The notes under the pieces: generated by a model
The model's input: only the letters and a program-made list of their open reading frames with translations
What the model was told of the DNA's origin: nothing
Database searches by the model: none
Program-made: the position numbers and the translations under genes
Assembly (NCBI RefSeq): GCF_058153355.1
Contig: NZ_CM177019.1
DNA length: 64,000 bases
Direction: 5' to 3' (one strand)
Shown here: one piece after another, positions 1 through 64,000 of the stretch
How the letters are laid out: each line of letters opens with the position of its first letter
Position numbering within the stretch: the stretch's first letter is position 1

Positions 1-103
1 CCCCCCACTTCACAAATGCGGAAACAACGCCAGCAATTAGCCCAATGAATGCAGCAAGACCATAACGTCTGCGGTTCGGTGGAGTTTGTTCAAATATATT
101 CAT
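1..103 (-). CDS. yagU: Inner membrane protein YagU (DUF1440), N-terminal 34 codons only; rest of gene lies beyond window start
   Basis: Reverse complement of 1-103 translates [34 protein letters not shown], matching YagU N-terminus; divergent from paoA as in E. coli. Confidence 0.6.
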
Positions 104-508
104 ATTTACCCTGTTTGTTTCATTATGTTGTACACCTCTTCAGGAGTATTCATAAAACAAGATAAATGTAAAGAACTGTATTGTTTTGTATAATGCAATG
201 GTGACTAATCGCCAATTAATATAAGCACCATCATTTCTCCCTATTTTTATGTTAGAAGTGACAACGATTTGCAGGGTGATGCAGAGCTGACAATCACAGG
301 TTTCCTTATCGGTTTTTGCATCGCACAACTAAAGCAATAAACTAGCTCCCGTCATCGGCGAATATGAATTAATTAGCCGGGCTCATAGCTGCATTCGCGT
401 TTTAAGAATAATCCTCCTGCTCTCACCGACTATGCTTAACGTTTAAAAAAGCATCAACACTCTCGCAACGCACTCTTATTTTCCCCTTTAGAATACCGGA
501 GGCCTGGT

Positions 509-1198
509 ATGAGCAACCAAGGCGAATACCCCGAAGATAATCGGGTTGGGAAGCACGAGCCGCACGATTTTAGTTTGACCCGCCGCGATCTGATTAAAGT
601 GAGCGCCGCAACGGCGGCGACCGCCGTGGTTTATCCTCATTCTACGCTTGCGGCAAGCGTTCCGGCAGCTACACCCGCGCCAGAGATAATGCCCCTGACA
701 CTTAAGGTGAACGGCAAAACCGAGCAGCTTGAGGTGGATACCCGAACCACGCTACTGGACGCTTTGCGTGAAAATCTGCATCTGATCGGTACCAAGAAAG
801 GTTGCGATCACGGACAGTGCGGAGCCTGTACCGTGCTGGTCAATGGTCGCAGGCTTAATGCCTGCCTGACGCTGGCAGTCATGCATCAGGGGGCCGAGAT
901 CACCACCATTGAAGGCCTGGGTTCACCAGAGAATCTTCACCCCATGCAGGCGGCCTTTATCAAGCATGATGGCTTCCAGTGCGGCTACTGCACCTCCGGG
1001 CAAATTTGCTCATCAGTAGCGGTGCTAAAAGAGATTCAGGACGGCATTCCCAGTCACGTCACGGTCGATTTGGTTTCCCCTCCAGAAAGAACTGCCGATG
1101 AGATCCGTGAACGTATGAGCGGCAACATCTGTCGCTGTGGTGCATACGCTAACATCCTTGCCGCCATTGAAGACGCTGCGGGGGAGATAAAATCATGA
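509..1198 (+). CDS. paoA: Periplasmic aldehyde oxidoreductase, 2Fe-2S iron-sulfur subunit (Tat-exported)
   Basis: 229 aa; twin-arginine signal ([18 protein letters not shown]); Cys clusters [10 protein letters not shown] and CGYC/CRCG; GGAGG RBS before ATG. Confidence 0.9.
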
Positions 1199-2151
1199 AG
1201 GCGTTTACCTATGAACGTGTGAACACCCCTGCCGAGGCGGCACTTAGCGCTCAGCGCGTACCCGGCGCAAAATTTATCGCTGGCGGGACCAATCTGCTGG
1301 ACCTGATGAAGCTGGAAATTGAAACGCCAACCCACCTTATCGATGTGAACGGGCTCGGGCTCGATAAGATTGAAGTGACCGACGCGGGTGGGCTGCGCAT
1401 CGGCGCACTGGTACGGAACACCGACCTGGCGGCTCACGAGCGCGTGCGTCGTGATTACGCGGTACTCTCCCGCGCTCTGCTCGCTGGCGCGTCTGGTCAG
1501 TTACGTAATCAGGCAACCACCGCAGGTAATCTGCTCCAGCGCACGCGCTGCCCCTATTTTTACGACACCAATCAGCCCTGCAATAAGCGCCTGCCCGGGA
1601 GCGGCTGCGCGGCACTTGAAGGCTTTAGCCGTCAGCACGCGGTGGTAGGCGTAAGCGAAGCCTGCATTGCCACCCATCCGAGCGATATGGCGGTCGCAAT
1701 GCGGTTGCTGGATGCGGTGGTGGAAACCATCACGCCGGAGGGAAAAACTCGCAGTATCACACTGGCTGATTTTTATCACCCACCGGGGAAAACGCCGCAC
1801 ATTGAAACCGCCCTGCTTCCCGGTGAGCTTATCGTTGCGGTGACGTTACCTCCGCCGCTCGGCGGAAAACATATCTACCGCAAGGTGCGCGATCGCGCCT
1901 CCTACGCCTTTGCCCTGGTATCGGTCGCGGCGATTATTCAGCCTGACGGCAGCGGGCGCGTCGCGCTGGGCGGAGTAGCACATAAGCCCTGGCGCATTGA
2001 GGCTGCGGATGCTCAGCTATCCCAGGGGGCGCAGGCCGTGTATGACGCGCTGTTCGCCAGCGCCCATCCCACCGCTGAAAATACCTTTAAACTCCTGTTG
2101 GCGAAGCGAACGCTTGCCTCCGTACTGGCTGAAGCGAGGGCACAGGCATGA
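1195..2151 (+). CDS. paoB: Aldehyde oxidoreductase FAD-binding subunit
   Basis: 318 aa; FAD-binding molybdopterin dehydrogenase pattern ([13 protein letters not shown]); start overlaps paoA stop by 4 nt. Confidence 0.9.
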
Positions 2152-4346
2152 AATTTGATAAACCCGCAGGGGAAAACCCGATCGATCAGCTGAAGGTTGT
2201 CGGTCGTCCCCATGACCGCATCGACGGACCGCTGAAAACTACCGGCACGGCACGCTACGCCTACGAATGGCATGAAGAAGCCCCCAACGCCGCCTATGGC
2301 TATATCGTCGGTTCCGCCATTGCCAAAGGACGCCTCACCGCCCTTGATACGGACGCCGCGCAAAAAGCGCCGGGCGTACTGGCTGTCATTACCGCCAGTA
2401 ACGCTGGGGCACTCGGCAAAGGCGACAAAAACACCGCCAGGCTGTTAGGCGGCCCCACTATTGAGCACTATCATCAGGCCATTGCGCTGGTAGTGGCCGA
2501 GGCCTTCGAACAGGCGCGAGCGGCGGCCTCGCTGGTGCAGGCGCACTATCGCCGTAATAAAGGAGCTTACTCCCTGGCGGACGAGAAACAGGCCGTCAGT
2601 CAGCCGCCGGAAGACACGCCCGATAAAAACGTTGGTGACTTTGACGGGGCTTTCACCTCCGCTGCGGTGAAAATTGATGCTACATACACGACCCCGGACC
2701 AGAGCCATATGGCGATGGAGCCGCATGCCTCGATGGCCGTCTGGGATGGAAATAAGCTTACCCTCTGGACCTCAAATCAGATGATTGACTGGTGCCGCAC
2801 CGATCTGGCAAAAACGCTGAAAGTGCCCGTGGAGAATGTGCGTATTATCTCCCCGTATATCGGCGGAGGGTTTGGCGGCAAGCTATTCCTGAGAAGCGAT
2901 GCGCTGCTGGCGGCCCTCGCCGCCCGTGCGGTGAAACGTCCGGTTAAAGTGATGCTCCCCCGCCCCACTATTCCCAATAACACCACGCACCGCCCCGCCA
3001 CCCTTCAGCACCTGCGTATCGGTGCCGACCAGAGCGGGAAAATCACCGCTATCTCACATGAAAGCTGGTCCGGAAACCTGCCCGGCGGCACGCCGGAAAC
3101 GGCGGTACAGCAAAGCGAATTACTCTACGCAGGGGCAAACCGTCATACCGGCCTGCGGCTCGCCGCGCTTGATTTGCCGGAAGGGAACGCCATGCGTGCG
3201 CCCGGCGAAGCCCCCGGTCTGATGGCGCTCGAAATCGCGATCGACGAACTGGCGGAAAAAGCGGGCATCGATCCCGTCGAGTTTCGCATCCTGAATGACA
3301 CTCAGGTTGACCCCGCCGACCCGACGCGCCGCTTCTCTCGCCGTCAGCTTATCGAGTGCTTGCGCACCGGAGCGGATAAATTTGGCTGGAAGCAGCGCAA
3401 CGCCACACCCGGACAGGTGCGCGACGGGGAGTGGCTAGTCGGCCACGGTGTTGCGGCGGGCTTTCGCAATAATCTGCTGGAAAAATCGGGTGCTCGGGTT
3501 CACCTCGAACAAAATGGCACCGTTACCGTAGAAACGGACATGACCGACATTGGCACCGGCAGCTACACCATTCTGGCCCAGACGGCAGCGGAAATGCTTG
3601 GCGTACCGCTGGAGCAGGTTGCGGTTCACCTCGGCGATTCCAGTTTCCCGATTTCTGCGGGTTCTGGTGGACAATGGGGCGCGAATACCTCCACCTCCGG
3701 CGTTTACGCCGCCTGTGTGAAACTTCGCGAAATGATTGCCTCGGCGGTCGGGTTTGATCCTGAGCAGTCGCAGTTTGCCGACGGCAAGATTACCAACGGT
3801 ACCCGAAGCGCCACGCTACATGAGGCCACCGCAGGCGGCAGACTGACAGCGGAAGAGAGCATTGAGTTCGGCACTCTCAGCAAGGAGTACCAGCAATCGA
3901 CCTTTGCCGGGCATTTTGTGGAGGTCGGCGTGCATAGCGCGACGGGAGAAGTTCGGGTCCGGCGTATGCTCGCCGTGTGCGCAGCGGGGCGCATTCTGAA
4001 TCCGAAAACTGCACGCAGCCAGGTCATTGGCGCGATGACTATGGGCATGGGCGCGGCACTGATGGAGGAGCTGGCGGTAGATGACCGTTTGGGCTACTTC
4101 GTTAATCACGATATGGCGGGGTATGAGGTGCCGGTTCATGCGGATATCCCAAAACAGGAGGTGATTTTCCTGGATGATACCGACCCCATCTCCTCCCCGA
4201 TGAAGGCCAAAGGTGTCGGTGAGCTGGGCCTGTGCGGCGTGAGCGCGGCTATCGCCAACGCGGTGTATAACGCCACCGGTATTCGGGTACGGGATTATCC
4301 CATCACTCTGGATAAGCTGCTCGATAAACTGCCGGATGTGGTTTAA
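2148..4346 (+). CDS. paoC: Aldehyde oxidoreductase molybdopterin-binding large subunit
   Basis: 732 aa xanthine dehydrogenase/aldehyde oxidase family large subunit; translationally coupled to paoB. Confidence 0.9.
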
Positions 4347-4355
4347 GGAGGAACA

Positions 4356-5312
4356 ATGTCATACTCGCTTTTTGACAAAGACGAGCACTGGCATAAGCCA
4401 GAGCAGGCGTTTCTCACCGATGACCATCGGACCATTCTGCGCTTCGCCGTAGAGGCGCTAATGTCCGGTAAAGGAGCGGTGCTGGTGACGCTGGTGGAGA
4501 TACGCGGCGGCGCGGCGCGCCCGCTCGGAGCACAGATGGTGGTGCGCGAAGATGGTCGTTACTGCGGTTTTGTCTCTGGCGGCTGCGTGGAGGCCGCTGC
4601 CGCTTTTGAAGCGCTGGAGGTGATGGGCTCAGGCTGCGATCGCGAAATTCGCTATGGCGAAGGTTCGCCGTGGTTTGACATCGTTCTGCCCTGCGGCGGT
4701 GGGATCACGCTGACGCTCCATAAACTACGCTCGGCACAGCCTCTGCTCGCCGTGCTGAACCGCCTGGAACAGAGAAAACCGGCGGGTCTGCGCTACGATC
4801 CGCAAGCTCAATCGCTGGTGTGCCTGCCCACGCAAACCCGAACGGGCTGGAATCTCAATGGCTTTGAGGTGGGGTTCAGGCCATGCGTCAGGCTGATGAT
4901 TTACGGACGTTCTCTTGAGGCGCAGGCAACCGCGAGTCTTGCAGCAGCCACAGGCTATGACAGCCATATCTTCGATCTTTTTCCGGCCTCAGCCAGCGCT
5001 CAGATCGATACCGATACGGCGGTCATTTTGCTGTGCCATGATCTCAACCGGGAGCTGCCAGTGTTGCAGGCCGCGCGAGAGGCAAAACCCTTTTATCTCG
5101 GCGCATTGGGCAGCTATCGAACCCACACGTTACGTCTGCAAAAGCTCCACGAGCTAGGATGGTCCAGGGAGGAGACAGCGCAAATCCGGGCACCCATCGG
5201 GATATTCCCCAAAGCCCGGGATGCGCATACTCTGGCACTCTCTGTGCTGGCAGAAGTCGCTTCTGTACGTCTCCATCAGGAGGAGGATTCATGCCTGCCC
5301 CCGTCGTCGTGA
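4356..5312 (+). CDS. paoD: XdhC-like molybdenum cofactor insertion chaperone
   Basis: 318 aa XdhC/CoxI-like protein immediately after paoC; operon context. Confidence 0.85.
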   Translation: MSYSLFDKDEHWHKPEQAFLTDDHRTILRFAVEALMSGKGAVLVTLVEIRGGAARPLGAQMVVREDGRYCGFVSGGCVEAAAAFEALEVMGSGCDREIRYGEGSPWFDIVLPCGGGITLTLHKLRSAQPLLAVLNRLEQRKPAGLRYDPQAQSLVCLPTQTRTGWNLNGFEVGFRPCVRLMIYGRSLEAQATASLAAATGYDSHIFDLFPASASAQIDTDTAVILLCHDLNRELPVLQAAREAKPFYLGALGSYRTHTLRLQKLHELGWSREETAQIRAPIGIFPKARDAHTLALSVLAEVASVRLHQEEDSCLPPSS

Positions 5313-5371
5313 TCCTTGCGGCCGGGCGTGGAGAGCGCTTTCTCGCCTCCGGGGGAAATACCATAAATTAA
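5291..5371 (+). pseudogene. Truncated remnant of a MocA-like molybdenum-cofactor cytidylyltransferase gene (26 codons then stop)
   Basis: Strong RBS AGGAGGAGGA then ATG; peptide MPAPVVVILAAGRGERF matches the NTP-transferase P-loop-like N-terminus (ILAAGxGxR) but terminates after 26 aa. Confidence 0.35.
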
Positions 5372-5413
5372 GAGAAAAATCTGCAGTAGCCGTTTTAGAA
5401 AATCACCTAAATC

Positions 5414-5447
5414 GTTTAAAAGAGCGCCCAACCCATAGTGGGCGCTC
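5414..5447 (-). terminator. Rho-independent terminator downstream of the MFS transporter gene
   Basis: GC-rich inverted repeat GAGCGCCCA..TGGGCGCTC followed by T-run on the minus strand just 3-prime of the 5491 stop. Confidence 0.4.
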
Positions 5448-5490
5448 ATCGCCTTGTGTAACTTATTCAGCAACGCGCGCCCTCGCCGGA

Positions 5491-6684
5491 CTAAAGCGCA
5501 CCGGCCTTCTGGCGTGCGGTAACAAAGGTCAGTACGCCAGCGCAAAGGAGCAGCACGCTACTCATAGCAAACGTGCTCTGCCAGCCAAGGCGGTCAAACA
5601 CAATGCCTCCTGCCGTTGATCCAAGGGCGATGGCGAGCTGAATCACCGCGACCATGAGCCCGCCTCCGGCTTCGGCGTTGTCAGGCAACGTACGCGCAAT
5701 CCATGTCCACCATCCGGTTGGCGCAGCGGTGGCCAGCATGCCCCAGAGCCCTAACAGCAACGAAACCGTCCAGACCAGATGCCCGGTCAGCATCAGGCCG
5801 ATGGCAATGACGGCCATAAGTCCGGGTATGGCCATCAGCGTGGGGTAGAATTTTCTGTTGAGAAATGCCGAAACAACCAGCGTGCCAATAAAACCGGCCA
5901 CGCCGATAATCAGCAAAATCAACGACAAGCCTAAGGAATTAACCCGTGTCACCGACTCCAGAAACGGGCGCACATAGGTGAATAGCGCAAACTGCCCCAT
6001 GAAAAACAGGCCACAAGCTATCATGCCGACCACAACCATGCGGCGGCTAAATAAGCGGAATACCGTGCCAAATGACGTGTGGCTTTTATTCGCATCCATA
6101 CTGGGCAGGCTGATGCACTGCCAGATAAAGGCGACCACCGCGATGGGCACCAGGCACAAGAAAGCGCCTCGCCATCCGACCGTGGCACCCAGATAGCTTC
6201 CCAGCGGCGCGGCCACGACCGTCGCCAGCGCATTACCGGCATTGAAAATCGCCAGCGCACGCGTGACCTGTTGCTGCGGCACCAGACGAATCGCCGTTGC
6301 CGCAGACATCGACCAGAATCCGCCAATCGCCACACCAATCATCGCGCGACCGATCATATACATCAGATAACTGGAAGCCAGCGCAATAATAAGCCCCGAT
6401 ACGGCCATCAGAACCGTCATCCCCAGCAGCAGGAACTTACGATTCATCTTTCCAGCTAGCGTTGAAAGCGTCAGGCTGGTCAGAACCGCCAGCGCGCCGG
6501 AGATAGCAATCCCCTGCCCTGCCAGCCCCTCCGTCACGCCTAAATCGCGGGCAATCGGCGTGAGCAGGCTGACGGGCATAAATTCAGAAGCAATCAGCAC
6601 AAACACGCACAGGGTCATGGCAAAAATACCGCCCCAGTATGCGCGCTGATGATGAGGTGATGGTGTTTGGTTTAGCGTCGACAT
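5491..6684 (-). CDS. MFS transporter (12-TM efflux/permease type)
   Basis: 397 aa highly hydrophobic protein with MFS-like repeated TM organisation and GxxxG-rich helices. Confidence 0.85.
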   Translation of the reverse strand: MSTLNQTPSPHHQRAYWGGIFAMTLCVFVLIASEFMPVSLLTPIARDLGVTEGLAGQGIAISGALAVLTSLTLSTLAGKMNRKFLLLGMTVLMAVSGLIIALASSYLMYMIGRAMIGVAIGGFWSMSAATAIRLVPQQQVTRALAIFNAGNALATVVAAPLGSYLGATVGWRGAFLCLVPIAVVAFIWQCISLPSMDANKSHTSFGTVFRLFSRRMVVVGMIACGLFFMGQFALFTYVRPFLESVTRVNSLGLSLILLIIGVAGFIGTLVVSAFLNRKFYPTLMAIPGLMAVIAIGLMLTGHLVWTVSLLLGLWGMLATAAPTGWWTWIARTLPDNAEAGGGLMVAVIQLAIALGSTAGGIVFDRLGWQSTFAMSSVLLLCAGVLTFVTARQKAGAL

Positions 6685-6759
6685 AGTGAAATTTCACGAA
6701 GGCCAGGATAAAAGCCACCAGCCTATGGCCGGTGGCTTTGCATCAATTCAGGAGAGGTT

Positions 6760-7896
6760 TTATTTCAGTTTGGTCTGGAAAAATTGTTCGAACTTCGCGA
6801 AAGGTATTTTTCCGGCAACGTTATCGTACAGATCCACGTGATTTGCCCCAGGAACCACTACCAGCTCTTTGTCTTTACTGCCGACCGCCTTATAAGCATC
6901 TTCAGCAAAATAGCGTGAATGCGCTTTCTCACCGGTCACGATAAGCGTCGGAATGGTGATTTCACTGGCGTAGCTGAGCAGCGGCATATTCATAAACGAC
7001 AGCGGCATCGTTGCCGTCCACGCCCCGGTCGAGTTCACGGATCGTGCATGAAAACCACGCGGCATACGATAGTAATCGAAGAACTCTTTCAGTACCGGAT
7101 GCGGATTTGCCGGCAGCGTTTCTGGCAGAATACGCTCGCCCGCACTGACCTTGCCGTTGCTGTCGACATTAATATCATGACCACCGTGAGCGAACGTTCC
7201 GCTCTGCGCATCCTTCCAGCGCTGTTCATTCAGATATTGCAGAACAGCACGACGGTCGGCGGTAGAATAACGGTCTTTGCCATCCCCCACACCATGGCCC
7301 ATCGCCCGGCTCATGTCATACATCACGCTGGTAGCTACCGCTTTAACGCGGGTATCCATCGCCGCGTCGTTCAGCGCCATGCCGCCCCAGCCACAAATAC
7401 CGAGCAGCCCGATACGGTTGCGATCTACCTCTTTTTGCAGCCCTAAGAAATCCACCGCCGCGCTGAAATCTTCAGTGTTGATATCCGGTGAGGCGACGTT
7501 TCGCGGATAGCCGCCGCTTTCCCCGGTGTAAGAAGGATCGAACGCCAGGGTAACAAACCCTCGTTCCGCCAGCGTCTGCGCATACAAGCCGCTGGATTGC
7601 TCTTTCACCGCGCCAAATGGCCCACTGACCGCAATCGCCGCCAGCTTGCGATCGCCACGGTCTTTAGGCAGGTAAAGATCGCCCACTAAGGTGATGCCAT
7701 ATCGGTTCGGGAACGAGACTTTACGGTGATCGACTTTCTGGCTCTCGGCGAACGTTTTATCCCATTTATCTGTCATGGACACAGGGGCATTAGGATTGGT
7801 TGAATCAGCATAACTCATTGTCGTGACTCCACTTAATGATGCGAAAAGCAGCATGGTCGGCATCGCGATTTTTAGCGTTCGGGTGAAGGCTTTCAT
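6760..7896 (-). CDS. Secreted dienelactone-hydrolase-family alpha/beta hydrolase (Cys nucleophile)
   Basis: Start moved to internal ATG (MKAFTRTLKIAMPTMLLFASLSG signal peptide); GICGWGG nucleophile elbow with Cys; paralogous to 11908-13772. Confidence 0.75.
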   Translation of the reverse strand: MKAFTRTLKIAMPTMLLFASLSGVTTMSYADSTNPNAPVSMTDKWDKTFAESQKVDHRKVSFPNRYGITLVGDLYLPKDRGDRKLAAIAVSGPFGAVKEQSSGLYAQTLAERGFVTLAFDPSYTGESGGYPRNVASPDINTEDFSAAVDFLGLQKEVDRNRIGLLGICGWGGMALNDAAMDTRVKAVATSVMYDMSRAMGHGVGDGKDRYSTADRRAVLQYLNEQRWKDAQSGTFAHGGHDINVDSNGKVSAGERILPETLPANPHPVLKEFFDYYRMPRGFHARSVNSTGAWTATMPLSFMNMPLLSYASEITIPTLIVTGEKAHSRYFAEDAYKAVGSKDKELVVVPGANHVDLYDNVAGKIPFAKFEQFFQTKLK

Positions 7897-8082
7897 AAAA
7901 ATCCCCATAAAAAACAACAGAGAGATACAGGTTTCCGACGGACAACACTGCGGTGCTTTACTTTGATGGGGTCATTATAGTGAGCAGAATTAGTGCTGAT
8001 TAGGGGGCGATTAATGCTAAGATTAATACCATATTGTTATAAATTAATGCGGAGATTGCCGGCATGAAGGGGGGATGTTTCA

Positions 8083-8967
8083 ATGGCGAAAAGGGAGAAC
8101 TACAACGAGCTGTACCTGTTTATGCAGGTGGTGCGGGAAGGCAGCTTTACCGCAGCGGCTCAGCGGCTGGGTCTTGCTCAGTCAGGAGTCAGCCGTTCTG
8201 TTCGCGAGCTTGAAGAAAGGCTCGGCGTCCAGCTGCTAGTGCGCACCACGCGTAAACTGTCGCTGACGCAAGCAGGCGAGCAGCTCTACCAGAAGACGGC
8301 ATCTGGATTTGAAATGTTAGATCTTGGGCTTGCCACACTGGCGCACTATCGAGAGACGCCCTCCGGCACGGTGCGTATCAATGCCAGCCAGCACGCGATT
8401 GATAAATGCCTGCTGCCAAAGCTGGCGGTATTTAAACAGCGATATCCTGATATCCGGCTTGAACTGATAAATGAGAGCCGGTTCGTCGATATCATCGAGG
8501 AAAGATTCGATGCTGGTGTCCGCCTGGGGCCTGAAGTCGGTCAGGGTATGGTCGCGGTACGCATCACGCCCGATATGGAGATGGCAATTGTGGGGACTCC
8601 GGAACATTTTCGTCGCTATGGTTTTCCGCAAACCCCGGCGGATTTAAAGGCGCATCCCTGTATCGCCTATCAGTTTGCCGACGGCAGCGTATACCAGTGG
8701 GAACTCAATCAGGATGATAAAAAAATCACTCATCGCCCTGAAGGGCAATGGGCCCTATCCGACAGCTATATGGAAGCAGAAGCCGCACGGCTGGGCCTCG
8801 GATTGGCCTATGTTCCTGTTGAACTGGTTGCGGATGATTTAGAACACGGTAAGCTTATCAGAGTGTTGCAGCGTTACAGCCTGCGAATGGAGGGATTGTT
8901 TCTCTATTACCCTCATCGCAACGTCTCCCCCGCTCTGCGGATGGTCATTGATACATTGAAAATCTGA
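8083..8967 (+). CDS. LysR-family transcriptional regulator
   Basis: 294 aa; N-terminal LysR HTH (FMQVVREGSFTAAAQRLGLAQSGVSRSVRELEERLGVQLL) plus substrate-binding domain. Confidence 0.85.
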   Translation: MAKRENYNELYLFMQVVREGSFTAAAQRLGLAQSGVSRSVRELEERLGVQLLVRTTRKLSLTQAGEQLYQKTASGFEMLDLGLATLAHYRETPSGTVRINASQHAIDKCLLPKLAVFKQRYPDIRLELINESRFVDIIEERFDAGVRLGPEVGQGMVAVRITPDMEMAIVGTPEHFRRYGFPQTPADLKAHPCIAYQFADGSVYQWELNQDDKKITHRPEGQWALSDSYMEAEAARLGLGLAYVPVELVADDLEHGKLIRVLQRYSLRMEGLFLYYPHRNVSPALRMVIDTLKI

Positions 8968-9177
8968 ACGTTAACAACGACCGACTCTTCACTGTGCAAT
9001 ATTGTGTCAGGTAGTCATTCTGCGTTCAATTCCAGGGGCCGCTTTGAGCGAAGAGCGGACCTTCTCGCCCTGTACGTATAGAAAGCTACAAATTGATGTT
9101 TCATCTTCCAGATAGTTACAGGCAAAACGGTATATTCCAGAATTACCTGTACTCAAGTCTGATTACTTAGGTCTTAT

Positions 9178-10305
9178 TTATGTCGGAAACCATCCGGGCG
9201 TCTTCTGAATCACTTGCCATAGTTTTTCAGGGATCGCCAATTCGTCTGAGTGTTGCGACAGGATAAGCGTGTTTTTTACCTTATCCTCATGGCCTGCCTG
9301 CACCAGCTCCATCCAGTTGGGATTCATGACAATCGTCCGGCCTATGGCAACCAGTGACAGTCCGGCCTCCAGAGACTGTTGAGCCGCTTGTGATGAAGTA
9401 ATTTTTCCCGCTGCCAGCAGAGGTAAACGCCCATTCAGCTGCTCTACAAACCGTGCCAGAATCGTATCCTTACCCTCACTACTCTGCGGCCGGTCGGTCA
9501 GTACGTCGTGGAGTGAGATATGGAGATAGTCAATGAGAGACTCTTTCTCTAACTGACCAGCCAGGGCCTGGGAGTCATTAATCCGTAATCCTCCGTCTCC
9601 TGACTCTTCCGGCGATAACCGGTAACCCAATAAAAAGGGTTTTCTGGCATGAGCTTCAATAACCCGCCGGACTTCCCGAACGACCTCCAGCGGGAAACGC
9701 ATACGGTTTGCTAATGAACCCCCCCATTCGTCAGTACGCAGGTTAAACCAGGGGGAGAAGAAGTTCTGGATAAGAAAACCATGCGCACCGTGCAATTCAA
9801 CACCATCAAAACCGGCCTCAATTGCGCGGCGAGTGGCTTCGCCGAAGTCATGGATCACACCAGAAATTTCGTCATGGTCCAAAGCCCGGCAGGCTTGTTC
9901 GCCACGATTAAAAGGGCCAGCCGGAGCGGCCAGGGCACTGGCGCTGACGATCTCCCCACCAGGGATGAGTTCGGGAACCGCTTTATTACCGGCATGAAAC
10001 AGTTGCAGAATTGCCAGCGCCCCCCCGCTTTTTGCTACATCAGCCAGTTTCCTCAGACTCGGGATAAAACGATCATCGTAGGCTGCGAATTCATTGGTGA
10101 AACCCACACCGTTTCTCTGAACATGAGCGCATCCCGTTATCACTAATCCCACACCGGTAGCGCGCGCCCGATAATAGTTTACTTCTTCATCTGAAATAGT
10201 TTCATCGTCATTAGCGGACCAGGTGGTCATCGGTGCCATAACGACGCGGTTACGCATCCTGAGACCATTTTTAAACGTGAAGGCCTGGGTTAATAAGTCA
10301 GTCAT
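9178..10305 (-). CDS. NADH:flavin oxidoreductase, Old Yellow Enzyme family
   Basis: 375 aa; OYE-like FMN-binding TIM barrel pattern (VMAPMTTW, LQLFHAG, GFDGVELHGAHGFL). Confidence 0.85.
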   Translation of the reverse strand: MTDLLTQAFTFKNGLRMRNRVVMAPMTTWSANDDETISDEEVNYYRARATGVGLVITGCAHVQRNGVGFTNEFAAYDDRFIPSLRKLADVAKSGGALAILQLFHAGNKAVPELIPGGEIVSASALAAPAGPFNRGEQACRALDHDEISGVIHDFGEATRRAIEAGFDGVELHGAHGFLIQNFFSPWFNLRTDEWGGSLANRMRFPLEVVREVRRVIEAHARKPFLLGYRLSPEESGDGGLRINDSQALAGQLEKESLIDYLHISLHDVLTDRPQSSEGKDTILARFVEQLNGRLPLLAAGKITSSQAAQQSLEAGLSLVAIGRTIVMNPNWMELVQAGHEDKVKNTLILSQHSDELAIPEKLWQVIQKTPGWFPT

Positions 10306-10344
10306 TGTACTCTCGATATTTAAAGCATCGGGTGCTTACACCCA

Positions 10345-11178
10345 TTAATCAAAATCGGTGGTATTACTCAGCGCAGCAAATTCGCGTATCTCTTTAATAC
10401 GGGCTTCCAGTGAAGGCATTACAAAACTGATAGCGTCATTTCCTATTAGGAGCTGTCGAGGTGGGTTCTTCATTTCAACCACCTGACAAACTACCAGTGC
10501 AAGTTTGGCAGGGTCCCCTTGCTGTTGACCATCTGCGGATGCCAGCAGCTCACGCACATCGCCATAATCGGCATAGTCCTCAATCTTTTTTTCGCCATAG
10601 TGTGCCGAACTATTACTGAGAAACTCTGTGCGGAAAAAACCGGGCTCAATCGCGGTGACATAAATACCAAGCGGGGCAACTTCATCGGCAAGTGCAAGCG
10701 TCATACCTTCAACGGCAAATTTCGATGCAGAATAGAATGTAGCGTTTGCGACCGCTTTAACACCCGCGATCGAGGACGTATTAATAATGCGTCCGCTACG
10801 CTGCTGGCGCATGACCGGTAAGACTGCGCGCAGCACATTGGCCATGCCGAACACGTTAGTGGCAAACTGCAGTTCTATTTGTTCAGCGGTTGCCTCTTCA
10901 AAACGCCCCAGCAGGCAGAATCCTGCGTTGTTAACCAGAACATCAATACGTCCGAAACGGCGAATAGCGGCATCCACGGCAACCCTGGCCTGCTGTTCAT
11001 CACGGACATCAAGCTCCAGCAGCTCAATATTTTCTTCAGAGGCCGTGCTGAATGTCCTGCGTAAGTTGTCCATATTACGCCCCGTTGCTACAACACGATC
11101 GCCCTGTTGCAAAGCGGCATTCACTATATCGGTCCCCATGCCGCGGGCAGCCCCGGTTACAAACCAAATACGACTCAT
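10345..11178 (-). CDS. Short-chain dehydrogenase/reductase (SDR)
   Basis: 277 aa; TGAARGMG cofactor-binding motif, NNAG, YSASK catalytic motif. Confidence 0.85.
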   Translation of the reverse strand: MSRIWFVTGAARGMGTDIVNAALQQGDRVVATGRNMDNLRRTFSTASEENIELLELDVRDEQQARVAVDAAIRRFGRIDVLVNNAGFCLLGRFEEATAEQIELQFATNVFGMANVLRAVLPVMRQQRSGRIINTSSIAGVKAVANATFYSASKFAVEGMTLALADEVAPLGIYVTAIEPGFFRTEFLSNSSAHYGEKKIEDYADYGDVRELLASADGQQQGDPAKLALVVCQVVEMKNPPRQLLIGNDAISFVMPSLEARIKEIREFAALSNTTDFD

Positions 11179-11250
11179 CTCAGTTCCCCCTGATAAGTTT
11201 ACTAACCCGTACTGCGATAAGGTCTGTACGGGTTTAATGGCATTTTTGAT

Positions 11251-11901
11251 TTACATAAAGTACGGCTTGTCGCCGTCGGTACCGGGCTGATTAACACCGA
11301 TATTTTCACCAATATGTTTTTCAGGTTTATCAATCATATCGGCGATTAATGCGGCGACGCTTTTGCGGGATACAACCGTGCCTTTGAACGGCTCATTGCG
11401 GGTAGTGAGTTCATAATCAATCGTATCTTCATCGGTCAGCCAGGCCGGACGCAGGATGGTGTAATCCAGCCCGGAGGCTTCAATCGCATCAGCCGCGCGG
11501 CGGAATGGCCTGAGCGGTTCGCCAATAATGGCGTTATTCCACTCGCCGAATTTTCCCGGGACTTCATCATAAATACCGAGCGAAAGGACGAAAATCAGAC
11601 GTCTTACGCCAGCGGCTTTCATCGCTGCAATCACCGCCTTCGCCTGAAGATCTAAATCCTCCCCGGTCAGATTGGCGTAAACCACATCCTGACCCACCAT
11701 GGCCTGTTCCAGTGCCGCATGGTTTAGCACATCGCCCATGATAATCCGGCTATTGGCCGGATGTGGTTTGTGTATTTTGACCGGCTGACGGGCAAATAAT
11801 GTCTGTGTGACGCCAGGTTTATCCGCCAGTTGATCGATAACATGGCGGGCAATCTGCCCGCTGGCACCAAGCACCAGGACTTTTTGAATGATGTTTTTCA
11901 C
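11251..11901 (-). CDS. NAD(P)H-binding (NmrA/atypical SDR-like) oxidoreductase
   Basis: 216 aa; N-terminal VLVLGASGQIARHV Rossmann motif. Confidence 0.7.
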   Translation of the reverse strand: MKNIIQKVLVLGASGQIARHVIDQLADKPGVTQTLFARQPVKIHKPHPANSRIIMGDVLNHAALEQAMVGQDVVYANLTGEDLDLQAKAVIAAMKAAGVRRLIFVLSLGIYDEVPGKFGEWNNAIIGEPLRPFRRAADAIEASGLDYTILRPAWLTDEDTIDYELTTRNEPFKGTVVSRKSVAALIADMIDKPEKHIGENIGVNQPGTDGDKPYFM

Positions 11902-11907
11902 AGGGCA

Positions 11908-12840
11908 TTACTCCAGGTGTGCGGCAAAGAACGGAAGCACTTTTGACATCGCTTCACGAACCGCTTCTGGATTGTCATACAGTTCGTAATGCGAATAATC
12001 GGCTAATGAGACCAGCTGACGGTCACGGGAAACTGCAGCCCGTCCATAGATTTCCAGACCATCACGGTAAGCTCCGAAAGCGCCCACTTTTTCGCCGACC
12101 ACCACCATCACCGGCTGAGTCAGCAATACTTCGGCAAAAGCAAAGGCATCCCAGGCCAGCGTTTTCTGCGCATGAGAGAACACCATTCGCGTTGCCCCGC
12201 CTGGCTGCTGGCCACGTGGCGTTTTGTAGTAGTCTGTTGCCTCAAATACGTCACGCTCAGTCAGTCCACTGGCCTTTGCCATTTCCGGGCTGGCGGGGAA
12301 CAGTTCATTAACCTGAACCTCTCCCCCGCGGGCTTCATTCGTACGCTGCGCCGCCATCGCACTCAGTGCACCAATAGGGTCGTAATTGCTGAAACCTTCG
12401 CGGAAAAGCCGGCCGATATTTACGCCGGTGATACTCACCACGGCTTTAATACGTTTCTCCGTCAGTGTGGCATTAATGGCATAACCACCGCCGCCGCAAA
12501 TACCCAGAACGCCAATCCGTTCAGCATCGACATACGGCAGAGTTACGGCGTAATCAATAACGCGACTGATATCTTCCACGCGCTGAGTCGGATCCTCCAC
12601 CCAGCGCGGGGAGCCGCCGGATTCCCCCTGGAAACTGGCGTCATAGGCGATCACAACATAGCCTGCTTCAGCCAGCGCTTTTCCGTAGACATTGCCGGAT
12701 GTCTGTTCCTTACAGCTGCCAAAAGGGTGGACGCTGATAATTGTCGGATACTGTTTTGTTTCATCAAACGCCGGTGGAAACTGAACGCTGGCAGCAATGT
12801 GCCAGGCCATATCGGCATTCTGAATTTGAACATGTTTCAT
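11908..12840 (-). CDS. Dienelactone hydrolase family protein (cytoplasmic paralog 1)
   Basis: 310 aa; GICGGGG Cys nucleophile elbow; start ATG overlaps stop of upstream paralog. Confidence 0.8.
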   Translation of the reverse strand: MKHVQIQNADMAWHIAASVQFPPAFDETKQYPTIISVHPFGSCKEQTSGNVYGKALAEAGYVVIAYDASFQGESGGSPRWVEDPTQRVEDISRVIDYAVTLPYVDAERIGVLGICGGGGYAINATLTEKRIKAVVSITGVNIGRLFREGFSNYDPIGALSAMAAQRTNEARGGEVQVNELFPASPEMAKASGLTERDVFEATDYYKTPRGQQPGGATRMVFSHAQKTLAWDAFAFAEVLLTQPVMVVVGEKVGAFGAYRDGLEIYGRAAVSRDRQLVSLADYSHYELYDNPEAVREAMSKVLPFFAAHLE

Positions 12841-13772
12841 TACAGTGTCTCCTCGAAGAATGGGGCTAATACGGAAACTGCTTCCGCGACGTATGCTTTA
12901 CCGTCATACAAGTCCATATGGTTGGCACCTTCAACAATGTGGTACCGCTTATCCTGGCTTGAGGCGCGATCGTACAGATCGTCGCTCATCCATTTACTTC
13001 CCGCCGCGCTACCCGCAACAATTTGCAGCGGCTGGGTCAGGTAAACCTCCGCCATTTGGTAAGCGTCATAGGTAATGATCTGATTGAGGCTTCGCAGCGT
13101 GGCGTATCCGGGGGCCGTCGGATACTGTGCCCGTGGCGTGTGGTAATACTCCCAGGCCTGACGCAACTCTTCATTTGGAGCATCAGACTCCTTCATGGGA
13201 GCCAGCGGCATGGTGGCATATTCACTGCCGCTGATATCGGTACTACGGGCATTTGAACCGGCTACAACATACGGCAGTGCATCAATGGATTTCACATTGT
13301 TTTCCCAGCCATTACGGAACATCGAGCCGATATTAACGGCACTGACCGTTCCGATGGCCTTGATGCGACGATCCTGAATCGCGGCATTGGCGGTATAGCC
13401 TGCACCGGCGCAAATTCCCATCGCGCCAATTTTCGCGCTGTCGACATAAGGCAGTGTGGTCAGGTAATCAATCACCGCACTGACATCTTCGGTACGGATG
13501 TACGGGTTTTCCAGCTGGCGCGGCTCTCCGCCACTTTCGCCCTGATAAGACGCATCATAAGCCACTGTCACAAACCCTTTTTCTGCCAGCTTTTCGGCAT
13601 AGGTTCCGGCAGTTTGTTCCTTAACGCCACCTCCCGGATGAGAGACCACAATAGCCGGGTACTTGAGGCTTTCATCAAATGCGGGTGGGAAGTAAAGCAC
13701 GGCGGACAAAGAGATTGTCGGGATATTGCTGTTGGTGAAACTGATTTTCTGGTTCATCATCCGGTTCCTCAT
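12840..13772 (-). CDS. Dienelactone hydrolase family protein (cytoplasmic paralog 2)
   Basis: 310 aa; GICAGAG Cys nucleophile elbow; tandem with 11908-12840. Confidence 0.8.
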   Translation of the reverse strand: MRNRMMNQKISFTNSNIPTISLSAVLYFPPAFDESLKYPAIVVSHPGGGVKEQTAGTYAEKLAEKGFVTVAYDASYQGESGGEPRQLENPYIRTEDVSAVIDYLTTLPYVDSAKIGAMGICAGAGYTANAAIQDRRIKAIGTVSAVNIGSMFRNGWENNVKSIDALPYVVAGSNARSTDISGSEYATMPLAPMKESDAPNEELRQAWEYYHTPRAQYPTAPGYATLRSLNQIITYDAYQMAEVYLTQPLQIVAGSAAGSKWMSDDLYDRASSQDKRYHIVEGANHMDLYDGKAYVAEAVSVLAPFFEETL

Positions 13773-13898
13773 TGGGCTGTCGGTTATCTGTCACGCTTGA
13801 TGGGATAACTATAGCCATTGATTATTAAGATGATTAGACCCAAAATAATGATTGGACTTATCATTTAAATGATTAATACATCGGGTGGGGACGCAGAA

Positions 13899-14798
13899 AT
13901 GAAACGCGATGAGATAGCAGATCTGATGGCATTCGTGGCCGTCGCTGAAGAGCGTAGTTTCACCCGGGCTGCCGCCCGTCTTGGTATGGCGCAGTCAGCG
14001 TTAAGCCAGATAGTGCGCCGTACAGAAGAGCGCCTGAATCTGCGGCTTCTGACGCGTACTACACGCAGCGTTGTTCCCACAGAAGCGGGTGAACACCTCT
14101 TGTCTGTTCTTGGCCCAATGCTGCATGACCTGGATTCCGCGCTGACTTCCCTGGGCGATCTTCGCGATCGCCCGTCCGGCACCATACGCATTACCACAGT
14201 GGAACATGCCGCAAAGACCATATTGCTTCCCGCCATGCGTACGCTGTTGAAATCCCATCCTGAAATTGATGTGCAGATCTTCATCGATTATGGCCTTACT
14301 GATGTCGTCTCAGAGCGCTTTGATGCCAGGGTTCGCCTGGGGGGAGAAATGGATAAGGATATGATTGCTGTTCGAATCGGGCCCGATATCCCGATGGCAA
14401 TTGTGGGTGCGCCGGAGTATCTCTCGCGAAGAGGTACCCCTGTGTCTGTGGCGCACCTGGTCGATCATCAGGCTATTAACCTGTACCTTCCTTCATCGGG
14501 CACCGCAAATCGCTGGAGATTAGTGCGCGGAGGGCGCGAAGTCAGGGTTCGCATGGAAGGACAACTTCTATTAAATACGATAGACCTGATCCTCGATGCC
14601 GCTATTGACGGGCACGGCCTCGCGTATCTGCCTTATGATCAGGTTCAGCAGGCTATTGTAGAAAAAAAACTGATCCGCGTTCTGGAGAAATTTACGCCAG
14701 ACTTACCAGGATATCACCTGTACTACCCACACCGCCGCCATGCGGGTTCGGCATTCTCTCTGTTAATTGATGTGCTGAAGTATAAAGGGGATGTTTAA
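13899..14798 (+). CDS. LysR-family transcriptional regulator
   Basis: Start moved to ATG at 13899 (MKRDEIADLMAFVAV..) with GGGG RBS; LysR HTH and effector domain; divergent from hydrolase operon. Confidence 0.85.
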   Translation: MKRDEIADLMAFVAVAEERSFTRAAARLGMAQSALSQIVRRTEERLNLRLLTRTTRSVVPTEAGEHLLSVLGPMLHDLDSALTSLGDLRDRPSGTIRITTVEHAAKTILLPAMRTLLKSHPEIDVQIFIDYGLTDVVSERFDARVRLGGEMDKDMIAVRIGPDIPMAIVGAPEYLSRRGTPVSVAHLVDHQAINLYLPSSGTANRWRLVRGGREVRVRMEGQLLLNTIDLILDAAIDGHGLAYLPYDQVQQAIVEKKLIRVLEKFTPDLPGYHLYYPHRRHAGSAFSLLIDVLKYKGDV

Positions 14799-14951
14799 CT
14801 ATTCTTTTTGATGGTGATTCCAGTCGTTCAGAGAGTACTAATACACCTTTGTGCAACGTCCGCTCCTGGCACAAAGCTGACCATCACCCTCCCTCCAAAT
14901 TAATGAACACATCTAATAAACCCTAGCTAATTACCCTATCTAATTGAATAA

Positions 14952-16867
<1,916 letters not shown>

Positions 16868-16891
16868 TACCCGGACGGGTCTACGGACCCG

Positions 16892-17824
<933 letters not shown>

Positions 17825-17933
17825 TCATGAAGGGTGTTCATAGACACAATCATTTTAGCCCCATTACTGACAATAATGATAATTGATATTCTGGTTGTAT
17901 CGAAAATAAGTCTGAATTATCAGAAGGTTTATC

Positions 17934-18707
17934 ATGAAAATACTCGTTGCAGGGGCGACAGGAAGCATTGGCCTTCATGTCGTGAATACCGCAATTAAAA
18001 TGGGCCATCAGCCCGTCGCGCTGGTCAGAAATAAACGCAAAGTAAAATTGCTTCCTCGTGAAACAGATGTTTTTTACGGCGATATTTCAATGCCGGAAAC
18101 ACTCACCGAATTACCGAAAGATATTGATGCCATCATCTTCACGCTCGGTTCTGATGTCCAGGGGCGTATTGGTGCCAGAGCGATCGATTACGGAGGAGTA
18201 CGTAATATTTTGCGAATATTCAAGGATACACCTGTCCATATCGCCCTGATGACCACGATTGGCGTGACTGAACGACTCAGCACCTGGAATCAACGTACTG
18301 AGGTTCATGACTGGAAAAGACGTGCCGAGCGTCTGGTCAGGGCAAGTGGTCATCCCTATACCATCGTCAGGCCCGGCTGGTTTGATTACAACAATGATAA
18401 TGAGCACAGAATCGTTATGCTTCAGGGAGACAGGCGTCATGCAGGAACACCGGAAGATGGTGTGATATCCCGGGGTCAAATCGCCCAGGTTCTGGTCAAT
18501 GCCCTGACCAACGATGAGGCAAAAAATAAAACGTTCGAGCTAGTGGCTGAGCGAGGCGAAGCACAGCAGGATCTTACCCCACTGTTTGCAGACCTGAAGA
18601 CTGATGATCCACAGAAAAATGATGGGGTTTTGGACATCGACAATATGTCTCTGCGTGAAGAACCTGAGTGCATTATCAAAGAGCTGAACCTGTATTCAAA
18701 AAATTAA
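17934..18707 (+). CDS. NAD(P)H-binding oxidoreductase (NmrA-like)
   Basis: 257 aa; MKILVAGATGSIGLHVV Rossmann motif. Confidence 0.75.
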   Translation: MKILVAGATGSIGLHVVNTAIKMGHQPVALVRNKRKVKLLPRETDVFYGDISMPETLTELPKDIDAIIFTLGSDVQGRIGARAIDYGGVRNILRIFKDTPVHIALMTTIGVTERLSTWNQRTEVHDWKRRAERLVRASGHPYTIVRPGWFDYNNDNEHRIVMLQGDRRHAGTPEDGVISRGQIAQVLVNALTNDEAKNKTFELVAERGEAQQDLTPLFADLKTDDPQKNDGVLDIDNMSLREEPECIIKELNLYSKN

Positions 18708-18848
18708 ACAATCTACAACCCTGACAATTTTGTCATATAGCAGTCAGCCTCATGACAGCTTAAGTCTGTATATTTGAATGTACAGAGGGGGATAGTTCCC
18801 CTGATACGAGCCCAGTTTCAAACACAAATTTTAAAAAAGGTATTAGAT

Positions 18849-19100
18849 ATGAAATCACTACTTATTACTTCATTGGTCATGGGATTTATTACAGTGAATA
18901 CCGCATCTGCCGCTCAGGAAATTAACCATGCAGATGGGAAAGAAAAGATCGGTGTAATATCAGCCAGCAATGCCTATACGCTTGATGATTTATCGAATGC
19001 GCTCTCTCGTAAGGCTGATGAGCAAGGAGCAACGTCGTTCAAAATTCTGTCAACCACGGGGAATAACCGGTTACACGGGGTTGCTGAAATATATAAGTAA
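18849..19100 (+). CDS. DUF1471 (YdgH/BhsA/McbA-family) small periplasmic stress protein
   Basis: Start moved to MKSLLITSLVMGFITVNTASA signal peptide; C-terminal GATSFKILSTTGNNRLHGVAEIYK matches the BhsA-type domain. Confidence 0.6.
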   Translation: MKSLLITSLVMGFITVNTASAAQEINHADGKEKIGVISASNAYTLDDLSNALSRKADEQGATSFKILSTTGNNRLHGVAEIYK

Positions 19101-19156
19101 ATCATTAGCATCCTGAGCAGGATGTGTCTCAGCCCTCTTATAGCGAGCGTCGTTCT

Positions 19157-19498
19157 ATGTTTAGAACAGAAGACATCATCGACGAGATAACTCAATGGAT
19201 TGATTCAAACTTACATAAACCGATGAAGATAGAGGATGTTGCTGCGCGGGCAGGATACTCCAAGTGGCATCTTCAGCGGATTTTTGTACAGGTAAAAGAA
19301 GTTAGTCTTGGGAAGTACATAAGAGATACGAAACTTAGACTAGCAGCAAAAGATCTTATCGAGACTAATGAGCCAGTGATGGTTATCGCCTTTAAATATG
19401 GATTCGATTCACAACAAACTTTTACTCGGGTTTTCTCTAAAAAATATAAATTGCCACCATTGAAATATAGAAACGCGGAAAAGAGAAAAAAACATTAA
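19157..19498 (+). CDS. AraC-family regulator of the MarA/SoxS/RamA type
   Basis: Start moved to ATG 19157; ~113 aa two-HTH protein (AARAGYSKWHLQRIF ... FKYGFDSQQTFTRVF). Confidence 0.7.
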   Translation: MFRTEDIIDEITQWIDSNLHKPMKIEDVAARAGYSKWHLQRIFVQVKEVSLGKYIRDTKLRLAAKDLIETNEPVMVIAFKYGFDSQQTFTRVFSKKYKLPPLKYRNAEKRKKH

Positions 19499-19878
19499 CA
19501 GTTCAAAGTTATCACCCTTACGTAACATAACCAGAATAATAATATATTCCAGCATCAAAAGTTGACGTTTTTTTGGTCTGGAAGCTTCTTGTTCGGAACA
19601 AAGCTCTGCCTGGTTTTTAACATACAATGTCTAGACCATGACCTTCAGCCATTACACATCAGCCAAAATATCGAACAGAACCAGATCGATATCCAATCAT
19701 TTCCCCCTCGTGGCAAGCCATTAACTTTTAGATATGTTATTTACTCTTGCAGTCGATTCATGGCACTCAGCAGACAAGCTACCTGAGATGAAGATCAGCT
19801 GCGAGTAAGGAGAAGACATAGACAGGAGGATGCTGATAATATTTCCCCATTGGATTACCGTTTCCAACAGGGGTATGA

Positions 19879-20436
19879 ATGGAATACCAAACTTCATTGC
19901 AGAAAATATTGTCAGATGACCCTGTGAGAATGAAGATTCTCTATGCAGTCCAAGCACTGGAACTCAATGATAGCTGGATTGGGGCGGGATTCGTACGGAA
20001 CGCTGTTTGGGATCACTTTCATGAATATGGGCTAAGCCCTGTTTCTGGTGATGTCGATGTTGTCTGGTTTGACTGCGAATACTGTAACCCAGACCATGAT
20101 CGTTACCTTGAAGACACGCTTAGGCAACAACTACCTTCGTTTGACTGGTCGGTGAAGAATCAAGCCAGAATGCATCAACGTAATGGTGATTCTCCCTATA
20201 CGTCAACGACAAATGCTTTACTGCACTGGCCTGAAACAGCTACGGCTGTAGCTGTCAGATTGGGTAAGAACGGTCTCGATATCACTGCGCCTTATGGACT
20301 TTCTGACTTATTTGAACTGCGTTTACGACCAACTCCTGCATTTGAACGTGAAAAGTTGGGTACTTTTAAACAACGGGTCACTACGAAGCAATGGTTGGAA
20401 CGTTATCCCAGGTTACAACTCACCGTTTCCTTATAA
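19879..20436 (+). CDS. Nucleotidyltransferase-family protein (DUF925-like)
   Basis: 185 aa; GAGFVRNAVWD ... GDVDVVWFD pattern typical of minimal Pol-beta-fold nucleotidyltransferases; assignment from memory. Confidence 0.5.
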   Translation: MEYQTSLQKILSDDPVRMKILYAVQALELNDSWIGAGFVRNAVWDHFHEYGLSPVSGDVDVVWFDCEYCNPDHDRYLEDTLRQQLPSFDWSVKNQARMHQRNGDSPYTSTTNALLHWPETATAVAVRLGKNGLDITAPYGLSDLFELRLRPTPAFEREKLGTFKQRVTTKQWLERYPRLQLTVSL

Positions 20437-20629
20437 TCTAGATATACAAATATCCCGGTTCTTGCGGTTCGATTGTCTGATTGACCGTTCGCACCAGACA
20501 TGAAGTGTACGGACTGACTGGCTGAGCAGTAGGTTTGCTATGAGCGTGGAGCAGACGTTAGTCTGAATACTCGATGATATACTTCACCACAGAAATATCC
20601 ATTTTATAAGAACCGATACTTTAATTACT

Positions 20630-20989
20630 TCATAAATCAGCACATTCTAGATTTCCAAGTTTCTGAATTACAGAATCTGGATTCGCACAGGCATACTCCA
20701 TGACACTTAACCAAACGATTTTTTGTTTCGGGAATCCGTTGTGGTAAAACTGATACCTCAGGCCGGGGGCACAGATGAGAAGAGCAGGATCTCGTGCCAT
20801 CAACATCTCAATGTCCGATTCAGTATCGTCAGCAAGAACACTCCAATCTAGCTGTAAACTATTCAGCTCACTTTGAAGAGCCTGAATGTATTTCTCAGTT
20901 AGAGAATATGGGAAATAGCCTCTAAGCAATGGCGAACGGCCTAGTGTAGGGCTGGGGCTATGGATAAAGTAAACGACCTTATTTGTCAT
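20630..20989 (-). CDS. Hypothetical protein, possible degenerate PTS EIIB (lactose/cellobiose type)-like fold
   Basis: 119 aa with perfect AAGGAG RBS; weak resemblance to ChbB-type EIIB but lacks the active-site Cys. Confidence 0.3.
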   Translation of the reverse strand: MTNKVVYFIHSPSPTLGRSPLLRGYFPYSLTEKYIQALQSELNSLQLDWSVLADDTESDIEMLMARDPALLICAPGLRYQFYHNGFPKQKIVWLSVMEYACANPDSVIQKLGNLECADL

Positions 20990-21292
20990 TGTTCTCCTTG
21001 TTTATGTTTATACAGCTATTAGTTGGTAACGAACTAACGGTTTGCCTCTACTTTCAGTGCTTTGGCGAACAATATTATATCTCATGTAAAAAGTATAACT
21101 TTTAGCCAATTGATATGCCAACGTCCACTCCTGGCACTAAGCAGGCTGTCAGACGAAAGTGTAACGTTTCAAAAGTAAGCGTAAATGCAAATCAGTACAA
21201 AAAAAATTACTGTGGTTGAACTCCTCCAGAACGGAGGAGCTAAGCTTTAGATTTCACGCTACCTACTGATAAGAACCAATTTAAGGTTCGTA

Positions 21293-22488
21293 TCATAAGG
21301 CCATGATTACTTTATATTTTCCAATGTTATCAATATAATCCGCATACCACTGCATCATCTCCCTACGTCCTTCCAAATACAACGCATGGTTATACGTCCC
21401 ACGAATCGCATTCTTATCAACGTGAGCCAGCTGGGTTTCAATCCACGCTGTATTGAACCCTTCCTCATGCAAAATCGTACTCATCGTGTGGCGGAAACCA
21501 TGCCCCGTGACCCTCCCCGTGTATCCAATCCGCTTAAACACCTGATTAATACTCGCTTCGCTCATTGTTTTGCGAGGGTCATTCCTCCCAGGAAACACTA
21601 GGGGATACTGTCCAGACATCACTTTGAGTTGCTGTACGATTTCCAGCGCTTGGGTAGAGAGGGGCACCAGATGAGACCGTTTCATCTTCATACGCTCTGC
21701 AGGTATTTCCCACACCGCTTTTTCAAGATCAAACTCACTCCAGAAAGCACCTCGAAGCTCGCCGGTGCGAACTCCCGTAAGGATCAGCAGCCGAGCGGCA
21801 AGAACAACTAGCGGGCTTCCTGTATAGCTGGATAGGGCTTTAAAGAAGTCTGGTAACTCTTCAACAGTCAGGAAGGGATATGTTTCGATTCATGCCCTGA
21901 CATCGCGCTGGTTATATCCGCGGCAGGATTGTATTCCGCACGACCAGTAACTATGGCGTAACGAAAGACTTCGCTGCAGCGCTGGCGAACCTTTTTGGCC
22001 TTCTCTGTCGCGCCACGGCTTTCCATTCGACGTAGCACATTAAGCAGAACCAGCGGTTTGATTTCATTCACCGGCAGTTGACCGATATAGGGGAAAATAT
22101 CTTTATTAAAGGCCTCCAGAATGTCAGAAGCATACCCTTCTGACCACCGGCTCACCTTCGTACCGTGCCATTCAAGCGCCACAGCCTGAAACGTATTATT
22201 GAGTTGCACATCGCGAACCAGCTTTTCTTCTTTCTTGGCGAAAGACGGATCGATGCCCTCGGCCAGCTTTTTCTTGGCTTCATCGCGTAGTGCCCTCGCT
22301 TGTACAAGGGACACTGCTGGATAGACACTAAAAGCCATACGCTTCTCTTTTCCATAGAAGCGATACTTCATCCGCCAGTATCTGGAACCAGGGGGAACAA
22401 CCTCAAGATACAAACCAGCACCATCCGCCAGCTTATAGGCTTTCTCTCTGGGTTTAGCAGCGTCTACCTGTCGTGCATTAAGCTTCAT
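21293..22488 (-). pseudogene. P4-type tyrosine integrase, disrupted (N-terminal and catalytic parts in different frames)
   Basis: N-terminal ORF 21868-22488 (DUF4102/SAM-like arm-binding) and C-terminal ORF 21293-21715 (HGFRHT, LAH, Y catalytic residues) separated by a frame break; adjacent to tRNA-Thr 3-prime end. Confidence 0.7.
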
Positions 22489-22650
22489 TGGGGCATCTCC
22501 CTGGACCGAACATAGAATCCCCCCACTAATGCCCCCAACTGCAACTTGATTTCGGTTGAGTCCAGTTGATAACAGGAGACAAGATACGAGCCAGAAACCA
22601 CAGTGTACGGGCTTTTAGTTGATTTCGGTAGACTTGGGAAGAGTTTGAAA

Positions 22651-22726
22651 TGGTGCCGATAATAGGAGTCGAACCTACGACCTTCGCATTACGAATGCGC
22701 TGCTCTACCAACTGAGCTATATCGGC
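22651..22726 (-). tRNA. thrW: tRNA-Thr (anticodon CGU)
   Basis: 76-nt cloverleaf GCCGATATAGCTCAGTTGGTAGAGCAGCGCATTCGTAATGCGAAGGTCGTAGGTTCGACTCCTATTATCGGCACCA read on minus strand; CCA end faces integrase. Confidence 0.9.
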
Positions 22727-22840
22727 CCTGAAAGGACATGTTCACGAGCGTGAATCACGGTGGACAAGGTTAAAACTAACCGGGCGATGCGTCAATGGCC
22801 TTGTGAATCAAATGGCTACTTTTGCATCACCCGGTTTTAT

Positions 22841-24094
22841 TTACGCACGAATGGTGTAATCACCAATGCCGATCCACTTGTAGGTGGTCAGAGCTTCCAG
22901 CCCCATTGGGCCGCGCGCGTGGAGTTTTTGTGTGCTTACCGCAACTTCCGCCCCCAGACCAAACTGGCCGCCGTCGGTAAACCGCGTAGAGGCGTTAACG
23001 TAAACAGCGGAGGAGTCCACTTCGTTGACAAAACGCTGGGCATTACGCATATCGCGGGTCAGGATCGCATCGGAGTGTTGCGTACCGTGTTCACGAATAT
23101 GGGCGATGGCATCGTCAAGATCGCTGACGATTTTGACGTTCAAGTCTAATGACAGGAACTCATCGTCATACTCTTCGGCTTTAACAGCCACCACCTTCGC
23201 TGGGCCTGCCTGCAACTGCGCCAGCGCAGTTGCGTCAGCGTGTAATGTCACGCCGCTTTCCGCCATTTGCTTGCTTAATGCGGGCAGGAAGCTATCTGCG
23301 ATGTTTTTATTTACCAGCAACGTTTCTACCGTATTACACGTGCTCGGGCGCTGAGTTTTCGCGTTGACAATCACTTTCAATGCTTCAGCGATCTCTGCAC
23401 TTTCATCAACGTAAATATGGCATACGCCTATACCACCTGTGATTACCGGAATCGTCGACTGCTCGCGGCACAGTTTATGCAACCCAGCCCCGCCGCGTGG
23501 GATCAGCATGTCGATGTATTTATCCATACGCAGCAGTTCACTGACCAGCGCACGGTCAGGATTATCAATCGCCTGCACGGTACCCGCCGGTAAACCGCAG
23601 GAATTCAGAGCATCCTGAATCACCGCTACTGTTGCAGCGTTAGTGCGACAGGTTTCTTTGCCGCCGCGCAGGATCACTGCGTTACCGGTTTTCAGGCACA
23701 GTGAAGCAACATCAACCGTCACGTTCGGGCGCGCTTCATAAATTACACCAATCACCCCCAGCGGTACGCGACGACGCTCCAGACGCAGGCCGCTGTCCAG
23801 CTCCCCGCCATCAATTACCTGCCCCACCGGATCAGCGAGGTTACACACCTGGCGCACATCATCGGCAATGCTTTTCAGCCGTGCGGGCGTCAGTGCCAGG
23901 CGGTCAAGCATCGCTTCGCTAAGGCCATTGGCACGCGCGTCAGCAACATCCTGGGCGTTAGCATTGAGGATGCTTTCGCTTTGTGCTTCCAGTTCATCGG
24001 CGATTTTTTCCAGCACGCGATTTTTTTCGCGGCTGGAGAGTTGCGCTAATTTATACGAGGCTTGCTTCGCGGAAATGCCCATTTGTTCCAGCAT
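22841..24094 (-). CDS. proA: Gamma-glutamyl phosphate reductase
   Basis: 417 aa, near-identical to E. coli ProA ([26 protein letters not shown]). Confidence 0.95.
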
Positions 24095-24104
24095 CGGCTG
24101 CTCC

Positions 24105-25208
24105 TTAACGGGTAATCATATCATCACGGTGAACGGCAACCGGGCCGTATTCATATCCCAGTATTGCATCAATTTCTTGCGAGTGGTGTCCGGCAATACG
24201 GCGTAATGCATCGCTGTTGTAACGACTGACGCCGTGGGCGATATCGCGACCTTCGAGGTTGCAAATGCGGATGACTTCACCACGCGAGAAATTGCCAGTC
24301 ACGCTTTTGATGCCTTTCGGCAACAGGGAGCTACCGCGTTCAAGAATGGCGGCGGTTGCCCCTTCATCTACCGTGATTTCACCCGCAGGCGGCGCACCGA
24401 AAATCCAACGTTTGCGGTTTTCAAGCGGAGTCGCCTGGGCATGGAACAGCGTACCGACGGAAATACCTTCCATCACATCACCAATGACACCCGGCTTACT
24501 GCCCGCGGCAATAATGGTGTCGATACCCGCGCGGCAAGCCACGTCAGCGGCCTGCAATTTGGTGCTCATGCCGCCGGTTCCAAGACCTGAAACGCTATCA
24601 CCGGCAATCGCGCGCAGTGCGTCATCAATGCCGTACACATCTTTAATCAGTTCTGCCTGCGGATTGCTACGCGGATCAGCGGTATACAAACCTTTTTGAT
24701 CGGTCAGCAACAACAGTTTATCGGCACCCGCCAGAATCGCCGCCAGCGCCGAAAGGTTATCGTTATCGCCGACTTTAATCTCTGCAGTAGCGACAGCATC
24801 GTTCTCATTGATTACCGGAACGATGTTGTTATCGAGCAGCGCACGCAAGGTGTCGCGGGCGTTCAGGAAGCGTTCACGGTCTTCCATATCAGCACGAGTT
24901 AGCAGCATCTGCCCGACGTGAATGCCATAAATCGAAAACAGCTGTTCCCACAGTTGAATCAGTCGACTCTGCCCTACCGCCGCCAGAAGTTGTTTCGAGG
25001 CGATAGTCGCTGGCAGTTCCGGGTAACCCAGGTGCTCACGTCCGGCGGCAATCGCCCCCGACGTCACAATTACAATCCGATGCCCGGCGGCATGTAGCTG
25101 CGCACACTGGCGAACAAGTTCAACGATATGGGCACGGTTCAGGCGGCGCGATCCGCCTGTTAGCACACTGGTGCCGAGTTTTACCACCAGCGTCTGGCTG
25201 TCACTCAT
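24105..25208 (-). CDS. proB: Glutamate 5-kinase
   Basis: Start moved to [16 protein letters not shown] (track start is an upstream alternative codon); 367 aa as in E. coli ProB. Confidence 0.95.
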
Positions 25209-25396
25209 GATTCTCTGCCATTCAATTTTAGGGAAAATGATATCAAACGAACGTTTTAGCAGGACTGTCGCCGGTTGCCAACCATCTGCGAGCAAAGCAT
25301 GGCGTTTTGTTGCGCGGGATCAGCAAGCGTAGCGGCAGTTGTTTACGCTTTTATTACAGATTTAATAAATTACCACATTTTAAGAATATCATTAAT

Positions 25397-25422
25397 CTGT
25401 AATATATCTTTAACAATCTCAG
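25397..25422 (+). promoter_or_regulatory. Pho box (PhoB binding site) of the phoE promoter
   Basis: CTGTAATATATCTTTAACAATCTCAG about 75-100 bp upstream of phoE, matching the known Pho box arrangement. Confidence 0.5.
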
Positions 25423-25495
25423 GTTAAAAACTTTCCTGTTTTCAACGGGGCTCTCCCGCTGAATATTCGCGCGTTAATTAAAATCAGGAATGAAA

Positions 25496-26551
25496 ATGAA
25501 AAAGAGCACTCTGGCATTAGTGGTGATGGGCATTGTGGCATCGGCATCCGTACAGGCCGCAGAAATATATAACAAAGACGGTAATAAACTGGATATCTAT
25601 GGCAAAGTTAAAGCCATGCATTATATGAGCGATAATGACAGTAAAGATGGCGACCAAAGTTATATCCGTTTTGGTTTTAAAGGCGAAACACAAATTAACG
25701 ATCAACTGACCGGTTATGGTCGCTGGGAAGCAGAGTTTGCCGGAAATAAAGCAGAGAGTGATACTGCTCAGCAAAAAACGCGTCTTGCTTTTGCCGGGTT
25801 GAAATATAAAGATTTGGGTTCTTTCGACTATGGTCGTAACCTGGGGGCGCTGTATGACGTGGAAGCCTGGACCGATATGTTCCCGGAATTCGGCGGCGAT
25901 TCCTCCGCGCAGACCGACAACTTTATGACCAAACGCGCCAGCGGTCTGGCAACGTATCGGAACACCGACTTCTTCGGCGTTATCGATGGTCTGAACTTAA
26001 CCCTGCAATATCAAGGAAAAAACGAAAACCGCGACGTTAAAAAGCAAAACGGTGATGGCTTCGGCACGTCATTGACATATGACTTTGGCGGCAGCGATTT
26101 TGCCATTAGTGGGGCCTATACCAACTCCGATCGCACCAACGAGCAGAACCTGCAAAGCCGTGGCACGGGCAAGCGTGCAGAAGCATGGGCAACAGGCCTG
26201 AAATACGATGCCAATAATATTTATCTGGCAACTTTTTATTCTGAAACGCGTAAAATGACGCCAATCTCTGGCGGCTTTGCCAATAAGACGCAGAACTTTG
26301 AAGCAGTCGCTCAATACCAATTCGACTTTGGCCTGCGTCCATCGCTGGGTTATGTCTTATCGAAAGGGAAAGATATTGAGGGCATCGGTGATGAGGATCT
26401 GGTTAATTATATCGATGTCGGTGCTACATATTATTTCAACAAAAATATGTCAGCGTTTGTTGATTATAAAATCAACCAACTGGACAGCGATAACAAATTA
26501 AATATTAATAATGATGATATTGTCGCGGTTGGGATGACCTATCAGTTTTAA
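25496..26551 (+). CDS. phoE: Outer membrane phosphoporin PhoE
   Basis: Start at [21 protein letters not shown] signal peptide; porin ending ..VAVGMTYQF; AGGA RBS. Confidence 0.95.
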
Positions 26552-26559
26552 TGGAGATT

Positions 26560-26589
26560 GCCGGATGCGGCGCATCCGGCACTTTTCAC

Positions 26590-26590
<1 letters not shown>
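26560..26590 (+). terminator. Rho-independent terminator shared by convergent phoE and crl
   Basis: Hairpin GCCGGATGCGGCGCATCCGGC followed by ACTTTTCACT. Confidence 0.6.
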
Positions 26591-27048
<458 letters not shown>

Positions 27049-28293
27049 TTAACACAATCGTTTTTCGATCCAGCTCGTGATTTCCTGAAGACCTTTGTCA
27101 AAATTCCGATACACCGGATTAAATGGAATCTCTAACAATTTACCATCAGCAGATGATGAGGTGATTAAGCGTGAGTCCTCTTCCGGGCTGAACGGATCGT
27201 TCTTCCAGTAGCCTGATAACATTGGCGTTGGGCAGCGACGGCCCAGCAATCCTTGCACTTTTAATGAATAACGATTCAGTTCCACACGCAACGCTTCATC
27301 GGAAGCATCATGCATCCCCAAACGACTCGCCAGAACGTCAAGATACATTTCCGGCACCTGTTGCTGGCACTTAAAATCACTCAACAGGGTATGAACTACC
27401 GGACCAAGACAGGCAACCGCTTTCAGACGCGGCGATTCAAGATATGCCAGACGCACAGCAACGTTAGCGCCAAAACGGAAACCAAAGGCCGCGACACGGG
27501 TGTGATCCACCCACGGGACGTTAGGCAGCGCCTTTAAGACGTGCTGATGCAACAAGCTGGAGTCCTGGGTGAGCTTCCATTTTGAAGAAAAGCCCACCGA
27601 CGGCATATCAATAGTCAGCATCGCAATGCCGCGCGGGGCAAAATAACGTTCATACAGACTGTAATAATCCGTCTGCATCGCATCCAGACCACCACACATT
27701 AATACCGTCGGGAACGGGCCATCGCCTTTCGGCATATGCAAAAAGCCGGTGATGGGCGCACCGCCTGGTACGGTAAACTCCATCTGCCGCATCGTGCCCG
27801 GCAGACGTTGGGCGGCCTCTTCATAGGCACGGTTTGACAAAGCCTGCGCTTGCTCGGCCAGGTCATCCCCTTTCAGATGAGGATAGGCGGCAATGTTGTA
27901 CAACGTGGCCGCATGCAGCCAGTGACGACCACTGAGTTGTGGATCTTCTTCCGCACAAGCTTTTTGTTGCCACACCATCGCCTGGGTGGCCCATTCATAA
28001 ATCCAGTTGCCGCCGCGGTAGCCAATCACCGTATCGTATAAATCATCGTCGGTACGTTCAGCATCGCTCATCACAATACGCGCCTGAACGTCGAGGATTT
28101 CACGTGGGTCAATGCCGCGCCAGATCCACATCAGACGGTTTATCATGCGATACCAGTGGGGGATGGTTTTACCATCAAGGGCCGACTGCACAGGCGGTTG
28201 TGCGCCGTGATTAAAGCGGCGGACTAGCGTCGAGGTTTCAGGATGTTTAAAGCGGGGTTTGAACAGGGTTTCGCTCAGGTTTGCCTGTGTCAT
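27049..28293 (-). CDS. frsA: Esterase FrsA (fermentation/respiration switch protein)
   Basis: 414 aa alpha/beta hydrolase matching E. coli FrsA. Confidence 0.95.
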
Positions 28294-28384
28294 GGATGCA
28301 GCCTCCAGAATACTTACTGGAAACTATTGTAACCTGCCTGAAGTTAAAAAGAACAACGCCCGGCAGTGCCAGGCGTTGAAAAGA

Positions 28385-28843
28385 TTAGCGACCGGAGATT
28401 GGCGGGACGAATACGACGCCCATATCCCACGGTTGTTCAATCCAGGTATCTTGTGGGATATCAACAACATAATCATCAACCAGCGGACGACCTGCCGGTT
28501 TAGCGAAGATGGTGACAAAGTGCGCTTTTGGATACATTTCACGAATCGCAACCGCAGTACCGCCGGTATCCACCAGATCATCAATAACGATGAAGCCTTC
28601 GCCATCGCCTTCTGCGCGTTTCAGCACTTTAAGCTCGCGCTGGTTGTCGTGATCGTAGCTGGAAATACAAACGGTATCGACATGACGAATACCCAGTTCA
28701 CGCGCCAGTAACGCACCCGGTACCAGACCGCCACGGCTTACGGCAATAATGCCTTTCCATTGTTCAGAAGGCATCAGTCGGCTTGCGAGTTTACGTGCAT
28801 GGATCTGCAACATGTCCCAGGTGACGATGTATTTTTCGCTCAT
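28385..28843 (-). CDS. gpt: Xanthine-guanine phosphoribosyltransferase
   Basis: 152 aa [23 protein letters not shown].. with PRPP-binding [11 protein letters not shown]. Confidence 0.95.
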
Positions 28844-29103
28844 GTGAAGTGTCCCAGCCTGTTTATCTACGGCTTAAAAAGTGTTCGAGGGGAAAATAGG
28901 TTGCGCGAGATTATAGAGATCTGACGCACTAAAAACCAGTATTTCACATGAGTCCGCGTCTTTTTACGCACAGCCTCTCCCTGACGCGGGATAAAGTGGT
29001 ATTCTCAAACATATCTCGCAAGCCTGTCTTGTGTTGACAACATTTTCTGCTAACCCTGTGACCTGCAATACTGTTTTGCGGGTGATCGACAAGGAGACTT
29101 AAC

Positions 29104-30561
29104 GTGTCTGAACTGTCTCAATTATCTCCACAGCCGCTGTGGGATATTTTTGCCAAAATCTGTTCTATTCCTCACCCGTCCTATCATGAAGAGCAACTCG
29201 CTGAATACATTGTTGGTTGGGCAAAAGAGAAAGGTTTCCATGTCGAACGCGATCAGGTGGGTAATATCCTGATTCGTAAACCTGCCACCGCAGGTATGGA
29301 AAATCGTAAACCGGTCGTCTTGCAGGCCCACCTCGATATGGTGCCGCAGAAAAATAACGACACCGTGCATGACTTCACGAAAGATCCTATCCAGCCTTAT
29401 ATTGATGGCGAATGGGTTAAAGCGCGCGGCACCACGCTGGGCGCGGATAACGGCATTGGTATGGCCTCTGCACTGGCGGTTCTGGCTGACGAAAACGTGG
29501 TTCACGGCCCGCTGGAAGTGCTGCTAACCATGACCGAAGAAGCCGGTATGGACGGGGCGTTCGGCTTACAGAGCAACTGGTTGCAGGCTGACATTCTGAT
29601 TAACACCGACTCCGAAGAAGAAGGTGAAATCTACATGGGTTGTGCTGGGGGGATCGACTTCACCTCCAACCTGCATTTAGATCGTGAAGCCGTTCCGGCT
29701 GGTTTTGAAACCTTCAAATTAACCTTAAAAGGTCTGAAAGGCGGTCACTCCGGCGGTGAAATCCACGTTGGCCTGGGTAACGCGAACAAACTGCTGGTGC
29801 GCTTCCTGGCGGGACATGCAGAAGAACTGGACCTGCGTCTTATCGATTTCAACGGCGGCACACTGCGTAACGCCATCCCGCGTGAAGCCTTTGCGACCAT
29901 TGCTGTCGCAGCTGATAAAGTCGACGCCCTGAAAACGCTGGTGAATACCTATCAGGAGATCCTGAAAAACGAGCTGGCAGAGAAAGAGAAAAATCTGGCA
30001 TTGCTGCTGGACTCTGTTGCGAACGATAAAGCTGCCCTGATTGCGAAATCTCGCGATACCTTTATTCGTCTGCTGAACGCCACCCCGAACGGTGTGATCC
30101 GCAACTCCGACGTAGCAAAAGGCGTGGTTGAAACCTCACTGAACGTCGGTGTCGTGACCATGACCGACAACAACGTAGAAATTCACTGCCTGATCCGTTC
30201 TCTGATCGACAGCGGTAAAGACTACGTGGTGAGCATGCTGGATTCGCTGGGTAAACTGGCAGGCGCGAAAACCGAAGCGAAAGGCGCATATCCTGGCTGG
30301 CAGCCGGACGCTAATTCTCCGGTGATGCATCTGGTACGTGAAACCTATCAGCGCCTGTTCAACAAGACGCCGAACATCCAGATTATTCACGCGGGCCTGG
30401 AATGTGGTCTGTTCAAAAAACCGTATCCGGAAATGGACATGGTTTCTATCGGGCCAACCATCACCGGTCCGCACTCTCCGGATGAGCAGGTTCACATCGA
30501 AAGCGTAGGTCATTACTGGACACTACTGACTGAACTGCTGAAAGAAATTCCGGCGAAGTAA
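29104..30561 (+). CDS. pepD: Cytosol non-specific dipeptidase (aminoacyl-histidine dipeptidase)
   Basis: 485 aa M20-family peptidase, GTG start as in E. coli pepD. Confidence 0.95.
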   Translation: MSELSQLSPQPLWDIFAKICSIPHPSYHEEQLAEYIVGWAKEKGFHVERDQVGNILIRKPATAGMENRKPVVLQAHLDMVPQKNNDTVHDFTKDPIQPYIDGEWVKARGTTLGADNGIGMASALAVLADENVVHGPLEVLLTMTEEAGMDGAFGLQSNWLQADILINTDSEEEGEIYMGCAGGIDFTSNLHLDREAVPAGFETFKLTLKGLKGGHSGGEIHVGLGNANKLLVRFLAGHAEELDLRLIDFNGGTLRNAIPREAFATIAVAADKVDALKTLVNTYQEILKNELAEKEKNLALLLDSVANDKAALIAKSRDTFIRLLNATPNGVIRNSDVAKGVVETSLNVGVVTMTDNNVEIHCLIRSLIDSGKDYVVSMLDSLGKLAGAKTEAKGAYPGWQPDANSPVMHLVRETYQRLFNKTPNIQIIHAGLECGLFKKPYPEMDMVSIGPTITGPHSPDEQVHIESVGHYWTLLTELLKEIPAK

Positions 30562-30571
30562 TTACAATAAT

Positions 30572-30601
30572 GTCCACGCCTGCGGGCGTGGACTACTGTT
30601 T
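30572..30601 (+). terminator. Rho-independent terminator after pepD
   Basis: Hairpin GTCCACGCC-TGC-GGGCGTGGAC followed by T-containing tail. Confidence 0.55.
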
Positions 30602-30608
30602 GAAGCCA

Positions 30609-30851
30609 ATGGCTATCTATATCGAAATAACAAAACATTATGAAACTCATGAAAAGGTCGCATATTTATATAGCTGCGACCATATTTCATGGGGAGAATT
30701 TCTGATCATCAAAGAAAGTTTTGCGCTGGAATCCGTGAAAGAACTTAAGGGTGAAAAGCAGAATTTTTATATGTTCAGAGCCTGGGGCAAAGTCAGGAAA
30801 ACATACTTAGCCACGGGAGAATTTCCCCTGGAAACATGTTACGCCGCTTAA
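30609..30851 (+). CDS. Hypothetical small protein (about 80 aa), AT-rich
   Basis: ORF after pepD terminator, start moved to first ATG beyond the hairpin; no recognised motif. Confidence 0.3.
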   Translation: MAIYIEITKHYETHEKVAYLYSCDHISWGEFLIIKESFALESVKELKGEKQNFYMFRAWGKVRKTYLATGEFPLETCYAA

Positions 30852-30859
30852 AATCAGAA

Positions 30860-31384
30860 TCATTTTTCCACGCGTTTTATATTTACCATTTTGGCATTAC
30901 GCCTGCACCACATGGCAATGGCGGCAACCACTAATACCAGTTCCAGTAAAAAAGACCAGTGTAATAAAAAATTGAGCCACCACGGATGATGTACCGCTGT
31001 AATATGAAAGAATGCAAATGGTTGGTTAACGAAAGGCATCAACCACCAGATATCACCGACCAGCGTATCGAGTAATAAATGTGCGATACTATTCAGGCAA
31101 AACACCACGCCCAACCACGCCGGAAGTTTATTCTTCGCAATTGCGGCCCAGACTAATGTCGCCGCCAGCAGAGCAAACCATAATAATGGCCAATGAGACG
31201 GGTAAAGATGATGATGTCGTTGCCCGTTATCCACCAGATAACACCAGAAGAGATCAAAATCGGGTGCAACGGCCCCGACTAAGCCAATAACCATCGCCCA
31301 CCGCGCATGACGAGAAATCAGCGGTAGGCGTTTCACTAAAGTACAAGTTATTAAATAACCAGCCGGAAGATGACCGATAAACAT
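30860..31384 (-). CDS. Membrane-bound metal-dependent hydrolase-like protein (YdjM/DUF457-like)
   Basis: Polytopic membrane protein with His-rich motifs (HHHLYPSH, DFDL); start moved to MFIGHLPAG; family assignment tentative. Confidence 0.45.
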   Translation of the reverse strand: MFIGHLPAGYLITCTLVKRLPLISRHARWAMVIGLVGAVAPDFDLFWCYLVDNGQRHHHLYPSHWPLLWFALLAATLVWAAIAKNKLPAWLGVVFCLNSIAHLLLDTLVGDIWWLMPFVNQPFAFFHITAVHHPWWLNFLLHWSFLLELVLVVAAIAMWCRRNAKMVNIKRVEK

Positions 31385-31445
31385 GACGAATCCTTTCGTT
31401 TTTCCCGCCGCTTTCATATAGAAAACGGCGGGAGACATTCCTCAA

Positions 31446-32060
31446 TTACACAGCAACAAAAGCCATCCCGGTAAATATCCGTCGCGGATTGCCACGTTCA
31501 ATTTGATGATGGAACATTCGCCGCTGCGATTTCAGCGCCGCGCTATTTTCCTGTTGCTGTTGCTCCAGCTTCCAGGCAATCAGCAATCGCGCCAGCCGTT
31601 TGTTGGCATGTTGGCTGCGCTCTGACTGAACCTTCACACTAATACCGGATGCCAGATGCGTGGCGCGCACAGCCGAGTCGGTTTTATTGACATGTTGACC
31701 GCCCGGCCCCGACGAACGCAGCGTCTCATAATGGATCGCATCGGATTGCTCCTGCTCATCTGCAGTAAAACGCCCAATGCCCAGAAACCAGTTTTTGCGC
31801 CCATGATGAGGGCGATACGGACTCGGACAAATCCACTGGATAGTGCCACACCAGCTTTCGCTTAGTGCCCATGCGTTGTCGCCATCAAGTGAAACCAGCG
31901 CCGAACGCAGCGTGTCAGAGTAGCGACCCGTTTCTGTTTCCAGCACCGTTACCGCGACGTCTTGTCGGGTAGCTTCTTTAATCAACCTGTCCAGCGCCTT
32001 TTTCACTGCGAGACAACATTCTTCCGGTCCCTGAGCTGAGGAGAGTTGCAGCAAGATCAT
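31446..32060 (-). CDS. prfH: Peptide chain release factor homolog PrfH (GGQ motif), apparently intact
   Basis: Start moved to [19 protein letters not shown]; [13 protein letters not shown] motif; start overlaps stop of rtcB-like gene. Confidence 0.85.
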
Positions 32061-33196
32061 CCTTTTTTCCCTCCACTGTTTTTGAGCGTTAGCACCGGAC
32101 GCAGTCGCGCGACAGGAATAATTAACCCAGCCTGCACCAGACATTGCACCACGCTTTCAGCCGATTTATAAGCTTGTGGCGCTTCTTCAAAGATGAGTTG
32201 TTTATCGCGACAAATTACCCGGCTGCCAAGTTCAGTACGTGAGAGTTGCGTCGCCGTGTATTTCGCTGCCAGACGCCCTTTACACTCGGTGCGCCCCCAT
32301 TTACGCCCTGCCCCATGCGCCAGTGAGTGAAGCGTTTTTTCGTTCGCAACAGGTTTAACCAGCCAGGAGTAATCACCGCGTGAACCGGGAATAATCACCA
32401 GACCGTTGTCATCCGGCGTAGCCCCTTTACGGTGTAACCATCCTTGTTGATCGCCGATTCGACATGCGCTAACAAAGTTATGCGCCACATCCAGAACCGA
32501 ATTTCCGTTGGCCTTAACTTGTTGCATTATGCGCAAAGCGATCAGCTGGCGATTAATACGCGCAAACGCCAGCGCATCATCATGTTCCGCAATATAACTT
32601 AGCGCGTCGTCACTGCCTTCCGGCAAACCATGATGCGAAAACGAGGCAATATGCCGCTGTAAAATAGACTGCCCTAAACCACGCGAGCCGCTATGGACCA
32701 GCAGTTGCAGATGCTGCGCATCCAGACCTGACAGTGCAAACAGTTCAGCGTCGATAATTTGATCAACTTGTTGCAGTTCTGCGAAGTGGTTTCCGCCACC
32801 GATAGAGCCAAGCGCGCAGCGCCACGGATGCTGTGCAAACGCTGACGGCAGGTTTTCCTCCAGCCAGCTTTCTTCAGCAACGTCATCCAGCACAGATAAT
32901 CGCTTTTCAAACTTATCGGCGTTGTATTTACGCGCGAGAATATCTGTTTGCCATAGCGCCATGCCGCAGCCGATATCATTGCCGACCAGTGCCGGGTAAA
33001 AACGGCCTACGGAGAAGAACGCTGCGCCAATCGGATAGCCGCGTCCGGGGTGTAAATCTGGCATCCCTACTACGCGTTGCATGTCGGGTAAATTTGCCGA
33101 GGTGTGTAATTGTTGGATCGCTGAACTCTCGATCCACAGGTCATCAGATGCGATGGTAAATACCGCATCGGATAAGGGACGAATATATTTGCCCAT
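32057..33196 (-). CDS. RtcB-family RNA ligase paired with PrfH (release factor H-coupled RtcB)
   Basis: 379 aa; RtcB metal-binding pattern ([36 protein letters not shown]); translationally coupled to prfH. Confidence 0.85.
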
Positions 33197-33513
33197 GTAT
33201 CATTCCATTTATACTCGTCATACTTCAAGTTGCATGTACTGCGACTGCGTTCGTTCACCCCAGTCACTTACTTTAGTAAGCTCCTGGGGATTCACTCGCT
33301 TGTCGCCTTCCTGCAACTCGAATTATTTAGAGTATATAAATATAAAAATCAGGAAATGGCAGACGAATCCAGGGCAAGAAAAAAAGAATTAATCCTGGAA
33401 AGGTCTGCAAAGAGTCATTGATAAAGGATTTTTCATGATTTACCTCCTTGCAGTTTGTGGAATAAGAAAACGCGCACATATTAGGCGGGCGTTATTTTCA
33501 TTGCAAGCTGGAT

Positions 33514-33966
33514 TTAGTGTTGCGGTTTATATCGCATATGAAAATTAGTAAACCACGCTCCCCGGCATTCAACGCGCTGCTGCTTAACTGTCTGAAAACC
33601 ATAACGTTCAAAAAAGGGTTTTGCGGTTATGCTGGCGTCCACCGTAAGTTCGGATTCAGACTTAATCAAAGGTTTTAACAAAGCGCTGGCAACCCCACGG
33701 CGAGTATATTCAGGGTCAACAAATAACATATCGATATAATGCTCAATGCAGGTAATAAAGCCGACCAGTTGTGTATTAATCACCGCAACCCGCACTTGTG
33801 ATTTCGCGAGTTTCTCTTTCCATCGATGTTCATCAATCTGCGCCCAGGCGGCAATTTGTTGTGGTGAATAATGCTGACTGGCGGTCATCGTAACCGCTCT
33901 AATAAAAATAGCGCATAGTTGCTGAAAATCGCCAGGCTGATAGTTCCTTATTTGTATATTATTCAT
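33514..33966 (-). CDS. yafP: GNAT-family acetyltransferase YafP
   Basis: 150 aa [21 protein letters not shown].. matching E. coli YafP; start overlaps dinB stop. Confidence 0.9.
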
Positions 33967-35018
33967 AATCCCAGCACCAGTTGTCTTTCCATTTGCGGAT
34001 CCAGCAACGTCACATGCAGCCCCACCAGTCGCACACCGCGCCCGCCACGGCGTTCATCCCAGGTTTTACGCGCAGTGGCGATCAAGTCAGCTTTATTCAG
34101 CCGCGGCCAGACGTGTTCCTGGGTGGTTTGCTGAAAATCGTCGAACTTTAATTTCACCCCCTGGCGGGCAATCAGTAAATCAGGTTTTACCTTTGCCAGA
34201 CGACGCTCCAGTTCAGGGTAAAGCCGCTCGATGATCGCTTCACATTCAGACCAGTGATGAATATCTTCCGCCATGGTGCGTTCTACACCGACGGATTTTC
34301 GCAACCTTTCGCTGTTAACGTCGCGCTCGTCAATGCCCTGACTACGCTCCCATAAAATGCGGCCAAATTTGCCAAAGCGTTTAAGCAGAGTTACCAGATC
34401 ACACTTTTGTACATCGCCGCAGGTCCGCAGCCCCATCGCTTCCAGTTTTGCTGCCGAGACTTTGCCGACGCCGGGAATTTTTGCCAGCGGTAAGGTTTGC
34501 AGAAATGCCGGAACTTCTGCCGGCGTAATCACAAACTGACCGTTGGGTTTATTCATGTCTGAGGCGATTTTGGCGAGAAACTTGACCGGCGCAACGCCCG
34601 CAGACGCCGTCAGTTGCAGCTCGTTGAAGATCGTCTGGCGGATTTCCTGAGCGATAAGGGTCGCAGAGCCGTGGCAATGGACACTATCGGTGACGTCGAG
34701 ATAGGCTTCATCCAGTGACAGCGGCTCAATACGCGATGTGTAGCGAGAGAAGATTTCGCGGATATGATTTGACGCTTCTTTGTAGGCGTCAAAGCGCCCT
34801 GGAAGCAAGGTGAGATGCGGACACAGTTTGAGCGCCATGCCGGTTGGCATTGCGCTACGCACGCCAAATTTACGCGCGGGATAATTGGCGGTGCTGATCA
34901 CCCCCCGGCGTTCGCGGCTGCCGCCAATAGCAATAGGGATATCGCGCAGGGCGGGATTGTCGCGCATCTCCACCGCGGCGAAAAAGCAGTCCATATCCAC
35001 ATGAATGATTTTACGCAT
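33963..35018 (-). CDS. dinB: DNA polymerase IV
   Basis: 351 aa [33 protein letters not shown].. Y-family polymerase. Confidence 0.95.
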
Positions 35019-35022
35019 TGCT

Positions 35023-35038
35023 CACCTCTCAACACTGG
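35023..35038 (-). promoter_or_regulatory. LexA (SOS) box of dinB
   Basis: CTGGTAAAGTATACAG (CTG-N10-CAG) immediately upstream of dinB start. Confidence 0.6.
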
Positions 35039-35088
35039 TAAAGTATACAGTGATTTCAGAGTTTGAGAAATGCGTAAAGATTCAGCAT

Positions 35089-36012
35089 TTAACGCGTTCG
35101 CTGCGAAAGCACCTGCTGCTTATCCAGCTTTTTCACCAGCGGCTGCACCACCTTATCCCCATGCTGACCAAAATATTGATACAACGTATCGGACGCGCTT
35201 TTGGTGAGCACCATAATCTCAATGCGCCGGTTACCCGCGCTTTGCGGATTTTTGGCGTCCAGCAGCATCTGGTCCGCCATCGCGCTTACCTGCATCACTT
35301 TATCTTCCGGCATTCCGGCGTCTTCCAGCACCCGACGGGCCGAGAGCGCGCGATCGCCCGAAAGGTTCCAGTTGTTGTAGATATTGCTTTTATAGGCCAT
35401 CGCATCGGTATGCCCGGTAATAATAATTTTGTTGTCGAGCGAGTCGAACACTGGCGCGAGCTCCACCAGCAGCGTTTTAAAGAACGGCATAATCTTCGCG
35501 CTGCCGCGTTCAAACATATTGCGGTTCTGGTCATCTTTAATCAGCACGCGTAATCCCTGCGGAACAATCTCCATCTCCAGATTGGCTTCCATATGCGCAT
35601 CGCGGGCGATGGTGTTGATACTGGTCGCCAGCTCGCCAAGCTCAGTGGCGGACTTCTTCTTCAGTAGCGCCGTTTTCTCGTTGACGTCGCGCGCTTTTTT
35701 CTCCGTCTCTTCCGGCACCGCCACGGTGGCAGGTTTCGGCGGATGCGTCGGGCTGATTTTATTTAACGGCGATAGCCCGCCGCCATTGAAAATCGACTGC
35801 CCGTGCAGCGCGGCGATAATGCTTTCACGCTCGGATTTACTGACGCTGTTGACAATCCACAGCGTCATAAACAGCGCCATCATTGCCAAAGTAAAGTCGG
35901 CGAACGCCACCTTCCACGCCCCGCCGTGATGCCCGGCATGATTCTTTTTGATCTGCCGCCGGACGATGGTCGTTTTTGCCCCTCGCTCGCGGCGGTTGCC
36001 CGTCTTCCTCAT
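35089..36012 (-). CDS. lafU: Lateral flagellar motor stator protein MotB-like
   Basis: Start moved to MRKTGNRRER; single TM then OmpA/MotB peptidoglycan-binding domain (NRRIEIMV); last gene of Flag-2 laf cluster. Confidence 0.85.
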   Translation of the reverse strand: MRKTGNRRERGAKTTIVRRQIKKNHAGHHGGAWKVAFADFTLAMMALFMTLWIVNSVSKSERESIIAALHGQSIFNGGGLSPLNKISPTHPPKPATVAVPEETEKKARDVNEKTALLKKKSATELGELATSINTIARDAHMEANLEMEIVPQGLRVLIKDDQNRNMFERGSAKIMPFFKTLLVELAPVFDSLDNKIIITGHTDAMAYKSNIYNNWNLSGDRALSARRVLEDAGMPEDKVMQVSAMADQMLLDAKNPQSAGNRRIEIMVLTKSASDTLYQYFGQHGDKVVQPLVKKLDKQQVLSQRTR

Positions 36013-36014
36013 GC

Positions 36015-36878
36015 TTATTCTTGCTCCAGCATCGCATTCACCCACGCGTCGAGGTTGGCGAAAGTCGGTTTGGACGCCAGATGCAGCAGCTTACGCCCGG
36101 CATCCACCGCCAGCAGCGTCGGTTTGCCGCCCGCCTGCGCCACCAGCACGGTACGCACGCACTCCAGCAGCGAATGTTCCGCCCGCGCCTGCTGTTCCAT
36201 GGCGTTGGCGAGCGGGTCCATCAGGCAGTAGCAGATAAAGACGCCTAAAAACGTTCCCACCAGCGCCGCCGCCACTTTCAGGCCAATCAGGGCGATAGAG
36301 CCATCAATCGACTGCATGGTGATGATGATGCCCAGCACTGCCGCGCAAATGCCAAACCCCGGCATCGCTTCGGCGGTACGTTGCAACGAGCGCGACGGTG
36401 TTAGCAGCGATTCTTCGGCGGTGTCCAGCTCCTGATCGAGAATGCCTTCCAGTTCATGGGCGTCGATTTTGCCCATCGCCATCAGGCGAAAGTTATCGGC
36501 AATAAAAGTCACCAGCCGCTTCTGGGTTAATATCAGCGGGTATTTCTGGAAAATAGTGCTCTCTTCCGGCTGCTCGATATGCTGATCCAGCATACGCAGG
36601 CCGCCGTTTTGCACCATTTCGAGCAACTCATACAGGCACATTAAAAGCTGACGCTGAAACTCCGGCCCGAGCTGTTTTTTACTGATCACGCCTTTAATTT
36701 GATGGGCAATCTCTTTCAGCACATGTTTTGGGTTACCAATAATCATTGCCCCGAAACCTGCGCCTAAAATAATGATCATTTCCGCCGGTTGCCAGATAGC
36801 GACTAATTGTCCACCCGCTTCAAAATATCCGCCAAATACGCAGCCGAGCACCACCAGTAAACCTAATATTTTTTGCAT
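36015..36878 (-). CDS. lafT: Lateral flagellar motor stator protein MotA-like
   Basis: 287 aa four-TM MotA/PomA-like protein upstream of lafU. Confidence 0.85.
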   Translation of the reverse strand: MQKILGLLVVLGCVFGGYFEAGGQLVAIWQPAEMIIILGAGFGAMIIGNPKHVLKEIAHQIKGVISKKQLGPEFQRQLLMCLYELLEMVQNGGLRMLDQHIEQPEESTIFQKYPLILTQKRLVTFIADNFRLMAMGKIDAHELEGILDQELDTAEESLLTPSRSLQRTAEAMPGFGICAAVLGIIITMQSIDGSIALIGLKVAAALVGTFLGVFICYCLMDPLANAMEQQARAEHSLLECVRTVLVAQAGGKPTLLAVDAGRKLLHLASKPTFANLDAWVNAMLEQE

Positions 36879-36890
36879 GATTTCTTCACT

Positions 36891-37607
36891 TTAATTCGGA
36901 TAGACAAAATCACGAATTTTCTGCGCGATCTGTTTATTCAGTTGACAAATTCGGGCCTCGGTTAGCCCTAATACCAGCGCAATTTCTTTGAGATTCATCT
37001 CATGTTGGTAATACATGGAGAGGATCAGTTGCTCTTTTTCACTTAATTGTGAAAGCGCCTGTTGCAGCATTTGCTGAGTAATAAACTGATCTTCCAGTTC
37101 CCTGCCAGCAAGCGGAATGCCAGGCCCTTCGCCGTTCAGCAGTTCGTCAAGGCTGGCGAGCGTTTCCGCTCCTTCCAGTTGCTGATATTCGAGATAATCT
37201 TCATGCGAGATCCCTTCCACAGCCAGTTCTGACCACTCCGGTTCGTGCCCCAGTTTCTTACGCGTTTCGCGTATCAGGTCCTTCATCTGATGATATTTCT
37301 GCCGCAGCTGGCGCGGTCGCCAGTCGAGAGCGCGCAGTTCATCCAGGATCGCACCGCGAATACGGTGCACGGCATAGCCCACAAAACCTTCGTCCGGCAG
37401 CCCGTAGCGGCGAATGGCGTTAAGCAGCCCCATTAACGCCGTTTGTTCCATATCCTGACGGTCAATAATACAGTTACATTGCGGGGCAAGTTGCCGCACC
37501 ACTTTACGCACCAATGGTAAATAGGCCTGCAAATAGTGGCTCTCCTGCTGCGCGGTTAATACCGGCGCGGCAGCAAATTCTTCTGACTCGAATACATCCT
37601 GTAGCAT
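36891..37607 (-). CDS. lafS: Lateral flagellar sigma factor (FliA/sigma-28 family)
   Basis: 238 aa; sigma-70 region 2 and region 4 HTH (LKEIALVLGLTEARICQLNKQ). Confidence 0.8.
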   Translation of the reverse strand: MLQDVFESEEFAAAPVLTAQQESHYLQAYLPLVRKVVRQLAPQCNCIIDRQDMEQTALMGLLNAIRRYGLPDEGFVGYAVHRIRGAILDELRALDWRPRQLRQKYHQMKDLIRETRKKLGHEPEWSELAVEGISHEDYLEYQQLEGAETLASLDELLNGEGPGIPLAGRELEDQFITQQMLQQALSQLSEKEQLILSMYYQHEMNLKEIALVLGLTEARICQLNKQIAQKIRDFVYPN

Positions 37608-37626
37608 GTTTATATCCGCCTGGTGA

Positions 37627-38094
37627 TTACTGGAAGACCACTTTTTTCACCAGTAAATCCTTATACGGTGCGCTCATTTTGCGACGCTGAAGATCTTGCT
37701 TTAGCGCGTCAGAAATCAGTTTGCGGATGGCAGATATTTTCATGCCGCGCAAATCTTCAAATTTCATTTCCGTCAGGCATTCAACTGCAATACTTTGATA
37801 CAGCGGCTCCTGATTTTTTATTTTTTCCGCTTCTTTATCATTGGCGACCACCATGACTAACTCCGCCGACAAATAATGATCCGCGCCATTTTTATCATGC
37901 AGCGTGACAATGGTTTCCGGTAAGGTCACAAATACGCTTTTGCTCTCATCCAGAGTTTCCACGGATTCCGTCTGCGCGGCGGCAGTCGGTTTTCCTTTTC
38001 CGGCATAGTGATGCCAGACTCCCCATCCTGCTCCGGCACCTACCACTAACGCCAGCACGGCGCTGACCACGCCCGCCACCACGATTTTCTTCAT
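37627..38094 (-). CDS. lafF: FliL-like flagellar basal body-associated protein
   Basis: 155 aa, N-terminal TM helix, FliL-like C-terminus; position between lafE and lafS. Confidence 0.7.
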   Translation of the reverse strand: MKKIVVAGVVSAVLALVVGAGAGWGVWHHYAGKGKPTAAAQTESVETLDESKSVFVTLPETIVTLHDKNGADHYLSAELVMVVANDKEAEKIKNQEPLYQSIAVECLTEMKFEDLRGMKISAIRKLISDALKQDLQRRKMSAPYKDLLVKKVVFQ

Positions 38095-38101
38095 CTTGCC
38101 T

Positions 38102-39166
38102 TTACACTTTGATTAAAACGGATTCGTTCTGTGGAAATTGAGGCGCATCGTCAAGAAGTAAGGCGGCACTCACCTCTTCCTGCTGATGGCCCGACTGTTG
38201 TTGCTGTTGCTGCGACTGCCCTTCGGAGGAAACCTGTACGTTCACCTCCATAAAATTTTGCGCCGTCAGATGCTGGCGGAGATCGTCGCTAAACTGCTGT
38301 AACGCGCGACAAACCTCGCTTTGGTTCGCGCCGATGTGCACCGTCAGTTTGCCGTTGTCGAGTTGCACGGCGATCTCGAGCTTGCCAAGCGACGGCGGAT
38401 CAAGACGTATCGTGGAGATCTGCTGTTGTTTGTTGAGCTGAAAGTGGATCTGATCTTTCAGAAGCGTCGTCAGCTTTTCGCCCAGTTCGTCCATCGAAAA
38501 CGTGGCTGGTTTGGCGACAATCTCCTGATGATCGCTGACCAGCTCCGGCGTCTTAACCTGCAACACGGCCCTCGCAATAACCGGCTCGCTGTCTGCTACT
38601 TTTTCCGTTTTACGCTCGACCTGCGGGCGCGCGGTCACGCGGTTTGGCTCAGGTTTCGGACGAGCGGGCTGTGCCGATACGCGCGGCTGCGTCGGCGCAA
38701 TGGCATGTAAATCTTCACTGGCGTAAGTCGCCAGTCTGGCCTGCTGCTCCGGTTTCGCCTGTGGCAACTGGCCGACCAGCGCCTGCAACTGCGGCGGCAA
38801 CGGCGTGGGCTCCTGCTGTTGCGTCGGGTATTGTGGCGCGTTTTGCGCCACCGCTTTCGTCAAGTGCTGGATAACCGGCGATGTTGCGACATTTCGCGGC
38901 TGCGGCGTGTCCTGATGCAGCGCGGCAGGTTGCGGAAGTAACAGTGCCAGTAGCGCCTGCATCGCCACCGGATCGTTCTCCTGCGGGCGCGTCGCCTGTT
39001 GCTGGCTGGTTTTAGCGCTATGAACGCGCTCCGCCACCGCCGCGACCGCCATTTTCGGCAGGGTAAACGCGGGCGCGTTTTCACCGCTCACCGGCGGTAA
39101 AATATCCGCTTTCAGCGACGCCGTTTCCGCAAGCGTTCCGAGCGTGGCAAGCAATGCCGGATTCAT
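38102..39166 (-). CDS. lafE: FliK-like hook-length control protein
   Basis: 354 aa Pro/Gln-rich with C-terminal FliK domain (IRLDPPSLGKLEIAVQLDNGKLTVHI). Confidence 0.7.
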   Translation of the reverse strand: MNPALLATLGTLAETASLKADILPPVSGENAPAFTLPKMAVAAVAERVHSAKTSQQQATRPQENDPVAMQALLALLLPQPAALHQDTPQPRNVATSPVIQHLTKAVAQNAPQYPTQQQEPTPLPPQLQALVGQLPQAKPEQQARLATYASEDLHAIAPTQPRVSAQPARPKPEPNRVTARPQVERKTEKVADSEPVIARAVLQVKTPELVSDHQEIVAKPATFSMDELGEKLTTLLKDQIHFQLNKQQQISTIRLDPPSLGKLEIAVQLDNGKLTVHIGANQSEVCRALQQFSDDLRQHLTAQNFMEVNVQVSSEGQSQQQQQQSGHQQEEVSAALLLDDAPQFPQNESVLIKV

Positions 39167-39474
39167 GACTTATCCGAAAGTAAATTAATAATTGAGTAGG
39201 CCAGCACGCCTTCCTGATGGCGCTGATGCTGTTCCATACGCGCCTTCAACACTTCTGCACGCTGCTCGCGCCGTTTAATCAGGGCATTAAACGCGCCGTA
39301 CAATTGTGCTTTCACCGCACACAACTGCGCCGCATCGGTTTCCGCCGCTGCGTAATCGTGAAACTGGCGCATCAACTGCTTATGCAGTGCCGGAAGGCGT
39401 CGCCAGCGTTGTTTATCCAGCGATTCATTCATCGCCTCAATCAGCGCGAAAAGTTGCCTGCATTGTTTTTCCAT
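39163..39474 (-). CDS. lafD: FliT-like flagellar chaperone (lateral system)
   Basis: 103 aa helical protein between fliS-like and fliK-like genes; assigned by position. Confidence 0.5.
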   Translation of the reverse strand: MEKQCRQLFALIEAMNESLDKQRWRRLPALHKQLMRQFHDYAAAETDAAQLCAVKAQLYGAFNALIKRREQRAEVLKARMEQHQRHQEGVLAYSIINLLSDKS

Positions 39475-39478
39475 CGTC

Positions 39479-39871
39479 TTAACCCAGCTTGCCCGAAAGC
39501 CCTTCCCAGCCTTCGCGCAGGTTGCTTAAAATCAGCATCACTTCATCGATTTTCTCCGCCGACAGCTCGCCGCTGGCCTCATACAAGCGATAAACGCAGT
39601 GGTCATAGAGGCGCGAAAGATTCACCACCAGCTCGCCGCCGGTTTCAAATTCCAGCGAACTGGTGAGTGCATTGAGAATGTCGATGCATTTATTGATGCT
39701 CTGGGCTTTCTTCTCGAAACGCCGCCCTTCAATATGACTTTTGGCGCGTTCCAGCTCGTCCATCAGGCCAGAAAACAGCACCAGCACCAGTTCCAGAGGC
39801 GAAGCCGCCGCAGTACGCGCCGCGAGATCGATCTCTTTATATTGCGAATAGCCATCCTGTACTTGGTACAT
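39479..39871 (-). CDS. lafC: FliS-like flagellin-specific chaperone
   Basis: 130 aa with FliS-family pattern. Confidence 0.8.
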   Translation of the reverse strand: MYQVQDGYSQYKEIDLAARTAAASPLELVLVLFSGLMDELERAKSHIEGRRFEKKAQSINKCIDILNALTSSLEFETGGELVVNLSRLYDHCVYRLYEASGELSAEKIDEVMLILSNLREGWEGLSGKLG

Positions 39872-39893
39872 CTTTAGGGATATTCCTTCTGAG

Positions 39894-41210
39894 TTACGCG
39901 AATGCCGCCATGCTGGCTTTCATGGTGTACACCTCAACCAGCGTGTTGGTGTACTCCTCCAGATAACGGTCGTAGTTGGCGTTATAGGTATCGGTAAGCT
40001 GATCGCCTTCGTCCTGAATTTTGCTCATCTGATCGTCAATGTTCTGCTGGCGCAGGGTGATGATGCCGTTGCTGGAGTCCGTGTAGGTGTTAATCAGGTC
40101 ATCCATCTGCGCCACCATGCTGTTGTCGCCAACGAAAATAGAGGTCAGACCGTCAGGATTTTTCGCCATTTCGTCGTTGAACTGGTCGGAGTCAATCTGT
40201 AAGTGGCCGTGAGAATCAAGCGTGATGCCATAGTCAACAATCGACACCCCGTTGTAGCTGGCATGGGCGATATCATCGAGCTGGTTCGCCAGTGAGCTGA
40301 GTCCGGCGTCACCCGCAAATACCCCGGCGCTGGTACTGTCATCACCGTGGGTGGTCAACGAATCAACCGTATCAATCAAGGTGTTATAGGCATCAACAAA
40401 GGTCTGTACTTTCTCCTGGCTGGCGCTGGAATCTTCGCTGATGTTAAAGGTAGTGAGATCGCTGTCAGAATCGCTGACTTCGGTGAAAGTCATGGTGACG
40501 CCGGGGATCACATCATCAAAGGTGTTGCTGCTATTGGTGATCTCTGGCCCCGTGGCGCTGCCGAGATGAATAATCGCGTCCTGAGCGGAGGAAACATCCG
40601 TGGCAACGGGCGCGCTGGCGCTGTCGTTGCTGGCGTCATGCCCCGTTACGCTCACCGAAAATGCGCTCTGCGCCCCGGTGCTGTCCGAGGTGAGCATAAT
40701 GGTGGTGGTGCCGTCGGTTTTCACCAGCGCCGCCGACACACCTGGATTGTCATCGGAGTCGTTAATCGCATTCACCAGCTCGCTGGCGTCGATAAAACCG
40801 TCGCCGTCACCGTTCTGATCCGCCGCCGACAGATCAATATCCATGGTGCTGTCGCCCATCGTCAGTTCAAAAGTGCCGGTAGCGGAAAAGGCGTCGTCGC
40901 CCATACTGAACGTGGTCTGCTGCCCCTGCGCCAGTTGCTCAACATAAAATGAGTAGCTTCCCGCCTGCGCCTGCGAGTTAGCGGACACGGTCGCCGAGTC
41001 ATTATTGCTGGTGGCGGCAAACGTTACCGGGCCGTCGGTATCGCTGTTCAGCGCATCGACGGCACTTTGAAAATCGCTCAACGCCGAGCTGAGCGTATCC
41101 AGGCCGCTGCTTTCGGCATCCAGCTCCGTTTGCTTTTCCTGCAAATTTGCCGCCTGAGTGGCGACATCCGCATAAGCGATTTCCTGGGCAATAGTTCTTG
41201 GGTTAATCAT
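39894..41210 (-). CDS. lafB: FliD-like filament cap protein
   Basis: 438 aa with FliD-like N- and C-terminal coiled regions. Confidence 0.8.
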   Translation of the reverse strand: MINPRTIAQEIAYADVATQAANLQEKQTELDAESSGLDTLSSALSDFQSAVDALNSDTDGPVTFAATSNNDSATVSANSQAQAGSYSFYVEQLAQGQQTTFSMGDDAFSATGTFELTMGDSTMDIDLSAADQNGDGDGFIDASELVNAINDSDDNPGVSAALVKTDGTTTIMLTSDSTGAQSAFSVSVTGHDASNDSASAPVATDVSSAQDAIIHLGSATGPEITNSSNTFDDVIPGVTMTFTEVSDSDSDLTTFNISEDSSASQEKVQTFVDAYNTLIDTVDSLTTHGDDSTSAGVFAGDAGLSSLANQLDDIAHASYNGVSIVDYGITLDSHGHLQIDSDQFNDEMAKNPDGLTSIFVGDNSMVAQMDDLINTYTDSSNGIITLRQQNIDDQMSKIQDEGDQLTDTYNANYDRYLEEYTNTLVEVYTMKASMAAFA

Positions 41211-41372
41211 TGATGACTCCGGTTAACGATATCAGGTTATTGGCAAAAGGCGTGCCAATAATTTTTATGTGAATAATCAATAGATTGAAAAATGGGCGGA
41301 AAGCGTGTTTCCGGTTCGGCGGAAAAGTGCCTGCCGCAAAAAGCACAACACCGCCCGCAGGCGGTATTGTTT

Positions 41373-42881
<1,509 letters not shown>

Positions 42882-42987
42882 CATGCCTGCAATCTGGGAA
42901 ACCGGGGTAGAAAAAAACTTGCAGGCCATAACAGTATCTACGGGTCCGCACCTGTTTTTATGCGTCTGCCCGTTTGTAGGCCCGAAC

Positions 42988-43902
42988 TTACTGCAGCAGG
43001 CTGGAAACCATGCTGGACATGCTGTTGGACTGTTTCAGCATGGTAATACCGGTCTGCATCAGCACCTGCTGTTTGGTCATGTTGGACGCTTCCGTCGCGT
43101 AATCGGTATCCATAATGTTGCCGATAGCGACTTCGGTGTTGTCCTGCATGCTGGTCAGGTTGTTTGCGGTGTCGTTCAGACGGTTGATAGACGCACCCAG
43201 CTTGGACTGGATCTGCGAAACATCATCCATCGCGGTAGAAATGCTGGTGATCATCTGGTTAGCCGAGCCAGATGCGGTCAGTTCAGTACCGCCAGAAACG
43301 CCTGCGGTGCCCGTGGTGTCAGCCTGATCCGCACTGAAGGAGTTGCTGATAGCAGAAAGATCCGTCACCAGCGTGTTCAGCTGGCTTGAAATATTCACGG
43401 TCATGGTGTCGGAAGATTCCGCTCCCACCTGGAAAGTTACTGCGCTCTGGAACAGACCGTCAGTACCGGTGTTGCTGGTACCGGAAACACCGAACAGGTT
43501 GGTGCCGCCATAAGTGGTGTTTTGCAGCATGTCAGACATCTGCTGACCCAGTTCGTCGTATTCGTCCTGCATCGCCTGCAGATCGTCGTCGCTGTAGGTG
43601 CCGTTCGCTGCCTGAGTTGACAGGTCTTTCATACGACCCAGCACATCAGACATTTCATCGAACATACTGTCGGCGGTTTGCAGCATCGCCGTTGCATCAT
43701 TAATGTTGCTCAGTGCCACACCCATACCGCTGGACTGTGCAGTCAGACGGTTAGCAATCTGTTTGCCTGCGGCGTCATCGGCAGAAGAGTTAATCCGGTT
43801 ACCTGTTGCCAGGCGTTCCATAGATGTAGACAAAGAAGAGCTGCTTTTGCTGATTGCATTAACGGCGGCCATTGAGGCGTTATTGGTGTTAATAGATAAC
43901 AT
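42988..43902 (-). CDS. lafA: Lateral flagellin
   Basis: Start moved to MLSINTNNASMAAVNAI with AAGGAG RBS (track start is an upstream alternative codon); conserved flagellin N- and C-terminal domains. Confidence 0.9.
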   Translation of the reverse strand: MLSINTNNASMAAVNAISKSSSSLSTSMERLATGNRINSSADDAAGKQIANRLTAQSSGMGVALSNINDATAMLQTADSMFDEMSDVLGRMKDLSTQAANGTYSDDDLQAMQDEYDELGQQMSDMLQNTTYGGTNLFGVSGTSNTGTDGLFQSAVTFQVGAESSDTMTVNISSQLNTLVTDLSAISNSFSADQADTTGTAGVSGGTELTASGSANQMITSISTAMDDVSQIQSKLGASINRLNDTANNLTSMQDNTEVAIGNIMDTDYATEASNMTKQQVLMQTGITMLKQSNSMSSMVSSLLQ

Positions 43903-44388
43903 GATACTGCTCCTTGGGATTAATCGTTTTCGTTTCGATACCCTGTAAAAACGACACCTCAGGAGCAAACTTAAAATCACTATGAAAAAAAATTTCGCCA
44001 CGTATTATCTGATGCCACTTTTAGCTAAAAAAAGCAGAGTTTAAATTCAGATAAAAAGATTATTAGCAATATCTGCCACATGGCCAGGTATCAAAATATG
44101 TCTTTATCAATTGCTTGATATAGTTAAGATTGTCATCAATTAACGCGTTTTCTTCACAATGTACTGATGCCAAAATTTACATTGCGTTGCAAATAGTACA
44201 CATTTGGCTATTGTACCTGTCCTGTCATTTCGTTACATTCCCACGCCATATAGTGATTAAGAATAATCCTATTACCATAAAATATTAATTATCACGCAGA
44301 AAAATCATCTTCTCAGGGACGTATAAGACTGTGCTTTATGTAAAGCACTATCAGGAACCATTTATCCCTTGCTAAGGTAAACTCAACT

Positions 44389-45231
44389 ATGAGTATTATT
44401 ATCAACAACTGGCGGATGGACCCGTCACTCAATGCCTTAATACATTGCGAAACGGGTGAAACACGTCGTCTCGGCGAATACCATTTTATTTTGCTGGAAA
44501 CATTAGCAAAAAATGCCGATGTGGTTTTATCACGATCTTATTTATGTGCCGAAGTATGGAAGAACCGCATTGTCGGCGGTAACAGCCTGCCGACGGCGAT
44601 CCACGCTCTGCGCGTTGCCATTGATGATGACGGCAAGCAACAGAACATTATTAAAACTATCCCGAAAAAAGGGTACCTGTGCAATAAAGAATATGTGTCT
44701 TTGCCGGAGTCATCGCCTGCAGAAGCGCTGATTATTACCGACCAGATACAGGATACAGCCCCAGAAGAGATATCTTCGACAACACCGCCTGTACCTGTTA
44801 GAAAAAAACATAAAGGACTGATGGGGTTAGCGTTGGCCGCAGCTGTTATATTTATTGGCTCGACCGTGGGGTATTCACACTTGAAAAGTACACCTGACGC
44901 CCCGCAACTGGTAAAAGAGTCAATTAACAGTCCAAGAATAAAAATATTTCATTTAACTTCTGCTGGAGAAAATAATTCCGTACCGTTACTGTCACAAACC
45001 CTCGCACCAGGAAAAGACAAACTCGATAATTTATTGTCAGCGCATAATATGACAATGACAACCTATTATAAATATGTTCGTAACCGACTGGAGAGTGATA
45101 TTGTTCTGCGCAACCAGTGCAATGGTAGCTGGCAATTAACCTTTAATGTGGAAGGCTGGCAGAACAGTGATATTAATAGCACGATGTATCAGAATTTAGA
45201 GAAGTTGTTAAAGACTGTGCAGAAGTGCTGA
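44389..45231 (+). CDS. lafZ: ToxR/CadC-like membrane-anchored winged-helix transcriptional regulator
   Basis: 280 aa; N-terminal OmpR/PhoB-type DNA-binding domain, one TM segment (GLMGLALAAAVIFIGSTVGY), periplasmic C-terminus; gene symbol by position in Flag-2. Confidence 0.6.
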   Translation: MSIIINNWRMDPSLNALIHCETGETRRLGEYHFILLETLAKNADVVLSRSYLCAEVWKNRIVGGNSLPTAIHALRVAIDDDGKQQNIIKTIPKKGYLCNKEYVSLPESSPAEALIITDQIQDTAPEEISSTTPPVPVRKKHKGLMGLALAAAVIFIGSTVGYSHLKSTPDAPQLVKESINSPRIKIFHLTSAGENNSVPLLSQTLAPGKDKLDNLLSAHNMTMTTYYKYVRNRLESDIVLRNQCNGSWQLTFNVEGWQNSDINSTMYQNLEKLLKTVQKC

Positions 45232-45245
45232 TGAGTGCCAATATA

Positions 45246-45283
45246 TGCCGGATGCGACGCTAAAGGCGTCTTATCCGGCCTAC
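45246..45283. repeat. REP element
   Basis: GCCGGATGCGACGCTAAAGGCGTCTTATCCGGCCTAC palindromic unit after lafZ. Confidence 0.6.
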
Positions 45284-45534
45284 GAAAATCCCGAATGAAA
45301 TCAATCGGAATTGCTGATAGTTTTAGTTATTGGTAACTCTAGCTTTTTATTAATGACAGTTTGCCGGAGTCGTTCTGCTTTTTTTATTATTCGCCTACGA
45401 CTTTCAGGGCTTTGCTTATCCATCAGTTGCTTGAGAGTAGCCATTTCATTCCTTTTTTAACCCGCAGAGTTACAGCATATTCTGCACTGAAATGATTTTT
45501 TACGACAACCTCATTTGATTGATTTTCAATAACC

Positions 45535-46512
45535 CTACCCCAATAAATTCCTCACTGTCTGGCTGGAAATTCGCGCCTGACCGTTCACCGCCTGCAATAA
45601 AACCTGATAGTTATGATTGGCGCTGTCGAGCACACCGCCGAGATTTTCCGACGCCTGTACCGCGCTTTCTGTCTGCGGAAAGCGGGACATGCCGTCGATC
45701 AACTGGCGGGCTTTTTCCTGCTGCACCGCCATCTTCGCGCGCTGCTGATTAATGTTTTCTAACGTCTGAGAAATCCCCGCCCCGCCCTGTTGCAGGCTTT
45801 GCGCTAACCGCTCGGCTTCAGAGGGTTCGGCAAAGGTTTTTAGCGGCATAAACGCTGATTTATCGCCATCGGTGCGCACGCTTAAGGTGCGCTCGATATG
45901 GGGCCATTGTTTTTCAGTGGTGGAGAAACTGATGCCATCCGCTTGCTGATGCAGCTGCACGCCTACGCGGCGCAGGGCGTTGGTCAGCCGTGTCTGGTAC
46001 TGCCCGGCGTTATCATCCTCAGACAGCATCACCGCCGAAAGCTGGGTCTGCCGCCCGTCAGAAACGCTGAACATCCGCGTTCCCGGTGTGGGGTTGTTGA
46101 CGAGATTTGCCAGATCCGGCGAGTGAAAGGTCACCCGCGCTTCGCCCTGTAACACCGGCTGCAACTGGCGGTCCACCGCGCCGCCGGAAAGTGCGGTGCG
46201 TTTATCCAGCATCTGCGTGAGCGCCGTACCCTGCGCCTGCCCGCTCTTACGCTGGCTATGACGATAATCGAGCAACTGCTGTTCCAGTTGCCCGAGATAG
46301 TGATCCGCCTGCTGCAAGGTGGTGAGCTGGTCGTTAAGCTGCACGCTGTAACGCTGCGGGCGAGTGGTAATCAGCGGTGAGACCGGATATTCACTCGCCG
46401 TCGCCGGGAGCTTTTGCCGCACCGCCTGAGTGGGCGCAATGGTTGACGACGATACCGCGGCGCTATGCGCGCCGCCGGTGGCGAGTGATGAAGATGTAAG
46501 TCCGACCTGCAT
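45535..46512 (-). CDS. lafW: Lateral flagellar protein LafW-like (putative hook-associated/secreted component)
   Basis: 325 aa Gln-rich protein between lfgL and lafZ; assigned by position. Confidence 0.5.
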   Translation of the reverse strand: MQVGLTSSSLATGGAHSAAVSSSTIAPTQAVRQKLPATASEYPVSPLITTRPQRYSVQLNDQLTTLQQADHYLGQLEQQLLDYRHSQRKSGQAQGTALTQMLDKRTALSGGAVDRQLQPVLQGEARVTFHSPDLANLVNNPTPGTRMFSVSDGRQTQLSAVMLSEDDNAGQYQTRLTNALRRVGVQLHQQADGISFSTTEKQWPHIERTLSVRTDGDKSAFMPLKTFAEPSEAERLAQSLQQGGAGISQTLENINQQRAKMAVQQEKARQLIDGMSRFPQTESAVQASENLGGVLDSANHNYQVLLQAVNGQARISSQTVRNLLG

Positions 46513-46528
46513 ACTGTTCCTGAAAGAG

Positions 46529-47458
46529 TTAGAGAACGCTGAACAAATTCAACTCACTCACCTTCGAGTAAGTCTTGAGGGTAGCTTCCATTGCCACTTC
46601 CAGTCCGGTAAAGGTGATCGACGCCGGGCCGTAATCGAGATCCTGCAATGAACCAATCAACTCATCATTAGATGTCGAGATATCGGTCTGTGCATCGCTC
46701 AACATCGACATGGTGTTTTGTGTCTCGCCGAGCGACGCAATCGAGGCGTTGAGGTCGTCCGAGGCGGTGTCCACCACATTAACGGCGTTCTGAATATCGC
46801 TTTGTACCTGCGGATCTGCCGGGTCAACGTTAGGGTCTTGCAACTCCTGAGAGAGCGAATTGAGCGTGTTGAGTACATCTAAATTGCTGCCAAAGAAATC
46901 ACTCGCCGCCACGTTGGTATCTACTTCGACGCCGTTCGACACCGTAGTCTGGCGATGGTCGCTGTTACCCTGATAGCTGTAGCTATCGGTCACGCCATCA
47001 CCGTCATCGTCCACCGCCACAATCGGCGGTTGATCGTTGATGGTGCCGCCAAAGACGTAATTCCCGTCTTCATCCTGATAGTTGAGCGCCGCCACCATCG
47101 ATTCGGTGAGCGACTCAATATCCTGCCCAAGGCTTGCCAGCGAATTGGCGGTATTGGTGCCGTTCGCTGCTTCCAGCAGGTCGTCGCGCACCGCCAGCAG
47201 GCTGTTGTTGACGCCATCGAGAATCGACTCCTGCTGGCTTAAGCCCGCCGACGCGGAGTCGATATTGCTCTGATACTGCTCAATCGCCGACTGCTGGCGG
47301 TTCAACTGGGTGATTCGTGTGGCGGCGATAGGGTCATCTGATGGCTGCAAAATTTCCTTGCCGGTTGCCATCTGCTCGACCACGTGCGCCAGTTCGCCAG
47401 AAAGATTATTAAAGCTTTGCGTCATCGAGACGTAGGTTTGTTGAGTGGTTACTCGCAT
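46529..47458 (-). CDS. lfgL: FlgL-like hook-associated protein 3
   Basis: Start moved to MRVTTQQTYVSM with GGGAG RBS; flagellin-like N-terminal domain. Confidence 0.75.
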   Translation of the reverse strand: MRVTTQQTYVSMTQSFNNLSGELAHVVEQMATGKEILQPSDDPIAATRITQLNRQQSAIEQYQSNIDSASAGLSQQESILDGVNNSLLAVRDDLLEAANGTNTANSLASLGQDIESLTESMVAALNYQDEDGNYVFGGTINDQPPIVAVDDDGDGVTDSYSYQGNSDHRQTTVSNGVEVDTNVAASDFFGSNLDVLNTLNSLSQELQDPNVDPADPQVQSDIQNAVNVVDTASDDLNASIASLGETQNTMSMLSDAQTDISTSNDELIGSLQDLDYGPASITFTGLEVAMEATLKTYSKVSELNLFSVL

Positions 47459-47472
47459 TTTCGCGCTCCCGC

Positions 47473-48849
47473 TTAGCTGCACATTTCCAGCACCGAATCA
47501 AAAATCTCGGCCCCGGCGGAAATGACTTTCAGATTGGCTTCATAAATTTGTTGATAGGTGATCAGGTTCACCGCCTCTTCGTCCATGCTGACGCCGCTGA
47601 CACTGCTCTGCTGGTTTTGCGCCTCAGAATAAACATTGGACGCGGCAGTCACTTCGGTCTGGTTTTGCTGAGTGTAAATGCCGATATTGCTGATGATTGA
47701 CGAGCACGCTTGCCCGACCGTCACGCTGCCGAGGTTGGCTATCTCCAGCGGCTCAGTGGAGATGTTGATCAGCGCCTGCAGGTTGTCACTGTTGCCGCTT
47801 TCGTCCGGCGAACTGGAGAACGCCAGTTCATCAGCGGTGATATCCGGGTTAACGGTCAGCGGGCCATCGGCATTACTGGCATCGTAAATAAACAGCGGCT
47901 CGCCGGGGTTACCGTTGAGATCGTAGCCCTGCGCCAGCTGGTTGTTGACCGCATCGGCAAACTGCGACGCCATGCTGTTGATGGTGTCGGTCAGCGGCGT
48001 CAGGACGTCGTTTTGATAATCAAAAAGTGCGCCTAATGAACCGCCGGTGTCGGTGGTCATCGTCGAGGTGGTTCCGGCGAAGGTCAGCGACATGGTCGGC
48101 GTGCCATCGGCGTTGGTTTCCAGCGCGATGGTCGAGCTTTGCTGCCCGCTCACCAGCGGCTGACCGTTTTGCAGGGTAACGTTGTAGTTGCCCTGGTCGT
48201 CGATATTGACCTGCACATCCATCATTCCGCTGAGTTCTTCCACCATCTGGTCACGGGCGTCGTACAGCGCGGAGGCGTTATCCCCGTTGGCTTCGGCCTG
48301 GGCGATTTGCTGGTTATAGCTGGCGATGCCGCTGGTGAGGGTGTTAATTTGCGACACCATCGCCTGCTGCTGGCTGATGATTTCCGTGCTTTGCGAGTCG
48401 ATGTAATCCAGCGTGTTATCGATACGCAACGACAGCGCCCCGGCTTCGCTGATCACCTGCTCGCGCAGGGCAGAATCATCGGGGCTGGTGGTCGCTTCGT
48501 TGAGGGCCGCGAAAAAGTTATCGAACCCGCCGCTCAGGCTGCTGTTATCGTCGCTCAATACCGCTTCCAGTTGCGTGAGATACCCTTGCTGGGTGTTGTA
48601 ATAGCCGTAATCGCTGGCGGCATACCACACCTGATTCACCTGATACTGGTTGGAGACGCGACGAATGCTGTCGACCTGCACACCGTTTCCGGCGCTGTTC
48701 GGCGACCCGCCGCTGGCACCGATAGTGCTGATCTCCGCCACCTGGCGGGTGTAGCCCGTGGTCATGGCGTTAGCGGTGTTTTGCGCCGTGACGTTCAGCT
48801 CCACCTGCGCGGTTGATGCGCCGCTGTAGCCGATGTTAATCATGTCCAT
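47473..48849 (-). CDS. lfgK: FlgK-like hook-associated protein 1
   Basis: 458 aa; N-terminal rod/hook motif (TAQNTANAMTTGYTRQ) and FlgK C-terminus. Confidence 0.8.
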   Translation of the reverse strand: MDMINIGYSGASTAQVELNVTAQNTANAMTTGYTRQVAEISTIGASGGSPNSAGNGVQVDSIRRVSNQYQVNQVWYAASDYGYYNTQQGYLTQLEAVLSDDNSSLSGGFDNFFAALNEATTSPDDSALREQVISEAGALSLRIDNTLDYIDSQSTEIISQQQAMVSQINTLTSGIASYNQQIAQAEANGDNASALYDARDQMVEELSGMMDVQVNIDDQGNYNVTLQNGQPLVSGQQSSTIALETNADGTPTMSLTFAGTTSTMTTDTGGSLGALFDYQNDVLTPLTDTINSMASQFADAVNNQLAQGYDLNGNPGEPLFIYDASNADGPLTVNPDITADELAFSSSPDESGNSDNLQALINISTEPLEIANLGSVTVGQACSSIISNIGIYTQQNQTEVTAASNVYSEAQNQQSSVSGVSMDEEAVNLITYQQIYEANLKVISAGAEIFDSVLEMCS

Positions 48850-49042
48850 GTTGGATCCTTACCGGTAAATCGTGCCGGTTAAAAGCGGCGTGAAGTTGGA
48901 GATTCTTAAGTTCCGTAAACCGGGCGCCAGACACCGGATGCAGCCTGCATACGGGCACAAACATAAAAATATGTGCGAACTCGTAGATACTGTTATGGCC
49001 TGCAAGTTTTTTTCTACCCCGGTTTCCCAGATTGCAGGCATG

Positions 49043-50269
<1,227 letters not shown>

Positions 50270-50307
50270 TGATAAGCGTAGCGCATCAGGCAATCTGGCA
50301 CCAGACA

Positions 50308-51021
50308 TCACGCCGCATCACTGTCGGCATCGGGTACGCCAAACTGGCTAATCATGGTGAACGGCACTTCGCCTACACCGGCAACGTTAAGCACCGGAGA
50401 GCTGCCGTCGAGCGGGATGCGCACATCTTCCACTTCGCCGGAGACTTCAATCGGTACTTCTTCTTCCCCGGTATTGGTCACCACCGAGACGTCGTAATCG
50501 CCCGGCGGGATGCCGTAATCCGCCGGGTTAATCGAGAAATCCACTTGGCCTGGCCCAACCGACGAACTCCCTTCCGGGATCAGCGAGACGGTGTAGTCAT
50601 CGCCCGCAGCATCGGTAAAGTGGAGATCGGCGGTGGTACAGGCGTCGTCCAGCGTGGCGCGACCGTTAATGGTCTGGTCACTCACCTGCAAGGCGGTGGT
50701 CTGCACCATAATGTCGTCGCCCACCAGGTTGCCGAGCGCCATCACCTGAATGTTGCTCATCAGCACCGCGTTGGTATTGGCCTGCACGCTCATCTCTTCC
50801 ATCATCGCCACCTGCGCCATCGACGAAAGCTGGTCGATATATTCGGTGGCATCGGTCGGGTCGGTCGGGTCCTGGTTTTGGATCTCAGCGACAAACAGCG
50901 TCAGGAAAGTATCGACGGGCGAGCTATCGCTGCTGCTTGTCGTGTCGCTGGCTGCCACATTATTGCTTTCCGCCGTGGCGGTCGGTTGCGGCGATTGCGC
51001 ATTCAGCGCCAGGGTATTCAT
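50308..51021 (-). CDS. lfgD: FlgD-like hook capping/assembly protein
   Basis: 237 aa; FlgD-type motif FLTLFVAEIQNQDPTDPTD. Confidence 0.8.
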   Translation of the reverse strand: MNTLALNAQSPQPTATAESNNVAASDTTSSSDSSPVDTFLTLFVAEIQNQDPTDPTDATEYIDQLSSMAQVAMMEEMSVQANTNAVLMSNIQVMALGNLVGDDIMVQTTALQVSDQTINGRATLDDACTTADLHFTDAAGDDYTVSLIPEGSSSVGPGQVDFSINPADYGIPPGDYDVSVVTNTGEEEVPIEVSGEVEDVRIPLDGSSPVLNVAGVGEVPFTMISQFGVPDADSDAA

Positions 51022-51452
51022 CAGGCTTCTCCCAGTTTCAGCAGGCTTTGCTGCATACTTTTCACGTTGTTGAGCACATCGACGTTGGTTTCAAAATCGC
51101 GCGAGGCCGACATCATGTCCGCCATCTGTTCCACCACGTTGACGTCGGGATACCAGACATCACCGTTGGCATCCGCCAGCGGCGAATGCGGTTCATAGCG
51201 TTTCACCGCCCCGCCGGTTTGCAGCACGTCCTGCACCTGCACGCTGGCGCCGTCGATCGCATGGCGATGCGTTCCCGCCAGCAGGCTGTGGTGATACATC
51301 GCCGCAAACACCGGGCTGCGCGCTTTATACGCCTGCGCCTCGCTGCCGGCGGGCGCATTGGCATTCGCCAGGTTACTGGCAACGGTATTCAGGCGAATGG
51401 TTTGCGCCGTCATCGCCGAGCCGGAAATCTGATAGATATCAGTAAATGACAT
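51021..51452 (-). CDS. lfgC: FlgC-like proximal rod protein
   Basis: 143 aa with rod N-terminal motif (ASNLANANAPAG) and C-terminal rod motif. Confidence 0.85.
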   Translation of the reverse strand: MSFTDIYQISGSAMTAQTIRLNTVASNLANANAPAGSEAQAYKARSPVFAAMYHHSLLAGTHRHAIDGASVQVQDVLQTGGAVKRYEPHSPLADANGDVWYPDVNVVEQMADMMSASRDFETNVDVLNNVKSMQQSLLKLGEA

Positions 51453-51454
51453 GC

Positions 51455-51766
51455 TTATTTCCCTTCAATGGCCTCTCTGATGCCGCTGATTTGCAGATTC
51501 AGAAAGGTCAGACTGCTTTGATAATCCATACTATTTTGTGAAAACCGCGCCTGTTCGCTGTTCAGTTCCACGGTGTTACCATCTTCCGACGGCTGCATCG
51601 GCACGCGATACTGGACATCCACCGCCGCGTTATTTGCCCGTTGCATCTCCCTGGCAAAATCAATATCTTTAGCCTTGAAATTTGGCGTATCGACATTCGC
51701 CAGATTCGCAGTCAGTAGCTCGGTCCTCTCAAGACGTAACTTCACTGCCTGCGGATGTACTCCCAA
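51455..51766 (-). CDS. lfgB: FlgB-like proximal rod protein
   Basis: 103 aa; LTANLANVDTPNFKAKDIDF rod motif; start codon is non-ATG (TTG or internal GTG), exact start uncertain. Confidence 0.7.
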   Translation of the reverse strand: MGVHPQAVKLRLERTELLTANLANVDTPNFKAKDIDFAREMQRANNAAVDVQYRVPMQPSEDGNTVELNSEQARFSQNSMDYQSSLTFLNLQISGIREAIEGK

Positions 51767-51871
51767 TGCTTATTGAAAACTGATCCCCATTTCTTGCGCC
51801 ACTCCCGCTTCAATCCGCATACGCTAAGCAATCGCTGCGCCAATTTTTAAGTAACTGATGAGAAAGGGTTT

Positions 51872-52609
51872 ATGAGTTTTCAATTTTGCAGGCGGAAGTT
51901 TTATTTCCTCCTGGCGCTGGCCTTACCGGGCTACGCCGCCGTCCATCCCGTGCAACATAGCGCGCGGGAACAAGTCAACGCCCAGGTGCTGAGCGCCGCC
52001 AGCCAGCAGATTGAATCGCTGGCACAACAGCGGCAGTGGCATGACTATCGCTACACCTTTAAGGTCTACATTCCCTCGCAGATTGCGACCGCCGCGCCCT
52101 GCGCTACGGCCCCCGGCGTCACGCTGACTTCGCCTGCGGAAATCGCTCTCAACCGGATGAACTTCACCGTCAGTTGCCCGCAAAGCTGGCAGATGAACGT
52201 TGCGGTGCGCCCGGATGTTCTGGTGCCGGTGGTGATGGCGAAGTCACTGGTTGCCCGCGATACGCCGCTCACGGCAAATGATGTGGAGCTGAAGCCCTAC
52301 AACGTCAGCGCCCAGCGGCGGGATGTGCTGATGGATCTCAATGATGCGATTGGTTTAAGCAGCAAACATGCCCTGCAACCAGGCAGGCCGCTTACCAAAG
52401 AAGAACTGGTTTCGCCAGTGCTGATCGAGCGCGATCAGCCGGTGATGATTGTTTACCAGAGCGCGGGGATCACCGCCTCGATGCCCGGCGTGGCGCTGAA
52501 AAATGGTCGCAAAGGGGAAATGGTGAAAGTACGTAACGCCAGCAGCCAGCGGGTCATTAGCGCAATAGTGGCGGAAAGCGGCGTGGTGACAACGGTAAGC
52601 GCGGAGTAA
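51872..52609 (+). CDS. lfgA: FlgA-like P-ring assembly chaperone
   Basis: 245 aa with signal peptide, divergent from lfgBCD. Confidence 0.7.
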   Translation: MSFQFCRRKFYFLLALALPGYAAVHPVQHSAREQVNAQVLSAASQQIESLAQQRQWHDYRYTFKVYIPSQIATAAPCATAPGVTLTSPAEIALNRMNFTVSCPQSWQMNVAVRPDVLVPVVMAKSLVARDTPLTANDVELKPYNVSAQRRDVLMDLNDAIGLSSKHALQPGRPLTKEELVSPVLIERDQPVMIVYQSAGITASMPGVALKNGRKGEMVKVRNASSQRVISAIVAESGVVTTVSAE

Positions 52610-52687
52610 TTTACGCAGGCGATTAAAGTTTTGCCGCCTGTTAACCGCTTTACCGGAGTAACCCCCAAATACCAAGACGAGGTTGCG

Positions 52688-52966
52688 ATGAAAATCACCC
52701 CGACGATGCCAGGCAATCGCCCGACAGCCACAACGGCAGGCTCCAGCCAGCCGCGTAAAAGTACGGCGACCACCACCACGACGCTGAGTGCCGACGACAT
52801 TACCCAGGCGGGATTGCAGTCTGCCCAGCAAACGCTGAACGACCAGCAAGAGAGCGATATCGACAGCGATAAAGTGGCGCAAATGCAGGCGATGCTGGCG
52901 TCCGGCAGCCTGCAAGTGGACACCGAACAGTTAGCCAGCGACATGCTGAGTTTTTTCCAGAACTAA
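52688..52966 (+). CDS. lfgM: FlgM-like anti-sigma-28 factor
   Basis: Start moved to MKITPTMPG with GAGG RBS; 92 aa, C-terminal helical sigma-binding region. Confidence 0.7.
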   Translation: MKITPTMPGNRPTATTAGSSQPRKSTATTTTTLSADDITQAGLQSAQQTLNDQQESDIDSDKVAQMQAMLASGSLQVDTEQLASDMLSFFQN

Positions 52967-52978
52967 GAGGCCGATGAA

Positions 52979-53407
52979 GTGAGTATCCGGTTACAACAGG
53001 TGAAGGCGTTGTTGCAGGGAATTCGTGACGACGACGCACTGTACGATTCCCTGCGCGAACTTCTCCAGCATCAGCGGATCTGCATGATTCGCCGCGCCAG
53101 CGAAGAGTTGCTGGCAGTAAACGACGAGATAACGCAGCACTATGAGCAGTTGCATGGGCATAGCCATCAGCGGCACAGCCTGCTGCAACTGCTGGGTGTC
53201 AGCGTAAATCGTGACGGTCTGGCGCAGGTTTTCGCCTGGCTTCCGGCGGTACAAAAAGCGGCAGCACAACAGTTGTGGCAACGCCTGGAGCAAAAAGCGG
53301 AACGCTGCAAAGCCTATAACGATAAAAACGGCGAGCTGTTGATTCGTCAGTATGAATTTATTCAGTCGTTTTTAGGCAGCGAAGCAGATTTTCTGTATCA
53401 GGAATAA
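52979..53407 (+). CDS. lfgN: FlgN-like export chaperone
   Basis: 142 aa helical protein after flgM; GTG start with AAGAGG RBS. Confidence 0.6.
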   Translation: MSIRLQQVKALLQGIRDDDALYDSLRELLQHQRICMIRRASEELLAVNDEITQHYEQLHGHSHQRHSLLQLLGVSVNRDGLAQVFAWLPAVQKAAAQQLWQRLEQKAERCKAYNDKNGELLIRQYEFIQSFLGSEADFLYQE

Positions 53408-53533
53408 CGCGAATACCTTCCCCATAGCGGAAACGGATTTTCCGCCTGATTTCCAATCCTTTGTTTTTGATTAAAAAAATTCCCGGCACGCTTATTGCAG
53501 ATTCCGCAAAGGAATAAAGACTGGAAGCCTCCT

Positions 53534-54463
53534 ATGAGTTTTATTGAATGTTACGAACCGGAATATGTGCGCAATTTTATGGCGCAATATCCCGATTCGC
53601 CTTTATACGTCAGCAAGGTGTGGAAGAATGAGATTCGCCAGAGCCTGGCATTGACCGATATTGCCAGTTGCAAAGCAGTGCTCAACGATGCCAGGGCCTT
53701 TGAATTACAGCTTACCTATCGCCCTGTGGAAGAAAATGCCGCAGCGCTCTCCGCGCGCGATGTGATAGTCAACCAGATAATTTTGAGCACCCTCACGCTC
53801 CCCGATTTAACCCCAGAGCTTTCACTGTATGCCGTCGGGATTTTGCTCTCCCGCGCCCGTAAAATGCCGGGCAGAGACGGCGATACTCTCGCCCGGCTGA
53901 CAGCACTGCCGCAGGCGCTGGCCGATCACGCCCAAATAGGCACGTTACAGGCACAGTTCGCCCAGCTACCGCCTGTGCCACTGCTGGCGCGCCAACTGGT
54001 GACGCTGCTCGGGAGTTTTGCATTTGACTGGTCGATACTGCCAGAAAGCCCGCGCAAAAATTCGCTGCCGTTGCAGGTAACCTTGCTAACGCTGCATGAC
54101 GCCAACAGCGAAGCCCTGATGCAGCAGCAGCTACAGACACAGTGGCAAACTACCTGGCAACAGCATTTTGCCACCGCTCCGTGGATGATGCGTAACTGGC
54201 TGATTTACCGGGTTTATCACGATGTGATTGGCCAGGCAGACGGGGCGGGTTATTTCCCGCTGGTGTGTGACTTTTACCTCATCCGCACGTTAATCAGTTT
54301 ATGGACGCTGGATGATTCACCGCTGCGGCAGGAGGATATTTTCGCCCTCTTCGCGGTGTTTGAACGCTGGCGAGTGAGTGAAAATGCCGTGCTGATTCGC
54401 CAGCAAATTCAGTCATTATGTGCCGCCGACCCGCTGCTTTCAGCGTTTTCGTTGCTGCCGTGA
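53534..54463 (+). CDS. Hypothetical protein (Flag-2 variable region)
   Basis: About 310 aa ORF from first ATG; no recognisable motif. Confidence 0.4.
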   Translation: MSFIECYEPEYVRNFMAQYPDSPLYVSKVWKNEIRQSLALTDIASCKAVLNDARAFELQLTYRPVEENAAALSARDVIVNQIILSTLTLPDLTPELSLYAVGILLSRARKMPGRDGDTLARLTALPQALADHAQIGTLQAQFAQLPPVPLLARQLVTLLGSFAFDWSILPESPRKNSLPLQVTLLTLHDANSEALMQQQLQTQWQTTWQQHFATAPWMMRNWLIYRVYHDVIGQADGAGYFPLVCDFYLIRTLISLWTLDDSPLRQEDIFALFAVFERWRVSENAVLIRQQIQSLCAADPLLSAFSLLP

Positions 54464-54482
54464 GTCGCTCTGTGCGCGCTTT

Positions 54483-54594
54483 GCCCCTCACCCTAACCCT
54501 CTCTCCAAAGGGGCGAGGGAACCGATCGAGCACGGTGTTAAAATCGGCGCTGGTTTTCTCCCTCTCCCTGTGGGAGAGGGCCGGGGTGAGGGGC
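54483..54594. repeat. GC-rich palindromic intergenic repeat pair (BoxC-like)
   Basis: GCCCCTCACCCTAACCCTCTCTCCAAAGGGGCGAGGGAACC and CTCCCTCTCCCTGTGGGAGAGGGCCGGGGTGAGGGGC forming long-range inverted repeats. Confidence 0.4.
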
Positions 54595-54651
54595 ATCAGC
54601 GCGCACATTCAGCACCTCCATCACATTCACCCACTAACTCACCCAAACACC

Positions 54652-57096
54652 ATGCCAACACCAAGCATCATCAAAACACTCGCCACTCACCGCGAAAAAC
54701 CGTTCGTCAGCGTCGTCACGCCAACCTGGAATCGTGGCGCATTTCTGCCGTACCTGCTCTATATGTACCGCTATCAGGACTACCCGGCAGACCACCGCGA
54801 ACTGGTCATCCTCGACGACTCACCGCAAAGCCATCAACACATCATCGACCGCCTGACCAATGGCACGCCGGAAGCCTTTAACATCCGCTACATCCATCAC
54901 CCGGAAAAACTGCCGCTGGGCAAAAAACGCAATATGCTCAACGAACTGGCGAGCGGCGAATACATCCTTTGCATGGACGATGACGACTATTACCCGGCAG
55001 ATAAAATCTCTTACACCATCGGCATGATGCAAAAACACCGGGCGCTGATCTCCGGTTCCGACCAGATCCCCATCTGGTACAGCCATATCAACCGCATCTT
55101 TCAAAGCCGCAGCTTTGGCCCGCATAACATCCTCAACGGCACCTTTTGCTATCACCGTAACTACCTGAAAAAGCACCACTACGATGATGATTGCAATTTA
55201 GGCGAAGAGAAAAGTTTCACCGACAATTTCAGTGTTAACCCGCTGCAACTGCCCGGCGAGCGCACGATTTTGTGTATCTCGCACAGCCACAACACCTTTG
55301 ATAAAGACTTTATTCTCGGGGCCAGCACGCCTGTAAATGCCGAACTGAGCGATATCGTCACCGATCCGCTGCTACGCAATGCTTATCTGAGTCTGCATAA
55401 CGCCACTCATCACCAGGCGATCAACCATCAGGCGATCGATCAGATAGTTGTTGTGAATCTGGATAAACGCCCGGATCGTTTACGGCAGATCCGTGAAGAG
55501 CTGGCATTGCTGCATATTCCGCCTGAAAAAATTACCCGCCTTGCCGCCTGTGAAGATGAAAACGGCCAACGGGGACGACGCCAGTCGCACTTGCAGGCGC
55601 TGCGCCTGGCGCAACAGCACGGCTGGCAAAATTACCTGCTGCTGGAAGATGACGCGGTTATTCTCAAGCAGGAGAAACATATTCAGGTACTGAACACGCT
55701 GCTGGCGAGCCTGGCGAAAATTCCCTGGGAGGTGATGAGCCTTGGTGGCGAAATTTCGCAAGGAACGATGCTGAAAAGTTTGCCGGGGCTGGTACACGCG
55801 CAGGACTGCCGCAAAGTGTGTGCTTATCTGGTGAACAGCCGCTACTACCCACAACTGGCGCAGCAGATGAGTAACGATGAGCACTCGCTGGAAGACGGCT
55901 GGCAGCCACTGCTGCGCACCGACAAATGGCTGGCCTGTTACCCGAGCCTTAGTTATCAGCGACCGGGCTTTAGTGATATCGAGAAAAAAGCGACTGATAA
56001 CATTAACCACTACTTCAATAAGTTACCCGTAGCCACCAAGCCATCCACATTACCCATCGCCGACACCATCGGCTTTTTTATGGAAACCTCCTTCCACTAC
56101 GCGCTCTATCGCCCAATCATCACCGCCCTACAGGCGCAGGGGCAGAGTTGCACGCTGGTGATCAACGATCGCGTGTTTAAACCATTTTTGGGTGAAATGC
56201 TGGAAACACTGAAAAGCATCGACGATCCACAGCTTAAAGGTATGCGCTTGTCTGAGATGCAGGAGCACAGTCAGCGGGTGAAATGCCTGGTCAGCCCCTA
56301 CCACACGCCCGCGCTCAATGGCATTTCACCCGTGAACGTTCGCGCCATGTACGGCTTAGCCAAAGAGACGTGGAACCACGCCGACTGGAACCGTTTTTAT
56401 CAGCGCATTTTGTGTTACAGCCACTACAGCCAGCAGGCACTAAAACATTTCGGTAGCGCAAAAGTGGTCGGCAACCCGCGCTTCGACGCCTGGCATAACG
56501 GCACGTTTGACCGCGCCCTGCCGGAAAATATCCAACCCGATTCCCGTAAACCTACGGTGCTCTACGCCCCCACGTTTGGCGCATTAAGCTCCCTGCCCCA
56601 CTGGGCAGAAAAATTGGGGCGCTTGAGCGGTAATGTAAACCTGATTTGCAAACTGCACCACGGCACCAGCTCGCGCCCGGAAGAAGCCGCATCGCTGACC
56701 CTGGCACGCAGGCATTTAAAACAGCGCACCGACTCCGTCCGCCACACGCTGGCGCTGCTGGCAAAGGCCGATTACGTGCTCACCGATAACAGCGGCTTTA
56801 TTTTCGATGCTATCCACGTTGATAAGCGGGTGATCCTGCTCGACTTTCCGGGCATGACGGAACTGCTCGACGGTGAGAAAAGTTATTCCACACCGGAGAG
56901 CGCCGACCAGCGAATCCGCGAAATATTACCGGTGGCTCATGATATGGCTGAGCTGCGTTACTTATTGTCAGAGGCGTTTGACTGGGGGGCGGAACAGGCG
57001 CGGCTTACGGAGATTCGCCATCACTATTGTGACGCGTTTATGGATGGCAAGGCGGGAGAACGGGCGGCGATGGCGATTGTGGAGGCATTGGGTTAA
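54652..57096 (+). CDS. Three-domain glycosyltransferase: GT2 + GT25-like + TagF-like CDP-glycerol glycerophosphotransferase domain
   Basis: Start moved past the repeat to MPTPSII; GT2 DxD (MDDDDYY), GT25-like middle domain (VVVNLDKRPDR), C-terminal VLYAPTFG motif resembling TagF YAPTWR. Confidence 0.7.
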   Translation: MPTPSIIKTLATHREKPFVSVVTPTWNRGAFLPYLLYMYRYQDYPADHRELVILDDSPQSHQHIIDRLTNGTPEAFNIRYIHHPEKLPLGKKRNMLNELASGEYILCMDDDDYYPADKISYTIGMMQKHRALISGSDQIPIWYSHINRIFQSRSFGPHNILNGTFCYHRNYLKKHHYDDDCNLGEEKSFTDNFSVNPLQLPGERTILCISHSHNTFDKDFILGASTPVNAELSDIVTDPLLRNAYLSLHNATHHQAINHQAIDQIVVVNLDKRPDRLRQIREELALLHIPPEKITRLAACEDENGQRGRRQSHLQALRLAQQHGWQNYLLLEDDAVILKQEKHIQVLNTLLASLAKIPWEVMSLGGEISQGTMLKSLPGLVHAQDCRKVCAYLVNSRYYPQLAQQMSNDEHSLEDGWQPLLRTDKWLACYPSLSYQRPGFSDIEKKATDNINHYFNKLPVATKPSTLPIADTIGFFMETSFHYALYRPIITALQAQGQSCTLVINDRVFKPFLGEMLETLKSIDDPQLKGMRLSEMQEHSQRVKCLVSPYHTPALNGISPVNVRAMYGLAKETWNHADWNRFYQRILCYSHYSQQALKHFGSAKVVGNPRFDAWHNGTFDRALPENIQPDSRKPTVLYAPTFGALSSLPHWAEKLGRLSGNVNLICKLHHGTSSRPEEAASLTLARRHLKQRTDSVRHTLALLAKADYVLTDNSGFIFDAIHVDKRVILLDFPGMTELLDGEKSYSTPESADQRIREILPVAHDMAELRYLLSEAFDWGAEQARLTEIRHHYCDAFMDGKAGERAAMAIVEALG

Positions 57097-57107
57097 ACCA
57101 CAGAAGT

Positions 57108-57204
<97 letters not shown>

Positions 57205-57422
57205 ACGAACAGCGCACTTATCTACCCTTCGATTTTAAATACATCTCTTTATGGCTGGTGAATCGGTAAAGTCGTAGATTGTGGGGGAGCGATCTTTATG
57301 AATTCTGAAAAAAACCTGAATCTTGCTAAACATATTGCTTATCATAAATATAGGTTACACACTATAAAAATTACTGCGTAATTTAACATTTTGTCTAAAA
57401 ATGATAGAGCATAAACGATAAC

Positions 57423-58244
57423 ATGACTTATAATAAAAAAGTAACTTCCGGTACAACAAGCCAGAAACAAAACAACATTGTCACTCAAAAAATATCTCGC
57501 CCAAAGGAATTGTTTCTATTATTTTGGGTTGATGAGTCCGATGATAGCCGACGTTCTATTTTTGAAGAAGCATGTCTGACGCGTTATTTCAATATCCTTT
57601 ACTCCCCCGAGTATAAAAAAGAAACACAGATAGTTTATCATTTATCAATTAACACATTTAATCAAATCAAAGAAATATTAGAAATCTTTATAAACAAGAA
57701 TGGAGGTAAAACTAAAGCAAAGGTTAAAGAAGTCAGTTTATTCTCACATGGGGGGCCAATTCATGGTCCTACAACCTCAAACTCTATAAATACACCTTCC
57801 GTGCCTAAATACCCACAACAAATGGACATATCCGGAGGATGGGATTCAATTGATTTTAACTGGTCAAACAATGCTATGTTTGTTATGTATGGTTGTCGCA
57901 CTAGTTATGCAAGTGATGATTCAGGACAAGGTTTTGCCAGTAAATTATCCCTATTAGATAATTTTAAGGACGTGAATGTCTGGGGTCAAACAGAAAGTAC
58001 TTATCCATCTTATTTCCCAGATATCAGGACAACGTCGATTATGAGGTCAATAAATATAGGTTGGTCTTTTTCACCAACATACATGGTTGCCAATTCTGAA
58101 GGTCAAGGATGGGATGCATTATTCCCGGATGATCGAAATCCATTAAAAGCTCTCCCTATGCAGTGTTATAATAATGGGACATTGATTTTAACCTGCGATC
58201 AAAGCAATTTTAATGATCACCGGAAGAATAAATCAAATGATTAG
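57423..58244 (+). CDS. Hypothetical protein, strongly AT-rich orphan
   Basis: 273 aa ORF in a low-GC segment; no recognised domain. Confidence 0.45.
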   Translation: MTYNKKVTSGTTSQKQNNIVTQKISRPKELFLLFWVDESDDSRRSIFEEACLTRYFNILYSPEYKKETQIVYHLSINTFNQIKEILEIFINKNGGKTKAKVKEVSLFSHGGPIHGPTTSNSINTPSVPKYPQQMDISGGWDSIDFNWSNNAMFVMYGCRTSYASDDSGQGFASKLSLLDNFKDVNVWGQTESTYPSYFPDIRTTSIMRSINIGWSFSPTYMVANSEGQGWDALFPDDRNPLKALPMQCYNNGTLILTCDQSNFNDHRKNKSND

Positions 58245-58791
58245 CATTGTATTGAGAAGCATTGTATTGAGAAGCTTTATTTTATTATTCATAATAATAG
58301 TGTATCCGGATTATAATAAAAACCCACCTGCCTTTGAAGTATATGGGGAAAATGACATACTTAAGGATATGGTTATTAATATGAAAACTTATAGATACCA
58401 TAGTAGGGAAAACTCTTCCCCCACAGCTATAGTGCAAACCATCCTTTTTAAAGGAAATATACAGCAAGTTTTTGAAAGCAATGACATGGGTGGTGCGAGC
58501 TTCTTTTTTTCTTATAACAATAAGGTTGAAACGCTGGTAACAGACGCTTTCTTTTTAAATAAAAAATTAGACAAACTGCATGATGCAAATATTTTTGAGG
58601 TTATAAAGCATAAGGAAAACATCGTTATTAGATATTACAAGTGCAAAATTGAATATATGCAAAGAGAAAAATTTATCGAAATAGAGATATCAACAAACAA
58701 AAATAGTTATTTTAACAAGAATGGAATAAAACAAAAAGATACAAATAAATATAACACATATTTCTTCAATTACTTTGAGTCTCAAAAATAA
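58213..58791 (+). CDS. Hypothetical membrane-anchored protein, strongly AT-rich orphan
   Basis: 192 aa, N-terminal hydrophobic helix, Lys/Asn-rich; contains a 15-bp perfect tandem duplication near the start; overlaps upstream ORF. Confidence 0.4.
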   Translation: MITGRINQMISIVLRSIVLRSFILLFIIIVYPDYNKNPPAFEVYGENDILKDMVINMKTYRYHSRENSSPTAIVQTILFKGNIQQVFESNDMGGASFFFSYNNKVETLVTDAFFLNKKLDKLHDANIFEVIKHKENIVIRYYKCKIEYMQREKFIEIEISTNKNSYFNKNGIKQKDTNKYNTYFFNYFESQK

Positions 58792-58794
58792 ATT

Positions 58795-59199
58795 TTATTT
58801 TGTCATGCGCGCCCTCCTAATCACCTCAATAATCCCCGTCGTCGACACTGACGGCGTGCGGGGGAAATAGACCACCTCACAAATATACGCGAAGCTATCA
58901 AACTTCCCCGCCCAGTCATCGCCCATCACCAAAACATCCGCACTGTAACCGCGCAGATATTCCGCTTTCAGCGCCAGCGATTCCTCGAGAAATACGCCAT
59001 CCACGCACGCCAGCCCGGCGATAATCGCCATGCGGTCATCCTGAGGGTAAACCGGTGCCCTGCCCTTTTTAGCAATGTTCAGGGCGTCAGACGATACGCC
59101 GACCAGCAGCCGTTCGCCCAGCGTGCGGGCGCGTTGTAAAAGGAGCAGATGACCGACATGAAACACATCGAAGGTGCCGAAGGTGATGACCGTTTTCAT
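58795..59199 (-). CDS. Cytidylyltransferase, TagD-like (glycerol-3-phosphate cytidylyltransferase family)
   Basis: Start moved to MKTVITFGTFDVFHVGHL (HxGH nucleotidyltransferase motif) with GGAG RBS; directly downstream of lfiJ. Confidence 0.8.
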   Translation of the reverse strand: MKTVITFGTFDVFHVGHLLLLQRARTLGERLLVGVSSDALNIAKKGRAPVYPQDDRMAIIAGLACVDGVFLEESLALKAEYLRGYSADVLVMGDDWAGKFDSFAYICEVVYFPRTPSVSTTGIIEVIRRARMTK

Positions 59200-59201
59200 G
59201 G

Positions 59202-59636
59202 CTACTCCGCTAATTTGTGCCGTAGCCAGCACTGAACGGCGATGTCATCCACCGCTTTTTGCGCTTTCGCCGTGGCACTTTCTTGCTGCTCGCGGCGTTT
59301 GTCATCCAGCGTCAGGGCCACCACTTTCTCTTCGCATGCCGCCGCCGTCAGGTTTTTCTGCATTCGCGTAGCCTTGATGTTAGCCAGCGTTTTTTCCTGC
59401 TCCTGCCAGGCGATCACTTTGCGCAAGGTGCCTTTGTAGCCGCTGACGTTTTTCAGCGATTCCACCGACGCCGCCGCGCCCGCAGATGTTTTCTCCACCA
59501 GGTAGCCTAACGCTTTGATATTGTTGTCATAGCCCGCGCAAATCTGTTTTTGCTTTGCCAGCTCGACGGTTTTGTCTTTGACCGATTTATCCCGCAGGCG
59601 CTGCAATTGCGCGAGGGTGTCGATGATTTGTCGCAT
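59202..59636 (-). CDS. lfiJ: FliJ-like flagellar export protein
   Basis: 144 aa coiled-coil protein following fliI. Confidence 0.7.
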   Translation of the reverse strand: MRQIIDTLAQLQRLRDKSVKDKTVELAKQKQICAGYDNNIKALGYLVEKTSAGAAASVESLKNVSGYKGTLRKVIAWQEQEKTLANIKATRMQKNLTAAACEEKVVALTLDDKRREQQESATAKAQKAVDDIAVQCWLRHKLAE

Positions 59637-59638
59637 AG

Positions 59639-60976
59639 TTACTGTTCTGCCTTTTTGGCACCAGGAAAGAGGATTTGCAGGCGGCTTTGTACCAGTTCGA
59701 GGGAGGCGGGTTCGCGCATCTCCTGGCGTAAAAATCGCTCGATGGCCGGGAACATTTTCACCGCTTTGTCGACGCTGGCATCCGCGCCTGCCACGTAGCC
59801 ACCGAGTGGGATCAGCGGTTTGATCTCCATATAGGCGGCGTAGTTTTGCTTTAACGCGCGAGCGGATTGCTGATGTTCCGGGCGGGTGACCTGGTTCATG
59901 CAGCGGCTGATCGACTGGCCGATATCGATGGCCGGATAGTGCCCCGCTTCCGCCAGTTTGCGGGTTAATACGATATGCCCGTCCAGCACCGCGCGGGCGC
60001 AGTCGACGATGGGATCTTGCTGGTCGTCGCCTTCCGCCAGCACGGTGTAGATGGCAGTCATCGATCCCGCGCTTTCGCTGTTGCCTGCGCTTTCGACCAG
60101 TTTGGGGATCATGCCGAATGCCGACGGCGGATAGCCTTTGGTAGCGGGCGGTTCGCCAAGAGAGAGCGCAATTTCACGCTGCGCCATCGCATAGCGGGTC
60201 AGGGAATCCACCAGCAGCAAAACGTGATGCCCGCGGTCGCGAAACCAGGCGGCGATGGAGTGGCACAGTTCGGTGGCTTTCAGGCGCATCAGCGGCGATT
60301 CATCGGCGGGCGCGACGACGACGATAGACTTCGCCAGCCCGTCCGCGCCCAGTGAATGGTCGATAAACTCTTTCACTTCGCGCCCGCGTTCGCCAATCAG
60401 CCCGACCACCACGATGTCGGCTTTGGTCTGGCGGGTGATCATCCCCAGCAGCACGCTTTTCCCGACGCCGCTGCCCGCCATTAGCCCGACGCGCTGGCCT
60501 TTGCCGATGGTCAGCAGACCGTTGATCGCTTTTACACCCACATCTAAGGGTTCGTCCACCGAACGGCGGGTTAAGGGATTGACCGAGGGCGGCAACGGCG
60601 GCAGAAGATCGTTGCCGTTCAGGCGACCTTTGCCATCCAGCGGTTCGCCGAGGCCATTCACCACGCGGCCTAACCAGCTTTCGCCAATCAAAATATCGTG
60701 GGCTTTTTCTTCCGGGAAGACACGCGCCCCCGCCATCAGGCCAACTGGCTGTTTGAATGGCATTAAATAGGTGATGTCGCGATTAAAGCCCACGGCCTGC
60801 GCGTCAATCAGCGTGTGGTTGGCACTTTCGATGCGGCACAACTGCCCGGTCATTAACGGGCAGCCGACGCTCTCCAGCAGAATGCCGTTCAGGCGCACCA
60901 GCCGTCCGGCGACGCGAGCCAGCGGGATCGACTCCAGCGAACGCAGGGCGTTATCGAAAGCAGAAAAATCACTCAC
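59639..60976 (-). CDS. lfiI: Flagellum-specific ATPase FliI
   Basis: 445 aa; Walker A GSGVGKS and Walker B, F1-ATPase-like. Confidence 0.9.
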   Translation of the reverse strand: MSDFSAFDNALRSLESIPLARVAGRLVRLNGILLESVGCPLMTGQLCRIESANHTLIDAQAVGFNRDITYLMPFKQPVGLMAGARVFPEEKAHDILIGESWLGRVVNGLGEPLDGKGRLNGNDLLPPLPPSVNPLTRRSVDEPLDVGVKAINGLLTIGKGQRVGLMAGSGVGKSVLLGMITRQTKADIVVVGLIGERGREVKEFIDHSLGADGLAKSIVVVAPADESPLMRLKATELCHSIAAWFRDRGHHVLLLVDSLTRYAMAQREIALSLGEPPATKGYPPSAFGMIPKLVESAGNSESAGSMTAIYTVLAEGDDQQDPIVDCARAVLDGHIVLTRKLAEAGHYPAIDIGQSISRCMNQVTRPEHQQSARALKQNYAAYMEIKPLIPLGGYVAGADASVDKAVKMFPAIERFLRQEMREPASLELVQSRLQILFPGAKKAEQ

Positions 60977-61679
60977 TCTGCGTCTCCGGCGTCAGCGTCT
61001 CTTGCAGCGCGGTCATGCATTGTTCAAGGCGATGCTCGCAGCCGATATCCAGTTCTGATTTATCGGTGATCACCCGGCATTCCCCCGGCGGCAAATCCGG
61101 CGAAGGCGTCAGCCCCCATTCGCTGACCTTTTCCGGCACCGCGTCGCGCAGGCGGTTAAACTCTTCCGTGCTCAACATCACTTGCAGGGTTTCCGGCATC
61201 GCCGGGAAGGCCGCCAGCGCCTCTTCCACCAGCGCCAGTAACTGCGTCGGTTGCAGCGCCAGTTCGCAGCGAATCACCTGGCGGGTGACTTTTTCCACCA
61301 GTTGCAGCAAATCTTCCCGCTGTTTACGTTCGATATGGGCGAGGAAGTCGTTCACTTTACCGCTGATGGCTTCCAGCGGCTGCGCCGCCTCAATAAATTT
61401 CTTGCGCCCTTCCTGCTGCCCGGCGAGGCTGCCTTCGGTGTAGCCCTGACGTTGCCCCTCGGCAAAACCTTGCTGATGACCTTCGCTAAAGCCCTGCTCC
61501 TGCCCCTCGGTCATGCCCTGAGCAAACCCTTTTTGCAGCCCTTCCTGAAAACCGTCCATCAACTGGCGCTGGTAATCGGCGGCGCTAATGCTGGCAGTGA
61601 GCGGTTCTCCGGTCACCGCACGCTGGCGCGGCGGGAAACGGTGCAGGCGATAGCGCCCGCGCAGTGTTTCAATGGTCAT
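60969..61679 (-). CDS. lfiH: FliH-like flagellar assembly protein
   Basis: 236 aa, between fliG and fliI. Confidence 0.75.
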   Translation of the reverse strand: MTIETLRGRYRLHRFPPRQRAVTGEPLTASISAADYQRQLMDGFQEGLQKGFAQGMTEGQEQGFSEGHQQGFAEGQRQGYTEGSLAGQQEGRKKFIEAAQPLEAISGKVNDFLAHIERKQREDLLQLVEKVTRQVIRCELALQPTQLLALVEEALAAFPAMPETLQVMLSTEEFNRLRDAVPEKVSEWGLTPSPDLPPGECRVITDKSELDIGCEHRLEQCMTALQETLTPETQSE

Positions 61680-61682
61680 GGG

Positions 61683-62693
61683 TTACTCCGCCGTCTGTTC
61701 CGCAAAGAGCTGTAGCTGAAGTTCGCCCGCCTCTTCCAGTTCACGGGCGATACCCATGATTTCGCGGCGGATCTGTTCGATACGGCTGACCGGCACCGGC
61801 CCCAGACGCGCAGTGATCGCTTCCAGTTGCTGCACCTGACGTTTTGGCATCACCGCGTAAATGGAGCGACGTAACAGAGCTTCGGTGCCTTTCAGCGCCA
61901 CCGCCCAGTCTTCCATCGGCACTTCGTCGAGCAGGCGTCGGCGCACCTCTTCGTTCTGGCGACTGAGGATAAAGAAGTCGTACATCTCATCCTGCAACTG
62001 CTCCAGTACGTCTTCGTCGCGCTCGCGCATCTGGTCGAGGATCACCTGCTGGTTGCCCTGGAAGCGGTTGACAATATCCGCCGCCTGTTTGATGCCTTTC
62101 ACCTTCGAGCCGTGCTCTGAAAGCACCGACAGGCCACGTTCGATCAGACGATCCAGTTCATCCACCACGTCGCGGTTGACGTCGTTGAGTTTCGCTACCC
62201 GGTAAAGAATTTCGTTTTGCACCGATTCGTTGAGATAAGAGAGCACCGCTGCCGAGATTTCCGGCGTCAGAAACGCGAGGAATACCGCCTGCAATTGCAG
62301 ATGCTCTTCGGAGATCAGCATCGCCAGCTGGCGCGGTTCCACCCATTGCAGGCGCGCCATCCGCGAGCGGATCTCATCGCCGTAGATGCCGTTGATCACG
62401 CTGCTGGCGATCTCGGTGCCCAACGCCTTGTTAAGAATGCCCTGCAACATGGATCGCGATGCACCGTTGATCCCGCTCTGTTCGCGGAATTCATCAAAGA
62501 AGTTATTGATCACCTTGCGCGCCATGCTGGTTTTGACGCCGGAAAGCCGCGCCATGTTTTCGCTCAGGCGCACTACTTCTTCGCGGCTGAGTTTTTGCAT
62601 CACCGTTGCCGCCGCTTCTTCGCCCAGACACAGCAGCAGGATCGCCGCCTGTTCCAGGTAGCTGTTGCTCTTATTTATTGTCAATTCGCTCAT
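61683..62693 (-). CDS. lfiG: Flagellar motor switch protein FliG
   Basis: Start moved to MSELTINKSNSYLEQAAILLL; FliG middle and C-terminal domains. Confidence 0.85.
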   Translation of the reverse strand: MSELTINKSNSYLEQAAILLLCLGEEAAATVMQKLSREEVVRLSENMARLSGVKTSMARKVINNFFDEFREQSGINGASRSMLQGILNKALGTEIASSVINGIYGDEIRSRMARLQWVEPRQLAMLISEEHLQLQAVFLAFLTPEISAAVLSYLNESVQNEILYRVAKLNDVNRDVVDELDRLIERGLSVLSEHGSKVKGIKQAADIVNRFQGNQQVILDQMRERDEDVLEQLQDEMYDFFILSRQNEEVRRRLLDEVPMEDWAVALKGTEALLRRSIYAVMPKRQVQQLEAITARLGPVPVSRIEQIRREIMGIARELEEAGELQLQLFAEQTAE

Positions 62694-64000
62694 TGCTGGT
62701 AATCCATTGTCTGAGAACTTCGGCAACGCGATCGGTATCGCTCATGGCCAATTTTTGCAGGAACTCGAGTTTCACTTCGAGGCCAGAACTCTGGGACGGC
62801 AGGCTGTCATCGCCAGGCAGCGACGGCAGGTCGACATTTTTACGCTCCTCTTCCGGCACGGCGATCCACGGTTCGCTGATGGCTTCCGGTTCTGGTGTGA
62901 TAACCGGCGCACGTACCGCCGTCAGCCGTTTCATCAGCGGGCGCACCACAAAGAACAGCAGCAACAGCGCCAGCAGGCCGCAGCCAATCAGCCGCACCCA
63001 CGCCAGTACACTGTCATCTTTCCACAGTGGAATAACCGGTTCGACAGGCACCGCCTGCGGCACAAAGTTGAGCAGTGATAAGGTGAGATTGTCACCACGC
63101 TGGGCGTCGATTCCGGCGGCATTGTTCAGCAACGCGGTCAGTTGCGTGGTTTGCTCCGGCTTCCAGTTTTTCAGCGCCGGGGCGTTTTGATTGAGCACCA
63201 CCGCCACGTTGAGGCGTTTCACCGCAAAGCCGGGATGCTGAATATGCTGGACGCTGCGGTCGTAAGAGTAGTCGCGCTTACTTTCGCTGTGTTTGGAAAG
63301 CGCTTCCGGCGAGCGGTTTTCTTCCGCACCGTTGGTCATCTGATTCGCTGCAATCGGCGGACGGTTACTGAGTGAACCGGGCACGCCCATCGCCACCTGA
63401 TTGGTGTCGCTGTCCAGCACGCTCTCTTCGCGGTTGATTTTCGGCGCGTCGCCGTAGTGTTCCTGAGTTTCGTCGATGGTGCTGAGGTCGAGATCCGGCA
63501 TCACACTGACGCGGTAATTCCCCATGCCAACCAGCGAATCCAGCACGTTCGCCACGCTGGCACGGGTTTTGTCCTGAATATCTTTGAGGATCTGATCGCG
63601 TTTACGGGTCGCGGCAGAAACCGCCTCGCCGGCGCCAATGCCGTCGGTCAGCAGATTTCCCGCCTGATCGACCACGCTGACTTTACTGGCTTGCAGCCCC
63701 GGAATACTGCCGGACACCAGATGCACAATGGCGTTCACCTGGTCCATATTCAGCTTCGCGCCGTAATGCAAGCGCACCACCACCGAGGCACTGTTTTGCG
63801 GCTCATCGCTGACCACAAACGAGCTTTCTTCGTTGATCGCCAGATGCACCCGCGCGCTCTCCACCGCGTCCAGCGACATGATGCTCTGCGCCAGCTCCCC
63901 TTCGAGACTGCGTTTATAGCGCACGTTCTGCACGAACTGACTGCTGCCGAGCACTTCGTCTTTGTCCATCAGCTCGTAGCCGCTGGGCAATATCGCCTGC
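62671..64000 (-). CDS. lfiF: Flagellar MS-ring protein FliF, partial (N-terminus beyond window end)
   Basis: C-terminal about 440 aa of FliF-like protein; ORF open to window edge. Confidence 0.85.
   Translation of the reverse strand, partial: QAILPSGYELMDKDEVLGSSQFVQNVRYKRSLEGELAQSIMSLDAVESARVHLAINEESSFVVSDEPQNSASVVVRLHYGAKLNMDQVNAIVHLVSGSIPGLQASKVSVVDQAGNLLTDGIGAGEAVSAATRKRDQILKDIQDKTRASVANVLDSLVGMGNYRVSVMPDLDLSTIDETQEHYGDAPKINREESVLDSDTNQVAMGVPGSLSNRPPIAANQMTNGAEENRSPEALSKHSESKRDYSYDRSVQHIQHPGFAVKRLNVAVVLNQNAPALKNWKPEQTTQLTALLNNAAGIDAQRGDNLTLSLLNFVPQAVPVEPVIPLWKDDSVLAWVRLIGCGLLALLLLFFVVRPLMKRLTAVRAPVITPEPEAISEPWIAVPEEERKNVDLPSLPGDDSLPSQSSGLEVKLEFLQKLAMSDTDRVAEVLRQWITSNERIDNK

Follow-up and report, generated by a model that had tools for sequence, protein, structure and literature searches.

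What occupies the interval between paoD and the tRNA gene thrW in this E. coli chromosome, and how was it assembled? In K-12, the interval from thrW to yagP-paoD is taken by the CP4-6 prophage. The preliminary description of the window (the whole analyzed stretch of 64,000 nucleotides, from contig NZ_CM177019.1 of assembly GCF_058153355.1) had claimed different content here and had assigned everything from 5291 to 22726 to one variable region. The first claim was correct, the tRNA being the sole sequence shared with the K-12 occupant, and the second had to be revised. The region is likely to be an immobilized island remnant with a P4-type integrase, located at the thrW hot spot; the E. coli lineage that carries it is rare and apparently clonal. 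All the gene families listed earlier were found (OYE, SDR, two NmrA, two AKR, three hydrolases, MFS, three LysR and the MarA/SoxS-type regulator; Table 1). The DUF1471/BhsA-like gene, the PF06042 nucleotidyltransferase gene and the 119-aa ORF were additional to that list.

Table 1. Genes, modules and T sites between paoD and thrW (positions in the window).
Feature	Position	Strand	Remark
MFS transporter	5491-6684	-	flank gene
Secreted-type alpha/beta hydrolase (first hydrolase)	6760-7917	-	flank gene
LysR regulator (first LysR)	8083-8967	+	flank gene
T2 (GGCCGCT-TTGAGCGAAG-AGCGGAC)	9039-9063	+	nhmmer E = 1e-4; left junction of acquired DNA
Module A, six-gene cassette	9178-14798	mixed	family assignments and relatives
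OYE flavin oxidoreductase	9178-10305	-	module A
SDR	10345-11178	-	module A
NmrA/NAD_binding_10 protein	11251-11901	-	module A
YcjY-like hydrolase	11908-12840	-	module A
YcjY-like hydrolase	12840-13772	-	module A
PgrR-like LysR, divergent	13869-14798	+	module A
T1 (TCCGCT-CCTGGCACAA-AGCTGAC)	14852-14884	+	nhmmer E = 2.6e-11; module A/B junction
Module B	14958-19498	mixed	family assignments and relatives
DkgA-like AKR	14958-15851	+	module B
AKR13-like AKR	15878-16867	+	module B
LysR	16892-17824	-	module B
NmrA/NAD_binding_10 protein	17934-18707	+	module B
DUF1471/BhsA-like	18774-19100	+	module B
RamA/SoxS-like regulator, small two-HTH AraC	19124-19498	+	module B
PF06042 nucleotidyltransferase-family protein	19879-20436	+	Pfam
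Probable second T2 (GGTTTGCT-ATGAGCGTGG-AGCAGAC)	20530-20560	+	nhmmer E = 1.4e-3, weak match
Conserved hypothetical, 119 aa	20630-20989	-	one-gene T2-cargo-T1 cassette
T1	21119-21144	+	nhmmer E = 3.3e-5; cargo/integrase-module junction
P4-type (PRK09692) tyrosine integrase pseudogene	21293-22488	-	two ORF fragments, adjoins tRNA
thrW, tRNA-Thr(CGT)	22651-22726	-	attachment site and right boundary; flank homology from 22645

The three genes on the pao side, where paoD ends at 5312, are conserved flank, since in the strains examined MFS, hydrolase and LysR stood beside paoD, with or without an integrase, whatever occupied thrW (nothing, an SDR-LysR pair, AbiE or other contents). Among 5,426 complete E. 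coli genomes, 912 (17%) carried segment 5400-9040, with 96.7-98.4% identity. Homology to strains with this flank stops at 9051-9060 and restarts at 22645; therefore, the acquired DNA spans about 9064-22644 and not 5291-22726. The preliminary description had named the presence of its gene set at this locus in most Escherichia genomes, those devoid of an integrase included, as the mark of core DNA. MFS, hydrolase and LysR were judged to be of this kind, unlike the rest, which is rare: the segment 9064-22644 as a whole occurred in 0 of the 5,426 genomes. The identical sequence was present in four public draft assemblies (GCA_043012465.1, GCA_015332025.1 and two SRA-derived ones).

The absence of 9064-22644 as a unit from all complete genomes makes it highly improbable that the interval is ancestral chromosome lost by most E. 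coli strains, even if the left three genes are common (17% of genomes), the cargo theme resembles resident E. coli loci and the GC content of modules A and B (0.48-0.52) is near the E. coli average. Identity to any E. coli copy is just 91-92% for the parts of the segment, as opposed to 97-98.6% for the flanks. Moreover, the E. coli copies lie at other loci or on a plasmid, the integrase adjoins the tRNA, and the AT-rich part has relatives outside Escherichia only. The GC content of module A is 0.52 versus 0.59 for the pao genes.

The attachment site, thrW, has been documented as a hot spot of integration (PMC7545054). The frameshifted P4-type integrase noticed earlier next to the tRNA was verified: fragments 21868-22488 and 21293-21715 match PRK09692 positions 8-213 and 267-401, respectively, and a single nucleotide, deleted between 21881 and 21880 in a TT-to-T context, is the sole lesion and leads to a premature stop at 21868. 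Restoring the base in silico gave a 398-aa ORF very similar to the intact thrW integrase of E. coli R18, where the relative (89.5% nucleotide identity) adjoins thrW in an island with BREX cargo. The family occurs at 89-91% nucleotide identity in about 300 genomes; the repaired integrase and K-12 IntF share 23% identity over 147 residues only. The lesion is common to two independent NCBI assemblies.

A direct repeat of the tRNA 3' end, which the preliminary description had failed to find, was indeed missing. The 25-mer and the 16-mer of this end, with up to three mismatches each, matched only the tRNA itself in the 64-kb window, and all that the repeat search of the window gave was a chance match of 19 nt (84%) within the OYE gene. 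In the positive control, the same blastn comparison detected the 54-nt, 98% thrW repeat of K-12 at the CP4-6 end distal to the tRNA. The chromosomal DNA next to thrW in strains devoid of the island (ykgR fragment, hypothetical gene, SDR and LysR, as seen in strain EC42405) was also absent from this locus. An island that is still mobile, with a diverged attR and an integrase provided by ribosomal or transcriptional slippage or in trans from a related island, would suit the single-base TT-to-T lesion in an otherwise intact ORF and the frequent occurrence of related intact integrases in E. coli. Such mobility is hardly credible in view of the missing repeat, the missing chromosomal DNA expected past attR and the frameshift fixed across independent assemblies.

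Read from thrW, the remnant island comprises the integrase module, the one-gene cassette, the AT-rich stretch, module B and module A. Judged by sequence relationships, it is a mosaic of modules A and B, an AT-rich tail and the integrase, with the closest relatives (about 92% identity) at other loci or in other genera. Module A was found, at 92.2% identity, in one of the 5,426 complete E. coli genomes (C8), at another locus near ldtA-cobT, and has relatives of about 92% identity in Citrobacter, Pseudocitrobacter and Shimwellia. Module B was 91-92% identical (coverage at least 80%) in 8 of these genomes, at different loci and once on a plasmid. One of the eight carriers is the tRNA-Gly island of FDAARGOS_1373, in which the left flank of the module A slot is alike (95%) and module B is the right neighbor (92%), the slot itself being filled with a hypothetical gene and GajA/GajB of the Gabija defence system.

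The cargo is made up of paralogues of resident E. coli loci. Module A is about 80% identical in nucleotide sequence to ymjC-ycjY-pgrR and module B about 87% to the fdeC-adjacent AKR-AKR-LysR genes. Gene families and local order are alike in module A and ymjC-ycjY-pgrR, and likewise in the island and the fdeC-adjacent AKR-AKR-LysR-LysR-hydrolase-OYE cluster, but the island genes are additional, diverged copies located elsewhere, and the OYE and SDR genes of module A are absent from the K-12 ycjY locus. The three alpha/beta hydrolases of the region, one in the flank and two in module A, are paralogues (32-41% identical) with DLH/Peptidase_S15 Pfam matches and a Cys nucleophile motif, G-I-C-G/A-x-G, read directly in their sequences. 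ORF 12840-13772 matched YcjY (PDB 5xb6, annotated as 'uncharacterized protein') with E = 1.6e-188.

The module junctions fall at T2 and T1 sites, two related 22-24-nt elements with common arms, TCCGCT...AGCGGA, and different 10-nt centres; nhmmer matches to them in the window (E 2.6e-11 to 1.4e-3) are confined to this region. Inside T2 at 9039, the sequence switches at AGCGGAC from the E. coli flank, as found in L003, to module A, as found in C8. At T1 14852, the alignments with relatives of module A extend to 14881-14888, and those with relatives of module B begin at 14855. The R18 integrase-module homology begins at GTCAGAC, just 3' of T1 21119, and ET490 carries a full T1-like copy at the equivalent position. 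In island-free strains, the T2 of the common E. coli flank is degenerate (nhmmer E 0.02-0.3).

T sites also delimit the cargo of P2-like hot spots, of a lambdoid prophage and of further islands; in P2, one strand carries T2 at 17429-17450 and a T1-like site at 15335-15360, with fun(Z) in between. After removal of duplicates, 27 T2-cargo-T1 cassettes and eight adjacent T1-T2 composites were counted, and T1 followed by a distant T2 was seen at none of the de-duplicated site-bearing loci elsewhere, in a sample biased towards T1 since the loci were collected through an exact T1 pattern. The reversed-sequence control gave 0 matches versus 140 real ones. Because T2 at 20530 creates the order T1 (14852) then distant T2, module B must count as 'backbone' and not as a cassette. 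In 2004, Nilsson, Karlsson and Haggard-Ljungquist reportedly described repeats that flank fun(Z) as well as other G/FI-locus inserts in P2-like coliphages (Mol Biol Evol 21:1). According to a review, the repeats flanking fun enable site-specific exchange (PMC8987985).

Both T sites are imperfect inverted repeats in intergenic DNA, and they may be incidental, i.e., conserved terminator-type or regulatory hairpins in a mosaic to which paralogous redox loci and island backbones contributed through homologous or illegitimate recombination of the ordinary kind, no site-specific mechanism being involved. Conservation is, however, higher in the centres (with TGGCAC and TGAGCGA invariant) than in the stems, and T1 position 28 is variable, its partner being nearly invariant. 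The sites lack a following T-run and have cargo genes on either strand, and terminators would not be expected to keep a strict T2...T1 order or a fixed 9-10-nt composite spacing. We know of no recombinase acting on T sites, and none is present in the window; nor is one consistently nearby elsewhere (a 200-aa tyrosine recombinase was found at 5 of about 50 site-bearing loci), and the chromosomal paralogues of the cargo modules (80-87%) could seed recombination. On the other hand, the boundaries are sharp amid unrelated backbones (P2-like phages, lambdoid prophage, tRNA islands, chromosomes of Citrobacter, Serratia and Shimwellia). Altogether, we consider incidental sites an unlikely explanation. 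The 23-nt conserved block itself could equally well serve short-homology recombination or be a regulatory/terminator element ending transcription units.

The integrase-proximal 2 kb had been described as AT-rich, and the GC content was indeed 0.41-0.44 across about 18.5-21.5 kb. Relative to the integrase, the AT-rich stretch is on the cargo side, since the GC content of 19499-21118 is 0.42 versus 0.48 for the integrase segment. No match to 19461-21148 was found in complete E. coli genomes. The PF06042 protein gave no megablast match in the same genomes and no NCBIfam, PADLOC or PHROG match. The 119-aa protein has no Pfam match, and homologues sharing 45-77% identity with it were found in Pantoea, Rouxiella, Mangrovibacter and others; in Enterobacteriaceae bacterium RIT697, a 65%-identical homologue is flanked by T2 and T1 in the matching relative orientation.

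For the immobilized remnant, we propose that the cargo was slotted in by recombination at T sites and that a replacement of the DNA between T2 of the chromosome (9039) and T1 on the integrase side (21119) may have removed attR and the ancestral neighbors, which would explain the missing boundary repeat. The element is presumably no longer able to excise. The island is of a known kind; its cassette sites are the point of interest.

The enzyme families found would fit a role in the handling of quinones, electrophiles or lactones, the closest characterized relatives being generic or uncharacterized (YcjY, PDB 5xb6; class-level OYE; AKR13; atypical SDRs). Each LysR regulator might control the neighboring NAD(P)H- or flavin-dependent reductases and the Cys-nucleophile dienelactone-hydrolase-type esterases, which are tentatively predicted to reduce or hydrolyze reactive carbonyls, activated alkenes, quinones, esters or lactones. 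A stress-response input could come from the RamA/SoxS-like regulator together with the BhsA-like protein. PgrR, the paralogue regulator in K-12, is tied to peptidoglycan recycling and not to detoxification (PMC5934670). PADLOC gave no match for the six cargo proteins tested.

The region shares its site, the thrW 3' end beside proA, with P4-type islands such as PAI III536 (PAI-536-thrW), the APEC thrW island and the R18 BREX island, as well as the tRNA-adjoining integrase (of the same family as in R18, 89.5% nucleotide identity), the variable cargo and the sporadic distribution. It differs in its metabolic/regulatory cargo, where theirs serves virulence or defence, in its frameshifted integrase and in the lack of the far repeat and the ancestral neighboring DNA. 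CP4-6 of K-12 fills the same thrW-to-pao interval with no common sequence except the tRNA; its IntF lies at the pao end and not beside thrW, and it retains the 54-nt attR repeat. In P2-like coliphages, two (pro)phages carry T2-cargo-T1 arrays at the G/FI locus, and the window has both site types in the matching order, but here they enclose six metabolic genes (a 5.8-kb module) and are located in a tRNA island and the chromosomal flank. In pdif modules of Acinetobacter plasmids and in integron cassettes, cargo lies in arrays between short conserved recombination-type sites and moves among unrelated backbones. T-bounded cargo likewise behaves as units, is arrayed and moves across unrelated backbones, whereas the T sites resemble neither dif nor attC, have no XerCD-type 11-6-11 architecture, are accompanied by no IntI or attI in the window, and come as two types in direct orientation instead of one.

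Comparison with 5,426 complete E. coli genomes narrowed the acquired DNA. The preliminary description had drawn the island from 5291 to 22726, which was too wide: the paoD-proximal 3.6 kb (the flank), with the MFS transporter, first hydrolase, and first LysR genes, was present in 912 of the 5,426 genomes with 96.7–98.4% identity. Three flank-bearing strains were examined. After the flank genes, EcPF15 has fragments of ykgR and of a LysR gene and then thrW. EC42405 has a ykgR fragment, then hypothetical, SDR, and LysR genes, and thrW, without an integrase; in Z0117EC0005 the flank genes are accompanied by AbiE, an integrase fragment, and further genes. Homology of the window to all three ended at 9051–9060 and restarted at 22645. 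Since the flank is shared by so many genomes and homology breaks at this point, its three genes belong to a common accessory segment, and the lineage-specific DNA is about 9064–22644 (features are collected in the table below). The reading of the gene set as core rather than island thus held for the three flank genes, which also occur in the integrase-free EC42405, and failed for 9064–22644, found whole in none of the 5,426 genomes. The DNA adjoining thrW in island-free strains, from the ykgR fragment to LysR, is missing from the window.

In strains without the island, a ykgR fragment follows the paoD-side flank (about 5700–5770 in comparison loci L002–L004). Many E. coli have a redox cluster of the same theme between fdeC and ykgR, which in strain 4/1-1 (L006, 8044–14927) consists of AKR, AKR, LysR, LysR, hydrolase, OYE, and ykgR. 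An old duplication of, or exchange between, the fdeC–ykgR and paoD-side loci is hinted at.

Coordinates, strand, and GC content of the features discussed
Feature	Position	Strand	GC	Remark
paoABCD	509–5312	+	0.59	upstream of the region of interest
Flank	5400–9040		0.54	
T2	9039–9063	+		profile search
Module A	9064–14851		0.52	
OYE-like gene	9178–10305	-		
ORF matching YcjY	12840–13772			
T1	14852–14884	+		profile search
33-nt repeat, copy 1	14854–14886			imperfect
Module B	14885–19498		0.48	
Tail	19499–21118		0.42	AT-rich
Nucleotidyltransferase	19879–20436			
T2	20530–20560	+		profile search, weaker match
119-aa ORF	20630–20989			
T1	21119–21144	+		profile search
33-nt repeat, copy 2	21119–21151			imperfect
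Integrase segment			0.48	
thrW	22651–22726	-		then proA, proB
prfH and rtcB-family pair	31446–33196	-		intact
Flag-2 cluster	35089–64000			after dinB
naRNA4	41376–41453	+		79.9 bits
naRNA4	41581–41658	+		87.9 bits

The window flanks showed 97–98.6% identity to E. coli, and for parts of 9064–22644 the identity to any copy peaked at 92%, every copy lying at another locus. Exact-protein look-ups revealed the same arrangement in GCA_043012465.1, GCA_015332025.1, and two SRA-derived assemblies, all 100% identical to the window save for a single gapped difference confined to one locus; NCBI also labels an identical 119-aa protein as Escherichia coli. Module A (OYE, SDR, NmrA-like, two YcjY-like hydrolases, and a PgrR-like LysR regulator) matched a single genome, strain C8, with 92.2% identity, near ldtA–cobT and beside defense-like genes; the other E. 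coli matches were only to the ymjC-ycjY-pgrR paralogue, at roughly 80%. When one genome per species was scanned, its top relatives (about 92%) were in Citrobacter sp., a Pseudocitrobacter MAG, and Shimwellia, and its hydrolase–hydrolase–LysR core reached Serratia and many alpha- and betaproteobacteria with 66–76% identity. Module B (two AKRs, LysR, NmrA-like, DUF1471, and a RamA-like regulator) has copies of 91–92% identity and at least 80% coverage in eight genomes; the loci differ and include one plasmid. One copy lies in the tRNA-Gly island of FDAARGOS_1373, whose integrase is intact. A paralogue with 87% identity sits beside fdeC in about 2,200 genomes, in a cluster that adds a second LysR gene, a hydrolase, an OYE, and ykgR. 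The segment 19461–21148 was unmatched among complete E. coli genomes, and relatives of the 119-aa protein (45–77%) occur in Pantoea, Rouxiella, Mangrovibacter, and similar bacteria. No donor species with modules A, B, and the tail contiguous was found in the one-genome-per-species scan; the nearest was Serratia sp. PL17, where the hydrolase pair, LysR, first AKR, and second LysR are adjacent (81–84%).

The E. coli homology restarts six bases off the thrW 3′ end (22651), which places the insertion at the tRNA 3′ end. A P4-family integrase adjoins thrW in two fragments matching PRK09692 (1e-39 and 1e-42), their ORFs spanning positions 8–213 and 267–401 of that model. Alignment to the thrW integrase of E. 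coli R18, which is intact (89.5% nucleotide identity), revealed one T absent between 21881 and 21880 as the sole inactivating change; with it restored, a full-length integrase of 398 aa was obtained. The frameshift, already noticed in the preliminary description, is real because the identical sequence occurs in two independent NCBI assemblies. The earlier failure to find a repeat of the tRNA 3′ end was likewise borne out, as searches with a 25-mer and a 16-mer (up to 3 mismatches) together with repeat finding detected none in the 64 kb; in the positive control, CP4-6 of K-12 ended in a 54-nt, 98% repeat of thrW. Among the characters of P4-type tRNA islands, the tRNA 3′ end, the integrase, and a sporadic distribution with foreign composition or ancestry are present and the far-boundary direct repeat is absent. 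In K-12, CP4-6 lies between thrW and pao, and the window content differs from it, as had been claimed: blastn found common ground in pao, thrW, and proA only, and the repaired integrase was 23% identical to K-12 IntF, over 147 residues only. By homology, the window island is not CP4-6.

Family searches recovered all gene families listed before and added a BhsA-like DUF1471 protein, a PF06042 nucleotidyltransferase, and the conserved 119-aa ORF. The three hydrolases are mutually paralogous (32–41% identity) and have Cys in a G-x-C-x-G nucleophile elbow (GICGGGG, GICAGAG), like dienelactone hydrolases; PF01738 matches were obtained. By family match and motif, they are predicted dienelactone-hydrolase-type alpha/beta hydrolases of the YcjY group; the ORF at 12840 matched E. 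coli YcjY (PDB 5xb6, deposited as "uncharacterized protein") with E = 1.6e-188. The three LysR proteins are 41–46% identical pairwise. Only generic relatives were found for the OYE (NADH:flavin oxidoreductases; chromate, PETN, and NEM reductases), the second AKR (AKR13-type: perakine reductase, IolS, YhdN), and the NmrA-like proteins (atypical SDRs). The OYE-like protein has Trp in the context NLRTDEWGGS, at the position where YqjM-type enzymes presumably carry the proton-donor Tyr (RTDEYGGS), and therefore it may not be a classical ene-reductase. RamA was the top match for the small regulator, above Rob, SoxS, and MarA, with 156.4 bits, below the NCBIfam RamA equivalog cut-off of 180; the protein is a predicted MarA/SoxS/Rob/RamA-type regulator, not demonstrably RamA.

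Going by family membership only, we propose that the cargo may comprise LysR-controlled reductases and esterases acting on reactive carbonyls, enones, quinones, and lactones. Against this detoxification reading stands PgrR, the regulator of the K-12 paralogue, which is tied to peptidoglycan recycling (PMC5934670). The island does not qualify as an anti-phage defense island, since PADLOC gave no match to defense families among the six cargo proteins tested. A defense or phage role was rejected for the nucleotidyltransferase (no PADLOC or PHROG match) and for the 119-aa ORF (no PADLOC, PHROG, or Pfam match).

Elsewhere in the window, a seemingly intact lateral-flagella (Flag-2) cluster includes LafU, MotA, FliD-like, FlgK, and FliI; K-12 retains mere remnants of it. 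The prfH (release factor H) and rtcB-family RNA ligase genes are intact, and both are pseudogenes in R18. Two Rfam matches over the gathering threshold correspond to naRNA4 (CssrE), a REP-derived nucleoid-associated RNA.

The 33-nt imperfect repeat drew attention because it is located exactly where homology switches partner: module A relatives match the window up to 14881–14888, module B relatives from 14855, and the R18 integrase module from 21148. Searching IMG/VR for exact matches to 18 specified motif bases yielded 45 contigs with unrelated flanks, from which two types of 22–24-nt site emerged, T1 (TCCGCT-CCTGGCACAA-AGCGGAC) and T2 (GGTCCGCT-nTGAGCGArG-AGCGGA), with the arms in common and a different 10-nt center. 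Profile searches located four sites in the window (window-only E-values 2.6e-11 to 1.4e-3) and no other significant match in the 64 kb; in the control, reversed sequences gave 0 matches versus 140 real ones in 1.67 Mb. The left junction is a crossover within T2, at AGCGGAC: the left side follows the common E. coli flank and the right side module A of strain C8.

Other identities of the motif were considered. A structured RNA was rejected: no Rfam match was obtained even at E = 5, and stem covariation is absent. The motif is loosely like tRNA acceptor/T-arm sequence; a decayed tRNA end was rejected, as the orientation is wrong for an att repeat. Copy 2 of the junction motif had 3 weak matches in the 5,426 genomes, and the T1–T2 composite occurred in 1,029 of them (19%), never annotated. 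Because it stands at only 1–3 places per genome, it is not an abundant REP/ERIC-type element. A literature search with the motif string gave no match.

The order of the sites was tallied over all comparison loci, with duplicates removed and matches at E < 0.01. T2 was followed by 0.63–5.8 kb of cargo and T1 on one strand in 27 distinct cases; T1 was followed by T2 within 9–10 nt (19 nt in one case) in eight, and by a distant T2 in none. The window follows this order along one strand, and its homology breakpoints fall within the sites: module A, the largest cassette tallied (5.8 kb), lies between T2 at 9039 and T1 at 14852, and the 119-aa ORF, a second, single-gene cassette, between T2 at 20530 and T1 at 21119. 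A 65%-identical homologue of this ORF in Enterobacteriaceae bacterium RIT697 is flanked likewise, with the sites in matching relative orientation. FDAARGOS_1373 shares the left flank with the window (95%) and has module B as right neighbor (92%), but between T2 and T1 it carries a hypothetical gene and Gabija GajA/GajB instead of module A; the pair is a natural swap. The tRNA-Gly island of this strain (L001, 26794–30115) also holds GapS4a/GapS4b genes as well as the intact integrase, and upstream more redox genes (nitroreductase, flavodoxins, carboxymuconolactone decarboxylase family).

The structural reading of a P4-type island at thrW, its cargo remodeled by T-site exchange and now fixed in place, is well supported. 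An island with a P4-type integrase would have entered at thrW, and its cargo region would then have been reshaped through exchange at T sites; with the integrase frameshifted and attR and the ancestral neighbors gone, it would now be immobile. Replacement from the chromosomal T2 (9039) to the integrase-side T1 (21119) would, we infer, delete attR in one step. The T sites may work through a dedicated recombinase or through short homology; their centers are conserved more strongly than the stems. Rather more doubtful is that T1 and T2 are heterospecific core sites of a hypothetical trans-acting recombinase, T1 pairing only with T1 and T2 only with T2, a specificity that would follow from the shared arms and different, overlap-like central 10 nt. 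If so, the attR loss would be explained too.

One candidate enzyme for such exchange would be a 200-aa, catalytic-domain-only Xer/integron-like tyrosine recombinase encoded beside T sites in several loci (within about 2 kb at L106 11128–11730, from E. coli ABU 83972; L108 4419–5021; and L060 5396–5995). Its best NCBIfam matches were XerA/integron-integrase and XerC, all far under cut-off. It occurs in 863 of the 5,426 genomes and near T sites in only 5 of about 50 loci, which rejects it as an obligatory neighbor; no recombinase was consistently near T sites in the loci compared. It is a possible T-site partner. In the window, tblastn found no such recombinase, and the P4-type integrase was the only recombinase from family searches of the ORFs of the region.

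The island itself is of an ordinary kind, and its combination of cargo is new; it is the product of routine hot-spot turnover with putative detoxification cargo. The cassette-site architecture is the part worth following. How hot spots in phages and islands trade cargo so quickly and precisely is given as unknown in the Discussion of Rousset et al. 2022 (PMC9122126), and a defined 22–24-nt site pair with natural swap examples makes this question directly testable. Were the heterospecific pairing correct, any T2–cargo–T1 unit could be swapped for another without excision, a natural counterpart of recombinase-mediated cassette exchange; single defense genes, Gabija, and six-gene metabolic modules would then shuttle among P2-like phages, lambdoid prophages, tRNA islands, and enterobacterial chromosomes.

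Among known systems, the window region is not an integron, with neither IntI, attI, nor attC cassettes, and to our knowledge the T sites are unlike attC core sequences. A dense T1/T2 array in RIT697 (L112, 2700–5110), in both orientations and dividing four small ORFs of 69–155 aa, is reminiscent of the cassette arrays of integrons, with no integrase visible. Two P2-like (pro)phages have T2-gene-T1·T2-gene-T1 arrays between the tail-sheath and tail-fiber-assembly genes. In phage P2, fun(Z) lies between T2 (17429–17450, E = 2.4e-4) and a T1-like site (15335–15360), GTCCACT-CTGTGCCAAA-AGCGGAC, weak by HMM (E = 1.3) and spotted by eye, both on the minus strand. Repeats flanking fun were treated by Nilsson et al., as summarized in a review (PMC8987985), whose passage on them gives site-specific recombination as an inference only. 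These repeats and the window T sites are evidently the same elements. The island junctions show that the fun(Z)-locus repeats of P2 obey a strict two-site order and, at a tRNA hot spot in the chromosome, delimit metabolic modules of several genes as well as a Gabija system.

Follow-up and report, generated by a model that had tools for sequence, protein, structure and literature searches.

The window, a stretch of 64,000 nucleotides of Escherichia coli DNA (contig NZ_CM177019.1), carries the paoABCD operon on its plus strand at 509-5312, with the domains expected of PaoA, PaoB, PaoC and an XdhC-type chaperone, PaoD. The operon is annotated likewise by PGAP in near-identical strains. Its last intact gene, paoD (4356-5312, +), encodes an XdhC-family molybdenum-cofactor insertion chaperone, as judged from the ORF list, the Pfam domains XdhC_CoxI and XdhC_C and the PGAP annotation of the near-identical strains. 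Within the paoD coding sequence lies a Shine-Dalgarno run, AGGAGGAGGA, at 5278-5287 (+), and 3 nt past this run (7 nt past the first AGGAGG core) an ATG at 5291 opens a short second reading frame. This frame (5291-5371, +), hereafter the stub, overlaps the end of paoD by 22 nt, that is, with its first seven codons, and encodes 26 residues, MPAPVVVILAAGRGERFLASGGNTIN, before a TAA stop at 5369-5371. An earlier note on this DNA had described the Shine-Dalgarno sequence, the ATG overlapping the end of paoD, the peptide and the stop after 26 codons, and each of these agrees to the base with the window sequence and the ORF list.

No feature is annotated by PGAP at the stub in strains with the window-type arrangement. 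A consensus promoter and terminator scan of 5000-5800 called nothing, and the only Rfam match is a noise-level hit to Esr41 (18.9 bits against 102). Downstream, the first intact gene is a convergent MFS transporter gene (5491-6684, -; Pfam MFS_1). Its longest ORF has 397 codons and the PGAP model in near-identical strains 375 codons (1,128 nt), so that its true start is uncertain.

The 26-residue peptide matches no Pfam family, PF12804 (the MobA-like NTP transferase family, NTP_transf_3) included, and retains only about 24 of the ~160 positions of that domain. Its sequence nevertheless follows the nucleotide-binding loop pattern of a hydrophobic strand and then AAG/AGG-x-G-x-R-F/M, and its loop, VVVILAAGRGERF, aligns column for column with the loops of intact homologues and of E. 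coli MocA. In the family alignment, loop residues A10, G12 and G21 are invariant, and E15, R16 and F17 nearly so. Comparison of the sequences thus indicates that the stub descends from a member of PF12804 while not being a member itself.

The clearest picture of what the stub once belonged to is offered by the pao loci of other species. A scan for PaoD with one genome per bacterial species returned 80 loci, none of them from Escherichia, and 35 of these, mostly from Enterobacteriaceae, were examined. Of the 35, 25 have an ORF of 180-199 codons whose start lies at -21 to 0 nt relative to the paoD stop, and these 25 take in most of the enterobacterial loci. The first 24-27 codons of these intact genes match the stub, and their N-termini are nearly identical to it (e.g. 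MSSPVVLILAAGRGERFLASGGKSHKLDALL...). In the closest locus, L003, whose PaoD is 90% identical, the sequence upstream of the start (...CAGGAGGAGG.TTCATG) and the overlap with paoD are the same as in the window. There, the gene at 6936-7490 is one of the 184-aa 'nucleotidyltransferase family proteins' that follow paoD in Enterobacter oligotrophicus, a 'Pluralibacter' MAG, Leclercia, Silvania, Siccibacter, Cronobacter and others (P0004 is a further example). The closest full-length relatives in a collection of 5.8 billion proteins (P0001-P0008, among them the protein of Enterobacter oligotrophicus) begin with MPAPVVLILAAGRGERFL(T/S)SGG.THKLAA. No Escherichia occurs among the named entries of these relatives, which is weak evidence, named entries being a minority. 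The earlier note had taken the stub for the truncated start of an accessory pao gene, and had held that a short ORF conserved in related genomes, with no longer homologue at the position, would speak against this. The loci of other species display the opposite, a longer homologue at the same position, with AGGAGG upstream of it in the closest relative.

The same note had likened the peptide to the start of a MocA, a likeness that holds at the level of the superfamily only. The intact syntenic homologues score 91-92 bits against PF12804 (gathering threshold 27; E 9e-26 to ~1e-25). Among the NCBIfam models, MocA/YgfJ and the DVU_1551-family NTP transferase fit them best, with ~84 bits each. Against the MocA model TIGR03310, they reach 83-85 bits (84.7 for the full-length protein) and stay below its equivalog cutoff of 186.45. 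Identity between an intact protein and E. coli MocA is 19%, with a pairwise E of 0.03. These values point to a distinct pao-linked clade of distant MocA paralogues rather than to MocA itself. Activity of the intact homologues as CTP:molybdopterin cytidylyltransferases is suggested by their gene context after paoD and by their superfamily; the stub cannot have this activity.

Searching the entire 64-kb window by tblastn with 12 full-length syntenic homologues gave a sole significant match, at 5291-5362, corresponding to residues 1-24. For 10 of the 12 queries, E there lies between 4e-8 and 4e-6 at 75-87% identity, and the two most distant queries give 3e-4 and 6e-4. All other matches in the window have E of 0.01 or more; among them, weak matches at 24347-24475 (E 0.01-0.5) run antisense in the presumed proB, as judged by the position of thrW, and were discarded as noise. 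Because 5291-5362 is the only significant match in 64 kb, the resemblance of the stub to the intact gene is not a product of chance.

The truncation extends far beyond the window. Of 5,426 complete E. coli genomes, 3,605 have paoC and 3,598 the paoD end together with the stub region. The other 1,821 genomes, about one third, have no paoC match at all, which makes pao an accessory locus of the species. When the intact L003 gene served as query in a sensitive blastn search, none of the 5,426 genomes covered 80% or more of it, and the best matches span nt 1-81 (codons 1-27). Since no genome exceeds these 81 nt, the truncation is common to essentially all pao-bearing E. coli.

The point at which the ancestral gene breaks off can be read from both sides. 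On the left, window 324-5370 aligns continuously with L003 1956-7016 at 91.5% DNA identity, through paoD and into the stub, and the alignment ends at 5370. With the DNA aligning unbroken at this identity, separate origins of the stub and of the 184-aa neighbour of paoD in relatives are very unlikely. On the right, window 5370-5469 is 99% identical to L103 9877-9976 from E. coli FDAARGOS_1373, a strain with an intact alpha/beta-hydrolase gene (L103 8832-9896) that ends in ...TTTTTGAAAGAGAAAAATCTGCAGTAG. The junction thus lies at 5370-5371, where the MobA/MocA-like gene, broken off at codon 27 (TTA), runs into the seven final codons of the hydrolase gene; A5370 is common to both parents, a microhomology of 1 nt, and the TAA stop of the stub straddles the junction. 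The hydrolase relic occupies 5370-5389 (+) and reads K-E-K-N-L-Q-stop, with TAG at 5387-5389, the body of the gene having gone in the same deletion. What was once the downstream region of the hydrolase gene (5390-5490; 99% identical to L103 9897-9976) now separates the pao operon from the convergent MFS gene. A GC-rich hairpin of 9 bp at 5422-5447, inherited with this region, may now end the pao transcript, although a strict terminator scan was negative.

A tract that holds both sides of the junction in their undeleted order is found in L088/L089, a contig labelled Salmonella enterica. It is a segment 85-92% identical to the window beside relaxase and integrase genes, and thus no direct E. coli ancestor. 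There, a 5'-truncated paoD and an intact 184-aa gene precede a 7.1-kb block, beyond which come an MFS, a hydrolase and a LysR gene; in the window, this trio comes after the stub. Genes for a hydrolase, a response regulator, a histidine kinase, cupin, CMD and flavodoxin proteins and the alpha/beta-hydrolase make up the block. Collinearity with the window holds on both sides of it: window 4513-5370 matches L088 4819-5674 at 92%, and window 5503-8783 matches L088 12881-16148 at 85%, placing the deleted stretch at about 5675-12775 of L088 (~7.1 kb). At the junction itself L088 is too diverged, and the match of the right side to its hydrolase end is not significant alone (80 of 500 shuffles reached the score). 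The right side is settled by the E. coli strain with the intact, 99% identical hydrolase 3' end. As the sequence to the right of the junction lies 7.1 kb downstream in L088 in the same orientation, the junction arose by deletion through illegitimate recombination and not by insertion.

The 7.1-kb block also has a life of its own. In 77 E. coli genomes it stands elsewhere in the chromosome as an independent module, at some sites with extra inserted genes or partly decayed; examples are L103 752-15200 in FDAARGOS_1373 and L104 5989-9890 in strain 95-3322. In L088 (1-16148) and L089, tyrosine-recombinase-like, UvrD-like helicase and TraI relaxase genes directly adjoin the tract of truncated paoD, intact transferase gene and block, as if this tract had been captured by an integrative conjugative element.

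These data also bear on whether the gene might still be complete in the window, either frameshifted or interrupted by an inserted island on whose far side its 3' part would lie. A genuine 1-nt frameshift exists at 5362/5363, three codons before the breakpoint, and a thrW-linked variable region does lie to the right. The continuation in another frame that the earlier note had thought worth seeking therefore exists for these three codons and goes no further: in any frame, the 12 homologues have no match past residue 24 anywhere in the window, whose 64 kb take in thrW, proA and proB. Neither the window nor any of the 5,426 complete genomes holds a 3' half, and the same-orientation order in L088 is the signature of a deletion. 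We regard a frameshifted or split gene as hardly credible. The suggestion that the site marks the edge of a rearrangement fared better, with homology to the intact gene ending at 5370 and genomes of the K-12 type diverging from the window at 5366/5367.

If the 26-codon frame were a conserved gene for a small functional protein, translated from its strong ribosome-binding site, its length and stop codon would be expected to be stable. The start signal is indeed retained: a strong Shine-Dalgarno sequence and the ATG are kept in all 12 E. coli sequences inspected, with the variants AGGATGAGGA, ATGAGGAGGA and an AGGAGGA that is 3 nt shorter, and the first 24 codons are fairly similar throughout. 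From this shared ATG, the ORF runs for 26, 35, 49, 109, 132 or 136 codons depending on the strain, and no conserved length or stop codon of the kind seen in a small-protein gene was found among the 12. The 26-codon form goes back to the loss of one nucleotide in the ACCC run (5360-5362), whereby codons 1-24 (5291-5362) remain in the ancestral frame and ancestral codons 25-27, (C)AT AAA TTA (5363-5370), are read as ATA AAT TAA. This C-loss allele (...T I N stop) is shared by the window, EC42405 and O157:H7. Strains 7/2 and WR14-2 carry the undeleted junction, ACC CAT AAA TTA/AGA GAA..., and read 35 codons, one extra A leads to 49 codons in JNE12-007, and AF40 has a 109-codon readthrough antisense to the MFS gene.

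By short junction-spanning queries, the 912 genomes with the window-type arrangement include about 406 with the C-loss allele and at least 340 with the exact undeleted allele; about 2,700 pao-bearing genomes have the K-12-type arrangement. Thus, the length of 26 codons given by the earlier note is real in the window, yet specific to an allele of ~406 of 5,426 E. coli genomes, or of the ~3,600 that bear pao, while the truncation itself is far wider. As an observation apart, the IS3-family element ISEc52 (L084 4214-5565) interrupts paoD of E. coli MARGA_4 ~100 nt short of its end, at a site close ahead of the stub.

The pattern of substitutions offers a further view on constraint. Over codons 1-24, seven distinct E. 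coli alleles differ by seven amino-acid changes (P4S, V5I, L7V, E15K, R16C, A19T and G21E) and four synonymous ones. The corresponding pN/pS is 0.56, compared with 0.15 for the same codons of five intact genes, with only 11 substitution events behind these values. E15K, R16C and G21E strike positions at which the intact family varies little or not at all. Such substitutions fit decay, which with numbers this small is only suggestive. The seemingly relaxed pN/pS and the changes at the most conserved ancestral residues speak against a functional peptide, and similarity over codons 1-24 is expected from recent common descent, the first seven codons overlapping paoD besides. Together with the variable length, this renders a conserved small-protein gene highly improbable.

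The largest group of alleles, the K-12 type, has a distinct history. In K-12, the junction ACC CAT AAG/TGT ATC GGC... leads the frame onward as the annotated pseudogene yagP, and YagP, of 136 codons, consists of the stub followed by a LysR_substrate fragment. The intact parent of the LysR part stands beside thrW in O157:H7 and EC42405, where codons 186-192 read ...GTG AAT CAT AAG TGT ATC GGC; the intact O157 LysR gene, which has ...AATCATAAGTGTATCGGC, explains the K-12 junction ACCCATAAGTGTATCGGC. An origin of the fragment from the DNA downstream of the intact transferase gene in other genera was also considered and rejected, as it is absent there. These comparisons indicate that yagP arose through a second deletion, in which ~6 kb between a pair of CATAA(G) motifs was lost and the stub came to be fused in frame to LysR codon 188. 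MARGA_4 displays the K-12 arrangement without the CP4-6 prophage, in the order paoD, stub::'lysR, thrW, proA.

The resulting gene (b0282 in K-12, annotated as a LysR-family pseudogene fragment) shares with the window stub the Shine-Dalgarno sequence, the ATG and the first 24-26 codons. It differs by continuing in frame into LysR residues 188-299, whereas the window ORF stops at the older junction after 26 codons. The PGAP annotation of yagP covers the LysR part only, and we found nothing in the literature that notes the stub or the chimeric nature of yagP. From their shared sequence, the window ORF and the start of yagP are alleles of one remnant. On their left sides, the two deletions begin within 3-4 nt of each other: the window type breaks after CATAAATTA, the K-12 type after CATAA. 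We consider this a mild coincidence, expected by chance in a few percent of cases, as the CATAA microhomology accounts for the K-12 end only; alternatively, the GC-rich gene may break easily at this AT-rich patch.

The in-frame fusion raises the question of whether the retained start has been put to new use, either by protecting the 3' end of the pao mRNA or blocking Rho, or by driving a functional chimeric YagP of 136 aa under pao control in the ~2,700 genomes of the K-12 type. In favour of this, the start region has been retained, four of the five strains of the K-12 type (type A) that were sampled have an intact in-frame fusion, and yagP is listed in one transcriptome study among the genes up-regulated under carbon limitation (PMC6390033). 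However, the Shine-Dalgarno sequence lies inside the paoD coding sequence, so that its retention needs no function of its own, and an in-frame fusion is expected by chance in one case out of three. The LysR part of yagP, moreover, has a pN/pS of 0.62 within K-12-type genomes and one premature stop, while two intact LysR copies differ by seven synonymous and no non-synonymous changes. Reuse of the start in either form is thus improbable.

In the window, a 13.6-kb segment (9061-22643) lies between a LysR gene (8083-8967) and thrW (22651-22726, -). EC42405, otherwise 98.6-99.9% identical, has in place of this segment 2.9 kb with ykgR', a hypothetical gene, an SDR gene and a second LysR gene. The latter is the intact parent of yagP and is absent altogether from the window. 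Further along, inverted repeats at 41648-42981 and 48943-50276, each of 1,334 nt and 99% complementary, flank 5,961 nt, an arrangement that resembles two IS copies bracketing a composite element.

Identity to Enterobacter oligotrophicus varies along the window as well. In a comparison that took in loci L085 and L087, the pao operon (324-5370) is ~90% identical in DNA to that of Enterobacter oligotrophicus. Part of the 13.6-kb segment (14854-17579, with two aldo-keto reductase genes) likewise shares ~90% identity with sequence that lies downstream of pao in both Enterobacter oligotrophicus and L003. The core thrW-proA region (22302-24055) is only 81% identical to that of Enterobacter oligotrophicus. 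The higher identity of pao relative to this core suggests that the pao region moved horizontally between the lineages of E. coli and Enterobacter oligotrophicus.

Taken together, the ORF at 5291-5371 is very probably a non-functional 5' remnant of a fifth gene of the pao operon that was lost by deletion, given that the start of a gene matches at the same position in relatives, that the rest is absent and that the junction can be identified. The ancestral fifth gene would have encoded a MobA/MocA-like nucleotidyltransferase of ~184 aa, translationally coupled to paoD through an ATG 22 nt inside that gene and behind AGGAGG; the Shine-Dalgarno run at 5278-5287 is its original ribosome-binding site, as AGGAGG also precedes the intact L003 gene. 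In an ancestor of today's pao-bearing E. coli, illegitimate recombination at a microhomology of 1 nt deleted ~7.1 kb and joined codon 27 to the seven final codons of the hydrolase gene, taking away the rest of the transferase gene, a hydrolase, a two-component system, the cupin, CMD and flavodoxin proteins and the alpha/beta-hydrolase. The frame drifted later: the loss of one C in the window lineage and O157:H7 gave 26 codons, and other lineages came to 35, 49 or 109. In the K-12 type, the second deletion of ~6 kb between CATAA(G) motifs fused the stub to the LysR gene beside thrW and gave rise to the 136-codon yagP. The Shine-Dalgarno sequence and ATG have presumably survived through their position within or next to the coding sequence of paoD, and this start signal probably still loads ribosomes and yields a short peptide without function.

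PaoD is reported to receive its MCD cofactor from MocA (PMC3909100), and the loss of the gene may have been tolerated since unlinked MocA supplies the cytosine dinucleotide cofactor to PaoD. The same study describes paoD as the last gene of paoABCD (PMC3909100). On our reading, the operon once had five genes, and its own MobA/MocA-like transferase was lost before the pao-bearing lineages of E. coli diverged; E. coli PaoD would have to take the cytosine-dinucleotide cofactor from unlinked MocA because the pao-linked transferase is gone. The uncharacterised pao-linked clade of transferases in other Enterobacteriaceae, 19% identical to MocA, then becomes a candidate for a dedicated partner of PaoD. 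For yagP, the implication is that it is no simply truncated regulator: a pao-derived ribosome-binding site and 26 codons have been fused to a LysR fragment, a chimeric origin that matters wherever yagP is studied as a transcription factor. The thrW-linked variable region, moreover, now has a left border known to the single base. The stub in itself is an ordinary gene remnant, of modest annotation value.

Among known systems, the 184-aa neighbour of paoD in other genera is a close counterpart of the stub. The two are alike in position, overlap with paoD and ribosome-binding site and share the 75-87% identity over the first 24 residues; P0004 matches the K-12 allele of the stub at 23 of 26 residues. 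Unlike the stub, the neighbour is intact and has the whole PF12804 domain, with a predicted activity only. MocA (YgfJ), the CTP:molybdopterin cytidylyltransferase, has in common with the lost gene the NTP_transf_3 superfamily, the N-terminal hhhhAAGxxxR(F/M) loop and the link to PaoD and MCD, and is set apart by the low identity and by the 84.7 bits reached where 186 are required of its equivalogs. Its gene, mocA, is unlinked to pao and adjoins yqeB/yqeC, near xdhD. Gene pairs of an xdhC-like chaperone and a MocA homologue have been described as pucA-pucB in B. subtilis, as xdhC-mocA on pAO1 of Arthrobacter nicotinovorans and as a pair in O. carboxidovorans (PMC2997495). The pao locus resembles these pairs in that a cofactor-insertion chaperone is followed by, or co-transcribed with, a cytidylyltransferase homologue, and differs from them in that the second gene is reduced in E. 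coli to its first 27 codons.

Follow-up and report, generated by a model that had tools for sequence, protein, structure and literature searches.

Tandem YcjY-family cysteine-type hydrolases and an NmrA-like reductase encoded in a conserved mobile gene module

YcjY of Escherichia coli (b1327, PDB 5XB6) and PA2218 of Pseudomonas aeruginosa (PDB 2HDW) are structural-genomics entries, and we know of no close relative of the hydrolases described here with a demonstrated substrate. A literature search on 5XB6, 2HDW and PA2218 returned nothing relevant, and the mentions of ycjY were confined to lists or screens. The ycjY gene is listed in the regulon of PgrR, a regulator of peptidoglycan-peptide recycling (PMC5934670), overexpression of YcjY leads to filamentation (PMC3614548), and the protein has been proposed, from its motifs, as a candidate cPHB polymerase (PMC3709699). 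Two further groups of α/β hydrolases invite comparison. Dienelactone hydrolases of the ClcD/TfdE type (PF01738, EC 3.1.1.45) share with the present proteins a Cys in a Gly-x-Cys-x-Gly motif and a His following the final strand, and would act in a similar manner via a thioester acyl-enzyme. UilS of Serratia marcescens, a cytoplasmic enzyme of similar size which degrades N-acyl-homoserine lactones (AHLs), was once annotated as a dienelactone hydrolase (PMC11633161).

The window (the whole stretch of DNA that was analyzed, 64,000 nucleotides) contains three genes for hydrolases of this kind, all on the minus strand. Gene A (12840..13772) encodes the YcjY ortholog, a Cys-type α/β hydrolase, gene B (11908..12840) a YcjY paralog of 310 amino acids, and gene C (6760..7896) a PA2218-like paralog of 378 amino acids, which is probably exported by means of a signal peptide. 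The gene A product is 93% identical to YcjY over the full length (306/306 residues, E = 1.6e-188 against 5XB6). Gene B matches 5XB6 with an E-value of 6e-68 and 2HDW with 3e-37, and the family profile matches 2HDW with 6.6e-99. C also resembles PA2218, the direct 2HDW matches coming from A, B and the family profile. Pairwise identity is 42-43% between A and B and 32% between B and C, and matches to YcjY and PA2218 have E-values of 1e-37 to 1e-188; judged by sequence comparison, the paralogy of A, B and C is far beyond chance.

All three proteins contain the motifs HP.G..KEQ (with GP for HP in C), D.S.QGES.G.PR, G-I-C-x-G-G and H.DLYD, whose columns are 89-100% conserved in a family alignment of 66 sequences (63 full-length representatives obtained by clustering at 50%, plus A, B and C). 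They also have the fold of the YcjY/PA2218 family, including a lid between strands β6 and β7. In the comparison of known structures (the figures carry no label), 5XB6 (YcjY) stands first with 44, followed by 2HDW (PA2218) with 39, 7D78 (DcsB thioesterase) and 7QJM with 34 each, 6LZH (GrgF) with 32, monoacylglycerol lipases and feruloyl esterases with ~27, and the solved dienelactone hydrolases (2O2G, 3F67) with ~22. Since 5XB6 and 2HDW head this comparison and the solved dienelactone hydrolases reach only ~22, A, B and C are lidded hydrolases of the YcjY/PA2218 family (COG1073-type) and not dienelactone hydrolases proper.

A reading made from the sequence alone had assigned the three paralogs to the dienelactone hydrolases, an identity that was not borne out by profile searches. 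Pfam models gave a spread of weak α/β hydrolase matches to A, B and C (Peptidase_S15, Abhydrolase_1, Hydrolase_4, DLH, PETase and S9). The DLH scores of the three proteins (29.8, 38.0 and 21.2 bits) do exceed the gathering score of 21, but these matches span only positions ~11-129 of the 217 in the profile, and several other families equal or outscore them. Neither the best full-length match of A, B and C nor their closest fold neighbors are dienelactone hydrolases; the lid of ~100 residues between β6 and β7 and the absence of the canonical Asp (see below) also argue against this identity. The label "dienelactone hydrolase" is misleading for the YcjY/PA2218 family.

Among the NCBIfam models, the UilS lactonase family NF047920 is the top match and the best-scoring curated family for all three proteins (E-values from 2e-18 to 3e-24), with an alignment over the full length of B and over two stretches each of A and C. 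This match, together with the AHL-degrading activity of UilS and its earlier annotation, would be consistent with a role of the proteins as quorum-quenching AHL lactonases. However, at 67-86 bits (73.1, 86.1 and 67.1 for the three proteins) the scores are about a fifth of the equivalog cut-off of 400 and do not reach it, so A, B and C are not members of the UilS family and belong to another subfamily. The report on UilS states no nucleophile or active-site residues (PMC11633161). Serratia has an A-B module besides uilS, UilS stands without a tandem partner and without a reductase module, and a lactonase would leave the reductase partners described below unexplained. We consider this function quite unlikely for A, B and C.

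Another explanation is acyl transfer, in which enzymes of the ester/polyester synthase or thioesterase/cyclase type would form a Cys acyl-enzyme from which an alcohol or a carbon nucleophile takes the acyl group. DcsB (7D78) and GrgF (6LZH), for all their places in the comparison above, are only 19-20% identical to B and come from eukaryotic (fungal) polyketide clusters; a literature search on DcsB found no relevant paper. Both enzymes use a Ser nucleophile. Genes for carrier proteins, polyketide synthases, CoA ligases or polyhydroxyalkanoate metabolism (PHA) were absent from all loci examined, and the cPHB proposal for YcjY is a motif-based prediction without data. An acyl-transferring role of A, B and C is accordingly highly improbable.

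The Cys residue seen in the Gly-x-Cys-x-Gly elbows of all three proteins (GICAGAG in A, GICGGGG in B and GICGWGG in C, as first read from the sequence) does occupy the nucleophile position. In the model of B (pLDDT 96.9), Cys115 is the single residue between strand β5 (residues 104-114) and helix αC (116-127), and His284 directly follows β8 (274-283). In HMMER alignments with serine hydrolases of known structure (8YZN, 7QJM, 9PJB and 8B4U), the Cys coincides with the Ser of Gly-x-Ser-x-Gly and the His with their catalytic His. The corresponding residues of A are Cys117 in the GICAG elbow (numbering of the 306-residue protein) and His281 in HMDLYD, and the His of C is found in HVDLYD. The nucleophile Cys is present in 59 and the His in 61 of the 66 aligned family sequences, and the second residue after the His is Asp or Glu in 51 of them. 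B has an additional Cys (Cys43) within HPFGSCKEQ. The GESGG motif after β4 was considered as an alternative nucleophile motif and rejected; it is located in the β4-αB loop rather than at the β5-αC elbow, and is a usual non-catalytic motif.

With regard to the rest of the catalytic triad, the His was found as expected after β8, but the canonical Asp was not. In B, the loop after β7 that would carry the acid has the sequence VGAFG. With Gly in A and B and His in C at the acid column, the full Cys-His-Asp triad of dienelactone hydrolases with its Asp after strand 7 is missing from all three. No conserved acidic column after β7 was detected in the alignment of A, B and C with the 63 representatives. 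Position 141 (B numbering) after β6, which corresponds to the alternative acid site of pancreatic-type lipases, is Asp, Asn or Cys in 62 of the 66 sequences, with Asn in A and B (Asn141 in B) and Asp in C. Fifty-four members have both Cys and His; the canonical post-β7 carboxylate is retained in 23 of these, a carboxylate is present solely at the post-β6 site in 15, and 12, including A and B, have only an Asn at the post-β6 site. The two acid sites showed no anti-correlation in the same alignment. Based on this alignment and the model, catalysis may depend on a Cys-His pair aided by the residue at position 141, with the Asn of A and B or the Asp of C after strand 6 as the best candidate to orient the His. 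In many family members, YcjY among them, neither of the known triad positions holds a carboxylate, which represents a small but testable question in enzymology. Residues Lys44-Glu45-Gln46, Asp67, Ser74, Arg79, Arg130, Arg147 and Arg166 are also conserved in the family; the Lys-Glu-Gln segment, Asp67, Ser74 and the arginines might line a polar, possibly carboxylate-binding pocket, with the arginines hinting at an anionic substrate.

Genes A and B are two minus-strand open reading frames of 310 codons with overlapping stop and start, as had been described from the sequence. The junction reads ...GAGGAGACACTGTAATGAAA, in which base 12840 belongs both to the stop codon of A (TAA) and to the start codon of B (ATG); together with the ribosome-binding site it reads GAGGAGACACTGTAATG. 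The TAATG overlap and a strong Shine-Dalgarno sequence (GAGGAG) 7-8 nt upstream of the start of gene B make translational coupling of the two genes credible. The same one-base overlap is found in E. coli O157, E. coli C8, the Klebsiella plasmid and Serratia. For gene A, the true start is most likely the ATG at 13760 (MMNQK..., 306 amino acids), four codons inside the open reading frame, since this is the start of E. coli YcjY and an AGGA lies just before that ATG. Scans of the operon and the intergenic regions for promoters, terminators and inverted repeats revealed nothing above shuffled expectation except for AT-rich palindromes in the style of LysR boxes.

A third gene of the module (11251..11901, minus strand) encodes an NmrA-like NAD(P)H-binding reductase orthologous to ymjC (Pfam NAD_binding_10, 2e-57), which matches PDB 3QVO, a structure entitled "NmrA family protein", with E = 9e-121. 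A divergent gene (13869..14798, plus strand; probable start 13899, 299 amino acids) encodes a PgrR-like LysR regulator with HTH_1 and LysR_substrate domains. Its identity is 88% with E. coli PgrR and 96% with its counterpart on the plasmid; a gene with these two domains is present at the equivalent position in all related loci. Downstream of the module there are two accessory genes on the minus strand, one for a classical SDR oxidoreductase (10345..11178, Pfam adh_short, 3.5e-53) and one for an Old-yellow-enzyme (OYE) type NADH:flavin oxidoreductase (9178..10305, Pfam Oxidored_FMN, 1.6e-78). The order of the SDR gene matches that in E. coli C8 and Serratia, where an OYE gene likewise belongs to an equivalent operon-like array.

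The pairing of a hydrolase with a reductase recalls that of dienelactone hydrolase with maleylacetate reductase, an established combination in a pathway, and the Gly-x-Cys-x-Gly elbow is shared with dienelactone hydrolases. A, B and C could then be true carboxymethylenebutenolidase-type enzymes (Cys-His-Asp) dedicated to lactone or chloroaromatic catabolism over three compartmentalized copies. In addition to the profile and active-site evidence given above, no gene for a dioxygenase, cycloisomerase or maleylacetate reductase was found nearby, and gene C resides in a different, separately inherited unit, making this reading very unlikely.

Homologous loci with the LysR gene divergent from an A-B pair were identified in diverse bacteria. 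The order A-B-NmrA-like reductase is found in Afipia carboxidovorans, in E. coli O157 and on a Klebsiella IncF plasmid, where an IS110 element is adjacent. In Serratia marcescens the array is extended to A-B-NmrA-like-SDR-SDR-flavodoxin-like-OYE, in a Labilithrix metagenome-assembled genome it reads A-B-NmrA-like-flavodoxin-like, and Sphingobium has A-B with an integrase adjacent. The window proteins are 68-82% identical to those of Alphaproteobacteria; toward Afipia, identity is 74% for LysR, 79.5% for A, 80% for B and 68% for the reductase, with a GC content of 0.53 compared to 0.62. The LysR gene and the divergent A-B-NmrA-like reductase genes constitute a conserved mobile four-gene module distributed across Enterobacteria, Alphaproteobacteria and one myxobacterial genome. 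Within every genome compared A and B are 41-46% identical, which indicates that the duplication is old and that the pair has been co-inherited under strong constraint. Looser arrangements were also seen, including a distant A-like/B-like tandem followed by a gene of the metallo-β-lactamase fold in another genome, an A-like singleton with a nitroreductase gene downstream and a B-like singleton without partners. Across the loci, the reductase neighbors comprise NmrA-like, SDR, Flavodoxin_4, OYE and nitroreductase proteins. These neighbors are generic, and may mirror the composition of the islands rather than a pathway.

The flanks of the module are Escherichia-like, and a 25-kb query including paoABCD showed ~95% identity to E. 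coli over the aligned 58%. The segment 11227-14882 (NmrA-like reductase, B, A and LysR) has only ~80% DNA identity to the native E. coli ycjY locus, compared to 91-93% to the copies of Klebsiella IncF plasmids and of E. coli C8. The presence of thrW (22651-22726) with an adjoining truncated integrase and an intervening low-GC stretch places the module in a variable island region. Located near thrW, the window module represents a second version of the E. coli ycjY operon that was acquired by lateral transfer. In the native locus of E. coli O157, pgrR and mppA are transcribed divergently from A, B, an SDR gene and mpaA, in this order. This O157 locus matches the window in its divergent LysR gene, an intergenic region of ~138 bp and the one-base overlap; the window likewise has a PgrR-type LysR gene divergent from a ycjY-first operon, the layout and spacing being the same. 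The two differ in their surroundings, the native locus lying beside mpaA, whereas the window copy is found near thrW and is followed by the SDR and OYE reductase genes.

In its ycjY-ymjD-ymjC operon under PgrR, E. coli K-12 retains ycjY and two stumps, ymjD (21 amino acids) and ymjC (60 amino acids), whose intact counterparts are gene B and the NmrA-like gene; the partner gene B has been lost from K-12. At least 80% of a 4-kb query was covered by 1248 of 5426 complete E. coli genomes, and since ~77% of these genomes lack intact B and reductase genes, the function of the module is dispensable. An intermediate deletion fusing B to the reductase was also found. This B-NmrA fusion was rejected as evidence for functional coupling; it is an in-frame deletion that has removed the C-terminal part of B and the N-terminal Rossmann part of the reductase. 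With K-12 ycjY being the stump of a conserved four-gene module, the search for its function would be better directed at the intact module than at K-12.

The E. coli locus brings in a further explanation, namely that the proteins are peptidases or amidases acting on peptidoglycan-derived peptides within the PgrR regulon of murein-peptide recycling. It would fit the E. coli operon of ycjY, B, an SDR gene and mpaA, which adjoins ycjG and mppA and belongs to the PgrR regulon, the top Pfam match to Peptidase_S15 with further matches to S9 and DPP, and the filamentation caused by YcjY overexpression. However, the peptidase-family matches are limited to the generic N-terminal half of the fold, and peptide hydrolysis offers no role for the constant partner, an NAD(P)H reductase. 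Furthermore, the adjacency to mpaA and mppA is specific to the E. coli chromosome; neither the surroundings of the window copy nor the Klebsiella plasmid, Serratia, Afipia, Sphingobium and Labilithrix copies contain mpaA, ycjG or mppA. A function of the module in murein-peptide hydrolysis is unlikely on this evidence.

Since the only constant partners of A-B are the LysR gene and NAD(P)H reductases, and murein genes adjoin the pair only on the E. coli chromosome, we favor a role in the processing of electrophiles. The best overall explanation, to which we assign about an even chance, is a mobile module of the Cys hydrolases A and B and a reductase for electrophile detoxification. A and B are ancient, co-inherited YcjY-family hydrolases with a helical lid, in which the elbow Cys and the His after strand 8 would form an ion pair. 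This pair would attack the carbonyl of an ester, lactone or thioester to give an acyl-thioester enzyme intermediate, which would then be hydrolyzed by water. Both proteins are translated from one mRNA together with the NmrA-like NAD(P)H reductase under the control of the divergent PgrR-like LysR regulator, and would provide the hydrolytic step in the detoxification or degradation of a compound that is electrophilic and probably bears a carboxylate, for instance an unsaturated lactone, an enone or a quinone, with the neighboring reductases handling the redox steps. A precedent by analogy is the carboxylesterase MhqD encoded in a staphylococcal quinone-resistance operon (PMC6798810). The chemistry of dienelactone hydrolase with maleylacetate reductase offers a second parallel. 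For the more specific proposal that A and B perform a hydrolytic step on an electrophilic small molecule of this class (unsaturated lactone, enone or quinone), our confidence is tentative, at about one-third. In E. coli, the position of the module next to mpaA, ycjG and mppA and the filamentation associated with YcjY point toward cell-wall peptides rather than xenobiotics.

A bolder proposal is that A and B form an obligate hetero-oligomeric Cys hydrolase with a non-canonical, papain-like Cys-His-Asn center built into an α/β hydrolase scaffold, the A/B clade having lost the carboxylate from both known acid positions, and that it represents with the NmrA-like reductase an undescribed, horizontally spreading module for the detoxification of electrophilic natural products. 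We infer such a complex with considerable doubt and regard the proposal as improbable. The A/B pair itself is already catalogued and widespread, and the three enzymes of the module include two with crystal structures (5XB6 and 3QVO). The novelty of A and B is low, because the family is catalogued with solved structures, and as orthologs of catalogued E. coli proteins they add little as a discovery.

Gene C differs from the A-B pair in both its N-terminus and its surroundings. From the ATG at 7896 the protein begins with MKAFTRTLKIAMPTMLLFASLSGVTTMSYA followed by DS. The n-region is basic, the hydrophobic core has a mean Kyte-Doolittle value of 2.0 (10 residues), and the DS is preceded by a cleavage motif, S-Y-A. 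By heuristic reading, this leader is a predicted Sec-type signal peptide and C a putative periplasmic relative, in line with the earlier description of a third paralog with an N-terminal signal. Many N-extended relatives of C carry Sec, Tat or lipoprotein signals before the same mature N-terminus (WDKTF..VDHRKVS), although the PGAP annotation of one E. coli strain starts the C ortholog at Met27, a start that omits the signal. C shares with PA2218 the N-terminal extension, the GICGWGG elbow, TS.MYDM after β6, the GE(K/R)AHSRYF loop and H.DLYD, and differs from it in being accompanied by an MFS transporter gene and a LysR gene beside paoD. The transporter gene (5491..6684, minus strand; NCBIfam NepI-like, 1e-87, below the cut-off) lies downstream of C, and the LysR gene (8083..8967, plus strand) is divergent from it, so that LysR regulators do stand alongside the hydrolases, as noted from the sequence.

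The proposal that the three copies serve one pathway did not hold, however, because the A-B pair is part of a mobile module that is 91-96% like the plasmid copies, and C of an E. coli-like LysR-MFS unit. In E. coli strains and on one metagenome contig, C-like exported hydrolases are again accompanied by LysR and MFS genes, and hence gene C is part of a LysR-MFS-hydrolase unit of its own, apart from the A-B module. The stretch comprising paoD, the MFS gene, C and the LysR gene is 97-98% like E. coli chromosomes.

The tandem of A-like and B-like hydrolase genes is also found in a distant related locus (L013, positions 3986-6850; GCA_023704295.1), where the two proteins are 38% identical and are followed by a Lactamase_B (metallo-hydrolase) gene in place of a reductase. 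Its occurrence there shows that the tandem is older than the proteobacterial module.

The B-type proteins have an additional conserved cysteine; in the gene B product it is residue 43, within the loop that follows strand 3 (HPFGSCKEQ). The E. coli O157-type protein P0172, the Afipia protein and the proteins P0002 and P0003 share this cysteine, whereas the A- and C-types have Val at this position. Cys43 lies within the oxyanion-loop region, so it could conceivably serve in redox chemistry or as a second catalytic residue.

The segment encoding B and the NmrA-like reductase is deletion-prone in E. coli. The intact pair is absent from about 77% of complete E. coli genomes, and in K-12 only stumps of 21 and 60 amino acids remain (ymjD and ymjC, respectively; L004, 6681-6934). 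The Logan contig protein P0207 is an in-frame fusion of B minus its last ~12 residues to a reductase without the Rossmann N-terminus.

Both hydrolase/LysR intergenic regions (13773-13898 and 7918-8082) are AT-rich with repeated ATTAAT/ATCATT palindromes. These possible LysR boxes include the AATGAT-N7-ATCATT element at 13847-13865 and, at 8010-8048, ATTAAT in three copies.

Oxidoreductase genes are unusually dense at 9178-18707, namely an OYE, a classical SDR, two NmrA-like genes (the second at 17934-18707) and two aldo-keto reductases (14958-15851 and 15878-16867). Three YafC/PgrR-like LysR genes (8083-8967, 13869-14798 and 16892-17824) are scattered between them. A different E. coli strain has the AKR-AKR-LysR block on the opposite side of the ecp/pao region, implying rearrangement.

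The stretch at 18000-22726 looks like a decayed island end at the thrW integration site. The tRNA-Thr(CGU) gene thrW (22651-22726, minus strand) adjoins a truncated phage-type integrase ORF (21868-22488, minus strand), and GC content falls to 0.43-0.45 across 18-22 kb, a low-GC stretch containing an NTP_transf_6 gene (19879-20436).

What the first reader, a model, noticed from the sequence alone, without database searches (positions are those of the whole stretch)
20630..20989. Small protein with perfect RBS and possible degenerate PTS-EIIB-like fold near the integrase
The 119-aa ORF has an ideal AAGGAG RBS and a sequence pattern loosely resembling cellobiose-type EIIB proteins but without the phospho-acceptor Cys. 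It sits in AT-rich DNA beside the nucleotidyltransferase-family gene and the integrase remnant, which is typical mobile-element cargo of unknown function.
Basis: inference. Interest (0 to 1): 0.3.

Follow-up and report, generated by a model that had tools for sequence, protein, structure and literature searches.

The report
Orphan EIIB-fold bacteriocin-immunity-like gene
This small E. coli gene is real. It encodes a soluble protein shaped like a sugar-transport (PTS EIIB) subunit without its catalytic cysteine. Its relatives sit inside gene clusters for a glycosylated antibacterial peptide, in the position an immunity gene usually occupies, so the E. coli copy is most likely a stray immunity gene.

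Summary
The ORF at 20630-20989 (-), 119 aa, with AAGGAG 4 nt before the ATG, is confirmed. It lies in AT-rich DNA between an NTP_transf_6 gene and a split thrW integrase. The host is E. coli, yet the gene is absent from 5,426 complete E. coli genomes.

It belongs to a small, unannotated family under purifying selection (dN/dS 0.1-0.3).

The main new result is context. In nine independent loci, relatives sit in bacteriocin clusters: Enterobacter, Tenebrionibacter, Symbiopectobacterium, two metagenomic loci, and plasmids of Pantoea agglomerans, Edwardsiella tarda, Photobacterium damselae and Enterococcus faecalis. In eight of them the gene lies directly upstream of the double-glycine-leader precursor, overlapping it in five. 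The clusters usually also hold a SunS-like glycosyltransferase and, in five, a C39-ABC exporter or its remnant.

The window copy belongs to a derived clade found only as solo genes.

Best reading, inferred and untested: an orphan cytoplasmic immunity protein. Its mechanism may be mimicry of EIIB at a PTS permease.

The parts
20630..20989 (-). 119-aa ORF: a soluble EIIB-fold protein, an orphan member of a family linked to bacteriocin clusters
   Evidence: ORF; homologues; AF2 model; fold matches; no TM helix; dN/dS
20994..20999 (-). Shine-Dalgarno AAGGAG, 4 nt upstream of the ATG
   Evidence: read directly from the sequence
21092..21121 (-). sigma-70-like promoter candidate (TTGGCA-18-TATACT, 10/12), about 100 nt upstream of the ATG; weak evidence only
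   Evidence: 3 sites found against 2.6 expected by chance, so not significant on its own
19879..20436 (+). convergent neighbour, an NTP_transf_6 (PF06042) nucleotidyltransferase; context only, not a conserved partner
   Evidence: Pfam E 7.7e-55; found next to the ORF only in near-identical E. coli contigs
21293..21715 (-). integrase pseudogene, C-terminal catalytic fragment
   Evidence: PF00589 E 1.5e-16; NF007246 positions 267-401 of 413
21868..22488 (-). integrase pseudogene, N-terminal arm-binding and central-domain fragment
   Evidence: PF13356 and PF22022; NF007246 positions 8-213
22651..22726 (-). tRNA-Thr(CGU) (thrW), the island's attachment site next to proA
   Evidence: ARAGORN; proBA-tRNA-Thr is 98.7% identical to E. 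coli

Best explanation
The ORF is a functional gene for a small cytoplasmic alpha/beta protein. Its fold is that of a cellobiose/chitobiose-type PTS EIIB, but it lacks the catalytic cysteine.

Its family began as a core gene of a bacteriocin cluster that has not been described. Those clusters encode a double-glycine-leader peptide (some carry a microcin-V-like or a Ser-rich class IIb-like tail), usually a SunS-family peptide glycosyltransferase, and in five of the nine loci a C39-ABC exporter or its remnant, with an HlyD-type partner in the Gram-negative ones. In eight of the nine loci the family gene sits immediately upstream of the peptide gene; in five the two overlap by 11-17 nt.

I infer that the family encodes the immunity protein of this bacteriocin. 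I infer that the E. coli copy, from a derived clade found only as solo genes, is an orphan immunity gene acquired on a thrW island. It would protect its host against producers without the host making the peptide.

Because the protein is soluble, it must act from the cytoplasmic side. The mechanism I favour is that it acts as a catalytically dead EIIB mimic. It would dock on the cytoplasmic face of a Lac/Cel-family PTS permease, or on its EIIA, that the glycopeptide uses as receptor, and so block that step.

Shown: the gene is real, the fold, the lack of a TM helix, purifying selection, and the gene-cluster association. Inferred: the immunity role. Speculative: the PTS-mimic mechanism.
For: Real and selected: homologues; dN/dS 0.09-0.29.

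Soluble: maximum Kyte-Doolittle 19-residue mean is below 1.6 in all members.

Cluster association, nine independent loci (HMM scan):
- L012-14, GT->fam->precursor with cvaA/cvaB remnants
- Enterobacter L026, GT->fam->precursor
- Tenebrionibacter L025, fam->precursor
- Symbiopectobacterium L021, degenerate
- Firmicute L030, precursor, GT, then C39-ABC->fam->paralogue
- E. faecalis pEF01-2, fam->precursor->GT->ABC->accessory protein
- P. agglomerans plasmid, GT->fam->precursor beside mchC, an acyltransferase gene and an HlyD gene
- E. tarda plasmid and P. damselae pPHDD1, fam->precursor->GT->HlyD->ABC

fam and precursor overlap by 11-17 nt in five loci.

The GT is SunS-like: TIGR04195 at E 2e-41 and 2e-45; ThuS 7msk at E 1.5e-34. 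The precursors form one family (A3). L026 also hits Pfam MccV at E 2.6e-13.

In pPHDD1 the cluster is followed by transposase-like ORFs on one side and preceded by DNA with only short ORFs (<70 aa) on the other, so no other immunity candidate is apparent.

The family gene tracks the shared N-terminal core of the peptide, while the C-terminal tails vary.

In the NJ tree, cluster-linked members are basal and paraphyletic. The window copy is in a derived all-solo clade.

Literature: verified microcin immunity genes lie immediately adjacent to their microcin (PMC12219008). Sublancin, a glycocin, depends on an active sugar PTS (title cited in PMC8620827).
Against: There is no experiment. The immunity role rests on gene position, on elimination of other candidates, and on the persistence of solo copies.

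Verified class II microcin immunity proteins are membrane proteins with TM helices. This one has none.

The window carries no precursor, GT or exporter, so its present role cannot be read from context. The solo clade may have taken on another function.

No PTS gene is consistently nearby. One distant member follows a Glc-family EIICBA gene.

The Firmicute cluster L030 also has a 111-aa TM protein 1.4 kb downstream that could be the immunity protein there.

The tree is a simple NJ tree without support values.
Confidence: 0.45

Rival explanations
1. It is an immunity protein, but it works by binding and sequestering the glyco-peptide itself in the cytoplasm. The sugar-handling face of the EIIB-like fold would do the binding, rather than docking on a PTS permease.
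For: The protein is soluble. The most conserved residues are D54, T56, D59, P75, G76 and L77. They lie in the loops after beta-2 and beta-3 of the model, the edge where alpha/beta folds usually bind ligands. The gene co-varies with the shared peptide core.
Against: No evidence shows that the peptide reaches the cytoplasm of target cells. No binding data exist. The tools could not model a complex.
Confidence: 0.2
2. It is a biosynthetic accessory of the SunS-like glycosyltransferase, for example a peptide- or sugar-nucleotide-presenting chaperone, and not an immunity protein. Under this reading the window copy would be a useless relic.
For: GT and fam overlap by 1-11 nt in L012, L026 and L035. 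The EIIB fold is a sugar-phosphate-handling fold.
Against: L025 has fam and the precursor without a GT within 8 kb. About 21 loci carry the gene alone, and the solo clade is under purifying selection at dN/dS 0.1-0.3. A relic or an accessory without its enzyme would not be under such selection. In this reading the five-gene clusters would lack any immunity gene.
Confidence: 0.12
3. The solo clade, including the window copy, has taken on a function unrelated to bacteriocins. One example would be a small regulator or competitor of a Lac/Cel-family PTS or of carbon-source signalling.
For: Every member of the 119-aa clade is solo, in variable chromosomal and plasmid contexts. The clade has its own invariant motifs, including G17, R18 and C73, that are not kept in the wider family. 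A distant solo member sits directly after a BglG-type antiterminator and a PTS EIICBA gene.
Against: There is no consistent metabolic or PTS neighbour. The patchy, island- and plasmid-borne, very rare distribution (0 of 5,426 complete E. coli genomes; 14 of 100,044 species genomes) fits a gene for interbacterial competition better than a housekeeping regulator.
Confidence: 0.18
4. It is a spurious or decaying ORF in degraded island DNA.
For: It lies next to a split integrase in AT-rich DNA. No terminator was found, and the promoter match is not above chance.
Against: It is full length and aligns end to end with homologues of 43-77% identity. dN/dS is well below 1. It has a strong SD and a confident fold prediction.
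Confidence: 0.04

Closest known systems
PTS enzyme IIB, lactose/cellobiose/chitobiose type (Pfam PF02302; E. coli ChbB, PDB 1iib/1e2b/2wy2)
   Different: No Pfam hit for the window protein. The catalytic Cys10 position is His here and is not conserved. The gene is never seen in a Lac/Cel-type PTS operon with EIIC and EIIA. It has its own conserved D-x-T-x-x-D and P-G-L motifs.
Class II microcin immunity proteins (Cvi, MchI, MceB and others)
   Same: Small, encoded immediately next to the precursor gene and often overlapping it, in a cluster with a C39-ABC/HlyD exporter. Some of the precursors here even carry a microcin-V-type C-terminal domain.
   Different: Verified microcin immunity proteins are inner-membrane proteins with TM helices (PMC12219008). 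This family is soluble and has an EIIB fold.
Glycocin gene clusters (sublancin sunA/sunS/sunT/sunI; enterocin F4-9 enfA49/enfC/enfT/enfI; glycocin F)
   Same: They share a SunS-family GT2, a double-glycine-leader peptide and a C39 ABC transporter. Sublancin activity depends on a sugar PTS (cited in PMC8620827).
   Different: The clusters examined here have no thiol-disulfide oxidoreductase genes. The peptides are Gly/Trp-rich with one or two Cys, not the helix-hairpin type with two disulfides. EnfI is described as a possible membrane protein of 98 aa and SunI is membrane-anchored (my own knowledge). I did not compare either sequence with this family.
Pediocin-like (class IIa) bacteriocin immunity proteins (PedB and EntA-im type)
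   Same: From my own knowledge, not tested here: these are cytosolic immunity proteins that protect by engaging a PTS permease (man-PTS) from the cytoplasmic side. That is the same logic as the mechanism proposed here.
   Different: They are four-helix bundles, not an EIIB fold. Their target is the mannose PTS. No homology was detected.

Membership tests
PTS EIIB, lactose/cellobiose family (PF02302) | EIIB-cellobiose alpha/beta fold | tested here: met
PTS EIIB, lactose/cellobiose family (PF02302) | Sequence match to the family profile above the curated threshold | tested here: not met
   The window protein has no Pfam or NCBIfam hit. Only 5 of 41 relatives hit PF02302 weakly, best E 0.0021. 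The PDB profile search found no EIIB.
PTS EIIB, lactose/cellobiose family (PF02302) | Phospho-acceptor cysteine in the loop after beta-1 (ChbB Cys10) | tested here: not met
   The window has His10. Across 41 relatives the position is Y15, H9, F5, W5, S4, C2, I1.
PTS EIIB, lactose/cellobiose family (PF02302) | Encoded with cognate EIIC and EIIA | tested here: not met
   No PTS genes flank it in the window or in about 30 related loci. One distant member follows a Glc-family EIICBA gene.
Class II microcin / bacteriocin immunity protein | Small gene immediately adjacent to the bacteriocin precursor gene | tested here: inconclusive
   Met for relatives in eight loci, with overlaps of 11-17 nt in five. 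Not met for the window copy, which has no precursor within 64 kb.
Class II microcin / bacteriocin immunity protein | Inner-membrane localisation (TM helices) | tested here: not met
   Maximum 19-residue Kyte-Doolittle mean is 0.59-1.54 across 30 members. The model is a globular alpha/beta domain.
Class II microcin / bacteriocin immunity protein | Confers specific protection against the cognate bacteriocin | not testable with these tools
   This needs expression in a sensitive strain and a killing assay.
Glycocin-type biosynthetic gene cluster component | Co-located SunS-family glycosyltransferase, double-glycine-leader peptide and C39 ABC exporter | tested here: inconclusive
   Met for relatives. 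Absent from the window.

The most novel reading that the evidence does not exclude
A bacteriocin family has gone unrecognised across Enterococcus and other Firmicutes, Enterobacterales and Vibrionaceae. Its peptides share a core, are modified by a SunS-type glycosyltransferase, and are fused in Gram-negatives to microcin-V-type or siderophore-type uptake tails. Its immunity protein is of a new kind: a soluble, catalytically dead EIIB mimic that protects by occupying the EIIB docking site of a Lac/Cel-family PTS permease, which would be the bacteriocin's receptor. The E. coli ORF would then be an orphan immunity gene from this system, spread on islands and plasmids.
Probability: 0.2. Interest if true: 0.75.

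Novelty: new variant of a known kind. Interest (0 to 1): 0.5.

Why it matters
If the inference holds, it adds a structurally new class of bacteriocin immunity protein: soluble, EIIB-fold, and contrary to the rule that microcin immunity proteins are membrane proteins.

It points to a testable receptor hypothesis, a Lac/Cel-type PTS permease, for peptides that may be useful as narrow-spectrum antimicrobials.

Current microcin-mining pipelines look for TM-containing immunity genes (PMC12219008), so they would miss these systems and their orphan immunity genes.

For this window alone the practical message is modest. It is a very rare E. coli accessory gene that probably affects interbacterial competition rather than metabolism.

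Tried and rejected
1. Pairing with the NTP_transf_6 gene. It is found only in near-identical E. coli contigs (L001-L003) and in no other genome. Rejected.

2. Anti-phage defence or phage origin. No PADLOC or PHROGs hits for the ORF or its relatives, and only a negligible PADLOC hit (E 0.06) for the NTase. No tblastn hit in 50,697 phage records. Rejected.

3. Remnants of a precursor or GT gene beside the window ORF. tblastn with 8 precursors and 6 GTs at E up to 50 against 19.4-21.4 kb gave only chance-level hits (best E about 0.2). The HMM scan of the whole window found only the family gene. None present.

4. Sequence search of PDB with the single protein and with the family profile. Only chance hits such as myosin and antibodies. 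Uninformative.

5. The source annotation 'nitrogen fixation protein NifS'. No search returned a NifS or aminotransferase family. Treated as a misnomer.

6. The search for related loci with the broad alignment A2 failed because the sequences are too diverse. I used A1 instead.

7. The afdb50 fold library was not available.

8. Literature searches for GccH, for EIIB-like immunity, and for microcins with a SunS-type GT found no description of this family. The library lacks most subscription papers, so absence is not proof.

9. Whether glycocin F immunity protein GccH belongs to this family could not be checked, because no sequence was at hand.

10. The promoter and terminator scan was not above chance.

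Full report
**1. The observation**

The minus-strand ORF at 20630-20989 encodes 119 aa from an ATG. The mRNA reads AAGGAG-AACA-ATG, so the Shine-Dalgarno motif is perfect and the spacer is 4 nt.

The surrounding 18.5-21.5 kb has 40-45% GC, against 50-57% in the flanks.

The convergent neighbour at 19879-20436 is an NTP_transf_6 protein (PF06042, E 7.7e-55). Upstream lies a P4-type integrase split into two ORFs, 21293-21715 and 21868-22488. Next comes tRNA-Thr(CGU) at 22651-22726, followed by proA and proB.

The proBA-thrW segment is 98.7% identical to E. coli, so the host is E. coli.

The ORF region has no match in 5,426 complete E. coli genomes, either by megablast or by sensitive blastn. The block to its left, 14.86-19.5 kb, carries two aldo-keto reductase genes, LysR, an SDR/NmrA gene, a YdgH/BhsA gene and a RamA-like gene. 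It occurs at about 91% identity in other E. coli.

The identical locus is found in one E. coli assembly and one sequencing-run contig.

**2. It is a real gene**

There are 32 homologue clusters of 43-77% identity and nearly the same length. They come from Pantoea, Rouxiella, Mangrovibacter and other Enterobacterales. All are annotated 'hypothetical', or oddly 'NifS'.

Fifteen columns are invariant: G17, R18, G24, L38, D54, T56, E57, S58, L70, C73, P75, G76, L77, Q80 and G85.

An exhaustive HMMER scan of 1.84 billion representatives found only 53 relatives at E <= 1e-3. A scan of one genome for each of 100,044 species found 14 loci, all in Enterobacterales. The family is small and patchy.

Within the window's clade, pairwise dN/dS is 0.09-0.29, and 0.15-0.29 for pairs where synonymous sites are not saturated. 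That indicates purifying selection.

No Pfam, NCBIfam, PADLOC or PHROGs family matches. There is no phage homologue.

**3. Fold**

AlphaFold2 with the family alignment gives pLDDT 80.1 and pTM 0.75. The topology is beta-alpha-beta-alpha-beta-beta-alpha-alpha. The only poorly modelled part is the loop at residues 17-22.

The six best Foldseek hits against PDB are all cellobiose/chitobiose-type EIIB: 4mge chains A and B, 1iib, 2l2q, 2wy2 and 1h9c. They score prob 1.00 and TM 0.53-0.71.

At sequence level, 5 of 41 members hit PF02302 weakly; only one other Pfam family recurs, in two members. hhalign against E. coli ChbB gives E 0.015 in the expected register.

ChbB's phospho-acceptor Cys10 corresponds to His10 here. 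Across 41 relatives the position is Y/H/F/W/S, with Cys in only 2.

No member has a hydrophobic stretch compatible with a TM helix.

The most conserved positions across the wide family are D54 (40/41), T/S56, D/N59, P75, G76, L77 and L94. D54 to L77 lie in the loops after beta-2 and beta-3 of the model. By general knowledge of alpha/beta folds, that edge of the sheet holds the EIIB active site and its EIIA/EIIC interface.

**4. Genomic context of relatives**

This is the main new result. The window's closest relatives are solo genes in unrelated contexts. Examples include a position next to IncFII repA (L004), one between tus and fumC (L007-9), one next to an Rhs toxin array (L011), and sites on Pantoea and Duffyella plasmids.

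More distant relatives sit in bacteriocin clusters. I built HMMs from the precursors, the glycosyltransferases and the family, and scanned all ORFs of 41 loci. Nine independent cluster-type loci emerged:

- L012-14 (metagenome): GT->fam->precursor, with cvaA/cvaB-like remnants alongside.
- Enterobacter sp. BIGb0383: GT->fam->precursor.
- Tenebrionibacter: fam->precursor.
- Symbiopectobacterium: a degenerate copy.
- A Firmicute locus: precursor, GT, then C39-ABC->fam->a paralogue.
- E. faecalis pEF01-2 and 13 other plasmids: fam->precursor->GT2->peptide cleavage/export ABC transporter->secretion accessory protein.
- A P. agglomerans megaplasmid: GT->fam->precursor, next to a GT1 gene, mchC, an acyltransferase gene and an HlyD gene.
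- E. tarda pEtSC002-2: fam->precursor->GT->HlyD->C39-ABC.
- P. damselae pPHDD1: fam->precursor->GT->HlyD->C39-ABC.

fam and the precursor overlap by 11-17 nt in five loci, which suggests translational coupling.

The GTs are SunS-family relatives: TIGR04195 at E 2e-41 and 2e-45 (below the equivalog cutoff), ThuS 7msk at E 1.5e-34 and SunS at about 1e-27.

The eight precursors align as one family. Each has a double-glycine-type leader and a core of the form G-W/Y-x-x-G-x-x-x-V/I-W ... C-S-W/Y-P ... G-x-C.

The tails are modular. Two precursors have a microcin-V-like C-terminal domain (Pfam MccV, E 2.6e-13). One has a Ser-rich class IIb-like tail. The others have none.

A database search with the precursor profile found 30 clusters. 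All are labelled 'hypothetical' or 'colicin V family bacteriocin'.

**5. Interpretation**

Each complete cluster accounts for a peptide, a modifying enzyme and an exporter. The one function left unassigned is immunity, and the one gene left unassigned is this family.

In pPHDD1 the five genes are preceded by DNA with only short ORFs (<70 aa) and followed by transposase-like ORFs, so no other candidate is apparent.

Verified microcin immunity genes lie immediately adjacent to their microcin (PMC12219008). That is the position seen here.

The family gene tracks the shared N-terminal core rather than the variable tails. In Tenebrionibacter it occurs with the precursor but without the GT. About 21 loci carry it alone, under purifying selection. 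All of this fits an immunity gene with orphan copies better than a biosynthetic accessory.

In an NJ tree, cluster-linked members are basal and paraphyletic. The window protein sits in a derived clade of twelve sequences, all solo. The tree has no support values, so this is indicative only.

I therefore read the window ORF as an orphan immunity-type gene brought in on a thrW island.

**6. Mechanism (inferred)**

The protein is soluble, so it must act on the cytoplasmic side. Two options are open.

(a) It mimics EIIB without the cysteine. It would occupy the EIIB site of a Lac/Cel-family EIIC or EIIA that the glycopeptide needs.

(b) It binds the peptide itself.

Option (a) draws on three things. 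The first is the fold. The second is the reported dependence of the glycocin sublancin on an active sugar PTS (title cited in PMC8620827). The third, from my own knowledge, is the precedent of cytosolic pediocin-type immunity proteins that lock the mannose PTS. It remains speculative, because no PTS gene is consistently linked to the family. One distant solo member follows a BglG-type antiterminator and an EIICBA gene.

**7. Comparison with known families and novelty**

The protein has the EIIB fold, but it fails three defining EIIB features: the profile match, the catalytic Cys and the PTS operon context. It should not be filed as an EIIB.

It occupies the place of a microcin or glycocin immunity protein but lacks the TM helices that the verified ones have.

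I found no paper describing an EIIB-like immunity protein or a SunS-type GT in a microcin cluster. The searchable library is incomplete, and I could not compare the family with GccH.

I rate it a new variant of a known kind. The window ORF itself is an orphan copy. The wider interest lies in the family and its clusters.

**8. Confidence**

| Claim | Confidence |
|---|---|
| Real gene with an EIIB-like fold | about 0.9 |
| Family is ancestrally a bacteriocin-cluster gene | about 0.85 |
| Family encodes the immunity protein | about 0.55 |
| Window copy acts as orphan immunity | about 0.45 |
| EIIB-mimic mechanism at a PTS permease | about 0.2 |

Noticed in passing
L035:6001-6366, L036:5998-6375, P0004 (UniRef name): Several family members are annotated 'nitrogen fixation protein NifS' in RefSeq and UniRef. 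No search here returned a NifS or aminotransferase family. It looks like a propagated misnomer.
   Followed up: partly
L004:6625-6906 (-), L005:6593-6874 (-), L017:6759-7031 (-): A conserved 93-aa predicted membrane protein (MKIYW(S/T)L(K/R)SIPEL..., 56-58% identity) recurs within about 1 kb of solo family genes in Pantoea cypripedii, Rouxiella and Pantoea latae. It is absent from the window. It could be a partner, or just a co-transferred fragment.
   Followed up: partly
L026:8359-8676, L025:8356-8649, L035:6356-6616, L036:6362-6574, L037:2200-2400, L034:8406-8606, L030:3167-3424: The bacteriocin precursors are modular. One shared leader and N-terminal core is joined to a microcin-V-like disulfide tail, to a Ser-rich class IIb (siderophore-type) tail next to mchC and GT1 genes, or to no tail. 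The same core occurs in Enterococcus and other Firmicutes, in Enterobacterales and in Photobacterium.
   Followed up: partly
window 21293-22488 (-): The thrW-adjacent P4-type integrase is split into two ORFs, with a gap at 21716-21867. It is a pseudogene, so the island is probably fixed in place.
   Followed up: partly
window 14858-19495: This block holds two aldo-keto reductase genes, LysR, an NmrA/SDR gene, a YdgH/BhsA gene and a RamA/MarA-like AraC regulator gene. It is only about 91% identical to its counterparts in other E. coli, and in one case it lies on a plasmid. It appears to be a divergent accessory module.
   Followed up: no
L012:2584-3284 (-): Short ORFs match the C-terminus of a CvaB-like ABC exporter and the N-terminus and middle of a CvaA/HlyD protein. 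They are the decayed exporter of the adjacent GT-fam-precursor operon, which lies next to the arn operon.
   Followed up: partly
L044:3865-7339: A distant solo family member (P0058) lies directly downstream of a BglG-type antiterminator and a PTS EIICBA gene in a Firmicute chromosome. It is the only PTS adjacency seen.
   Followed up: no
L030:7346-7711: In the Firmicute cluster the family gene is followed immediately by a divergent paralogue of 121 aa (family HMM E 6.6e-13). This suggests a tandem pair of immunity-like genes.
   Followed up: no

Follow-up and report, generated by a model that had tools for sequence, protein, structure and literature searches.

A probable leader–rtcB2–prfH operon for ribosome rescue and repair in a divergent Escherichia lineage

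In Escherichia coli ATCC 25922, the RNA ligase RtcB2 and the release factor homologue PrfH rescue and re-ligate ribosomes that have been cut at A1493/G1494 of 16S rRNA, as established by in vitro, cryo-EM, and in vivo evidence (PMC9304027, PMC9223846, PMC13166195; Tian et al. 2022 PNAS; Maviza et al. 2022, 2026). Peptide release by the E. coli protein (EcPrfH) is restricted to the damaged ribosome, and its partner EcRtcB2 ligates 16S rRNA cut by ColE3 or CdiA-CT within the 30S subunit, not cleaved tRNA (PMC9304027). Overexpressed RtcB2 is able to protect cells by itself (PMC9223846, PMC13166195), and PrfH is therefore an accelerator that is not strictly required. The function of the pair is thus already known, the system having been characterized experimentally since 2022.

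Related systems differ from this pair in substrate or in added functions. RtcB1 of the E. coli RtcB1–RtcA system (rtcBA), which is controlled by σ54 and RtcR, shares the ligase superfamily and the chemistry of RtcB2, but its published identity is ~28% and it repairs tRNAs, not ColE3-cut 30S subunits (PMC9304027). The Capnocytophaga gingivalis protein PrfH-CT (PDB 9MOR/9MQ4) carries a basic C-terminal tail, through which it rescues intact non-stop ribosomes too (Tian et al. 2026). In Pseudomonas aeruginosa, armZ (PA5471) of the PA5471.1–armZ–PA5470 locus is controlled by ribosome stalling, and the stall-sensing logic of its leader has been demonstrated (PMC12057347, PMC13041342, and Morita et al. 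2009 as cited there); ArmZ has an added anti-MexZ role (PMC12057347). Here we compare with these systems a locus in a 64,000-nucleotide stretch of Escherichia DNA (hereafter, the window). With a probability of about 85%, we regard it as a complete leader–rtcB2–prfH operon, an enterobacterial ribosome rescue-and-repair module.

The rtcB2–prfH pair

The first-pass annotation of this DNA had described two uninterrupted genes that overlap by a few nucleotides, and this is borne out: rtcB2 lies directly upstream of prfH in a shared orientation, both ORFs occupy the positions given in Table 1, and the two are joined by an ATGA in which the rtcB2 TGA (32059–32057) and the prfH ATG (32060–32058) overlap by 4 nt, with a GGAGG 9 nt 5′ of the latter. 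The junction sequence is unchanged across four Escherichia genomes, and the overlap is 4, 1, or 0 nt in Salmonella, Pseudomonas, and Proteus. The ATGA suggests that translation of prfH is coupled to that of rtcB2, as was proposed for these genes as early as 2006 (PMC1586002). An alternative prfH start at ATG 32144, which would give a 232-aa ORF, was rejected, as it is supported by no homologue; the 204-aa start is favored by the 7SA4 chain, which is 204 aa long and aligns from residue 1, by the TIGR03072 alignment, which begins at residue 2, and by the RefSeq annotation of relatives, which gives the gene 615 nt. A programmed −1 frameshift producing an RtcB2–PrfH fusion at an A6 run (GGGAAAAAAGG) was also rejected on reading the frame, because the A6 stretch, read in phase with rtcB2, does not form an X XXY YYZ heptamer.

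Table 1. Features of the operon and its leader, with positions in the window
Feature	Position	Strand	Description
prfH CDS, 204 aa, N-terminus MILLQ	31446..32060	-	short form of peptide chain release factor H, lacking a C-terminal tail
Gene junction	32057..32074	-	GGAGG 32074-32070, then ATGA 32060-32057; read from the sequence
rtcB2 CDS, 379 aa	32057..33196	-	release-factor-H-coupled RtcB family RNA ligase
Helix P2 (predicted)	33201..33358	-	CATTTCC 33358-33352 pairs with GGAATG 33206-33201
ERIC/IRU repeat, 127 bp	33210..33336	.	between leader hairpin and rtcB2 start
Helix P1 (predicted)	33359..33408	-	5′ arm GCAGAC...TCCAGG 33408-33394; 3′ arm CCTGGA...GTCTGC 33373-33359
Leader ORF, 15 codons, MKNPLSMTLCRPFQD, stop TAA	33389..33436	-	strong Shine-Dalgarno AAGGAGGT upstream
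Helix P0 (predicted)	33407..33451	-	GCAAGGAG 33451-33444 pairs with CTCTTTGC 33414-33407
σ70-like promoter, candidate	33478..33506	-	TTGCAA 33506-33501, 17-nt spacer, TAATAT 33483-33478

Both proteins match the NCBIfam equivalog models of their families over the full length and far beyond chance. RtcB2 scores 639 bits against NF007153 (cut-off 407, E = 2e-192, residues 1–378 on a 379-position model) and 620 bits against TIGR03073 (cut-off 272), and PrfH scores 329 bits against TIGR03072 (cut-off 167, E = 1e-98) over positions 1–200 of 200. The full metal-binding motifs that the annotation had ascribed to the rtcB-like protein are present as D74/C77 (DIGCG), H137 (GNHF), H168 (HSGSRG), H239 (AHN), and H294 (HGAGR). 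Counted along the HMMER alignment, D74, C77, H137, and H168 are D95, C98, H203, and H234 of the P. horikoshii enzyme; H239 and H294 correspond to the H329 and H404 motifs. His294, the GMP-accepting histidine and the site of the H294N mutation that inactivates EcRtcB2 in the literature, is kept. The gene has no indels relative to its relatives, is 99.5% identical to that of strain N96 and 96.0% identical to that of a Nissle derivative, and is under purifying selection (dN/dS = 0.12). Its product is therefore likely to share the 30S ligase activity of EcRtcB2, judging from the sequence.

Matches to the RF2 and RF1 models are confined to residues 26–192 of PrfH and score far under the cut-offs, and release factor domain 1 is absent. 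Against chain 8 of PDB 7SA4, the structure of ATCC 25922 PrfH bound to the damaged ribosome (Tian et al. 2022 PNAS), the window protein differs by five substitutions in 202 aligned residues (E = 8e-134). The GGQ motif of peptidyl-tRNA hydrolysis, already pointed out in the annotation, is found at G120-G121-Q122, and Gln122, whose change in Q122E gives a published inactive mutant, is kept. So are all 15 residues that recognize the A1493 3′-phosphate, h18/S12, C1914, and C1054, which are identical to those of EcPrfH (A9, Q10, G11, P12, R52, S53, R83, H85, H86, R88, K89, N90, R181, H184, and R189). The gene lacks indels relative to its relatives and has a dN/dS of 0.06. C. gingivalis PrfH belongs to the same family (E = 2.5e-39) but has 231 residues with the basic tail, whereas the 204-aa window protein ends where EcPrfH ends and has no such tail. 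Release by the window PrfH would probably be restricted to the damaged ribosome, as it is for EcPrfH.

Compared with ATCC 25922, the locus has the same site between pepD and yafP/dinB, the same gene order, protein lengths (379 + 204 aa), and ATGA junction, and all of the catalytic and rRNA-contact residues; the pair is 96–97% identical to that of ATCC 25922, and the PrfH of the Nissle derivative equals 7SA4 over residues 1–202. The window allele differs in that its Escherichia lineage is divergent, with ~96% identity to most E. coli in housekeeping genes, and in having two extra genes between prfH and pepD. A YdjM-like gene downstream of prfH was considered as a third component of the module and rejected, because Klebsiella aerogenes has dinB–yafP–ydjM-like–pepD without rtcB2–prfH, distant homologues have unrelated neighbors, and the gene is missing from most E. 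coli that carry an intact pair. The K-12 locus shares the site, the flanks, and an upstream leader with its ERIC element, but the pair there is degraded, as the annotation had stated: both K-12 genes, ykfJ and prfH, are annotated as partial pseudogenes. A 1,027-bp deletion (about 31972–32998 in window positions) crosses the gene junction, so that rtcB2 has lost 310 codons at its C-terminal end and prfH its initial 36–37 codons; the deletion junction falls within a short direct repeat, TG(T/C)CGGGTA. An intact pair is not unusual in E. coli, at least 80% of its DNA being present in 2,674 of 5,426 complete genomes, about half. In the window, alignment to full-length homologues, the check proposed with the annotation, gave complete domains and neither internal deletions nor loss of catalytic residues in either protein, and the annotation's reading therefore stands. 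Its description of the pair as a candidate functional rescue module was, if anything, an understatement, since a 96–97% identical pair has been shown to function in ATCC 25922.

The leader upstream of rtcB2

Upstream of rtcB2 lies a promoter-like site, a short ORF, and a set of predicted RNA helices, an arrangement conserved in 12 Enterobacterales lineages and in Pseudomonas. The promoter-like site matches the consensus at 8 of 12 positions, under the threshold of 9/12 used in our promoter scan, and most of the loci inspected by eye (Klebsiella, Citrobacter, Providencia, and Pseudomonas) show a TTGC(A/G)N–17 nt–TAnnAT pattern whose distance to the leader ORF is constant. The operon thus probably has its own promoter. 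The leader ORF is open in all 16 loci compared (12 Enterobacterales lineages plus 2 Pseudomonas). Its Shine-Dalgarno sequence lies 6 nt from the ATG (8 in P. aeruginosa), codons 2–9 vary freely, and the distance from the ATG to the Cys codon is always a multiple of 3, such that changes in length keep the frame. The leader accompanies rtcB2 into unrelated neighborhoods in Providencia, Proteus, Limnobaculum, and Pseudomonas. Rfam holds no family for it, the near matches being ERIC-derived models under their gathering scores.

Helix P1 was found as an inverted repeat and is predicted independently by RNAalifold; its 5′ arm falls within leader codons 10–15 and its loop contains the leader stop codon. 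The MAFFT alignment of the leader misplaced the Proteus and Cronobacter arms, and a padded alignment anchored by hand on the helix arms, a procedure that favors pairing, was used instead. In that alignment, all 14 sequences can form the outer 6 bp of P1, and two of the six pairs show compensatory AU-to-GC changes in addition to GU intermediates; none of 500 shuffles reached the observed values, and slid controls pair at ≤44% versus 90%. When sequences were folded singly, P0 appeared in the minimum-free-energy structure for 8 of 10 species. Its 5′ arm overlaps the leader Shine-Dalgarno and its 3′ arm covers leader codons 8–10; because both arms are invariant, it offers no covariation evidence. 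P2, which minimum-free-energy folding predicts for most species, has as its 3′ arm the presumed ribosome-binding region of rtcB2. In the same hand-anchored alignment, 88% of its cells are paired, with a UA/AU swap (five versus four sequences) and a variable bulge register.

A canonical intrinsic terminator (stem plus U-tract) was not found after P1; a U-rich run begins 9–11 nt past it. When the 3′ half of the leader was blocked in constrained folds to mimic a ribosome, the rtcB2 ribosome-binding region was not consistently freed, and an ermC-like switch, with this region exposed by a leader-bound ribosome, is thus unsupported by folding. An alternative helix, TTGCCC/GGGCAA, at the rtcB2 start is conserved in position but in no individual sequence exceeds shuffles. 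RNA constraints alone can account for much of the conservation toward the C-terminus of the leader peptide.

The 127-bp insertion within the P2 loop is a large imperfect palindrome with arms that are 80% complementary and with the conserved central core of ERIC/IRU repeats. We take it to be an ERIC element because the ERIC2 and ERIC1R primer sequences match it with one and two mismatches, where none would be expected by chance. The Nissle-type locus has no ERIC, and its spacer is 128 nt shorter; as the PrfH of the Nissle derivative is identical to that of ATCC 25922, the ATCC 25922 leader probably lacks the element as well. The in vivo chromosomal evidence for the system comes from ATCC 25922, whereas in the window the ERIC separates the leader hairpin from rtcB2.

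A counterpart of the leader lies before armZ. The window proteins share 59% and 61% identity with ArmZ and PA5470, respectively, and are equal to them in length; the ATGA junction is the same. The ORF preceding armZ, MIQFSTLCRLRLA, fits the published PA5471.1 (13 codons, Gln3 = CAG, Phe4 = TTC; PMC13041342), and reading by eye shows that it and the window leader have in common an LCR peptide and the nucleotides CTTTGCAGR. Both also have a strong Shine-Dalgarno, a conserved GTCTGCC element, and, ahead of the ligase gene's start, ATGGATTGG; the two leaders are homologous on this sequence evidence. They differ in length (13 versus 15 codons) and in the distance from leader to gene, which is ~250 nt in P. 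aeruginosa, with extra GC-rich hairpins, and ~110 nt in the window without the ERIC.

Function and regulation of the operon

On the model established for the ATCC 25922 pair, colicin E3-type or CdiA-CT rRNases would cleave 16S rRNA between A1493 and G1494 and stall the ribosome. PrfH, lacking domain 1, would bind in the A site and recognize the new A1493 3′-phosphate end, and its GGQ motif would release the peptide, so that the ribosome could be disassembled. RtcB2, as a GTP- and Mn-dependent 3′-phosphate/5′-OH ligase acting through a His294-GMP intermediate, would then reseal the 16S rRNA within the 30S subunit. These steps are likely at the window locus, the experiments having been done with a 96–97% identical pair. 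None of the four proteins tested matched PADLOC anti-phage defense models.

Other readings of the genes fit less well. That an unusual mRNA signal is read by PrfH as a third release factor of class I, and that RtcB2 is a general tRNA/mRNA repair ligase, was suggested by homology to RF1/RF2 domains 2–4 and to RtcB, by a 2006 hypothesis (PMC1586002), and by the default view of RtcB. EcPrfH, however, releases only on the damaged ribosome and EcRtcB2 mends cut 30S subunits, not cleaved tRNAs (PMC9304027), and protection does not extend to colicins E5 and D, which cut tRNA (PMC9223846); this reading has been tested and refuted for 96–97% identical orthologues, and we consider it scarcely credible here. 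Nearly as improbable is that the main role of RtcB2 is to act as an anti-repressor on a regulator of efflux pumps, in the manner of ArmZ and MexZ. ArmZ is an orthologue of equal length at 59% identity that binds MexZ (PMC12057347), but the catalytic residues of RtcB2 are all kept under purifying selection, and the ligase activity of EcRtcB2 is demonstrated. It is also very unlikely that the ORFs are intact while the operon has been silenced by the ERIC and is decaying as in K-12. The ERIC does separate the leader from rtcB2, and the K-12 lineage combines the same ERIC with a deleted operon. Both genes, however, are under strong purifying selection, and ERIC-like inserts at the same site in Escherichia sp. 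E1V33 and K. spallanzanii coexist with full-length or near-full-length rtcB2 matches. In the predicted fold, moreover, the P2 arms stay apposed because the ERIC folds on itself in the loop.

As to expression, we find it somewhat probable that the operon's own promoter and the leader ORF regulate it according to ribosome performance. The 3′ half of the leader ORF would form P1 with downstream RNA; expression would stay low while healthy ribosomes complete the leader, and slow, stalled, or damaged ribosomes would alter the leader fold and raise it, with control exerted at either transcription termination or rtcB2 initiation. That the upstream region is instead only a promoter and 5′ untranslated region, its short ORF incidental and expression constitutive and low, is unlikely but deserves weight. 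The missing canonical terminator, the constrained folds with no clear switch, the invariance of P0 and most of P1 (with covariation at only two of six outer pairs), and the overlap of the conserved peptide C-terminus with the RNA arms all accord with it. Against this stand an ORF that is open in every locus although codons 2–9 vary, a strong Shine-Dalgarno at fixed spacing with length differences that are always multiples of 3, and the experimentally regulatory role of the homologous P. aeruginosa leader (PMC12057347, PMC13041342). Improbable, in our judgment, is that rtcB2–prfH is transcribed mainly by read-through from a LexA-controlled dinB–yafP and so has an SOS function. These genes lie upstream on the same strand across a 317-nt gap, no strong terminator is predicted after yafP, dinB is preceded by a LexA-box-like site (35035–35050), and ERIC elements are usually found in transcribed regions. 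The leader and promoter-like site nevertheless persist beside unrelated upstream genes, among them an amidohydrolase, DeoR- or AsnC-type regulators, and a peptidase. The yafP–rtcB2 spacer contains no LexA box, the sole one near the locus being that at dinB. Control by σ54, as at rtcBA, was also considered, and no such site was found near or upstream of the window rtcB2.

The pair itself is nothing new, being a well-preserved allele of a characterized defense against colicin E3-type and CdiA-CT rRNases. The leader could matter: the functional papers are silent on how E. coli decides to express RtcB2–PrfH, and neither in the E. coli RtcB2/PrfH papers nor in the literature searched did we find a link to PA5471.1 or any regulation of E. 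coli rtcB2–prfH. We see about an even chance that the Enterobacterales rtcB2–prfH operon is a self-sensing circuit, in which the leader ORF and helices P0, P1, and P2 read the cell's own ribosomes. If this is true, then cut or stalled ribosomes would cause the leader to switch on the repair genes, the leader would correspond in enterobacteria to the PA5471.1–armZ attenuator of P. aeruginosa, and the ERIC insertions would be natural variants of the switch. Aminoglycoside-inducible resistance through armZ and MexXY and the repair of ribosomes in enterobacteria would then share an ancestral stall-sensing operon.

The rtcB2–prfH operon and its conservation

The first-pass annotation had described an uninterrupted rtcB-like gene with full metal-binding motifs, overlapping by a few nucleotides a prfH gene with a GGQ motif, and had proposed the pair as a candidate functional ribosome or RNA rescue module. 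Both ORFs are intact and lie at the positions that it gave; their overlap is the 4-nt sequence ATGA, in which the stop codon of rtcB2 meets the start codon of prfH, and GGAGG lies 9 nt 5′ of the prfH ATG. A 232-aa prfH frame starting at 32144 was dropped, being used by no relative.

RtcB2, the RNA ligase, aligns to 378 of the 379 positions of NF007153, an NCBIfam equivalog (639 bits; cut-off 407), and also matches TIGR03073, “release_rtcB.” Peptide chain release factor PrfH, here the short form and not the tailed PrfH-CT, aligns to all 200 positions of TIGR03072 (329 bits; cut-off 167). Among solved structures, PrfH matches chain 8 of 7SA4, the E. coli protein on a damaged 70S ribosome (E = 8e-134), from which it differs by five substitutions in 202 residues (K20R, V56I, H110R, I195T, and V202I) and no gaps. 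All contacts to 3′-phosphorylated A1493, h18/S12, C1914, and C1054 named in the cryo-EM paper are unchanged, as is the GGQ motif (Q122), and RtcB2 retains the RtcB metal ligands and His294, whose H294N substitution served as the dead control in published work. Relative to the allele of a Nissle derivative, whose PrfH residues 1–202 are identical to 7SA4, there are 15 substitutions in RtcB2, 7 in PrfH, and no indels; with the catalytic residues also kept, neither protein shows the internal deletions or lost residues that would argue against function. The dN/dS values of 0.12 (rtcB2) and 0.06 (prfH) place both genes under purifying selection. The observation is thereby confirmed and its interpretation as a candidate rescue module supported.

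The system itself is a known one, and it is common. The operon, its probable translational coupling, and a deletion of ~1,000 nt in K-12 were described in 2006 (PMC1586002). Work from 2022 showed that peptide release by PrfH is confined to ribosomes with a cut between A1493 and G1494 and that RtcB2 re-ligates the cut 30S subunit, not cleaved tRNAs; in vivo, the two together reversed ColE3-like damage (PMC9304027). ATCC 25922 without the chromosomal genes is sensitized to colicin E3 (PMC9223846), and PrfH accelerates the repair of translating ribosomes (PMC13166195).

In K-12 the pair is degraded, as the first-pass annotation had stated: the MG1655 annotation lists the two genes as partial pseudogenes, and alignment to the window resolves a single 1,027-bp deletion that spans the gene junction and is bounded by the short direct repeat TG(T/C)CGGGTA. 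Of 5,426 complete E. coli genomes, 2,674 match the 1,751-bp pair over 80% or more of its length, a coverage that alone leaves frameshifts possible; on this count an intact pair is ordinary in E. coli. The other complete genomes mostly show 41% coverage, as in K-12, or smaller remnants. The housekeeping genes of the window (proA to pepD) are only ~96% identical to nearly all complete E. coli genomes, the best match being one goat isolate at 99.0%; the window thus comes from a divergent Escherichia lineage of which few complete genomes exist.

Features of the rtcB2–prfH region and the rest of the window
Feature	Position	Strand	Remarks
rtcB2	33196 to 32057	minus	379 aa
prfH	32060 to 31446	minus	204 aa; begins MILLQ
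K-12 deletion	~31972–32998		1,027 bp
σ70-like site	33506–33478	minus	TTGCAA-17 nt-TAATAT; promoter-like
Leader ORF	33436–33389	minus	15 codons, MKNPLSMTLCRPFQD; strong preceding SD, AAGGAGGT
Helix P1	33408–33394 with 33373–33359	minus	5′ arm, leader codons 10–15; leader stop codon in loop
Helix P2		minus	CATTTCC can pair with GGAATG just 5′ of rtcB2 start
ERIC/IRU repeat	33210–33336		127 bp; in loop of P2
YdjM-family (PF04307) membrane hydrolase	30860–31384	minus	between prfH and pepD
93-aa ORF	30570–30851	plus	between prfH and pepD
Hairpin	30572–30593		strong, 9 bp, GC-rich; directly after pepD stop
proA to pepD	22841–30561
dinB–yafP overlap	33963–33966		4 nt
LexA-box-like site	35035–35050		CTG-N10-CAG, 5′ of dinB
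Flag-2 cluster	35089–64000
lafA	42988–44001
IS110-family copies	41648–42981, 48943–50276		inverted; 1,334 nt each
naRNA4 matches	41376–41453, 41581–41658		REP-derived
tRNA	22654–22726		tRNA-Thr in relatives' annotation at matching position
206-aa ORF	within 21868–22726 (span including the tRNA)		after tRNA

Neighboring genes and the surrounding window

The hydrolase and the 93-aa ORF, which has no match in Pfam, NCBIfam, or PADLOC, occur in only 327 of the 5,426 complete E. coli genomes. They were ruled out as parts of the module: in Klebsiella aerogenes the hydrolase lies between yafP and pepD without rtcB2–prfH. The hydrolase is ancestral to the dinB–pepD interval in Enterobacteriaceae, independent of the pair. 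It may be cotranscribed with prfH here, given a gap of 61 nt and no clear terminator between them. The hairpin after pepD scores as terminator-like on both strands and sits within the opening codons of the 93-aa ORF, which, if a gene, therefore probably starts at internal Met14. The yafN–yafO toxin–antitoxin pair, found between dinB and yafP in K-12, is absent here.

The Flag-2 cluster for lateral flagella, of which K-12 has only remnants, is largely complete here (lafU, motA, a FliA-like sigma factor, fliK, fliD, lafA, flgB-L, and others, named from the annotation of strain N96, the closest genome). The two IS110-family copies are 99% identical, encode a 326-aa transposase (NF033542), and belong to an element that we take to be possibly IS621-like; they flank 5,961 bp of the cluster, including lafA, a segment that could invert or be lost, and the naRNA4 matches adjoin the left copy. 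The 206-aa ORF corresponds to just the N-terminal half of an integrase of the P4 type and is the remnant of an island at the tRNA; other insertions are present at that tRNA in the closest complete genomes.

A conserved leader upstream of rtcB2

The 317-nt yafP–rtcB2 spacer contains a promoter-like site, a leader ORF, predicted RNA helices (P1 and P2), and an ERIC repeat. We compared rtcB2 loci of other Escherichia species, Klebsiella oxytoca, K. spallanzanii, Citrobacter, Salmonella, Cronobacter, Kosakonia, Limnobaculum, Providencia, Proteus, two more Enterobacteriaceae, and two Pseudomonas. Every locus has a short ORF of 15, 14, or 13 codons at the equivalent place; its SD spacing is constant across Enterobacterales (8 nt in P. 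aeruginosa), its ATG-to-Cys-codon distance is always a multiple of three, and codons 2–9 vary freely before a conserved ...LC(R/G)... end. The promoter-like site, leader ORF, and P1 (33389–33506) are kept in 12 Enterobacterales lineages and in Pseudomonas. Providencia, Proteus, Limnobaculum, and Pseudomonas have entirely different flanking genes, so the leader belongs to the rtcB2 operon and not to the dinB neighborhood. The ERIC-bearing spot looks like a recurrent insertion site: Escherichia sp. E1V33 and K. spallanzanii have shorter ERIC-like inserts at the equivalent AT-rich position, and no such insert is present in Nissle-type E. coli.

In each of the 14 Enterobacterales sequences the six outermost pairs of P1 form, and the changes between lineages are compensatory: Escherichia has GCAGAC/GUCUGC, Limnobaculum GCAGGC/GCCUGC, Proteus GCGGAC/GUCCGC, Providencia GCGGGC/GCCCGC, and Klebsiella G-U intermediates. 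Neither the observed pairing nor the observed covariation was reached in any of 500 shuffles, and the proposed structure is 90% paired versus at most 44% for slid partners, in an alignment whose arms were placed by hand with N padding and which is thus biased toward structure. P1 was also found by RNAalifold.

In P. aeruginosa, the RtcB-like protein ArmZ (PA5471) is followed by prfH (PA5470), and armZ is controlled by the 13-codon leader PA5471.1, on which a stalled ribosome blocks terminator formation and so induces armZ (PMC12057347, PMC13041342). Identity to the RtcB2 and PrfH of the window is 59% for ArmZ and 61% for PA5470; the lengths are equal and the ATGA junction is the same. The ORF before armZ, MIQFSTLCRLRLA, agrees with the published Gln3 (CAG) and Phe4 (TTC) of PA5471.1; it shares CTTTGCAGR with the window leader, and GTCTGCC and ATGGATTGG with other Enterobacterales leaders; the window has ATGGAATGA. 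These shared features make the window leader a shorter homolog of an element shown by experiment to be regulatory.

We therefore favor, with a probability of roughly 0.6, a model in which the leader would couple operon expression to ribosome performance. No canonical terminator was found after P1, and when the 3′ half of the leader was blocked in silico, the rtcB2 ribosome-binding region did not consistently become free. An alternative helix, TTGCCC (33377–33372) with GGGCAA at the rtcB2 start, would exclude inner P1 and recurs at the equivalent position in most species; in any single sequence it is no better than shuffles. Control could also depend on Rho, as in tnaC.

Neither a leader, ArmZ, nor regulation comes up in the E. 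coli RtcB2/PrfH papers, and in the literature searched no publication links a leader peptide, prfH, ArmZ, and RtcB2, an absence that is not proof of novelty. The conserved, PA5471.1-homologous leader is the only part of this system that may be new for Enterobacteria, and it is readily testable.
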